NCBI RefSeq assembly: GCF_037042905.1
Contig: NC_087246.1
Location: forward strand, 28,582,001 to 28,646,000
Direction of reading: 5' to 3'
DNA: 64,000 nucleotides
Source: Lytechinus pictus
Lineage: Eukaryota
The notes under the pieces were generated by a model. That model was not told the DNA's origin. It saw only the letters and a program-made list of their open reading frames with translations, and made no database searches. Each line of letters starts with the position of its first letter. Position 1 is the first letter of the stretch. The translations under genes and the position numbers were made by a program. This document shows positions 1 to 64,000 of the stretch, piece by piece.

Positions 1-612
1 AACCTCGGATAAATAATTCCACTATATTTTCTCAAAGCCTGATATATTTGTTTACTGTAGGCTAGTGGCCAAAAAAGGCTTTATTATAAAGCCTATTTAT
101 TTAAAGCCAGGGCAGTATAATACTGCCCTGGGAGTGTGTTTAGCTTCCCGTAGGAGCTGTGGAAACATGTCACATTGATAGACCATCAACTGCCAGCTGC
201 CAGAAAATGTGAAGATACCTCTAAAGATACTCTAAACATAACTAAATGAACCACTCAAAATATGCAAGAACACTTGGAGCCAACTTAGCCTTGAGGACTC
301 TGTGATTATATTCTAAAATTATATACTTTTTCATGACGGAGCCTTGAAATAAGCATAAGCGAGACTTGAATACAAGGATGGATTTCCCAAGGAAATCCAT
401 ATTTAGAGGGTGAAATCGGTTTGTTTCTGTCTTGATTTTATTTATTTTATTTTATCTATGAACCTTCATTCACCTAATGCGTATGAAGGGATTAAAATAT
501 TGTTAGTATAAATATGAAAAATGAGAGTTTTTGACCAGACCGATCTCGTGTAGATCCCTCTGTCCATTCGTAAACACCGCAAATACAATAGGCTTGACCC
601 TTGAACCGCTTT

Positions 613-843
613 GTTATTATGTAGCTTCAATAAGCGAGTTACAAAATGCCGTTTCGAAGAACTATTTATAGATAAAAATTTTCATTTAACAAATAATCAA
701 ATATGAAACTTGATTATAAAAATTATTTATAATCAAGTTTCAAATTTTTATTAGGACCCTATTTGTTAAATAATAATTTTTATCTATAAATTGTTCTTCA
801 AAACGGCATTTTGTAACATTGCTTATCGAAGCTACGTCATAAC
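613..843. mobile_element. Foldback (palindromic) MITE
   Basis: Left arm gttattatgtagcttcaataagcgagttacaaaatgccgttt... is the near-perfect reverse complement of the right arm ...aaaacggcattttgtaacattgcttatcgaagctacgtcataac. Confidence 0.75.
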
Positions 844-851
844 TTTGTTAA

Positions 852-2323
852 AGTTGAATTAAGAAGACGATTCCAAATATTGAGATATTTACATTAATAG
901 CAACCTTACAACCCCCCAAACACTAAGAGGTGATTCGACCCCCCATTTTCTTTTTTCAAAATAGTGAATTTGAACGATTTATCCCTACCCATTTCCCCTG
1001 AGTTCGCTCCTGCAATGCCTACCGAGACGGGTGTTCTTTGAGTGTGACGTCACCGGGGGTATTCGGTCTCGGTGTAGTAAAACAAGGCAGTGCCGCTTTG
1101 TGTACTATGCACTTACGCCTTCATATGGAATAACTGCAGTTGAAGTTGTATCTGCGAGCCATAGAGCTTGCAAAGAGGAAATGATTAAAATATTTGTGGC
1201 CGTACTATTATTCCAAATATGTAAATTCCCTCAGAATGATACCATAGACCCTAAAGGAATAATTTCAAGGTGAATAATATGAAATTTGATCGAGATCTTC
1301 TCACCAGTCGATAACGTAGCAGACGTGTTATTATGACATATTTATCCGCGTGTGACGCGGCTCTTGCAAAAAAACACAGTTGGTTGCGGAATTGCTTTGT
1401 GCCGACCGGCCGCCCGCTCCGGCGCAGCTAGCTGTCGAGCTACCGTACCGCATACCTTTCTTGTTGTCTTCAACCATAGATATGTATACTAATTACTATA
1501 ATATCCCTCTGTCTTCAACTCACTTGCGAATTGCGTTTGTATGTGTGACGGTGACCCCTATAGCGTAATTAAATATAGAAAACAACTCAGAAGGCCGAGA
1601 AAGAATAATACGTTTGGTTCAAGATTGTTCTGTGGAATGAGCTATGAGTGGAAATGATCCAGAGGATATAAAAGTGGAGTCAAAGACAAAAGAAAAGAAG
1701 AAAAAACGCCAGGGGATCGCTGCACGGCCATGAACTAAGTCGACGTACCAGACCATAACAGTACACTCAATGCCTGGGTGTTGTGTCTACTAGTATTATG
1801 CGTTCAGCGCGCGCTGAGCGAGAGCTGAGCTAGCCGCCGGAATTACTTTCCAGCTATTCACTTGATTGAACATCGTGATAAAATAAATGAGAAATAGTGA
1901 AAATATCATTCAATAACTCACTGTTTGCTATCTTACATCATGATTGAAGAGTTCATGATGGTTATTCATACTGTTTTTTATACAGGGAAAGTAAAGATTT
2001 GTACATATCAGTCCTATTTGTTTGATTTGAGTTGCTTTGAAAAAAAATTGTAAAATATCTTTCTCTCTCTGCATAGCATTTCTGTATGACATTCAGGCAC
2101 CTCTTATACTAAATTCCCCCCGGTGACGTCACACTCCGAGTGGCTTTTCTGTACACTCGTCTCTCGGGCTCTGACAGGTGGCTAATTTCATAGACTTTCA
2201 AAGCAAAATATCGAGAAGGCAGAGGATTTTTGTGACATGCTATCTGTTTGAACAACTTATATATACTATATATTGTGTGTAGAACCTATATTTATGGAAA
2301 CTCACCCCCTTCTTAATTCAACT
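852..2323. mobile_element. Non-autonomous Kolobok-like DNA transposon
   Basis: 15-bp TIRs AGTTGAATTAAGAAG (852-866) and CTTCTTAATTCAACT (2309-2323), each flanked by TTAA; internal 20-bp inverted repeat gagtgtgacgtcaccggggg. Confidence 0.75.
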
Positions 2324-2629
2324 TTAAAGTGAATAGCCTAGGGCGTAGAGTAGATCTAGACCTATGGAGCAAGTTTTTCTTTGTTCAGTCTTTCAAGAAC
2401 GGTTTAGGCCCTAGATCTAGATCTATATAAAAACTAAGAAATATTTCTCTCAAATATGAGATTTTTGATTTGGCACACTTACTCAAGAATATAACTTATA
2501 TTATAAGGAACATTATTAACTAAATTTTCTCAAATACCGAAAAATCATGTCCTCATGATTAATATTAATCTAAACTAGATTTTAATTCGTCATGCGGACG
2601 AATTAGGTGGTCTGTCGTAGACAGACAAA

Positions 2630-3375
2630 TACTAGTAGATAAACATACATAATTATTTAACAAATGAGTAGATATAAGATTGAAAGATAAATATACAGTC
2701 AGATAGACATACATATTTAAACAGAAACACATAAGAAAGATAGATAAACATACATAGTAAATGAAACACATAAATATATATTAAATTGAAAGATAAATGG
2801 ATCGATAGACAGATAGACAAATTCAAACAGATAGATATACGATAGATAAATAGAACATAGCTAGATAGAAAATAGATAGATAGAGAGACAGACATACAGA
2901 TAGAGAGATAGAAAGAAAGATAGATAGTTAGATAAATATATCATGTAGGTAGATAGATAGATATAGATAGACAGACAGATATAGAGATAGAGAAAGAGCG
3001 AGAGACAGACAAATAGATTGATATAGAAAGATAGACATTTTCAAACAGATAGATATATATTAGAGAAATAGATAGATAGATGGATCGATACATAGATAGA
3101 CATATTTAAACAGATAGATATATATATATTAGACAGAGAGAGAGAGAGATCGATAGATAGACAGATAGATAGATATACTGTAGGTCTACAATATAGACAG
3201 ACAGACGTATGGATAGATAGATAGAGTGAGAGAGAGAGAGAGACATATTCAAACAGATAGATATATATTAGATAGAGAGATAGATAGATATGTCATGTCA
3301 GGTAGATAGATAGACAGACAGATAGATAGATTTTAACATAGACAGCGGATAGATAGACGGATATGATTAGATATC
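2630..3375. repeat. Degenerate (GATA/GACA/GAGA)n microsatellite
   Basis: Long imperfect tetranucleotide array. Confidence 0.9.
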
Positions 3376-3485
3376 AAAAAAGTAATTATAATCTGTTTTA
3401 TTTTGCAATATTTTAACTATTATTTATCAGAATTCTTATAATTGATCGTGCACAAGTAAAGAAAGAAAAAAAAAATGATAATCAT

Positions 3486-3560
3486 GTTCAACCGCGGACT
3501 CGAACCCCTGCCCGCATGATTGAATGAGATGCAAGTCTGACGCCTAACCGATTGAGCTAG
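3486..3560 (-). repeat. tRNA-derived (Pol III A/B box) sequence inside the Helentron-like element
   Basis: A box TAGCTCAATCGG and B box GGTTCGAGTCC; no clean anticodon arm. Confidence 0.55.
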
Positions 3561-6500
3561 AATATTTCCCATAGACTTTACACGTAAGGAAAATACGAGA
3601 ATCTCAAATCCAATTTTGCAAGTGAAATACGGGCATGATCCCGGCATCTGATCGAAAAATAAAGGCAACACTTCCGAAAGCTTAGAATCTCAGCTACCAC
3701 ATACTAAGAGCTCAGGGATAACTGACAAGAAAAAATGGAGATATGACTCACGAAATAAAGGAATGTAGAATCTAGTTTTGAGAAAAAGTCATGTCCCATA
3801 GAGATTACACGCAAAATGAGTAAAAATGACATGCCTTTATTATTTGCAATTTTTGAGGATGATTCGTTATTAAAATGAAAAATAAAGGGAATAATTCAGA
3901 AAGAGTAAGACCTAAGCTACAACATATAAAAAATTGGGCGAAATTTGATCAATATTCACGGAGTTAGAGCCAAATTTGCATAATTATAATGACGTCATAA
4001 CACGCAAAATGGATATTTTGACTTCCGACGCCATTTTGATGACGTCATAATATACGTTAGGGTCAAATGAGACATGAAATCATATGTATGATTCATATTC
4101 TATCGAAATATGAAAAAAAATTGGGGGTCCTCGTTTGTTCTGAAGAGCTACAGTGAATTTTTAATAGGCATGTTTTTGCCCATATAGAGCCTATGGAAAG
4201 AGCTCGCGCGCACGTGTGCTGCAAACTTTAATGGGTGCTCATTCCATCATTAATGATCGTAAAGAGCTTATCGAGGTATCAATTTGATCAGAATTATATC
4301 AATAATAGATACTCATAGAAAAAACAGCGAATTTATGCTACGTAACGCCGTTACGCACGAAAACTTGAAATGCTTGAAATGCTTAAAAAATCTTGAAATG
4401 CTTAAAATGACCTGAAACGTACCCCAAAAAAAATTATGGGCCATTTGGAGATTTTTTTTAGCTTTGACGCGCGCGTCATGACCTTTGATGACATTGACAG
4501 ACGACCTTTGACCTAAAGTTTATTTGATGTGAATATGATTGACTATCGATTATCACTCTAGGCGACACCCCAATACTTACCCGTGCTAATAAACTGGGAC
4601 TCCACTCACGCGCATTTGGGCCGCCCTAGCTTAGAACTAAGCTTTGTTTTACTAAAAAATAAATCTTGTAATGATTCAATAAATGTTACTTAATAAATTA
4701 GTACTGTTAAATCGGTACTCACCGGTTCTTTTCTTGAATTTTCTGGCAATTTCCCACGCTTCTGGCTTCAATTCTGCGGCTGTTCCTGTCGCGGTAGACA
4801 GCTACATATGCAACTTTATTTATAAATAGAGCGCCCTTTACGATAGTTGTTAAGAACGCGGCCAAATTGTTAGGTTTTTTGCACTGTGTCCAAGGCGTTT
4901 TTATTTTGTTTGATTTTTTATTTTTAATAAATATTTTGTTAAATAGCGATTTTTACGTCAAATATTAAATTCATATCACAAAATATTTTTAATTGTAGAA
5001 ATATATATAATATCATGCAATTATTCATTCTATATATATTTTATTATAAAATTTATAATTGTTGCGGTCTTTAAAAAAGGATAGTCGATTGATCAGGTGA
5101 TGACCACACGTATCACGTGATCTGAAAATCAGCTTGATACCGCTTTGATCGCACTCGACGGTGACCGGACTGACTGCCAAAAAAAGAACGAAAAATGACT
5201 CAAATGTAAGTTTCCCTTTATTTTATTAAATTCAAATTAGGAATAGGAATATATTTAATGGGCAATCTTTTAATAAATGATAAACAAACGAGGACAAAAC
5301 TCATATTTTGGGAGTAATATCATACTTGGGTGCAGGAAACAGTACGTTTAGAAGTTCTAACCTGTTTTTAACGCATTGTCGCCTATGAGGTCCATACATG
5401 TTAATGTTTGGACCTCATTGGTAGGATGGGGGATCGGGTGTCCGGACAGTTTATATTTTTTCGGCCTTCTTTTTTGTCTTTGGATTGCACTAAAAATATG
5501 AATTCGATAGTTGTAATCATCTTCTATTTTGTTCTCTATAATATTTCCTAACATTTTGTAATAACATTTGATGAAACTTCACTTGTAAATTTTTCCAAAT
5601 GATTTTCTAAATTGATCGTCCGGACACACAACAACTGGGTATACTATTACTAGGAGTGATCGATTATCAGTTATGTAGATATGATCAAATTAATAATTTT
5701 ACAAAATGGCGGGTAGCTGACGTCATCATGACCAGGTGACCTTGAAAAGCTACGTATGCCGTCTCTATGATGGACTCTATACATGACAAAAATTCAGCAA
5801 AATTGATCTAGCCGATTCGGAGAAAACTTGGCGACAAACATAGGTGCGAAAAATAAATAAATAAATAAAGAAAGAAAGAAAGAAAGAAAATTCTGACGAA
5901 ATTAAGAGGTGATCTGTCATAGACAGACCACCTAATTATAAGGTGCGCAGATATAGGGCCCCTTCATCATACAGTCAGATTAGTTATTCAGATTACATAC
6001 AAAGCTTTGAGTTTGGTCCACTCCAAGGTAAGATCATCTAGATTAGTCCCAAATTGCAGTCCCACTAATACAATTTTATGTTTGTTCAGCCTGAATTTAA
6101 GTTGGTTTTGATGTTTTTCAACAATACAGTGAATGTAGGCTAGACTTTGTTTGAAAGTGGTGTAGCTAGTCTTGGTAAAAAAAAAACTAAAATTATACAT
6201 TACTGAAATTCATTAGTCCAAAATACAAAAAAAAAAACTCACCTAATAAACTTCCCCTCTTATCTGAGTGTAACATTCGGAATCGGAGCTAGGCCTACGT
6301 CAAAAGCGTCGTTCGTTTCCGTGGCTCCGCAAAAAGTAGATTCCGGTAACCGCGGATGGGGGGGGGGGGGGGGGGGGTACAACTTACAGGTAAACAGGAA
6401 TGACCGTCTCTTGGGATTTAATTCCCGGATTTATTATTTTTTTTTAAATGACGTTTGACTATTTCCATCACATGAACTAGTCGAAACTCGAAATTCTAGT

Positions 6501-7481
6501 AGAAATAACAAAATTGAGATACAAGTGAAGTTGCATGACAATAAAAATTGTTCAATATAGGGCCTATATATCCCGGGCCTAAATGGCAAGCATATTGTAG
6601 TGAATTGTAGTAATCAAGATCCATAATATAATCAACAGACAACATAGTTTGCATGAAAATAAATATATTTGTATAGTGTATAAATAGTAATATATCTAGA
6701 CAGTATAGATTTTTATTTATATATTTATCAATTCATTTATTTACTTTTTTTTTGGGGGGGGGGGAGGGAGGCAATATATCCTACAGTCTTTCAAATGCAC
6801 CGACTCACTATAACACCACACCCATTATAATATCGATTGTATAACCACTACAGACAATCATATCAGTTAGCAAAACTACTTTTGTTCCATATTGAAATAG
6901 GTCGCCTCTTTAAACAAGCGTCAAAAATCATTGATAAGTGCTATGATAAATGCACAACATGTCATCATTCCACAGTATTATAAGAACCGATTACATATTT
7001 GACAGCTCTTATCCAGATCAATAAAAATCGTTATGTACACACTTGAAATGTTGGGCAAAATACTATCCACTGTGTTGGGAAATGTATGTTAGTAAAAAAT
7101 ATATATATTCTGGGCTATTATTATCTAATTGAGCAAGTCTATTACCCAAATATTAGTTTTTATTACCCAATTTGGACAGATTTTAACCAATTCCTACTGT
7201 TGTGTGGCAAGTATGTTGCCCAGTGATGGTTAAAATTTGGTCTTTTTTGCCCAACCTTTTTAAGAGGTTAAATATTAAGACAATGATGCTCTGTGTATGT
7301 AGTTTAAGTATTCAACTTTATTTCCATGAAAAGTTGCACTTACAATCTTTTAAAAAAAATCAAAGCTATTCAATAAGTTAATTTGAATGTAGTAATTAAA
7401 CCGTTGAATGAATAAAGTAAACCGTGAAAAAAATCCTGTGATAGTTGATATTCCGGCCCTAAAATGGAACATTTTATAAAG

Positions 7482-7616
7482 CAGGGGCGGATCCAGGATT
7501 TTTCAAAAGGGGGAGGGGGACAGAATTTCCCGAGGAAAAAAGGTCCTCGCTTTCAAGGGGGGGGGGGGGTGCGGCAAGGGCCGACTGTGCCCCTCCATCC
7601 CCTGGATCAGCCAGTG
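7482..7616. mobile_element. Short GGCGGATCC-family MITE with poly-G core
   Basis: caggggcggatccagg ... cctggatcagccagtg; same family as 57305-57524. Confidence 0.65.
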
Positions 7617-8547
7617 ATTTTAAGTATGTTTTTGAGAGATCGAGAACAAGATGCGTATCTCTAGAAGCGCTATATACTATAAAAAAATTAGACCGGGGGG
7701 GGGGGGGGGTTTAAGACCTAATGATAGGACATTCTACAGACTTTTGTAATCATTGAATAACTTAAGTATTACATTTTATTCAATCTAGCTTATCTACAAA
7801 ATAATGTGTAATATCTCTAGGGTATCAACTGTTTCTTCATCAAATTTCCTTAAACATACATACTCTTGATGCATTTCACATTGAAAATTGCCGTTTCTTT
7901 TGACATTATTTTTTAACTTATTTTCAATTTATATCAATGTTTCTAATTCACTCAAAGTAATGTGCTCTATACAACCATGACATGTTTTTAATTAATTCAA
8001 TCACATTTGGCATATTGACCTTAATAAACCATTTATTTTCTCTTATTTTTTTATATTTATCTTTTTGACCATTTGCTTCTGTATTTGAAGTAAAAAATAG
8101 TAGAAACTAATGAATTATATTATTTTATCAGTCGCAGTTGGCATTTTATCTATGTTAAATTAACCCATTATATGTGTCTTACCTTTGCACACTAATACTA
8201 TTTCTTTCATTTTTTTGTAAATTGAACATTTTGAGCCTGTGAGCCACCTGTTTCATTTTTTAATAAGCCAATTCAATTCAATATTATTAAATTGAGAAAA
8301 GGAAAATAATGTCACCTTCCCCCTTCTCCTTAATTGTCTTCCCCTTGTAACATTGAATCTCCCCTGTGTATGTCTATTTAGATCAAGAAATCTCTGAAGT
8401 AAGTTGAAATTAATATAAACATGATTATCAGAACTTAAGTAAAATTCTGTAAAGAACGCAAATAATCAAAAACACAATTGAGTGCAATAAGGTTGAATTG
8501 CCTCGAGTGTGTCTTCTGTGCTCATTATATTCGAGGATTCCCCGGTG

Positions 8548-8555
8548 TTAATTAG
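8548..8555 (-). CDS. Gene A terminal coding exon (A-N-stop)
   Basis: Strong polypyrimidine acceptor ttttcccatttctttcatttccttttcag, then (G)CT AAT TAA in phase 1. Confidence 0.6.
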
Positions 8556-11500
8556 CTGAAAAGGAAATGAAAGAAATGGGAAAAATCATGATGATCGGAT
8601 TTTTTGCTTAATGGAAAAATTCTGACTGAAAAAGAAATAACTAAACACCTGTGTCAAGAAATCATGAAAAAGTGCTTTAGAAGTGTATGTATGGTAATAC
8701 AGAGCAAATTTTTTTTTTTCTATATATACGGTTACGGAAATAGAGTACTGGCCATTGGTTTAGATATCATTAGATATCTCCTTGAGCTACAATGTCTAAA
8801 CTACGACAAATACATGTATAAGAAGAGATTTGCTTGACTCATAACGTCTTAACTGGGATATAAGATTAGCTTGACCCATAACATCGTAAATACGATATAA
8901 GGAGAGACCCATAAACGCCATGACTACGATGAAATAGAGATTAGCTTGACATAATTATAACCATGATAACAACTCAACGATTTTAGAAGAGGTATTCCGT
9001 ACTCTTATACTAGTACATGACCCTGAATGTCTCACCTACGATGTAAGAAGAGGGATGTTTGACCCAGAGTATTTACTTATGAGATACATAATAATGACAT
9101 GGAATGTCTTACCTCCGATATAAGAAGAAGTCTGCTTGACCCAGAACGTTGAGAAATATTTCACAAACGTCGCCCTAAAAGGTAACAAGTACATTCTCCA
9201 AATAACTCCTTAAAACAAATGCATGAATATTCACCGGCACGAACGGTGCTTAATTTTTTTTGTCGCTGGAATGACATTCATTACCCCCCCCCATTGGCGG
9301 CGGAAGCCAAAAAAATTAGGGGTGGCCCACCTGAAATTTTTGGATGGACAGAGGGAAAAAAATTGACAAGCCCCCCAAAAAAGGTTATCAACCTAAATTT
9401 TAGGAGGGGATCGCGGAAATTTTTGACAAGCAAAAAAAAAAAAAAAAGTCATCAACCTAAATTTTAGGGGGGACCACAAACATTTCAGGGGGAGCCCACG
9501 TGAATTCAAGGGGGGGGGGGGGGGCGGAGGAAACAAAATTGACAAGCAAAAAAAAAATCAACAAAAAATTTAGGGGGGACTGTCCCCCCCCCACCTCAAA
9601 TTTAGGGGGGGGACAGGTCCCCCCCCCCGTCCCCCCGCTTCCGCCGCCTATGCCCCCCACAAATTCAAGAAAAATGAAAATAATGCAAGGATGAATGGAA
9701 TTTTATTACGGCAATATCCATATCAATTTTAATTGATAAAGGTATCACTCATCAGTTATCACTATCTATTACTGATGTCTGCATATGCATGTGTAGACAG
9801 TTATAATTTGTCTACGACTCAAAATCTGCGGTTTGTTCATTGTTGTTGTTTATTCATCTTCATGATCTAAGCTAAACCCCCTTTACGTCCATCCTAGATA
9901 CCCACTACTTTCTGATTATAAAATTAACTATTAAAAGATTCAAAGATAAACGGAAATGTATTTTAAGAAATGTTAGCAATAACCAAGCAATCATGGCTTA
10001 CAGTGTAAGTCACTAAAAGGTAATGACTCAAAAATGTGTTTTTAGCGTACTCCCGTGTTTGGTGTAAACGTTTATTATGATACGATCAAAGCTAGGTTCA
10101 AACATTGGCATTTCACAGCAAATTTGTTTATCAAATCATCAGTTCTATACTGTTTTTCAAAGCTGAAAATGAAAAAGAGGTGAGTTCAGCTTGAAAAGAA
10201 GTTAGGGAACATAGTTTTTTTCAAATTTTCTTCCCAAATCCTTCCTTTACATTCCCTTGAGGAGGCCTATCCATCTTTATATTCAATTTGTTTAGTCTGA
10301 TACACCCCTGCTATTCTTTTGTTCTCTCTTCCGCCTTCATGAGTTTCCTGATTTGCACTTACACAACGTAAACGTCACCAAGATTTGAATCTTGTGGTGC
10401 GTTCCACGTGAACGTGTTGGTGGCCCCTTTATCATTCCCATTTGCATGTGTAACGGCATCAGGGTTCCCGTCACACGATATGGTTTTGAAATTAGCAGTA
10501 TGCACTGTCCATGTACCAACGACATCATCGCTGTCCTTGCTACGCATCTGCATCAGAATTCCTTTGAATCCCGACGAAACAGTGGATGTGACAGTGACTG
10601 TAACAATTAATAAAGTTTGCACACAAAAAACAAAACAAATCACCTTCCGAATATTTTCGGGACTTTGAGAATTTCGAGTCCATGACTTCCAACAATGTAT
10701 GCTTACTTTTATGATAAGCAACTCGTTATGTTGGCACACTAGTTACCAGAGGTATTGGCATATTATTTAAACTGAAATATTGTCTTTCCCAAAGATCACT
10801 ATTTATGCTGTACGATTCTTTTATTTTCATATATCATATTGCAATATATTGTGGGGGTTAATAGCAATAAAACGAAAATATACTCAATTCTGCGCCTCCA
10901 GAAGAAAGCACTCCGCATTTGTTCCCACTCGCATTTTTTTGCACATACTGATCCTATTTATCGAATATTAAAACAAATTTACGACATTCATACTTGCCAA
11001 AATGAGATTATTATGTACAAATTCTCAACCAAATCTATACCTACACCCTTTAAAGATAATACAATAGCAACATTCATCTATATACACGTCACTCATCAAA
11101 CATTCACATAACAAACCCGAAAACAATATTAGCACACAAAACCGATCAGACATCACTGCCCAAATATTTGGAATGATTTGCCTAATGATATTAAACTCAC
11201 TATCTTTTCTTTCAAAGCTTCATTAAAAAAGTATTTTCATCCAAGTATTCTTAAATATCTCGCCTGCACTTTCACCCACTTGCACACACACGCACACTCC
11301 ATTTCTTTTCTTTCTCCTTTACCATGTTTACTGATGATTTGTACAGTCAGATTTTTCTTCTAGACCTAAGCAATATAATTGGTTTCCATAGCCCTTTTCC
11401 CTTTTGGCTACTATTACTCAAGTATTTATTTTGCTTATATAGTTTGCCACTGCATATTTTTTTCATTACTTCGTCTTATGCATACATTTTTTGTATTTTT

Positions 11501-12793
11501 ATAAAACCATATTTCAGTACTTGGCGTAGTTTATAGTTTTGTTATTACAATATATTAATGTTTTATGCTAACAATAGGACCCCATTGGAAATAAGCCTTT
11601 CGGCTTTCATGGGCTATCCTGTCAAGGTATTCTTCAATTTCATTGTAATCTCCTGTGATATTCTTGACGAATAAAATCAATCAATCAATCGATTAAATGT
11701 ATTTATGAATAAGTTTTGTTATTATTCTGTTGTAAATTTATCACATTGCTATTAACTTTAATATCATTCTACGATTATGTTTACGTATTGTAAATTTATT
11801 TTGACTTTACAACAAATGCAGAAACTCCTGCAAAAAAAATCACTATGTGCCAAACGTTTTCAAGGAACAGAATAGTGATTGGTTTATCAAGTATTCCTTC
11901 GTTATACAGTTTACAACTGATGGCAGATCCTCACACAAATTCTTACGTTTATTTTTTCATATGAATATTTTGAACACAATAGGCACATTTGTAAAACAAA
12001 AATTCACTAGTTACTTTCTATAAATCACCTTTTTATTGATGAATCACACAACTAACTTATACAAATTAATCAATTATTAATTAAAAAAAAATCAAATATT
12101 AGTAAAGCAATAAATTAATTAATAAGAGACCCATAAAGGATAACCGTTCTTAGCGAACAAGACGCAGGGGTAACACAACATAACAGTCCAACAAATACAT
12201 GTAAGAAACATGATTGTAAACAGATAAAAAAAAACATGAATAATAAGCAAGTAAATTCATTGCATAACAATGATATTGAAGAAATCATCAATACTAAATC
12301 ATGTACGTTTGATTACGCTTCTACATTGTAATGGTCATAAGTCTAACCGAGCAGCTTAATGATTGTGAAGTATTTGGCTGTAACAAAGAAGATGGGGGAA
12401 ATCGTGAGTAACATGCAGATAGACAAAGAAAGAGAGAGAGAGAGGGGGGGGGGAAGGAGCGGGGTGGGGGGGGGGAGATAGAAAGATGGGATGGATGTCA
12501 GTGCATGGAGCTATGTTGACGAACGATGTCGTGTGTCGTGCTCCCCCCAAAAAAAAAAAATAATAATACCCCCTCCATAAAAAGCTTGAAAAGTGTAACC
12601 CACCAGATAAGGTCCCTCCAGGTAGGTACTTATCACTTGATGTCGTGATGGAATAAGGACTACCCTCGGTCTGTGGCAACACGGAGTGACCAGGCACCAT
12701 GGTGTCACATTTTAAAACAGGAGCGCCGAAGGGATATCCGCTGGTCTCTATGGCAACCAAGAAGACGAAGGCTACTGTCCTTGCAATCTTCAT
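8548..12793 (-). CDS. Gene A: secreted Reeler-domain-only protein (putative defense-protein-like), ~164 aa, 4 coding exons
   Basis: complement(join(12793..12604,10597..10363,9174..9113,8555..8548)); GT-AG introns of phase 1,2,1. Signal peptide MKIARTVAFVFLVAIETSG, then YPFGAP..CDTMVPGH..SPY / FKGILMQ..VGTW..C..AVTH..FTWNAP / ATFV..FWV, the typical Reeler motifs. Confidence 0.85.
9113..9174 (-). CDS. Gene A exon: Reeler C-terminal part
   Basis: ttttag|G; ATFVKYFSTFWVKQTSSYIG; donor gtaaga; 62 nt, same length as the gene B homolog. Confidence 0.9.
9292..9652. mobile_element. hAT-like MITE with poly-G/poly-C core
   Basis: TIR cattggcggcggaagc / gcttccgccgcctatg; flanks cccccccc / ccccccac (8-bp TSD-like). 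Confidence 0.7.
10363..10597 (-). CDS. Gene A exon: Reeler core
   Basis: ttacag|TC; TVTSTVSSGFKGILMQMR...VGTW...CDGNPDAVTHAN...FTWNAP; donor gtaagt; 235 nt. Confidence 0.92.
10750..11690 (+). mobile_element. 5'-truncated, degenerate CR1/L2-group LINE 3' end
   Basis: Frameshifted ORF2 C-terminal pieces YCNILWG, LRLQKKALRICSHSHFFAHTDPI, IWNDLPNDIK; ends in AATAAA(ATCA)n. Confidence 0.75.
12604..12793 (-). CDS. Gene A exon: signal peptide + Reeler N-terminal part
   Basis: MKIART...YPFGAPVLKCDTMVPGH...YLPGGTLS; donor G|gtgggt; 190 nt, ends in phase 1. Confidence 0.88.
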
Positions 12794-13187
12794 GTTGGGC
12801 TTTGAATTAGAATGCAATCATTTATCAGCTTTATGTTATTATTTATTTAGTATTATTGTTATTATTAATGTTTATATTATTATTTTATTATTGTTATTAT
12901 ATTTTTTATTATTATTGAATTGTATATTTCACAAATATACTGAAAATAGCAGCCGAAATGCTGAATTACAATCAGTTTTATTGCACAAAATAAGGCAATT
13001 TTTTTAGTACCCAAATTGAAACCTGGGTCATGTATGGAATTGTTATAATAGCAAATGCAGAATTTCTACAACAAGTTTGATATCAGCCATTCAAGTCGAA
13101 TGATATCACTAGCTTAAAAACTTTATTGTAAATTTGATATTATATCAAATTTAATTAAATTGACCCATTCTCTGTCAATTTACTCAC

Positions 13188-13277
13188 CTATGAAAATGAA
13201 GACGAACTTTGATCAACGTTGTTGAGTCTGATTCCCAGTCATCTGAATTCAGATGAACCGATTGGTCTGCTTTTATA
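13188..13277 (-). promoter_or_regulatory. Gene A putative TATA box and non-coding first exon
   Basis: TATAAAAG at 13277-13270 (minus), consensus donor TAG|GTGAGT at 13188/13187, and a candidate acceptor at 12800, 6 nt before the ATG. Confidence 0.55.
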
Positions 13278-15371
13278 TCTATGATAATGTGTGATTATGT
13301 CAACCTTCAATAGCATGTGTTTGCATTACCTATTGTTTTGATGGATCGATATCGCTTTAGGATATTACACATGAAATTATAAATTTTTAAATGCTGGCCT
13401 TAATGAAAAACAAGATAAAACCGACTTGAACCGGAATACCTTGTGGAAAAAGAAATATCATGCCAGGACCTCTTATAAAAAAATGCAGTGATTCATTCTA
13501 TCGAATACATTTGACTATATCAAGCTCGTATCTGAAACAATATCGGTTTGAATCCAAACTGGTGTTGTTTGAACGGCTCACCGTTTCAACACTTCTCTGT
13601 TGTGTTCAAATATAGATACCAGGCTGGTGTTAAATTAACACTGGCGTTTTTGCAGTGTACTCACAAGCCAAGGGGAAAGGATTTGAAATGTTCACCTTTG
13701 TTCTTATGAACCAATCAGAAGAAATGTGCAAATGAGGTCATTAAAATGCACATATTCCATCGTCACTTTGCATGGTTTTCACCTGCACTACACACTTGCC
13801 GAGCGGCATCGAAATCGGAGTTTGCTTTATTGGTCTGATTCACCTTTTGGGGTTGAAATGGTTGATGAGAGACATGCATCCATCCATCCATCAATCTCCC
13901 ATCCGTTCAAGCGAAAAGATTCAAGATTTATAAAAACTTGTGATCGCATGATTTACCTGATCTTATATAATTTATGCATTTAATAAATATAGTATTTACA
14001 ATCATTTATCAATACAGAGTTGAAAAATCAAGTAAAAGTAAAATAATCCGAAAACAACAAGCATTGTTATAACTGTATTACATTTATATTAACGTTTTCC
14101 ATATCACGATGGCAAAATGCATACAAAAATATGTACTTACTCTTACCATGAAATTTTGTCATATCTATTTAACACACTGATAAAAATATAGGTCGTTACG
14201 AAGACCCAAGATCAATAGGTTCAAATTCAAACCCAAATTCATTTATTTCAAACACAATAAATATACATTACATTAAGATAAAATCAATAAAATGATTCCA
14301 TGATAATAGAGTAAAATAACAATGAATTTAGGCTATTTAACATTCATTACTGAAAATCTTGCAGTTAATTCTTTTAGATTGCAAGAAACATATAAAGATA
14401 TCAAAATCAACCAAAATAGTAAACTAGTAAAAAATTTGAACAAACAAGAAGAGAAAAAAGATGCACATATGCCTTTTTAATCAATTCATATTCCCTAATC
14501 ATATTCAATAATGAAAATTCAACGAATTTATCGTCATTGCAATGGAAGCATACAAACAGCTAAAACAAAATACAATTTTATAACTACTTGACAATTGACG
14601 ATAAACTGAGCAACGATTCTCTATGTCAGTGTCTGTCGTGTAATTCTCACATAAATCATTATCTAGGTATTTTACCACTCATTGATAAAATCAGTTGAAG
14701 TAAATTCTGACTTGCAATTACTCTTCTTCTGAAGGTCATTGATATGAAACAATGTGAAAATTAAAATAATCCAAGAACATAAATTACTACTCCAATATGT
14801 TACACTGACCATCAGAGACCTCAGTAAAGCAGAAACCAAATCAAATCAATTTATATATATTTTAGCTCTTACTATGTAAGAAAGGAAAATTTTCAGTCTA
14901 TTTGAATTGTTCCGTTTATTTCTCATAATTTCTTTTTTATCTCAATAAGTATTATGATATACAATACCAGGGGGTAATAATACGATAAATGTATTCTTAC
15001 GTAAACCTCATCTCGATACTGATAGAGTTTTATAGCAGTAATCCTCTCTCTTATAAAGTGTATATATCTGCGATCGTTCTTTTTTGTTATATAAGACTAA
15101 ATTTTCATATCAATCCTATATTAGTTTTCAACATCGTAAAATTCTTAATTATATGTTTTACTCATAATTTATATATCTTTTATTGTGAATTGCACAATCC
15201 TTGGTTGCCCCTCCCCTCAAATCCGTGTTCCTACAACCTGTCTTTCTTACAGCTATCTTCCCCTTTTCTTTCTTTCTTTCTTTCTTTTTTATCTTTCTAT
15301 CTTTCTTTCTACCTATATGTTTTTCTTTTACTTCTTTCATTCTAATATATTATTCATATTCATTTATTTGA

Positions 15372-15511
15372 TTACAAAAATGCGATTAAAACCATAAATG
15401 CGGTCATCATCAGATGCATACTGCATAGCAACTGCCTGCCATTCCCTGTCGTTGATGATCTGTCTGTTAATAACACGGTCCCACTTATTGATTCTGTCGT
15501 GGATGGGAGAT
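15372..15511 (-). CDS. Gene B terminal exon: S/T linker + GPI-signal-like tail
   Basis: ttttag|AT; DLPSTTESISGTVLLTDRSSTTGNGRQLLCSMHLMMTAFMVLIAFL*. Confidence 0.82.
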
Positions 15512-18500
15512 CTAAAATGAAAGTGAAAATATAAAGCATTTTCCTTCATAACACTCAATGAGAAATAAATGTTTTTATCATGTAGAATTATTGAATGTAA
15601 ACAATATTGATGCTTCACTTACTCAAAAATTGCATGTAGATACAAGAAAACACTGACAGAGAAATTATGCAACCCAGATTTCTTCTCAGTGGAGGTGTTA
15701 AAGGAATATAAATGTTGCTATTTAGTAAACAATGAACAATAAGCGTGAATATATATCGAACGTAACATTGAAGGTGTATCATAACACCTCAAACAAAATT
15801 AATATTATGCACACTACAAGTACAACTATTCGTAATACTCCAACTACAAAGAAAGGTAACTAGGAGGTTCATTATGATAAAACTGTCGATTACGAAATAT
15901 AAAACAAGAAGCCTGAGCACTTCCAATTGTGGTAAAATAAATAATGATCAAATACGTACATAATAATTTAAATTTAGCTCAATGCGATTTAAAATAACGG
16001 AGAATCATTAATTGGCACATTAACATATTTTGTAAAGTCAATTGTAACTCTTTATATTAGCTTGAGGAAACATCCCCTGGCAAACTGGCTTTGTGTTGGT
16101 ATGGGAAAAGGGTTTATAGGGAGGTATCACTTTACCTGGTAGGCATGTAGCTCCTGTATAATTGAAAGGACAGTTACACAAGAAAGTTGCATTATCCGCA
16201 GAGTTCGTACAGTTTCCTCCATTAAGACACGGATTCGAATCACAGGGGTTCACTGGCACGGACAGAAAATGAATTTTAACATTGGGAGGATAAAACAGAG
16301 GAATATGCAAAATCAATCTTGAAAGTGGAGAATATTCCTCAAGCTCTTATCAGGAAGAAAAATCAAATCGACCTCAATTTCTAGAACTATGTCTAACTCG
16401 AGAAAAATATATGATGCTGTCCACTGCCTTTGACAGTTATTTTCATTTTTCAAATATATTTTTAGAGGTAACTCATTCTCTTCCTCTTTTAATGAGACAA
16501 TGGGGATACGAAATAAACTCTTGCAAAAGTCGTTCTCGACTTTCCTTGAACATAATAGAGTTAGGGTGAGAGTTAAGATGTAGTTTCAGGGTTCAGAATG
16601 ATAATTATGATTAGGTGTAGGGTTAAGTTCGAGGCTCGCCTTTTTTTTAGATTGACTTATTATGAATATCTAACAGAGGAATGGTCGTCGCATCAAATTT
16701 CATGACACCAATCACGTAAGCCTAATATTTAATTCAAAACGTTTTGCTAAGATTGTGCTTCATGAGTACTTAGTGTATATTTGACATTTCAAGCTCTCCA
16801 TAACGTATATTGTGATGATACAATTTATTTTTGTGACATCGGAAGACAGTTTTCTATAGTTCAATGATGACCTTTACAGGCAGAAGTAATAGAAAGGAAA
16901 TCCCAAACCACAAAAACACAACTAACCTTTTACTTACATGTCATTTCACATGTTGATCCAGTAGTGAGCTCTGGACAATTACAAGTGAACGTGTCTCCAT
17001 TTTGATTGCAATCCCCACCGGAAAGACAGGGATTAGGGTTACAAGGGTCAGACGCTGGATCACCTTTTGAAAATAAACATAAAATTGGAATAATAAAAGC
17101 AATAATATTTTCATCAGAGTCCAAATAATTTTATTTTACATGATTTGCCATTATTTACTTACATACAGTATAGCACAAGGATAAATGAGTCCAAACTTTC
17201 AATTTACCTTATTCTTATATCATGATAATACCTTGGTAATGAATAATGATGGTGCAATCAAGTTTTTTGTCATATTATCAATCTTCTACGTGAGATGCAG
17301 TCTGTGAACATATCACCACAAATGAAATAGGAAACATGCACTGTCCAAGAGAAAATTACCTATTTCATACCATTTAAACCTCACTTTGATAAAAATGCTA
17401 ATTCTTGTATTAAACACTAACAATTTAACTAACAACTAAGTATTCCAACTCATGCATTCATGCATATGTTGAAGTTAACTTTCAATCAATATAATACTCA
17501 ATAGCAAATACACATTTCAGGCATGAATTTAATGATATATCAATAATTTATTTTAATATATACATATCAAATTGGTGCATGAGCATGGTGTGTGATCATC
17601 TTTATACATGTTTTGTCCAAACATTATATTTCAGCTATATAATCTGAGGAAGGGAACTCACTTCGTGAGATACACGCATTGAAGTAAAATACAACAAAAA
17701 GACCCTATCGAAAAACAAATATTCGATAGTAGCATGTCTTTTGTGTCTTTGATTGAGAATGAGGATTTTCACATTTCTGTGAAATGTTTTTATTTACATG
17801 TTATGCAACAAAATCACTTACGTTCTATACTGCTTGTTGTCTCTGCCACCCAAAACACGCTTCTTGACTGGACAAATGTTGCCCTGAAAAAAAAACTATG
17901 CTGGTCATCTCAAAGTAAAGATGTACAAGTCGGGATGTGAGCCTATCATATCTGTTGTTGGATAACAGTTCTCATGTCCATGGGAGATTTGACAGATATG
18001 TAAAGACCTCTACCAACCAAAGGGAAGCTTTATATATTCATGAAACTATAATTTCATATTGCCACATACTTTTTTTTTCAATCTATAGAATCTAATGACC
18101 AAACCTCACTATTATTTTTACAATATACAAAAAAACTTCCAAAATCTCGGAGACAATCTTAGCTAATTGAAATGGTAAGAGATCGATATGAAGTACATGT
18201 CTAGGGAACCACTGAGTCCATACAACGGCAGTGGCGTAGCTAGGACTTTTTTCCTGGGGGGGGGGGGGGCACTGGGGGTCCTTGCTTTTTCAGGGGGGGG
18301 GGGGCACCATTTTTTCCGTTGTGTGTGTATGTGTCACAAGGGCGGATCCGACTTTCGCAAATCGGGGACGGGTCCCGAAATTATCTTCACCTATATTTCC
18401 CCCGATTAGTCACTTCTTAGTTTTATTCTGATAAAACAACATAAACATGAAATAATCTCATATAAGCCTTATAAAAAGTGTGAGCGCGAAGCGCGAGCGA

Positions 18501-21500
18501 TTTTTGTTTTTTTACTTTCATGTATTTTGTCCTGAAAATTTGATATTCTGGGCAGTGGGCAATGTTATGTGTGATCCTGAACAAGATTCGTATGTAACTA
18601 GATGGTTACTGCGAACGCCAAGCGCGAGCAGAAATTTTTATTAACTGTTCTAGCATTATCGAAAAGGGGCCTGTTAAGGACTGCTTACAGTTACCCACGA
18701 AGACGGTTTATATTTCAATAATGCGAGCGCGAAGCGCGAGCAGATTTTTTTGACATTCCGACCTAAAAAATGGTCATTCTAAGCACTTTTTGTATTAATA
18801 AATGGGATAGGTATGTAACTAAACAATTGATGTGAGCGCGAAGCGCGAGAGGAAGAAAATTGAGATTTTAGATCTAAAAGCGGGACACTCTATTCATATT
18901 TTGTAAATCATAAATAGGATATAGTTAATTGGGTATCATTAATAATGCGATCATGAAGCGTGAGCAGACAATTATTGATATTCTGATGTGAAACTGGATA
19001 ATTTAAGTACATTTAGTATAAAGAACATGCAGGCTATCGAGCATGTTTTAGAATTAGACCTAGAATCTGGGCAGTCTGAATACATTTGTTTAATGGAACA
19101 TTATGGAATACACGTAGACAATAGGAACTTGGCAAATCAAACAATTTGACCACGCAGCGTGCATGAACTTAAAAATGCTGATATGTAGACTATAAAAGGG
19201 ACATTTTACAGCTAGAGCACTTAAATTTGTTAATGAAAAAAAATTGCTGAAAGCTCGATGTCCGAGCTAAAATATATTTTGTATATTGACTTCAAAACTT
19301 GCTCCATATCAGCCTATGGAGCAAGATATGAATCTCATCGAACAGGCAATTTTGGCGCGAAGCGCAAGCAAAAGTTTTATATAGTAACATGAAAGATTTT
19401 TTTTTTGCAAGTCTTCCCTTCACATTATTCCATTCACTCGTCTTCCTCCTCTTATTTTCCTCTTCTTTTTTTCTTCTCTTTCTTCTTCTTTTCCTTTTTT
19501 CTTTTCTTCTTTCTCCCTTTTTTTTGCTCTGCCAATTTTTTTCTTCTTCTTTTCCTTTTTTCTTTTCTTCTTTCTCCCTTTTTTTTGCTCTGCCAATTTT
19601 TTTCAGGGGGGGGGCACCTGGGGGGGGGGGGCACACCAAATCTCAGGGGGGCACCTGGGGGGGGGGGCACACCAAATCTCAGGGGGGGGCACGTGCCCCC
19701 CAGGCCCCCCGTAGCTACGCCACTGAACAACGGTGCCGAAGGTGACATCTGGACAGACTGTCCCTTACCTGGTGACTATAGTGACAAAAAAGAACGGGAA
19801 AATCGAAACAGATTTGATACTTTACGTGAAATAGACAGCTCCATTGGTTTCAGGAGGTGTCCAATTGAATTCAATAGTAGCTGCTTTGTCGTCATTATTA
19901 GCATGAGTTATGGCCGAATTAGCACTCTCACATGCCAGATATTCAAAATTAGTGGCGTCCCCATGCGACCATGTACCAATGATCGGGTCTCCATCGCTGG
20001 AAGTTTCTCGTCGAGCTTGGATCAGAATACCCTTCAAAGCTGCAGAAGCGCTGTCCTTCGAAATTGTGACTAAAGAGAGAGAGAGAAGGGGGACAGGACA
20101 GAACAGACAGACAGAAGAGACCGAACAGCGAGTAAAAAGTAGAGAACGAAATGCAAGTGAAGAACAATACTGACAACATGAAATAAAAAAAGATTGGATA
20201 TTGTAGGCCCAATTATTATTTTTTCATTTTTTCCCTTTACGTTGATTATATTTATTTCTCAACATGACAATACATCTTTCCAGTGACGATCAATTTTATG
20301 ACAATACCATACACTTCATTATCGCATTAAGAACAAGAGGTTTTGAACTGTTAGGTTTACACAGTGACTAACGTATTTTTAAAAATACATACAAACCAGT
20401 AATAAAGGAGGTGTTTGAATGCGCTTGCTCACTCGCTCACATAAAAAAAAAAAACGCCACAAGTTGTTGGTTTAGTTTTATTCATCCAATGATTAATACA
20501 TTGTAAATTTACTTTGTTGGAAAACGAATTGACATTATTTAAATATTTACTCAGATGCGGATGGATTATTCTTTTCAGAGCAATTGATATATTGGTTTTA
20601 TTCTTACCCATTTATTCGAATAGCACACCAATGAATCATGCCTTTAACAAATTGAACATTATCCTCAATGCAATTTTATTTAGGTAAGGGATAATTTAAT
20701 ATTCGAAGTCTTGTTGTTTGTGTTATTTTTGATATGTAGATATTTCCTCATGCAGCTAACATAAACGGAAACAAATATATGCAATGTCATAATACGATTG
20801 TTCGCCTCTTGTCATGTGAACATTAAAATAAAACATAGTGCCCAGTTGTTGACTATGACACTATATTTCCACTTTTTCACCAAAATTTGAATAATCAAAT
20901 GATATATAATTTGCTATGAAATGAGACTTCAAAATTTGGACTAGTTAAGGCAAATAATAATTATCCTATATCTTTCGTGTGGATGTTTAATTGGCTAGTG
21001 GTAAATGATTGTATAGTTTCCTGGGCTCGTATTACAAAGTGTTGCTACAGATTCAAACCAAACTCAAATTGATATTGATGATATCTCATAATTACACGTA
21101 TTTATATAGATCAATCGCAATTTGAATTCATCGTAACTCTATGTGAGACGAGGTCCTGAGGCCCGTAACACAGCTTAGCAATCATCGTAGAATAATACCT
21201 TTACGATTGATTGCATTGACCAGAATGTTCAATCAATCGTGAAAATCAAGCGTATGATCAATTGCTAACCTTTGTGTAACGGGGCACACATTCATGCGTG
21301 ATATTTGTTGGCATAATCAGGATGGTGACACGACCAATGACCTGTGCAAAACCTCACTATGTTTGTCACAACAACTCGTAGAATATCCCTCTCTGCCTAC
21401 ACTTTTGTACTCCTCGAGCCATGCAAAACCATTATCTTTCTTTATTTCGAGAACCAACCTGCTTTGTATCCAGAAATGATTATATATAACCATCGACGTA

Positions 21501-22506
21501 TACTATACTTATATGCACCCGACCTTAATGCTCACTGGTATGAAATTTTCCTAACCGATCATGGTATTTCTTTTCCAAGATTGAACTAGGTATGGTAAGT
21601 AAACTATCAATGATAAAAGCAGGATTGAGTCTGAGGTTAAAGGGGAATCCAGCCTTGGCCATAAATTGTTGTGCTGGGAAGGAGAAAAATAAATTAAACA
21701 GAATGGTGAAAGTTTGAAAGAAATCGGACAAGCAATAAGAAAGTTATAGCTGCTAAAAATTGAGATCACTAATACTATGTAGATTTCAAATTGGCAACTG
21801 AGTGAGTAAATTATGACAAGGGGCAAGGACAACTTTCCCATAGGCCATGTACTTTATTCTCAGGGATTTGTGGTTTTCTCCTAAGTACCCATTCCCCTGG
21901 GGCAGTAATCTCAATATAACCCAGGTAGTAAATTGTTTTATGTCCTCATGAAAGAAAAATATAATTTGAAATACAACTTTATGGGAAAATGACATTTTAG
22001 CCAAAATATGTATTGGAGTACATGGAAGAGTAGTCCTTGCCTTACATCACTATGACATCCCATATGCGGCCAATTTGAAGTCTCCATGGGTATAGTGATT
22101 ACCAATATGTACAACTTTAAAAATTCATTACTTTCTTGTTGTTTGTCCAATATTGTTCAAACTTTCCCCTATCAACTTGTCTGATTTTTCTTTTCCCTAT
22201 AAAAACAAGTTTTTATTTGGGTTGGATTCCCCTTTAATCTTTTATTTCATAGTGACAAAAGAGAGCAAGAGGGGTGCGCTTACCGGTTATCTGCTGTCCT
22301 GGGGTATAGGCTGCATGACTTATTGACATGGTATAGGGGCTACTCGATGTCTGGGGACTTGCAGGATAATGCTGCGGAGTCATATGGCTGCAGGCTTGTA
22401 TTGGAGCTCCACCCGGGTAGGCTTTGCTGTTGTGAACTTGACACACGATCATGACAACAATTTTCGAAATGACAAGCAAGTTAAAAGGTTTCGAGCTTCC
22501 CGCCAT
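15372..22506 (-). CDS. Gene B: signal peptide-Reeler-2xEGF-S/T-GPI-signal protein, ~303 aa, 6 exons
   Basis: complement(join(22506..22284,20069..19826,17883..17822,17063..16938,16252..16136,15511..15372)) = 912 nt, open frame, all introns GT-AG. Confidence 0.87.
16136..16252 (-). CDS. Gene B EGF exon 2
   Basis: [38 protein letters not shown]; 117 nt, phase 1-1. Confidence 0.88.
16938..17063 (-). CDS. Gene B EGF exon 1
   Basis: [41 protein letters not shown]; 126 nt, phase 1-1. Confidence 0.88.
17822..17883 (-). CDS. Gene B exon: Reeler C-terminal part
   Basis: tttcag|G; ATFVQSRSVFWVAETTSSIE; donor gtaagt. Confidence 0.9.
18229..19725. mobile_element. Non-autonomous hAT-like element
   Basis: TIR CAGTGGCGTAGCTA / TAGCTACGCCACTG; 8-bp TSD tacaacgg / aacaacgg; internal gcgagcgcgaagcgcgagc repeats and poly-G tracts. 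Confidence 0.8.
19826..20069 (-). CDS. Gene B exon: Reeler core
   Basis: ctttag|TC; LKGILIQARR...IGTW...CESANSAITHAN...FNWTPP...VYF; 244 nt. Confidence 0.92.
21641..22233. mobile_element. Non-autonomous Kolobok-like element
   Basis: TTAA|AGGGGAATCCA ... TGGATTCCCCT|TTAA. Confidence 0.78.
22284..22506 (-). CDS. Gene B exon: signal peptide + Reeler N-terminal part
   Basis: MAGSSKPFNLLVISKIVVMIVCQVHNSKA-YPGGAPIQACSHMTPQH...SPY...YTPGQQIT; donor gtaagc. Confidence 0.9.
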
Positions 22507-24490
22507 TTCCCCTTTCTTCCTATCCTCCCCTATCCTCCAATTGCGTAAACAAGCAAATTATTTTCTCAGGCCTTTCCCGTTAATCCCAATTAACGTTTGA
22601 TATGCTACAAAATCGGGAATAACCTCTGCGATTTAAAGAATACTAAATCACCAAAAGTCTTTGTTGAAGATTCCACTGCACACAAATAAAATACAAAAAA
22701 ACTCCGCAGCATTGTGGTAGGTAGTTTCCGCGTAATTCGTGCTATGAAGTACATGTATACTTCCATGGTTTTTCACAAAGTCACGCATGGGTGTTCAAAT
22801 CCTTGATCTGTAGAGATGTACGTGCATGGTACAGATCGAACTCACTGTTTTGTTTGTATCTTTGTGATTCCTATTCTGCGCATTGATCATTATGACACAA
22901 TATCACTGTATTCACTGTACAAGTATGCCATACCTTATTAATGTCTACAGTGAAAAAGTGATCGTACACAATAGAATTATACACCTCAAAAGCAAACTTT
23001 CGACGTTTTTTTAGACTTGAAACTTTAATTTCTATTTACTTTTCAAATTCTCGAGGGAAATATTTATCAACTCCATTCTAAGCGCTCAAGGTCGACCGAA
23101 TTTATTGACGTGGATTAATTTTTTGCAAAGTGCCCTCTCAAGCAAGATTATTATATACCAAATCCACTCTCGCTCTCTCCTTTCTCACACATATACCTTA
23201 TTCTTAAAATGTTAAATGATATTTTATTTCTTCCTCTTCAAAACATGAAAAGTATTACAATATGTGTCTAATCATACATGATCTTTTTCCATCAGCATAC
23301 ACAGAGAAATGAGGAAATTATTACAAATTTATTCAGAACTACTTAACATCTGTCAATAGAAATTAAAACTCGCATCGACACGATTTCTTCATTCCATTAA
23401 TGCAATTAATGAATATCATTTTCTTAAATGAAACAGTTTAAATTACACAGAATTATTCATCCTCTTAATATCCCTTCCCCTCACCCTCCTTCATGCAACC
23501 CTTTCCCCTCACCTTTGATCCCTTACCACTTAAAACACACACCTACAAAACGCACCAAGTTCCACACCCTCACATACACTTGCATCAGAACAAGACTTGA
23601 GAGGGGCTAGTACATTGGCCTGCATTTATCATTATTCATAGTTATTTATTTATTCGTATATACACGGAATTATTGACAGCAGCACAGGATGAAAGGGTCA
23701 TTCTATAAGCACATTATATAGAATTACAGGGCCTAATGATTGAATTGCATCTATAATAGACACCATCCTGCAATATAATGATAGAAAGAAATGGATATAC
23801 AGAGAGGGGGAGGTGGGAGGGAGAGATAGAGAGAGAGATAGGGAGGGGGGATGAGTGGAGAATGACGTGAGTAAAAATTGAATGTAGAAAAAGAGGGGAG
23901 GGAGGGGGAAAGTGAGTGAGAGAGATAGTATGTGAATTTCACTTTGCTGTTTAAGAAGGAAGAAGTTTTTTTTTATCATTTAAAAATGCAATTAGATCTG
24001 TGAAACGTCGAGTATGCATAAGTTTACAAATGGCAAACAAAATATAGTGTACAAACATATTTCATAAAGTCTGGGTTTATTGCCTACAAACATCAACAAA
24101 GCCCGCTATTCTTAAGCAAAAAGTCAATTTGTGTATGTCAAATGAGTAATTTGAATCTAGCAGTATAACAATATATATATACATTTATATGAATATTCAA
24201 AATGTTTCATTGGATTTAGATGATTTTTTTCCCAGTTACTTCTTTCTATTCTCATTCTGTACTCTGCTAGAGGATTAAATTCCAATTCTAAAACATAACC
24301 GTACCGTACATAATCATTTTCCGGTACGTTAAATGTTATGATTAAAACAAAATTGAATACTACTCTAACTGCATCAGTATACATGTCTTCACTGAATACA
24401 GTAAAATTGACAAATGCGATGATTAACATTATTGTTACGATTTCTCTACATATTCAACGGAAATGTAATATTTCGGAGTACATCGTGAAC

Positions 24491-25073
24491 AGTACCAAAG
24501 TGACGACGTCACTCTCTCTCTCTGAGGTGCCGTGGCCGAGTGGTCTATGGCGCTTGGCTATACATAGAAAGTCCGGGTTCGATCCCCGGCCGCGGCACCT
24601 ATGTCCGTGAGCAAAGCATTTAATGTACAATGCTCTTTTATCCTGCTTTCAAAAAAATGGAAATGTTATATGCATTATTGGTAACTTGGTGTGCACTTGT
24701 TAAAAAAAAAAAAAAAAACCCTTTCCCGCACTTCAGCGTTTTTTATACCATATTTTGGTAGAGCATGATGAAATACCTTCACAACCTAAATAATATGTTA
24801 GGAACTGGTCCATTGGGGCCTTAGATATGACTTCATGAATACAAATAGCCCCATTGAAGTCAAAGTAATGTTGACCTGGTTCCTAGAATTTAGAACCAGG
24901 CCAATAATATATTGATTCCAATTGGGTTAATTATGCATTCATGAGGTCATATCTAAGGCCCTCATGGACCGGTCCCTACTAGATATGGGTTGTGGAAGTA
25001 TTTCACCATGCTCTACCAAAATATGGTACACAAAAACGCTGATATGCAAAAAGTGACGTCACACGTCGGTACT
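24491..25073. mobile_element. Foldback MITE interrupted by a SINE
   Basis: ~24733-25040 is a long imperfect palindrome (ccatattttggtagagcatg / catgctctaccaaaatatgg); termini agtacc..gacgtcact and agtgacgtcacacgtcggtact. Confidence 0.7.
24524..24718 (+). mobile_element. tRNA-derived SINE
   Basis: GGTGCCGTGGCCGAGTGG (A box) ... GGTTCGATCCCCGGCCGCGGCACC (B box and acceptor-like stem), body, A-rich tail. Confidence 0.8.
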
Positions 25074-25472
25074 CAATAGCATAGATTAATTGTGTTCTTG
25101 TTCTTAATCTGCTTGTACAAAAGTGCTGGTTATAAAAGGATGACACATTTACTCTAAAAGTGTTTGATTATGCAACAAAAACATCAACATGGTTATTCAA
25201 CTTAAACGGCTTCTATAAAGACATATTGCACAAATCTGAAACTTAAATGTACTATGTTCAGTAGAAGTTTGATAGATTTTGAAAATGCATAACAGAGTAA
25301 ACCTATATAAGAAAATGAATTTGATGATATTAATGTTTTAACAGATTGATCTTACAAACTAACAGACTTAATTGCCAATCAGTACAGTCAGATACAATCA
25401 ATTCAACGTTTAGATTGATGTTGTTGTTGTTGTTTTTTACTGGGAGATGCATGTTGCCCCCTTCAAATATCC

Positions 25473-37467
<11,995 letters not shown>

Positions 37468-37988
37468 TCTGTTTGGGGAGATGTGGTAAGTCAATGAAAT
37501 AAAGTAAGAAAACCAAAACAAATTCATTCTAAATACGCGAATTGAGCTAGGATTGAGTAAAAAACAGGCCTAAATTTCTTTTTTATTCTTCTTACAACAT
37601 AGATCATATAGATCATATCATAATGGTTTTTGGTTCCTGGAATTGCATAGTTGGTTGTATGAGGGAAGATAACAATTGTCCCCAATAAGCAACAATATTA
37701 TTGAAATACTGTTAAAAAAAATCTACATATCCTGTTCATATCTTTTAGAAGACAACCATAAAGATATTCTTTTTAATCGCACCGGTAACTTTTGGTTACA
37801 GTAAAAACGACATGAAAATGTAGGACAATGCAATGACAACAATTTTTTTTTCATTTTCTATGGTTGGACCATGAGTTAAAAATAAGCAAAATATATCTTT
37901 CAGAAATTTTCGACACATCACTTTAGATGATTGCTCATATCTTATATATCGAAGTAAACTATATTTACAATTAGAATGTCATACATAC

Positions 37989-38110
37989 CTTTCAAGTTAT
38001 TTTAGGCGGTCCCAGTGGAAGAAACATTTATTTGTAAATCTCCCACTTTCTTTGCAGATTTTGAGCAATTAATTCAAATGGGAGTGGTTGTTCCCCTTTG
38101 CAGTTATACT
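37989..38110 (-). promoter_or_regulatory. Gene C candidate non-coding first exon
   Basis: Donor AAG|GTATGT at 37989/37988; acceptor aaacag one base before the ATG (37469); 5' limit unknown. Confidence 0.35.
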
Positions 38111-41100
38111 AGATTACCAATCCATTGTTCTAATACCATGGATCATGACAGCTCGATCGTCGCACACGTCTCATGGACATGTATTTTTGTTCGCATTTGC
38201 AATTAATATATTGTAGTCTGGATTCAATAAATAGACAAAAATATGTCGGGAATCTGAAATCACGAACGGATCCTTAAACCGGGTAATGAGGGCGAGAGAG
38301 TGAGAGAGAGAGATGGGCAAACATTCGAAACTTAAATAAAATGTGAATGAAAAGTGAAATGCATTTCGGATATTTCATATTGTGTCTACTATTTATAAAT
38401 TTTGCGTGGAAGGAAGACCATATAGAGAATATTGATCGTCATAAAAACTTTTCACACGTGCGCGCCTCGCCTGTGAAAATATATATTCTACGTATTCATT
38501 TTGTCATTAGGTCTTTTAGGATAACAAAGAGAGAGATTCAATGACTGACGTGGAAAGTCTTAAAGCACACTGAGATACACATTTCATGTAGTATGTGCTA
38601 CATAGTGATTACATAGTGCAATTTGTACTTGAAATAAAACTAAACGTGAATTTATGGCGAATATAAGCACGAAACAAAATGGATATAATATACTTGAGTG
38701 TATCCATGTGTAGGTGTAGCCATAAGGAATAGAAATGTGACATAAATTTAGATTACCGGTTAGTTTATATTTAGAAAATACTCACGTAAGTACAGGGGTC
38801 CGTTTCATAAAACTTGTTTCAATAACAAATTTAAAATAACAGTTATAAGCTACTGAAATCCTTCAACCTGATTGGCTGATAGGTAATTTGTTATAGAATT
38901 CTTGCATTTGTTATCATAATAAGTCTTTATGAAACGTGACCCAGATCTAAACCTGGGTTTACATACATGCGTAATTTGCGCCATTTCTTTGCTATTTTGA
39001 GTTACATTGTGTTTTATTTACCTTCATGTTATTGTTGTAATTAATGAAGCATTTTATTGTTTATATATTCATATTTTCTATCCATTATTGTAAAGCACAT
39101 AGAGGGCTACTCTCTACAGAGTCCACTTTTCAAACAGTGGACTCGTGAATGAGATAGCGTACTTAACCATGTGTTTGATAAATAGGCCTACCCTCTACAT
39201 TAAATACTTAAATAATTGAAAAATCGTGATTCGAAAACAAATAAGAAAAAAGTACAACATAAAAAAGATCTCAAGTCACAAATTATTATTTTACAACACG
39301 CCACAGAAATGTTTGGAAAGGATATACTTCTCTCTCTCCCTCTCTGCTTTTAGGTCTCCCTTTCCCCCTGTCTTGTCCCTGTCTAAAATATCGTATCTAA
39401 ATTCTGCTCTTCTTTTTCACTGCAGGAACTATTTGGGAGATTATATTTTCCTTCCCTGGCCCTCTTTCCTGAGTACATCTCCATTCTTCATCTAAGATTA
39501 TCATCCGCCACAATTTAACCTGAGAACACCTAGGCTTAGGCTTGTTTTTCTTTCATGTTATGTTGGCTTTTAACTTTATTTACTTTCATTTAGCAGGGTT
39601 TATGATTCAATATAATATTATTTAATATATGGCGTGTTATTGATGTAACACAAGTCTTCCTTGTCATTGATGCATCTATTTCTCCAATATTATAAATAGC
39701 TATTTATTCTTTTTTATGCACTACAAGAACTACGGCATTTACTTACCGCCAGCCTGGAATCTATGTGTCCACACCAGATAAGTGTTTATACAACACCAAT
39801 TAGTATCAAAACAGCATCGGTTTGATTCCAAACTAGTGTTGTTTCAATACATCTCTGGTGTGGACAGGCCTATATAGATTCCGGGCTGGTGTTAAATTAA
39901 CATTAATTACTGTGTGTATGTGTATTCAATTAGATGATCAAAGTGTGTGTCACCCCGTAAAGAGTCACACAATTCTTTACGTTTAATTTTCTTACTTTGT
40001 ATTCTAAGAAGTATAAACGAGAATATAACACAAATTAAGATTAAAATCGAATTGTCATAGCTTTAAATATCCTGATCACCAGTTTTATATGTGTATTTGT
40101 CTTTCTAATTCTTTTTATAATTCCTAAAATTGGGAAATTAGAGCACATCGGAACAAAAACATGGTCGTACCCAGTACGACAATACACCAAACGGTGGACT
40201 GTACTTTTTCCAGAAGAAGAAGAAAAGTATTTTAAAAAGGAGAAGAAAAACCATAACAGGGAAATGGATTATCAACTTGAAACAAAAGTTTCTGAAATTT
40301 CATTGTAAATTATTCTTTCCATACTTATTTGGTGTTTTGAAAAAGACCATATCATGCAGCAGCCATATATCATGTGTGATAAGTGTTTTTTTTTAATTGA
40401 CCGTAATCTAATGTATTACATATTTAACATAGACATGATAGAGGGCAGCATTGTAAAGAGTTTTTTCTACCATGTTGCAAGTGTTGCATTGCACGTAGCA
40501 TTTTTAAGGAAAGAGACGCCACAATTCCAGCTGAATTTGAAACGCGCACTCGAAGATACATATTATTTCATTGATGTAAAACGAAATGGTTAGATATCCA
40601 TCTAGATTTCCCTTGTTATGCACATCTTATACCCCAAAAGTTAGGGTTAGGATTAGGGTTCGCTCTAGACCAAAAGCTTTGATCTCTGGTAGTTCCACTG
40701 AACTCCGTTGATATTTAAAAGCTCCTCGAAACAGACGGCTGCCAGCTGCCTCGGATTGTCTGTCGCAAAAGGAACTCTTTTCCATAACCGGGCCACCGGT
40801 TTTACGGCCATGACAAATCAAACCGGCTTTATGCCAAATTTTATATGTTTACATTCATTATACAGTATATTTAGTTATATGGATGAAGTAAGTGTTTTGT
40901 TATAAGAAAATGAATTATTTTGAATTGAAATAAAAAAAAACATGTTTGGGGGTGGAACAGATAAAAGCCACCCTTTTCATATTATAAAAGATACAAAAAC
41001 CAAAAAACAACAACAACAATTTCAGAATTAAAGAACATCTTTTCAATAATGAGCCGTGTCCGTTCTTGCGGAGTGATCTATAAATATTGAAATATTGGCA

Positions 41101-42664
41101 CCCGTTTATTTTTTGAAATGATGAATTTAAACTAAAAATCAAGTCTAAAAACGATAAGTGTTTTGACTTAAAGCTTGCAGCATTGAATTGAATTGCTTTA
41201 ATCGGTGTAATATTAGTTGAAGATCACTATTGTTGGCTGAGACATCCCGAAAATGTATTCAAGAGGATTTATTTGAAAACAAAGGAAACAGAAAGCTGGT
41301 TATTTTAATTAATATTATCACTCAATATTTTAATGTTTTTTAACCTCATCTTCATCCATAGATCTGAAGATTGAATGTTTACACCTGTTTATTAACACCG
41401 GCGTTCATTAAGTTACTACATGTAACATCGGCGCAAAAAAGTAACACATCTTATATGGATTTTATACAGTTCTGAGAATGACCGTTGATTAAATTGATAA
41501 ACGATCAATTCGAGAAGCCTTTCTGAGAATATTTTTTTAGTTGTCTTTATTATGTTAATTCAAGTAAATACATCTATACAGTATCATCATTTTACGAGTA
41601 ACATAGTGCAAATAAAGTAGACACAATTTTCCAATATTCATAAATATTCATTTAGTAGACTTACCATCGCTATTGAACATTTTTAGTTTAAATCACTTTG
41701 TTGTACTATGGAACCCATGTTAATTTTGTGCTACTCTGTACAGGATGAATACATTAGATTGAGTAAATAAGACACACAGTAGTACGATACTAGAACTAAC
41801 ATGGTACCCCTTCCAATGATTCTAACTCATTGATCCGTTACAATGATAACACAAGCAAGGTGTTTGATTATTAAAGCTAATGGCTACTTTGTAATGTAGA
41901 ATAAAAATCACAACAATAAACAATGTAATCTTGATAAATCTGATTTTTTAACTTAGCTAACCTTCTAAGGAACAATAACATTTAACAAGTTAATTATTCA
42001 ATATGCATATGTATATATGCATATATATATATATATATATGTGAAGTTATACATGTACAACAGCTTTGGCATCTCTTTTATTTAAATATTGTAAAGAAAT
42101 GGATGCAAAGAAGAATGATAGGCGTAGCTTAAATCAAGGTTCCCCAGAACTATCTACCCTTTGGACAAATTGGTGATGCCGAAAAAATGTCTATAATTTC
42201 CTTTGTCGGGTGAAGGTGGGTTTTGAACAATGACAATATATATATATTTGTCTTTTAAAATGACGCTTTCAATTTTCCTTTTTATAACACGTTCGCATGA
42301 AGTAAATAACATCTAATAATGCCCTATAAAGAACATGTAAACATCAGCTAAGATATAAAGCGATTCTGGACTTGGTTCCTTTTGCAATTGAATGTCCTTT
42401 TTGCTTACTGCAGATAAATATAATTTTTTATTAAATGGAATCATTTTAGCATAAATAATCATAATAATAGTCATTACAAATTATATAAATAACAAGCATA
42501 AAAATAGCATAAAAAATCATGCGATGTTCTCCTCCACATACCAGCCAAAGACGATTCTCATTTAAAAAGCAAGTTAAAAGTAAATGATTCTAGTCTAATT
42601 CTTCTCTCCATACTGCTCCTGAAATACTGCCGGATTCAATAATTTTTTCTGCTTTATTACGTAA

Positions 42665-42780
42665 TCAGAGAACATAGAGGGGGATCGAAATTGTGGCAAC
42701 CAAGGTGCAGATGTTGTAGGTAATCTTGCTTCCATGTCCTGTTGTTGATGCTGAAGTAGAAGCTTGTGTAGTGACAAGCG
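42665..42780 (-). CDS. Gene D terminal exon: S/T linker + GPI-signal-like tail
   Basis: cttaaacag|CG; [38 protein letters not shown]; TTG-x-G motif shared with genes B and C. Confidence 0.8.
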
Positions 42781-45700
42781 CTGTTTAAGAAATGTTACAA
42801 CGGTAAAGGTAAGAAAATTGCGTATTCTGATATGAAAATCGCATATCAACATAATCATTGATAACAATGTTCGTGATTGGTTTTATTTAGCGCTCTTCAC
42901 ACTCTGCGATCTTTCGTATTTCAAGTCTAGTAATAAAACAAAATACATCTCATTTAAGCATCACAAGTTCCTTGTGTGCTGATGATGTCACATCCCCACT
43001 TTCCGTTTTCTTACGTTATTACATAAAATCATAATTTTTTCATTATTTCATACTTGTGTGAATAATATGTCTCCCTTATAATGAAATAAGATGCAGCAAT
43101 TTATATCTATTGCACTAAATCAGTTGTAAATCCAATTTTTCTAGTTCTTGGAGGAAAAAAAATGAATAAACCTAATTTCATATAATAAAATACAAAAGAA
43201 CAAGTGGGGATGTGACATCATTAGCCCACCTTATTAATATTCATGACGACTGTTTTCACAAAATATTGCTAAACTTTAACATTCAATAACTTTGTTATTT
43301 GTTATCCGATTTTGATGAAATTTTCTACATTTTGCTCAGTGAATTATACTCTATTTATTAAGTTATAAATACTTTCAGCCCGGACAATCCCTTTAATATT
43401 GAGCAATTACTCTGCTGGCACTCCGATCCGAAATTATTAAGAACTTTATGATAAAAAAAAATGCCTTATGTTGTAATTTCGATTTAAATTACATGTACAT
43501 CTATTAAGAAAGTCTTGAATCATATTGAACTTGTCATATTGTAATAGTAGGTCTATTTAGGCTTTTTATTTTTTTATCGCATGGCAGCGGATTATCATTC
43601 GAATGGAGTTGGGTTGTATGTAATACAGATATCTTACATGTTTCACATAGGGTACCAGTATATTCTGGAAGACAGGTGCAGGTGTACGCCTCACCACCAG
43701 GAATCCCATTGCAGGTTGCCCCGTTCTCGCAAGAGTTTTCCTCGCATGGACTGACAGCTACAGTTAAAATGTATCAGAATGAAAAGATAAAGTTCGAAAT
43801 GACAGAGTCATGATAGTATTGATTGAACGTTGACAGTCTTAACGCTATTCGAAATTGAAATGAATAAAATGGTAAAGCAATGGTAATAGTATGCACCGCT
43901 TAGAAACACTGTATTCAGGGCTATATGAATGTTGCATATTTTTAAAATCATTATTGTTATTACTATTATTATTATCATTATTATTATTCTCACCATCATC
44001 ATCATCATCATCGTTATTATTATTATCATTATTATTATTAACATTATTATCATCAAGAGCCCATCCCTCACAGACATACAAAAATACGTGCAGAATCAAT
44101 CAAGAATTGAAATGACGTGAATGACCTGAGACGGAATATTTATTTTGGTGGTGTCACTTTGAAATGTCAGTACCCACCTTTTATCTCGTCTGGAAAGCTA
44201 AAAACCTTACTCGAGCTCTGTGCAAGCTTCTAACATAAAATTTATATTTTACTGACATTAGGAGTCAGGGATCATTAATTTGAATGCATATTTTCTATTT
44301 CTGCTCAATTTATATTTTGTTAAACGGTTCATTCTTTAACCATGCAAACGTTTAACGGGAATGCTATGCTAGATATTGTGGTAGACTATAAACATACCTG
44401 TTCCACATCGTGTGCCAGCATATCCCACGGGGCAGTTACATGTATACTCAGAATCCTGGTTACTGCCAATACAAGTTCCTCCGTTCATGCAGGGGTCAGA
44501 ACTACAGGCAACGACTTTTCAGAAGTAGGGAGAAGAAAATGCTTCTTATCAATATATGCATACATGGTCAAAAGCATTTTGAATAATTAAAAAAAGAGCA
44601 AAAGTATCTTTATTTGATTAATTTGTTTGGTATATTTTTCACGTTGACCAAATCACACTTAACATATTACCTGAAGGCCCTATTACCACTCCCGACTGTT
44701 TGATAATTATTTTTTGTCCTATTTTCATTTTCTATTATCCGATGTGACATGAGGCAAATAAGCTCTATTCATATATTAGGCATTTAGTTATTCGGCTAAA
44801 TGAAACAAGACTAAATGTTATAATCGCTGATCTGGTTTATAGACGAACCTAATTCATATTATGAGGCTATAGACCAAGGGTGATCTTCCGGTGTATTATA
44901 AAAAACAGGCAAATTTAATTGATCATACTAATTGCATTTATAAATCTATTTGGTCATTTGTAATCAAAGAGTGAACTCAGTGACGTTTTGGTTGAAAACT
45001 TTCAACACTTCATTGTAAATGATAAAACCCAAGACACATATTACACGAATAATAACCATTGGCATGGAGCGATTGGATTCATAAAAAACGGTATTGGGGC
45101 GGATCCGAAATTTCATAGAAGTGATGGCAGAAACATTTTTAACATTGTTATGTAGCCTTTTCCTAGAAAAATTTCTGCGTCTGAAACTGAATAGACATTT
45201 TCAGAATTTTATTGGGTTACACAGCCAATTTTTTTTTCCATCTACTCCAACCCCCTGGATCCGCGTTTGATAAAAGTTATAAATGTCATTGCTGATGAAT
45301 TGCTGTTACATTTTACATTTTTGTTTTTGTTTATTCATGAATATCAAAACGTTATATTCTTCTTCTTTTCCCCATTTGATATCAATTATTCAGTTGTGAT
45401 GTTTGCTGAGGAGAATTCTTACAAGTGATTTTGAGTTATGATTTTGCTGAGAGGTAATATGTAGTATATGTACGATATATCAAAAGTCAGCCAGGGGCCC
45501 ATAACACAAAGCTTAGCAATGATCGTAGAACAATTTTTACGATTGATTCCATTGACTACAATGTGCAATCAATCGTGAAAATCAAGCTTAAGACCAATCG
45601 ATAACCTTTGTGTTACGGGCCCCAGGAGTAAGGATCTTCATAAAAAATTTACCAAATATAAATCTTATACTATTATAGAAGTTTTAATTGCTTATTTCCG

Positions 45701-48700
45701 AATTATTTCCGAATTAAAAAAACACAATGAACTTGACTGCGTTGACCTGAATCCATAGGACCATATTCTTAAGTCGGGTTTAATCTAAACTCTGGTCTAA
45801 TTTTGTGGTTTAACTATGGATAGCCAATTGTGACATAAATCTCTAACAGTAGAGTGTCATAGTATCAGCTCATTTGATTCTCAAATCATTCTTAATTGTC
45901 TGGAAATGACGAACAAGATAAATGTCTTCACCATTAAAGAATCAGGAAAGAGCACAGTAAAAATAAGAAACATCCCATGTGACCAAATTTTGACACATTT
46001 GACTTCCAGTAATTTTACCACAAAGTTAGACCACGGTCCAAGTTAAAGTTCAGAATATGGGCCATATACTTTTTTTCGAATTATATTTTATTTACCGTCT
46101 GCACATGTACGTCCCGTGTAACCAGTTCCACTACATTCGCACAAGAACTCTGTGTTTTGATCTACATTCTGGCACACCCCTCCGTTTAAGCAAGGCAAGG
46201 AATCGCAGGGGAAAACTTCACATGCAAGGAAATAACATTTAGACGGAGTTAATAGTTTGGAAAAGAATTTTTTGACATGCAAAGAAGAACTGTAGCAGTA
46301 AACATGGCTTATATTATCCTACTACAACCAGACAACTGCAACTCCCCAAACGACAATACTGCTACTGACTCCAACATGTTACTTCTACAACGAGTTCTAC
46401 TGCTATTCTACTACTACTTATATAAAATAATGACTTTTTGCCATAATCTGTTTATTCAATATTAACCTAATCTTATTTGATTCAATGTCGTTTTACAATA
46501 TTTCATGATCACATAAAAATATACACACACACACCCACACATTAGTACATCTACCAGTAAATTCCTTGACATCAACTTTGCCAAAATTCATTGTCACCAC
46601 TGTTATCTCGATAACTCAGTTGTTTTGTTTTATTAGTTACTAATAAGAGCAAAACAACTGCCATTACTACTGTAGCAGTGATGTTTAAGTTGTAAGTATC
46701 ATCATAGTCATCAGCATCAGCTACATTTTACATTTATATTTGTTGAATTATCTTACCCCTTAGTTCACAAAACCGCCCAGCTTGCCAAGGAGGACAGATA
46801 CAATAGAAATTAAGCGAGCCTAATGCACCGCAAGTTCCTCCATTAAAGCAAGGGTTAGGGGTGCAAACATCCGCCTCTGTCATTTCTGTCGATATAAACC
46901 AAAATCGTTTTGGGAAATGCAATTTCTGTCGTGTTTTTTTTCTTTGTCTAGTGCTAAAATAGCGTTAGGTATAATTTGTGCTGCAGAATTTTGATTAACC
47001 CTATTGAGTCCAGGCATGTGATCTGACCCCAGATATGCGTTCACACCGTAACATTGTGTCAGAAATGGATGTCAGCAATGGGCGCTCAGGTTTTGGCCCC
47101 TCCTAGACCCCCTCAAAAAATACCCCCTTGTTCTATGTATATATTTTTTTACCCCAAGTTTCCCATGACCAGAAGTATGTTAATATGATAATCTGGGTAT
47201 AAATTACAAAAATAATTATATAATTATGATTATAATTATAATTATAGGCGGTCGGAAAGGGGGCAGCTGACAACCCCCCCCCCTGTCGAAAATGCATCTG
47301 GTTTGTTAAAATTTACCCCATGAAGCCCATGAACCAAACTTGATATGAATTATAATAGGTATACGTAACAAAAATATGGAAGCATAAATACGTTTCCCTC
47401 GTTCCGTATTGAAGTTCCTTAAATGTTTGTTTCCAAGGTTTACAGTCTGTAACGAAACTCCCTACTGAATTCGTTAATCCCTGCCAGGCTGGAAAGACGA
47501 CCCGGGGGGGGGGGGGTCTATTGTGTATGTAATTTGGATGATTTTGTCGACAATAACTGCTGAAGAGATTTATCAATGATGAAAAAATAATTTGTCGTAT
47601 TCTGAGGTGTTATGACGATAAACAACTACATTCTTGATAGTATATACATACACGGATATTAGCATTGACAAAGTAAAGATACCCATTATCTTCCTTACCT
47701 TGGAAAAATGCTCACAATTATGTAAGGCATATAAGAAATTAACTATTTTCTTGTGTGAGAGGGTGTGTGTGTGTATGTGTGTGTGAAAAAAGATCATGCT
47801 CGTGACAAACACACTCTTAAAACCTTTCAGAATTTTGGTTAATATTGATCATTTTCATCTGTCGGACACATGTTTCCCAACAGATTCTTATACTTTGACC
47901 AATCCTTTTTGAGAGTTTTATGTTTATCCGTTACTTGATTTCCATTGTAATGTGAAGTACAAGAAATTCTTCTCTGACTAGTGTGCATATAAAGGAAACA
48001 AATACCTCCAGGGAAAGCCTTTGCTATCACATCATCATCATCGTCATCAACTTCATCATCACCAGCCCATTACCTTGATTGTCACATGTAGTACCGGCGT
48101 AGCCAGGCGCACAGGAACAGACAAATTCTGATTCTTGATTCACATCTTCACACGTCCCACCATTTTGACATGGATTGGAGTCACAAGGAAACACTGAGAT
48201 GAATATTAAAAGAAATAGAATGGCAATTTTGAAGTAAGTTCTCATTTCATTAAAATAATGGAAGCATGATATTTATTCGTGTAGAATAAAAGAAACCACG
48301 AATATATCAACTCAATCTTCACAAAAAGATAAAATAGTTTGAAAACAATTAATATTTTTCAACTGAATTCCGATGTAGACTATTTTTGGCCAGTTTCTCA
48401 ACATTTCAACTCTGTATTCATGACAACCTGAACTATCAAATCCAAAGGAGTCTATCCTTAACAGTGAAAGTCTAACACCAAATCCATTGTATTTTATTTG
48501 TTAAATTACCATGTAAACGTCAAATTTGCCACATAACTGTAGCAAATGACAAATCTGTATTATAGTTGAATACGAGTATTATCATCATAATCACGGTCAT
48601 ATCATACGATTCAAAGGAATATGTAAGGTTGGTCTAGAAGTACTTTTCTAATCATACTTTAAGAGTATAATGATTTAGATAACGCCGTTCATTACTTTGT

Positions 48701-51700
48701 AACAAAAGACTGCCAACGAATCATAATCAAAATCAAATATCGTTATCATATCGCAAACGATTTTCCACTAAGGTGTGCACTTGTTTGAAAAAATTATATA
48801 TATACAGTACATGTATATATATATATAATAATCATATATACATGTATATATAACAGGTTGGTGGCATAAATCACAAAGATCAAAATAATTAATCGTCCTC
48901 AGCGTGATCATCACCCTTATTAATCTTCTTTACCACAATCAGTATTCTCACCAAGGTAATGACAGGTTGGTCCAGCGTATGGAGGTATGCAGTTACACAT
49001 GAAGCTCCTACCTGATAGTTCGCATGTACCACCAGATAGGCACGGGTTCGGATCGCAGGCATTTGAAACTGATAAATAATATATGCATNNNNNNNNNNNN
49101 NNNNNNNNNNNNNNNNNNNNNNNNNNNNNNNNNNNNNNNNNNNNNNNNNNNNNNNNNNNNNNNNNNNNNNNNNNNNNNNNNNNNNNNNNNNNNNNNNNNN
49201 NNNNNNNNNNNNNNNNNNNNNNNNNNNNNNNNNNNNNNNNNNNNNNNNNNNNNNNNNNNNNNNNNNNNNNNNNNNNNNNNNNNNNNNNNNNNNNNNNNNN
49301 NNNNAGTAGTCGTATAGTAGTCGTAGTAGTATAATTATTATCAATGGAAAAGATTGCAAAGTTTTGCTTGCTTATTTCCGAAAAAAAAAACACAATGAAC
49401 TTGACTGCGTTGACCTGAATCCATAGGACCGTATTCTTAAGTCGGGTTTAATCTAAACTCTGGTCTAATTTTGTGGTTTAACTATGGATAGCCAATTGTG
49501 ACATAAATCTCTAACAGTAGAGTGTCATAGTATCAGCTCATTTGATTCTTAAATCATTCTTAATTGTCTGGAAATGACAAACAAGATAAATGTCTTCACC
49601 ATTAAAGAATCAGGAAAGAGCACAGTAAAAATAAGAAACATCCCATATGACCAAATTTTGACACATTTGACTTCCAGTAATTTTACCACAAAGTTAGACC
49701 ACGGTCCAAGTTAAACCCGAGTTCAGAATACGGGCCATATACTTCTTTTCGAATTATATTTTATTTACCGTCTGCACATGTACGTCCCGTGTAACCAGTT
49801 CCACTACATTCGCACAAGAACTCTGTGTTTTGATCTACATTCTGGCACACCCCTCCGTTTAAGCAAGGCAATGAATCGCAGGGGAAAACTTCACATGCAA
49901 GGAAATAACATTTAGACGGAGTTAATAGTTTGGAAAAGAATTTTTTGACATGCAAAGAAGAACTGTAGCAGTAAACATGGCTTATATTATCCTACTACAA
50001 CCAGACAACTGGAATTCTCCAAACGACAATACTGCTACTGACCCCAACATGTTACTTCTACAACGAGTTCTACTGCTATTCTACTACTACTTATATAAAA
50101 TAATGACTTTTTGCCATAATCTGTTTATTCAATATTAACCTAATCTTATTTGATTCAATGTCGTTTTACAATATTTCATGATTACATAAAATACACACAC
50201 CCACACATTAGTACATCTACCAGTAAATTCCTTGACATCAACTTCTTTGCCAAAATTCATTGTCACCACTGTTATCTCGATAACTCAGTTGTTTTGTTTT
50301 ATTAGTTACTAATAAGAGCAAAACAACTGCCTTTACTACTGTAGCAGTGATGTTTTAGTCGTAAACATCATCATAGTCATCAGCATCAGCTACATTTTTG
50401 ATTTATATTTGTTGAATTATCTTACCCCTTAGTTCACAAAACCGCCCAGCTTGCCAAGGAGGACAGATACAATAGAAATTAAGCGAGCCTAACGCACCAC
50501 AAGTTCCTCCATTAAAGCAAGGGTTAGGGGTGCAAACATCCGCCTCTGTCATTTCTGTCGATATAAACCAAAATCGTTTTGGGAAATGCAATTTCTGTCG
50601 TGTTTTCTTTTTCTTTGTCTAGTGCTAAAATAGCGTTAGGTATATTTTGTGACTGGAGGCTGCAGCATTTTGATTAACCTTATTGGGTCAGTGGAATTTG
50701 ACCCCAGACATGTGTTTATACTATGACATTGTGTCAGAAATGGATGTCAGCAATGGCCCTTCAGCTTTTGGCCCCTACTAGACCCCCTCCAAAATACCCC
50801 CTTGTTCTATATTTTATTCTTTACCCCACGTAGCCCATGACCAGAAGTATGTTAATATGATAATCTGGGTATAAATTACAAAAATAATTATATAATTATG
50901 ATTATAATTATAATTATATGCGGTCGGAAAGGGGGCAGCTGACAACCCCCCCCCCTGTCGAAAATGCATCTGGTTTGTTATAATTTACCCCATGAAGCCC
51001 ATGAACCAAACTTGATATGATAATAGGTATACGTAACAAAAATATAGAAGCATATATACGTTTCCCTCTTTTCGTATCAAAGTTCCCTAAATGTTTGCTT
51101 CCAAGGTTTACAATCTGTAACGAAACTCCCTACTTCCCTACTGAATTCGTAAACCCCTGCCAGGCTGGAAAGACGACCCGGGGGGGGGGGGGTCTATCGT
51201 TCAATGTTCACCAAAAGATTCGTTACCTTGACCTATCCTTTTTAAAAGTGTTTACTTTATCCGTTACTCGATTTCCATTGTAATGCGAAGAGCAAGAAAT
51301 TCTTCTCTGACTAGCGTGCATATAAAGGAAACAAATACCTCCAGGAACAGATTTTGCAAACACATCATCATCATCGTCATCATCGTCATCATCATCATTA
51401 TCATCATCATCATCATCATCATCGTCATCAACTTTATCATCACCAGCCCATTACCTTGATTATCACAGGTAGTACCGGCGTAGCCGGGCGCACAGGAACA
51501 GACAAATTCTGATTCTTGATTCACATCTTCACACGTCCCACCATTTTGACATGGATTGGAATCACAAGGAAACACTGAGATGAATATTAAAAGAAATAGA
51601 ATGGCAATTTTGAAGTAAGTTCTCATTTCATTAAAATAATGGAAGCATGATATTTATTCGTGTAGAATAAAAGAAACCACGAATATATCAACTCAATCTT

Positions 51701-52209
51701 CACAAAAAATATACTAGTTTGCAAGCAATGAAGCTCTTTCAACTGAATTCCGATGTAGACTATTTTTGGCCAGTTTCTCTGCATTTAAACTCTGTTTTGA
51801 TGACAACCTGAACTATCAAATCCAAAGGAGTCTATCCTTAACAGTGAAAGTCTAACACCAAATCCATTGTATTTTATTTGTTAAATTACCATGTAAAAGT
51901 CAAATTTGCCACATAACTGTAGCAAATGACAAATCTGTATTATAGTTGAATACGAGTATTATCATCACGGTCATCCCATACGATTCAAAGAAATATGTAA
52001 GGTTGGTCTAGAAGTACTTTTCTAATCATACTTTAAGAGTATAATGATTTAGATAACACCGTTCATTACTTTGTAACAAAAGACTGCCTACGAATCATAA
52101 TCAAAATCAAATATCATTATCATATCGCAAACTATTTTCCACTAAGGTGTGCACTTGTTTGAAAAAAAAAAAATTTATACATGTGTATACATATATATAA
52201 TAATTATAT

Positions 52210-52263
<54 letters not shown>

Positions 52264-52515
52264 CAGGTTGGTGGCATAAATCACCAAGATCAAATTAATT
52301 AATCGTCCTCAGCGTGATCATCACCTTTATCAATCTTCTTTACCACAATCATTATTCTCACCAAGGTAATGACAGGTTGGTCCAGCGTATGGAGGTATGC
52401 AGTTACACATGAAGCTCCCACCTGATAGTTCGCATGTACCACCAGCAAGGCACGGGTTCGGATTGCAGGCATTAGAAACTGATAGATAATATATGCATAT
52501 TATTATTATTATTAT

Positions 52516-52550
<35 letters not shown>

Positions 52551-55500
52551 TAGTTGTAGTAGTAATAGTATTAGTAGCAGTAGTCTAGTAGTCGTAGTAG
52601 TAGTAGGGGTCACTGTAGTAGTCCTAGCAGCAGAAGAAGTAGTAAAAGAAGTAGAAGTAGTACNNNNNNNNNNNNNNNNNNNNNNNNNNNNNNNNNNNNN
52701 NNNNNNNNNNNNNNNNNNNNNNNNNNNNNNNNNNNNNNNNNNNNNNNNNNNNNNNNNNNNNNNNNNNNNNNNNNNNNNNNNNNNNNNNNNNNNNNNNNNN
52801 NNNNNNNNNNNNNNNNNNNNNNNGTAATAGTATAATTATTATCAATGGAAAAGATTGCAAAGTGTATGACAATTGACAATATCAAGGATAAAGATAATGC
52901 AACCACTTCAACGCCCGGGATTGACAAAGTTAACTTAAAAACTATTAAAAACTAAGTATAATATTGAGATCATATAAACGATAAGCATGGAACCCACATA
53001 TCAATGTTCAACTCAAACAATGAATGCATGCAATTTAAACAATTCTTGATCAGTTCATAAATATAGTAAGGCAGGCCGATGATCAATGATTACCCTAAAA
53101 TTGTTTTATTTTTATAGATTTGGGAAGTAGGTCCAAATCCTTGTACTTTTGAAAAATTAGGATGACATTTCAAAATTGTANNNNNNNNNNNNNNNNNNNN
53201 NNNNNNNNNNNNNNNNNNNNNNNNNNNNNNNNNNNNNNNNNNNNNNNNNNNNNNNNNNNNNNNNNNNNNNNNNNNNNNNNNNNNNNNNNNNNNNNNNNNN
53301 NNNNNNNNNNNNNNNNNNNNNNNNNNNNNNNNNNNNNNGAGTTTATATTTAAGATAATAACTCCCCCCCCCAAAAAAAAAACACGGCCTTTTCGAAATAT
53401 AAGGTTGTTTTTTATGTTTACTCAAATCATCTTGATTTGGGGGTAAGACTTCCCCCTCCCTCATTCAAACGGTCAACCATACACATAACATGTATGCTTA
53501 TGGTTGTTCCAGACTCTTAGGGCACTCACTCATCGGCGTGCAATGCATTCTGGACAGAGTAAAGATTACATGACTTTATTGATTAGAATAATTCATAAGA
53601 AATAGACAAAATGTTTGTATATCAAAGAATAAATGATAGAAATAATGCTAATGTTCATACTCTTTCATAGTTAAGGCCATTGAAAGACTAGACTGCATTT
53701 AAAAAAAATCTTATTTCAATTATTACTATCCACAATGCAGTTCTGGTTTTTCTCGCATACCGAAATTATGGTTAGTCTTATTTCAGGACAATAACTTTCG
53801 TCAAATTTTCCAGCCCCTGGTCCCCCTACCTTTGGGGTGAGATTTCCGCCCTTGGAGAAACCCCCATTAAAGATGGGATTGTGTTCTTTTTTTAATCCCA
53901 TATTACAAAGAATCTTACTCCCTATCACAGCTACATGTATGTGGCAAGAATGTTACCAAAATCCACCCCCCTAGGTTTGAGGTTGTTCGATCAAGATTAA
54001 TTAATTACCCCTTCATGAAATATATCTGGGAAAATGCTAAAAGATCCCTATTTCAATTATTTCTAGGATTCTTTTTCTCGGAACTGTGCCCTCTGAATAG
54101 TGGCAGTGACCTTTATAAACCTTCAGCATTATCGGGTACGGATGATTTGAAATTATTACCATGGCTAAGCGCGATCTTATCAATGATTTCACATTTTTTA
54201 AATAGCAAAATTACTTACTTTGAACATGTTGAATCGTGGGTCCTTGAACCATAACCCAAAATGTATTGTACTGTTGTACAAGTGTACCGCTGTATTAGGG
54301 ATGGAAAACACACAATGTTATCAATGTTTTGACATTGCGAAAAAAATCACAATTTAATGACGATGCAATTTGACATTTATTTAGCATTTGACAAAGATAA
54401 TGGAACTCAAAGACTGAGCAACTTCAAGGTACATGGAGCAGATGGAACAGCCCTGCGTGACCCGACACGCAGAGCCGTTGGACTGACGTCTGCCGGCGCC
54501 GACAGTTAGTCGGGAACAGACGTTAGTCCGACAGCCCTGTGCTTGCGTAACTGACAATTTATTTTTTTCCCCAACATCTCAGACTCCGCAACTTTATTTA
54601 CACCGACACACAGGTTTACATATTTAAAACCTCGTCGACCCCGTCCCCTACTCTCTCTGACTTGCTCCNNNNNNNNNNNNNNNNNNNNNNNNNNNNNNNN
54701 NNNNNNNNNNNNNNNNNNNNNNNNNNNNNNNNNNNNNNNNNNNNNNNNNNNNNNNNNNNNNNNNNNNNNNNNNNNNNNNNNNNNNNNNNNNNNNNNNNNN
54801 NNNNNNNNNNNNNNNNNNNNNNCCTATTTCTCTTTCTTTTTCTCTTCCTCTTCTTTCTATTTTCTCTCTTCTTTCTCCTTTTTAAAAACCCCTTTTCTCC
54901 ATTTTTCCCGACGGCAGCGCAGATTTACCGACGATATCCAGGGGTAGTGTGGGGGGGGGGGGGTGTCGCACCCCATCCCCTATAGCGACGCTCCTGCTTC
55001 GACTGCGATCAATTGAAATGAAATGTGTTCACATTTCTATAAACATTAAGTACGGAATTTATACAACGACAGGAAAGTTTTATAAATTACAATATATAAA
55101 AATATTACAGGTAAACTATATATTTTTTACAATTATAATGTAAAACTGGACGTGTGATCGACCGATCTTCATTCCATTTAATCAAATGAAACATTCATTT
55201 ATTTTTTTATATAAATTATACAAATCAATAATACCTCACAAAACAATGAATGCATATACAGTATGTAAATTATGTACAGTATGATATGGAAGAAGGCGCA
55301 AAAGCCCAGAAAGCAGGTGTTTGTGTAGGGATACGCCTGTAAAACTATTGACTAAACAACAAAAGAAAGGGCTGGTATAAGAGAAGAGAGGAGAAGAAAA
55401 ATAGAGAGGCGAGCATATGCACGATATCGGGTCTTGAAAACGGGAAATTTGATAACAACTCTTATCTGAAGTCAGTAGCTAAAGTATAAATCCGATCCGT

Positions 55501-56587
55501 ATTTCTTCATTTATTTCGAACTTGACATTATTTTGCTTTGCAGTAAGATCATATACTCTCTCTTTCTCTCATTCACAGTAACATGGATTTTCTCTCTTTC
55601 TGTTTTTTTTTAAGTACTAGTACAAGCTAAATTATACATTTCTAACTCACACGACCTTGACATCAGACAGTTTGGTTGCAGGTGCATTCCACTTAAATGT
55701 GTTGGTCAGACCTTTGGGGACAGAGTTTTTGTGTGTAAGCGCGTTATTTGATGCCCCATCGCATGACACAGCCTGGAAGTTAGTGGTATCCTCCACGTTC
55801 CAAGTCCCCACAATAGCATCGTCATCTACGTTCCTCATTTGCAAGAAGATTCCTTTAAAAGGATCCGACATAGCATCTGTGGAAATGGAAACTGCAAGAA
55901 GAAAAACCAGGCAACGAGGATCTCTCATAAAAATCGAGTTTACAACAAATTGCAACGACGAAGCAGTTTCGGTCCTAATCGATTATATGTAGCTTTGATA
56001 AAATAGACCTAGATTTGATCTGAAATATGGAAAGTGAATTGTGATTTGCTGACCCCGGGGTAATGAAAAGAACTAGAAATATCTCAAATGAAGTCATTTT
56101 AGTGGAACCCGCTAATTTTCTGTCTCAGCGAAAAACAGTATTCACTTCGCCCTGTTGTAATTTTAGTAAACATATTAAGTCGTTACATTTTATTTTTAAG
56201 ATGTCAAAATTTAATTTAATCATAATTGTGTAACGATGTCAGATTTCATGTTTTCGATTTTGAATGAAAATGTTGTTATTGCTATGGACTTGTTAATAAA
56301 TGTACAAACTACTATAAAAATGTTATTCAGATACAAGTTAATGTAATACCTGTGACTTGTTGACTGGCTGAGAAGGTGTTGACATCTGCCGTTATAGTAT
56401 AGGGAATAGGTTCACTCGAAGAGCCGATATAATGACCGATAGGGATCATTGAGGAGCATATACCAGGGTTGTCGGAGACAGGAGCTCCTGTAGACTTGGC
56501 CTCACAGACCCGCAGGGAAGAAGCTGTCAGTATCGCAATCACGACCAGCCTAAACCCACTCTTCACTAAATTAGCACTCTCCTTCAT
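42665..56587 (-). CDS. Gene D: signal peptide-Reeler-10xEGF-S/T-GPI-signal protein, ~624 aa, 14 exons
   Basis: complement(join(56587..56350,55891..55651,54289..54219,52478..52362,51574..51455,50554..50426,49888..49769,49068..48952,48193..48074,46885..46757,46215..46096,44514..44398,43757..43638,42780..42665)) = 1875 nt, open frame; four N gaps in introns could hide sequence. Confidence 0.8.
43638..43757 (-). CDS. Gene D EGF exon 10
   Basis: [40 protein letters not shown]; 120 nt. Confidence 0.87.
44398..44514 (-). CDS. Gene D EGF exon 9
   Basis: [39 protein letters not shown]; 117 nt. Confidence 0.86.
45493..45623. mobile_element. Harbinger-like MITE
   Basis: ggggccccataacacaaag ... ctttgtgttacgggcccc; related copy at ~21160-21286. 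Confidence 0.65.
46096..46215 (-). CDS. Gene D EGF exon 8 (duplicate of exon 4)
   Basis: Protein identical to EGF exon 4; 120 nt. Confidence 0.8.
46757..46885 (-). CDS. Gene D EGF exon 7 (duplicate of exon 3)
   Basis: Protein identical to EGF exon 3; 129 nt. Confidence 0.8.
48074..48193 (-). CDS. Gene D EGF exon 6 (duplicate of exon 2)
   Basis: Protein identical to EGF exon 2; 120 nt. Confidence 0.8.
48952..49068 (-). CDS. Gene D EGF exon 5 (duplicate of exon 1)
   Basis: [39 protein letters not shown]; 117 nt. Confidence 0.8.
49769..49888 (-). CDS. Gene D EGF exon 4
   Basis: [40 protein letters not shown]; 120 nt. Confidence 0.84.
50426..50554 (-). CDS. Gene D EGF exon 3
   Basis: [43 protein letters not shown]; 129 nt (an in-frame alternative acceptor would start the exon at 50545). 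Confidence 0.84.
51455..51574 (-). CDS. Gene D EGF exon 2
   Basis: [40 protein letters not shown]; 120 nt. Confidence 0.86.
52362..52478 (-). CDS. Gene D EGF exon 1
   Basis: [38 protein letters not shown]; 117 nt. Confidence 0.86.
52500..52663. repeat. (TAT)n/(TAG)n microsatellite running into an assembly gap
   Basis: Visible trinucleotide array. Confidence 0.85.
54219..54289 (-). CDS. Gene D exon: Reeler C-terminal part
   Basis: atacag|C; [23 protein letters not shown]; donor gtaagt. Confidence 0.87.
55651..55891 (-). CDS. Gene D exon: Reeler core
   Basis: ttgcag|TT; FKGIFLQMR...VGTW...[11 protein letters not shown]...FKWNAP; donor gtgagt; 241 nt. Confidence 0.92.
56350..56587 (-). CDS. 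Gene D exon: signal peptide + Reeler N-terminal part
   Basis: [36 protein letters not shown]...CSSMIPIGH...IPY...QQVT; donor gtatta. Confidence 0.87.
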
Positions 56588-57304
56588 GTTTATGATGGGA
56601 TGGCCACTTTACTTCTTACTTTAAAGGGCAGAAGAAAATATCAATTTGGTGTTATTTAATTAGAAACAAAAAAATCTCATTTTGTTAAACCCACACACGA
56701 AGCCGACCGATGGCACATCTTTGAACATAACGTAATAGGTTTGATTGGTCTGGAACATTCTGTTGATGCGACTGCGGCATGCATACACGACGTGTTACCG
56801 TGTTACTGTAGAATTTAATATGCCGTTTGGAGGAAAATCTTCTCTTAACTTATGATATTATACAGGGGCTTTATTGGCCAAATAATTTTGAGAAGCACAT
56901 CATGGTGCATGGCAAAATTTCTAAAAAATTGCGAGCAAACGATTTTTTCCCCACTTCCCCCTCCCCTTCCTGCACGCCAGTAACATAGTAATCGTTAAAT
57001 CGTTTTTGTTGTTTTCATATAACCAAATACAAAGGAAAATTTGAGTGGATTACGTCATCGTTTCCCTAATTGGAATACCGACCAGGATGTGCATATATCT
57101 GTTTTTGTCAAATTAAAGAAACTCTCAAAACAAAGTTACTTTGTTTTCTTAAATCAGATTTTTGATATTGTCAGTGTAACGTTTATTTGATTTTTCTACT
57201 CTGTGGCTTGCCTTTGAAGTGAAATACTAGCTTTCGAAGGATTATAAACTTCGCATCCGTTATATACAGTACGTGAGGCACAGATCATAAAATGCAATTG
57301 GAAT

Positions 57305-57524
57305 CACGGGCGGATCCAGGATTTTCCAACAAAAGGGATGGGGCACATTTCACATCTTCCCGAGAAAAAAAAATTGACAAGCAAAAATAAAGGTCTTCTC
57401 TTTCAAAGGGGGGGTGGGGCACACTTTTGTTTTAACGGCATTTTTACATTACAAGATTGTGCCTCTCAACGGGGAGGGGGGGGGGGGCACGGGCCGGTTG
57501 TGCCCCCACCCGGATCCGCCAGTG
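57305..57524. mobile_element. hAT-like GGCGGATCC MITE
   Basis: cacgggcggatcc ... ggatccgccagtg with a perfect 8-bp TSD, ATTGGAAT. Confidence 0.8.
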
Positions 57525-57745
57525 ATTGGAATAATGAAGTGTTGCTGATAGTATAGACCTTCATAAATCATTTTATTAATCGGTCACTAAGTGAAAGATG
57601 CCAGAAATGTTTTTTTTTTAATTGTTAATCAAGAATAGACAAAATCAATTTTAATTACTTGGGTAAATAATCTTAAAGGTTATCGTTGATTAAGTAATGT
57701 AAAAAGCTTAACCACCTAATCGACAACTTTGAGAATGAAACTAAC

Positions 57746-57801
57746 CTTTATTATGCGATTCCTTCCTGGTAATCTCCGAAGTGAAGACAATAAACTTTAT
57801 A
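57746..57801 (-). promoter_or_regulatory. Gene D putative TATA box and short non-coding first exon
   Basis: TATAAAG at 57801-57795 (minus), donor AAG|GTTAGT at 57746/57745, candidate acceptor ctttaaag at 56619 upstream of the ATG. Confidence 0.4.
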
Positions 57802-59259
57802 TGCCCAACGGAGATATGAATTATGCAGTATAAAATTGATACATTTTATATAAATAATATATTCCTAAATACCAAAACCAATATGCTGCAAATACTGCGA
57901 TGAGGAATAGTGTTGAAGATATTTCTACGTACAAGACCATTTCATTTTTTTTTTAATTGATCAGATTTTGTTTAAATGCGATCAAGATAAAATGAATGAG
58001 TTGAGTAATTTATTCCAGACTACTCTGTTTGACTAATAATAACAACCCCTTTAATGCGAAAAGAGGATAAATTCATGATATTTGATAATTCAAAAAATCA
58101 AAAAATAAAGACTAGTGGCTTGAAAAAGAGATAATGACTAGCCGCGCCGTCTGCCATGTCTGCGAAACCTGTGAAATTCGTTACCTCCTTTCTCTGGCTA
58201 TCTCATCTGCAAGGTCATTGTTTCTATTACTTTTCTGTTATTTTACTGAATATATTGTGATTTCATTTATGGGCCATTGGAGATTTTTTTCTCATTTGAA
58301 TGGCCATTATAAGCTTCCACTTACATAGTGGAGACTAAATTATATAGAGCGCCCAATATACGAAATAACATTCGTAATGCATATTTCAAATAAATTGTAA
58401 ACCTAATAAAGATACTTTTGACGAAAAGAAAACTTTTCACCATATTGAATAAGGGAAGGGGTTTCTTACTTTTGATGAACATATGCCTCAAGATTGCACA
58501 CAATGTCAATGAAAGAGACAATCAAACTTTTAACGAAATTTAATGTTTAAAGTCTTATGGAGGTTTTGTTTAATTCTGCTTTGTGTTTTTTTAATGATAC
58601 TTTACAAATGGCTCCAGAGTGACACTAACAATTTAATTCAATTCTTACAGGAACACACGACAAAATAATCATAATATTAACACACGCCAAAATAATTATC
58701 AGATTATATCAGCAAATTTTGCTTAGTGCTCATTCAACGGTGAAATTTAAAGTGAGGGTTGTTTCGCATTATAGAAAGTTCATTTTCTAAGCCTCTGAAC
58801 ATGCCTCATATTTGGAAATCTGAAATTCGTTCTTATAAAATGGAACCAAAGTCATGGTTTTATGCTTGTCACTTTGCCTTCTGACTGTGCTCAGTGTAGT
58901 TTCCCGTGATATTCACTTAGAAGGTATAGCTTTTTAAACATTTCCTTCACGCATATGTACTACAATTAAGATTAAAGCAGCCAATTTCAATGCAAGATTA
59001 ATTCATTAGAAAGATCGGGAGAAAGTGAAGTGTAAAGCGAACGTAGTATAGGGAGATGTTGGATTTGTTTCCATTTCTTTATTTTCTAATTCAATCATTA
59101 ATTATTCATAATATTTATTTTGTTTGTTTGTACTTGTTCATGTCAATCTTCAATCTCGTGATTTCATGTATTTCTGAAAGAATTTTCATTTGAAAATCCT
59201 TCCCTTAATCTTTAACAAGATGTTCATGAATAAACCTATAGTCATAGTAGTTGTGTACC

Positions 59260-59696
59260 GCATACATGTACATTCGTAATTCCGAAGGTTCGTTATTCCG
59301 AAGGTTCGGACATTCCGAAGGTTCGTTATTCCGAAGGTTCGTATTTCCGAAGGTTCGTAATTTCGAAGGTTCGTTAGTCCGAAAACGAAGTGAGGTTCGT
59401 AATTCCGAAGGTTCGTTAGTCCGAAAACGAAATGATTAACGAACCTTATTTCATTTTCGGACTAACGAACCTTCGGAATAACGAACCTTATTTTGTTTTC
59501 AGATTAACGAACCTTCAGAACAACGAACCTTATTTCGTTTTCGGATTATCGAACCTTCGGAATACCGAACCTTCGGAATAACGCCACAAATGTTCGGATT
59601 AACGAACCCTTTAAAGTTTTCGGATTAACGAACATCGAGGTATAGGCAATTTAGGTGTTTCGGAATTACGAACCTTCGGAATTACGAAGTGTAACC
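59260..59696. mobile_element. Foldback (MULE-like) MITE built from TTCCGAAGGTTCG repeats
   Basis: Direct repeats on the left and their inverse (CGAACCTTCGGAA) on the right; flanked by duplicated GTTGTGTACC. Confidence 0.8.
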
Positions 59697-62600
59697 GTTG
59701 TGTACCATCCCCGAGACTTTCGATGCTTTGTGCTATTAACCGGTAAAAGGGCCAGGGAGTACCAATACAACGTAGGACGCAGGCATTTCCAGCTTTGTAA
59801 TTGAACTTAAAACGGCATGATTCACTCGTTTATAAATAATTCTCATCAGAAAACATGATCATGAACAGGCCTATAGTTGTGTATAATCCCTTATATACTT
59901 CCGATGAAGCCTTGTGCTATTAATCGGTAAAGGGGGAGCGCCAATTCTCCGTAAAGCACCGGCCTTTCCATGCACCTTATGTAATTGTAGGCCTACTTAA
60001 AACGGTGTAAATCACTTTTTTAAAATTACTCATTAATCACTCACTAATTACTCATCAAAAAAAGATTAAGAGATATATGACACATAGTCTTCACAAACGA
60101 TATATATCCAGCCATTTGGCATGGCGAACTCCAAAAGAGGGAGCGTAAATGTACTTCTAAACGTAAAAACCCTAAGCTACTCCCTTATCATAAGAGGGAC
60201 CTTTGGGGTGAACTGTACATCCTTGCATTATAGCTCCTTCCGGAGTGAACTCTGCATTTTAAAGACATATCAACTCCCCAAAAGGGTACAAATATGGAAA
60301 CACTTTGACACCCCAATTTTTTTTATAAAAAAAAATAATTTAAGATAATTTACATGCCATTATAATAAGCCAGTTCACGGTTAGCTCATGATCAACTTTT
60401 CTCCAATGACCTTTGTGATTTTTCATTAGGATAAGCACTATCTATTTCAAATGTAGATGTTGCGTAAGCTTTACTGGTAGAGTATTCAAATTCTAAGAAC
60501 AAAAGGCATTGTATAGTCCAGGTGACTAGAATAGTACATCAGGGATAAAGTTTGGAAATCTGTTTTATTGTCTGCCTTTGGCACATTTGACTATTGTTTA
60601 GGCTACTGTCAAATACCAGTGATTATGAAGGCTCTATTTATTACTCTTCAGCTTGGATGTGATAAATATTTTGAAAGGAATACATGAATAATCATCAAAT
60701 CACAAATGCCTATGTCAGTGAATTTGAAAGCCACCTTCATGGTTGTCTCCAATGACCTTTTTCTGCTCGTGCGCAGTTTACAACCGTGAACAGGCTTATT
60801 GATTTCAGTTGCCAACTTCTTATTTAAGCCTTTCTTAAAGTCGTATGTATAGGCCTAACTTTAACGAAAGTGTCTGTGAAACACCCCTCTACAATTTGGA
60901 CCATTATATCTTCTCTGTGTCTTTTTGTTTTGGTTCCACACCTCGACTAGGAAGAAATGACATTGGCGGACGTGCACGAAGTGTCATCTTCCCATCGTTA
61001 GTTTAAATGTTGAAAGCATAGTTGACAAGGATAACAATTGCAAAGAAAAACAAATTGGTTAGTCTCCCCATTGTGACAATAGCAACAGTGATTTATACAG
61101 AAACAGTCATTATAACAAAGAAGTCTCTTTTGTATTATAGGCCTACGTCAGGTCGAGTTTCTTTTTTTTTAGAGGCATAGTCTACAGTTTTGATTTTCAT
61201 TTTCATTGACACTTGATCTATCTAAACACATAACGCACATATAAAGAAAACAAGTCTTTTTTATTTAAAGGTGGGGGGGGGGGTGGTGGTTGTATCGACG
61301 TTAAATTCGTATTCCCTGTAATAACCTCATAAACTGTTCACAAGAAAAGTTTTACTCTGGAAAATAGCGCTCTTGAATTGAATAGAAGTTGCTCGTAAAA
61401 ACTTTACGCTCACTCGCAAGTGTAAACACCTGAGAAGCTGAGAAACAACACACACATAATTGCCAAATTTGTTTCCCTCATTGCGAAACGAAATCGCAGG
61501 CCATACCACGGCGGATATTCGGATAATGTGTTTTATTTTCGCATGGTTTCAAAGCTCTCTTGCATGTTTAAACCATGCTTTCAGGGGGCAGGGGTCGAGA
61601 AGTCGAGCTCATATAATATATACACCGTCCTCAGCTGCCTATATTGATTAGACTCCCACCTTCTCGCAGCCTTCGATATGCAATTTCCATTGTATCGAAT
61701 CTACCATCCTCACATAATTTTTTCAGCCCAAATAGGCCCCAATACATACATGTAGGCGCCTTTTTGGGTTTGAAAAATATGTATATTTCAAAGTGGCTGA
61801 AATATAGAAATATTAACAAAACAAAAATGAACATTAGTAATTCCCTTTCTTGTCATGGCCTTGTCATGTTGATGTTATTACTTTTGGGGAACGTTTCATG
61901 AAAGGACTTGTCAGACGTTTTATTTGACAATTGTAACAGTGCCTCTCAGCCGATCAGAATCAAGGAAAGTTGTCAGAACTGACAACTTGTCAGACAAAAA
62001 TGTTGATGAAACACTCCCCAGATATAAAGCAGAGTTCATATTCACGAGTGTTTTTCATGAGCATTACGTATTAAGATGGCGGGGAATCAGAGCCTTCTCA
62101 TGTATAATACATCTATGCCCACATTATCTGGTGGAACTACCATGCACTGCTGGAGTTAACAAGTGTTCTTTTTACCAGGCAAAATGTTATTGTCATAATT
62201 GTTCACATTCATACTGTTCAGCACGGATAATTATCTTTTTTTTCTATTCCACAAAAATATTTCAGGCAATTGTTCATCCTCTCCCCTTCTAGTTCAGATT
62301 GAAAAGGTATATTTTAAGCTTTGTCCTTTTTCACGCAAGAATAATCCGCTTGAAACCGATTTTCTACGTCAGCGCTGGTAATCAATTAAGAAGTCATTAC
62401 AAAATGATAAAAGGGTGTTTTCGCTCCAAGACTCACCACGAATTCAGGAACATAGAAAATGTATTGCCAAATGCCCTTCATGATCACAATGAACGTCCAA
62501 GAAGTATTTGTCGAAAATTGGTGAATCAAATCAGCAGTTTTGTCCTGGACTCTGGACAAACGACATATATTTGCAATTTTTCGTCAGCAGGACGATACTG

Positions 62601-62914
62601 CTGTCTAGGTTCACCAATTTTCGACAAAAACCTCCCAGCTGTTCTTTGTCATTTGGCGGGCGTTTTCAATGCATTTACTCTGTTCTTGAATCCGTTGTGC
62701 GTCGGTGCGAAAAGTCCCTAATACCTAGACCGACGTGGGCCAGCTAACTGATGTGCACAATATATGCAAAAGCATTGCTTATTATGGCCGGATATACTAA
62801 TATAATAATAGCAGGGCCCGCTGGGAGAACAGTTTTCGGAACTGAAGTGGCTACCCTGGGTAAATATGCCGATATTATTATTATTATTATTATTATTATT
62901 ACTCCAAAATAACT

Positions 62915-63088
62915 GGTGGGTGTTTCGTAAAGTTGTTCGTAAGATAAGAGCGACTTTGAGAACGACTGGTGATCCTTTCTTTTGGTAAATGGTATACACC
63001 ATTGGCGATGGTTTAGCTCGTAAGAAAGGTTCACTAGTCGTTCTTAAAGTAGCTCTTAACTTACGAACAGCTTTATGAAACGGCCCCC
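62915..63088. mobile_element. Harbinger-like MITE
   Basis: ggtgggtgtttcgtaaag ... ctttatgaaacggccccc; same family as 27567-27709. Confidence 0.6.
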
Positions 63089-64000
63089 TGTTCTCTTTAA
63101 TGCAATATGAGTTTTTTGTTAAAGATGAGGAAATGGTTGTGTACATGCAAAGGTCCCGCCATCACATTCACGCTTCAATGGAGGAGAAACACATAATTAC
63201 ATGTAGGTTTTGTTGGCTCCAAAGTCTCCGAGGAAAAATGCCGCAAAATCATTGGACATACGAAAACCAATTATTTGATTCAATGTACAATGACTGCATG
63301 ATCTGCATCAAACTTCCTCCCTTTGAAAAAAAAATCTTTAAACATACTTGTTCATTTTGAAGCATTTATTAAAGGTTTTATATCAAATCTATGAGATTAT
63401 TGTTCATTTGCAGAATTATAGTACATTAACAGTTCAACCCAAACAAAGCCATGCCATTTTACTGTATTGCCTGAGGGTATGTGAGCTTTACTCTACAAAA
63501 TTCGTAAACAATAGAGGCACAATGAGCGGTACCTGATGGTACAATTGTCTTCGTCGTCAATTTTACTCTGACTGGTATACTTCTCCGACTGCCGTCAGCC
63601 ATCTTTATCTTAAAGACTACCGGGTGCTCCGGCAATATATATTATGATCAAGAAAACTTTGATCTTCGGCACTCAACATTGAAGAGATATTTCAATCCCT
63701 CATTATCATAATCACCATTGTCATCCCCATCATCTTCATCATGATCATCGTAGTCGTCATCATAATCACACTCACAATCATCATCGTCATCACCACCCCG
63801 ACATGGTCATCGCGACTATCACTATGCCATCATATTGAGAAAACAATATTCAAGGGGATGGGGAATTCGAATATCCTACTAATTATTAAATACATACAAT
63901 GCTGTATGTAGGCCTAGAATCATTGCAATCATTTCCTCTCCTCGTCATCATAATAATCCCCATCATCATCATCATCATCAGACATTAGTATCATTACCAT

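Follow-up and report, generated by a model that had tools for sequence, protein, structure and literature searches.

Four clustered Reeler genes, three with EGF stalks of differing length, in the sea urchin Lytechinus pictus

What kind of protein system is encoded by neighbouring genes that combine one type of head domain with stalks of very different length? We analyzed a window of 64,000 nucleotides of Lytechinus pictus chromosomal DNA (NC_087246.1, positions 28,582,001–28,646,000), in which four co-oriented paralogs, D, C, B, and A, all lie on the minus strand (Table 1). The head, comprising a predicted signal peptide and a Reeler domain (PF02014), is encoded in all four genes by three exons ending in phases 1, 2, and 1; splice positions and phases of these exons are identical across A, B, C, and D, and every intron is of the GT–AG type. 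Single-exon EGF modules follow in D (10), C (8), and B (2) and are missing from A, and all 20 of these exons are of phase 1-1, measure 117–123 nt, and are bounded by GT–AG introns. The models as a whole consist of open frames with canonical splice sites and common phases. A preliminary description of this stretch had proposed a single exon plan for the four genes, and the matching splice positions, phases, and Pfam Reeler assignments bear this out. The Ser/Thr-rich, hydrophobic last exon that it had included in the plan is found in B, C, and D, whereas in A a stop codon occurs two codons into the homologous exon. With heads that are 39–45% identical pairwise, the proposed paralogous family of related Reeler heads on greatly differing stalks likewise stands. 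A fifth family member is ruled out in the window flanks, as neither Reeler nor EGF matches were found at positions 1–8400 or 57800–64000.

Table 1 Features of the Reeler gene cluster, in positions of the window
Feature	Position	Strand	Remarks
Gene A, CDS span	8548..12793	-	164 aa, Reeler only, putatively secreted
A exon 1	12604..12793	-	splice sites, Pfam Reeler
A exon 2	10363..10597	-	splice sites, Pfam Reeler
A exon 3	9113..9174	-	splice sites
A last coding exon	8548..8555	-	8 nt, TAA stop
A in-frame continuation past stop	8428..8547	-	G-N-S site, hydrophobic stretch
Gene B, CDS span	15372..22506	-	300 aa model, 2 EGFs
B exon 1	22284..22506	-	predicted signal peptide and Reeler start; Pfam
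B exon 2	19826..20069	-	Reeler core; Pfam
B exon 3	17822..17883	-	Reeler end; splice sites
B EGF1	16938..17054	-	alternative in-frame acceptor 9 nt upstream
B EGF2	16136..16252	-	
B last exon	15372..15511	-	Ser/Thr-rich, T-T-G-N-G site, hydrophobic end
Gene C, CDS span	25473..37467	-	550 aa model, 8 EGFs
C exon 1	37248..37467	-	predicted signal peptide and Reeler start; Pfam
C exon 2	36225..36474	-	Reeler core; Pfam
C exon 3	34896..34963	-	Reeler end; splice sites
C EGF1	33662..33781	-	Pfam EGF
C EGF2-5	33034-33153, 32434-32553, 31827-31946, 31242-31361	-	array span 31242..33153
C EGF6	27978..28094	-	
C EGF7	27013..27132	-	
C EGF8	26468..26590	-	
C last exon	25473..25627	-	Ser/Thr-rich, T-T-G-A-G, hydrophobic stretch, then K-S-K-Q-L
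Gene D, CDS span	42665..56587	-	618 aa in 10-EGF model
D exon 1	56350..56587	-	predicted signal peptide and Reeler start, phase-1 end
D exon 2	55651..55891	-	Reeler core, phase-2 end; Pfam Reeler E 1e-12
D exon 3	54219..54289	-	Reeler end, phase-1 end
D EGF1, copy 2 module a	52362..52478	-	
D EGF2, copy 2 module b	51455..51574	-	Pfam EGF
D EGF3, copy 2 module c	50426..50545	-	weak acceptor
D EGF4, copy 2 module d	49769..49888	-	
D EGF5, copy 1 module a	48952..49068	-	acceptor 20 nt from assembly gap
D EGF6, copy 1 module b	48074..48193	-	
D EGF7, copy 1 module c	46757..46876	-	
D EGF8, copy 1 module d	46096..46215	-	
D EGF9, module e	44398..44514	-	
D EGF10, module f	43638..43757	-	
D last exon	42665..42780	-	Ser/Thr-rich, T-T-G-H-G, 14-residue hydrophobic end, GPI-signal-like
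D tandem duplication unit, copy 1	45685..49365		four EGF exons and introns
D tandem duplication unit, copy 2	49366..52866		94% identical to copy 1
Assembly gap	49089-49304		D intron, ends 20 nt upstream of EGF5 acceptor
Assembly gaps	52664-52823, 53181-53338		D intron, head exon 3 to first EGF exon
Assembly gap	54669-54822		D intron between head exons 2 and 3

The Reeler assignment holds for each gene: exon 1 covers positions 1–35 and exon 2 positions 38–118 of the Pfam profile, and the exon-2 peptides score 48.7–53.8 bits against a curated cut-off of 21. The exon-1 peptides of A, B, and C reach 23–26 bits and that of D 12.6 bits, under the cut-off. An AlphaFold model of the D head (mean pLDDT 92) is a beta-sandwich with a helix at residues 5–23, in the predicted signal peptide. 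Its best PDB matches are the F-spondin reeler structures 2ZOT and 3COO (TM 0.73–0.75 by target, E 3e-9), and its best Swiss-Prot fold matches are lepidopteran putative defense proteins (36–43% identity, TM 0.80–0.89 by hit). A profile of the family heads retrieves Spondin-1 structures from the PDB at E 6e-10; a single-sequence PDB search with an A ortholog gave a chance match only. Homolog searches with the head region alone and with the A ortholog each yielded no more than a handful of close relatives, an effect of the word index. Among 60 family heads, C123 is invariant and C44, P49, H52, T132, and H133 are nearly so (D numbering), while the M of M-x-P-x-H and the V of V-T-H are majority consensus only; the conserved cysteine pair and both motifs are visible in all four models of the window.

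At the other end of the proteins, the last exon of B, C, and D encodes a Ser/Thr-rich linker, a G-x-G site, and a short hydrophobic end. By inspection, the G-x-G is followed by a spacer of 7–8 residues and by 13–14 hydrophobic residues at or near the terminus, a motif conserved among the paralogs and in the L. variegatus and S. purpuratus orthologs. As judged from these tails, B, C, and D would be GPI-anchored surface proteins that hold the head at some distance from the membrane. The C tail, in which five polar residues follow the hydrophobic stretch, could alternatively form a short membrane span, and in relatives from starfish and S. purpuratus the tails are genuine transmembrane segments. 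Gene A, with a model identical to the 164-aa RefSeq 'putative defense protein 3' (P0280), differs. The A-like genes of S. purpuratus follow the same four-exon plan, and their last-exon acceptor and first codons align with those of A. Since they retain the hydrophobic tail, A may derive from an anchored ancestor, and the in-frame continuation past its stop codon is probably a relic of the tail exon still used in S. purpuratus. A would then be a soluble form that arose in the Lytechinus lineage through a stop codon removing the tail exon. The notion of three members with a GPI-signal-like tail beside one soluble member is supported by the sequence.

We consider it most probable, at roughly 0.6, that the cluster comprises four old paralogs encoding Reeler proteins of the Noduler/Hdd11 type, with B–D anchored, A soluble, and the head binding a polymeric ligand. 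The four lineages predate the split between Lytechinus and Strongylocentrotus. The head would bind either microbial wall polymers, as its insect relatives do, or matrix glycans, and the system would serve surface recognition or adhesion, with A acting as a soluble binder or competitor. A less likely alternative is that the genes encode structural proteins of an extracellular or biomineral matrix instead of recognition molecules; head and EGF array would then help to build or organise the skeleton or the extracellular layers of embryo or adult, and stalk length would have no functional meaning. The EGF arrays are similar to those in fibropellins and other proteins of the matrix, hence the fibropellin names assigned by RefSeq, and Reeler-domain proteins have been described in biomineral matrices, SMP1 in gastropod shell (PMC12277549) and others in the skeletome of red coral (PMC7853314). 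However, the heads are far closer to arthropod defense proteins and FRRS1 than to spondin, a tail of the lipid-anchor type is more in keeping with a protein at the cell surface than with one deposited in a matrix, and the domains that define fibropellins are missing.

How the stalks acquired their different lengths can be read from the EGF exons. Pfam EGF was found at E ~1e-10 on the two modules that were run (C EGF1 and D copy 2 module b), and the other eighteen modules were assigned by their six-cysteine pattern and mutual similarity. We rejected a calcium-binding array, as EGF_CA gave E 0.26 on C EGF1 against ~1e-10 for plain EGF and was unlisted for the D module, and the modules start without the acidic motif D/N-x-D/N-E/Q-x-C. 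Many modules carry consensus motifs for Notch-type O-glucose and O-fucose. Because every EGF is a symmetric phase 1-1 exon, the stalk can lengthen or shorten in frame. In C, EGF2–5 form tandem exon-plus-intron units of ~590 bp that are 86–89% identical in a blastn self-comparison. The same comparison in D reveals a 3.67 kb duplication of four exons with 94% identity, introns included, and 9 synonymous and 3 non-synonymous differences between the duplicated exons. Stalks grow by unequal crossing-over, recently in D with a four-exon unit and earlier in C with one-exon units.

The ten EGFs claimed for D exist as genomic exons if both four-exon copies are counted, while the RefSeq 'fibropellin-1-like' isoforms X1–X3 (538 and 498 aa) contain only 7–8; these isoforms, themselves gene predictions, join Reeler, EGF, and tail exons as in the genomic model. 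Could the assembly have placed two haplotypes of one four-exon block in tandem, so that the true count is six? Sea urchin alleles diverge to roughly the extent that an identity of 94% implies, assembly gaps flank the two blocks at corresponding positions, and the synonymous excess is compatible with alleles as much as with paralogs. We nevertheless regard such an artefact as improbable. The junction between unit end and unit start (~49365/49366, the breakpoint sharing three bases) lies within contiguous sequence (49305–49470), all three RefSeq isoforms traverse both blocks, and gap-free D orthologs have tandem duplications of their own. We judge the duplication to be real from the contiguous junction and from these orthologs, whose duplications are different ones: a–b is present twice in tandem in L. 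variegatus, and three near-identical a–b units with a diverged fourth pair are found in S. purpuratus. All four assembly gaps fall in D introns and interrupt no exon. An exon lying wholly within a gap would go unread in this assembly, but the gap-free L. variegatus ortholog has no extra exon at the corresponding places.

Two other urchins have undergone tandem exon duplication of their own in their D orthologs, and the number of genomic EGF exons in D amounts to 10 in L. pictus, 8 in L. variegatus, and 11 in S. purpuratus, an example of exon-level evolution in which symmetric exons permit quick change of the stalk. Members of the B lineage extend from the 2-EGF protein of L. pictus to a transmembrane protein of 1424 aa in S. 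purpuratus. In three species, predicted isoforms are distinguished from one another by entire EGF exons, which points to exon skipping: module c of D is skipped in the L. pictus RefSeq isoforms and included in L. variegatus isoform X1. A search of RNA runs for module c with its flanks, a weak negative, showed it in none of the runs listed. The monotonic fall in EGF number from D through C and B to A, to which the preliminary description had drawn attention, is present in this genome, but the order is not kept in relatives and would arise among four values by chance in 1 of 12 cases. Given a D count that depends on the duplication, orthologs that differ, and isoforms with 7–8 EGFs, the graded order captures one moment in a rapidly changing array, and we rejected it as a conserved design. 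That heads are displayed at different heights holds insofar as stalk lengths differ greatly; the gradation itself appears to be a side effect of repeated tandem exon duplication and of the skipping of cassette exons in predicted isoforms.

The genes are not new to databases. RefSeq contains predictions for A, D, and a portion of C, under the borrowed names 'putative defense protein 3' and 'fibropellin-like', with C represented only by a partial 262-aa 'fibropellin-3-like' protein; no RefSeq model was found for L. pictus B. An S. purpuratus protein that likewise has 8 EGFs and a similar tail aligns with our entire C model at 65% identity. Proteins combining Reeler and EGF domains occur in all five echinoderm classes sampled, and the same architecture is predicted in L. 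variegatus (XP_041457365), S. purpuratus (XP_003730204, XP_030848230, XP_030848243), a brittle star (Amphiura), a feather star (Anneissia), and a starfish (Asterias). These proteins, all of them computer predictions, are orthologs or paralogs of the present family with like architecture and widely varying EGF number; in some of them, HYR-like repeats and a genuine transmembrane tail are added. In L. variegatus and S. purpuratus, D is again followed by C, and for L. variegatus RefSeq predicts a transcript joining B exon 1 to A exons 2–4. The statement that no characterised Reeler-(EGF)n-GPI family is known agrees with our search, which turned up no such paper in the literature accessible to it. 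The family is already predicted under misleading names and without a published characterisation that we could find; 'fibropellin-like', 'delta-like', 'notch homolog', and 'neurocan-like' were derived from EGF similarity alone and hide it.

We consider a cell-surface function of the head in metal or redox-substrate handling, with the EGF stalk a mere spacer, very improbable: the top fold matches include FRRS1 heads (24–28% identity), H52 and H133 are nearly invariant and the majority-consensus methionine lies two positions before P49, and there are weak fold matches to the copper proteins YcnI and CutI (PDB ranks 20, 29, and 32; Swiss-Prot rank 30), but these reach only a low TM of 0.43–0.45 by query, neither a DOMON nor a cytochrome b561 partner domain is present, and what the Reeler domain does in FRRS1-type proteins is not itself known (PMC10691727). 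Within the preferred reading of a polymer-binding head, a bolder version is conceivable, for which we see only a slim chance: a fast-evolving innate recognition system of echinoderms, in which unequal crossing-over and exon skipping tune head height and splicing between genes adds heads. If true, the cluster would supply surface-bound and soluble binders in combinatorial variety. Reeler 'defense proteins' have so far been studied only as small soluble proteins of insects and ticks; here, the same head type stands in a new context, borne by EGF stalks that end in a tail of the lipid-anchor type, in all five echinoderm classes sampled, and one compact cluster also holds a soluble member apparently derived from an anchored one. 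The family thereby opens the question whether this head is a general module of surface recognition or adhesion in deuterostomes.

Comparison with known systems places the family more closely. Fibropellins of the sea urchin apical lamina have Notch-type EGF arrays, as do the stalks of B–D, and combine them with a CUB-like N-terminal and an avidin-like C-terminal domain; in the present genes, a Reeler head and a hydrophobic tail take their place. We rejected fibropellin membership, as these defining domains are missing: in precomputed Pfam lists, the D proteins have Reeler and EGF families only, with neither avidin-like nor CUB families. F-spondin (Spondin-1) and reelin have the fold in common with the urchin head but only 14–16% identity to it, and their Spondin/TSR and reelin repeats do not occur in the urchin proteins, whose heads group with the defense-protein/FRRS1 subtype. 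FRRS1/SDR2 and Drosophila CG8399 carry an N-terminal extracellular Reeler domain of the same subtype; in FRRS1 it is followed by DOMON and cytochrome b561, in the urchin proteins by EGF modules and a short tail. A ferric reductase of the FRRS1/SDR2 (CYBDOM) type was rejected, as DOMON and cytochrome b561 are missing from models and Pfam lists. The arthropod defense proteins (Noduler, Antheraea putative defense proteins 1–3, Hdd11, Bombyx Reeler1, and tick PIXR) consist, like the urchin heads, of a predicted signal peptide and a single Reeler domain of the same subtype. The insect proteins are infection-induced and bind LPS, lipoteichoic acid, or beta-1,3-glucan (PMC10321396), and tick PIXR restricts bacterial biofilm (PMC5543126). 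Gene A has exactly this stand-alone architecture and size (164 aa, against ~160–170 aa for the class), whereas B, C, and D fall outside the secreted arthropod type because they carry EGF stalks and a lipid-anchor-type tail, both of which are missing in the arthropod Reeler proteins.

We assembled four open-frame models, D, C, B and A in order of transcription (618, 550, 300 and 164 aa), from splice sites read directly in the sequence. A six-frame pattern scan of the window located 20 EGF-like six-cysteine units, all on the minus strand and in groups of 2, 8 and 10, and an all-against-all comparison of minus-strand open stretches picked out two more four-member sets of related pieces; these lie upstream of each EGF group, and the fourth copy stands without an EGF group. 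The cluster has one architecture, in which the EGF exons are symmetric. Exon 1 of each gene comprises the start codon, hydrophobic leader and initial third of the head; exons 1, 2 and 3 terminate in phases 1, 2 and 1. Head splice positions are identical across the four genes and all introns are GT-AG, which bears out the shared exon plan (phases 1, 2, 1) proposed in the preliminary description. The Reeler and EGF assignments made there agree with a Pfam check that matched exon 2 of all four genes and the two EGF exons scanned (one from C, one from D). On the Reeler profile of 131 positions, exon 1 covers positions 1–35 and exon 2 positions 38–118 in every gene; exon 2 scores 49–54 bits against a cut-off of 21, and D exon 1 alone scores under the cut-off. 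The two scanned EGF exons match the EGF model at ~1e-10 and gave no match to the calcium-binding EGF model. All 20 EGF exons are 117–123 nt long, multiples of three, and in phase 1 at both ends. The Ser/Thr-rich and hydrophobic last exon is present as claimed in B, C and D, where a Ser/Thr-rich stretch is followed by T-T-G-x-G, a polar spacer of 7–8 residues and 13–14 hydrophobic residues; gene A has an intact donor at the end of exon 3, and the next acceptor leads into just two codons and TAA.

Coordinates of the features discussed (window positions unless a locus is named)
Feature	Position	Strand	Remark
Gene D	42665–56587	−	10 EGF exons
Gene C	25473–37467	−	8 EGF exons
Gene B	15372–22506	−	2 EGF exons
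Gene A	8548–12793	−	0 EGF exons
D duplicated unit, copy 1	45685–49365		EGF exons a, b, c, d
D duplicated unit, copy 2	49366–52866		EGF exons a, b, c, d
N run 1	49089–49304		borders (ACT)n(AAT)n
N run 2	52664–52823		borders (ACT)n(AAT)n
N run 3	53181–53338
N run 4	54669–54822
Trinucleotide runs	49305–49330		(ACT)n, (AAT)n and related
Trinucleotide runs	52500–52663		(ACT)n, (AAT)n and related
RVT_1 open frame	29647–30519	+	291 aa, in 3.1 kb intron of C
Similar intron stretches of A, B and D	~9284–9702, 18095–18409, 19295–19775, 54860–55028	−
Window counterparts of P0281	22285–22506, 10362–10571	−	P0281 joins orthologs of B exon 1 and A exons 2–4
S. purpuratus D ortholog	L004 12574–16818		11 EGF exons
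S. purpuratus A-like locus	L001 216–22496		two A-like genes and a third gene

Between EGF exons 5 and 6 of C, an open frame matches a reverse transcriptase (E 1.7e-14); it is probably part of a retroelement whose presence made the intron longer. When translated, the similar intron stretches found in A, B and D give runs of proline and runs rich in lysine and arginine, and they look like copies of one dispersed repeat.

The A model is identical to the L. pictus RefSeq ‘putative defense protein 3’, and its L. variegatus ortholog terminates at the same residues. The window encodes a RefSeq protein of the L. pictus chromosome record CM073227.1 (GCA_037042905.1) exon for exon; for D, RefSeq joins head, EGF and tail exons as modelled, the sole difference being skipped cassette exons. 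C is represented in L. pictus RefSeq by a partial 262-aa prediction that enters introns at both ends and joins exons 2–3 with the first three EGF exons, matching our model, and over its whole length the full model shares 65% identity with an eight-EGF protein of S. purpuratus that has a tail of the same type. No database model was found for B, whose exon 1 shows 92% identity to residues 1–73 of an L. variegatus prediction. Four RNA sequencing runs (X1–X4) contain 6–9% of the words sampled from the D region, a share close to the exon share of D, so that D is probably expressed. A further L. variegatus prediction, the 177-aa RefSeq isoform X2 of ‘putative defense protein 3’ (P0281), combines the ortholog of B exon 1 with the orthologs of A exons 2–4 and omits the remainder of B and exon 1 of A. 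Its B-exon-1/A-exon-2 junction is in frame because both genes share phase 1, and it could reflect either true splicing between adjacent genes or a prediction artefact.

Gene D contains two copies of a 3.67 kb unit with 94% identity in the aligned blocks, the exons being 97.5% identical and most intron segments 91–97%, with one indel of ~290 bp. Two haplotypes placed in tandem could in principle yield such a doubled block, and the level of difference between the copies is, again in principle, compatible with this origin. However, (i) the sequence just past the first gap runs unbroken from unit end to unit start with a breakpoint sharing three bases, (ii) all three RefSeq D isoforms traverse both copies, and (iii) in two other, independent assemblies without gaps the D orthologs carry separate tandem duplications that involve different units. 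On these grounds we consider the D duplication in L. pictus to be real, with a probability of about 0.9. In L. variegatus, D reads a-b, a-b-c-d, e, f, where e and f are the two last EGF exons (8 exons; unit ~2.3 kb, ~85% identity); in S. purpuratus, three a-b units (1.1 kb, 90–94% identity) are followed by a diverged fourth a-b pair and then by d, e and f (11 exons). The EGF array of D duplicates recurrently. Between the duplicated L. pictus exons, 9 synonymous and 3 non-synonymous differences were counted, an excess that shows coding constraint and fits alleles and paralogs equally. Three proteins of the older L. pictus annotation (P0153, P0154, P0004) comprise two D-like predictions, which differ in 5–8% of residues from head exons 1 and 2 of D and also from each other, and one B-like prediction holding an EGF module absent from the window; either strong variation between alleles or additional paralogs at other genomic sites would account for them.

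All four N runs of the window fall within D introns, and none breaks an exon: the intron between head exons 2 and 3 contains one, that between head exon 3 and EGF1 contains two, and the remaining one ends 20 nt short of the acceptor of the fifth EGF exon. N runs 1 and 2 occupy the matching place in the two repeated blocks, and the trinucleotide runs that flank them are probably the reason why these spots were left unassembled. Judging by the L. pictus assembly alone, an unread exon could conceivably hide in a gap; in the L. variegatus ortholog, which is free of gaps, no additional exon occurs at the matching positions.

The ten EGFs first ascribed to D exist as genomic exons, eight of them in a duplication judged real, but 8, 7 and 7 EGFs are predicted for the three RefSeq isoforms of L. 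pictus; ten is therefore the genomic maximum and eight what present predictions show. The predicted isoforms differ by whole EGF exons. Module c is in none of them, its acceptor lacks a pyrimidine tract, and no RNA run among those listed was shown to contain it. The L. variegatus isoforms X1 and X3 include module c, whose L. pictus and L. variegatus versions are distinguished by a single residue. The 538-aa RefSeq protein of the S. purpuratus D ortholog uses 8 of its EGF exons and older isoforms use 7, 6 or fewer, so that the predictions include cassette skipping at this locus as well.

A profile built from the exon-2 peptides of the four genes matched 543 proteins in a library of 1.8 billion; for 46 of these the E value was 1e-10 or lower. 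The best matches are echinoderm proteins of the same plan and widely varying length, in S. purpuratus (i) two tandem copies (186 and 200 aa) that have a Reeler domain and a hydrophobic tail but lack EGFs, (ii) a 333-aa protein with a Reeler domain, three EGFs and a tail, and (iii) a 1424-aa protein with a Reeler domain, many EGFs, HYR-like repeats and a true transmembrane segment. A full-length D search added Reeler-plus-EGF proteins of brittle star, feather star and starfish. In the head tree, three pairings have full support: A with L. variegatus A, C with a protein of 554 aa from S. purpuratus, and D with its counterparts in L. variegatus and S. purpuratus. B groups with the S. purpuratus 333-, 410- and 1424-aa proteins in a clade with support under the star threshold (80/99), into which a long-branched feather-star sequence also falls. 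Together with a mutual identity of the window heads of only 39–45%, these pairings indicate that the A, C and D lineages predate the split of the urchin genera; the B lineage probably does so as well. The order D then C is kept in L. pictus, L. variegatus and S. purpuratus, but the number of D EGF exons is not (10, 8 and 11, respectively). The monotonic series 10, 8, 2, 0 stressed in the preliminary description is seen along the direction of transcription, but such an order has a chance of 1 in 12 for four values and fails in relatives, and we therefore give it no weight. At the S. purpuratus A-like locus, two tandem A-like genes are followed by a gene of the same orientation with a product of at least 1240 aa and no Pfam entry in its row, so that short and long members may be arranged differently along the chromosome than they are in L. 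pictus. Automatic names (fibropellin-like, delta-like, notch homolog, neurocan-like, putative defense protein) have hidden the family in annotation, since they derive from the EGF part.

Both S. purpuratus A-like genes have the four-exon plan of A, with a hydrophobic tail as last exon. The acceptor and first two codons of this exon align with those of A, where the third codon is TAA, a stop common to L. pictus and L. variegatus; past it lie, in the same frame, a G-N-S site and a hydrophobic stretch. A is probably a soluble form derived from a tailed one, with a relic of the tail exon behind the stop, a reading we grade no higher because the alignment is weak after the first ~15 bases.

The tail motif is conserved in B, C, D and their orthologs and fits a putative GPI attachment signal, the C-terminal end of C being less typical of such a signal than the other tails. 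The EGF modules lack a calcium-binding start and carry the Notch-type O-fucose consensus in 0 of 2 (B), 6 of 8 (C) and 8 of 10 (D) cases and the O-glucose consensus in 1 of 2, 5 of 8 and 5 of 10. By analogy with other EGF arrays of this kind, the stalk would be an extended glycosylated spacer. The cluster would make surface-anchored and soluble versions of one binding head: B, C and D would be GPI-anchored, the stalk would extend from the membrane, the head might bind ligand in the manner of Noduler, and A could act as a soluble binder or competitor. The member sequences are already predicted in public databases; in the literature that could be searched we found nothing on a Reeler-EGF family, its echinoderm spread or its stalk dynamics.

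The AlphaFold model of the D head (mean pLDDT 92) consists of a leader helix and a nine-strand sandwich. In an alignment of 60 Reeler heads, H52 and H133 (D numbering) are nearly invariant and a methionine near them is the majority consensus; weak fold matches to the D head include the bacterial copper-binding YcnI and CutI. Little has been published on Reeler proteins of the defense-protein/FRRS1 subtype: the secreted gut protein PIXR of ticks restricts bacterial biofilm (PMC5543126), the Reeler head of FRRS1-type proteins has no known role (PMC10691727), and a ‘putative defense protein astreelin’ was named in starfish coelomic fluid proteomics and not studied further there (PMC13409769). Among solved structures, those of the human F-spondin reeler domain come closest to the D head model. 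In Swiss-Prot the top-ranking models are putative defense proteins of Lepidoptera, a group that includes Noduler and Hdd11 (36–43% identity, TM 0.80–0.89 by hit), followed by the Reeler heads of ferric-chelate reductase 1 (24–28% identity), then by human REELD1 and, after it, by spondin, whose identity to the D head (14–16%) is lower than that of the lepidopteran proteins. This ranking places the urchin heads in the defense-protein/FRRS1 subtype.
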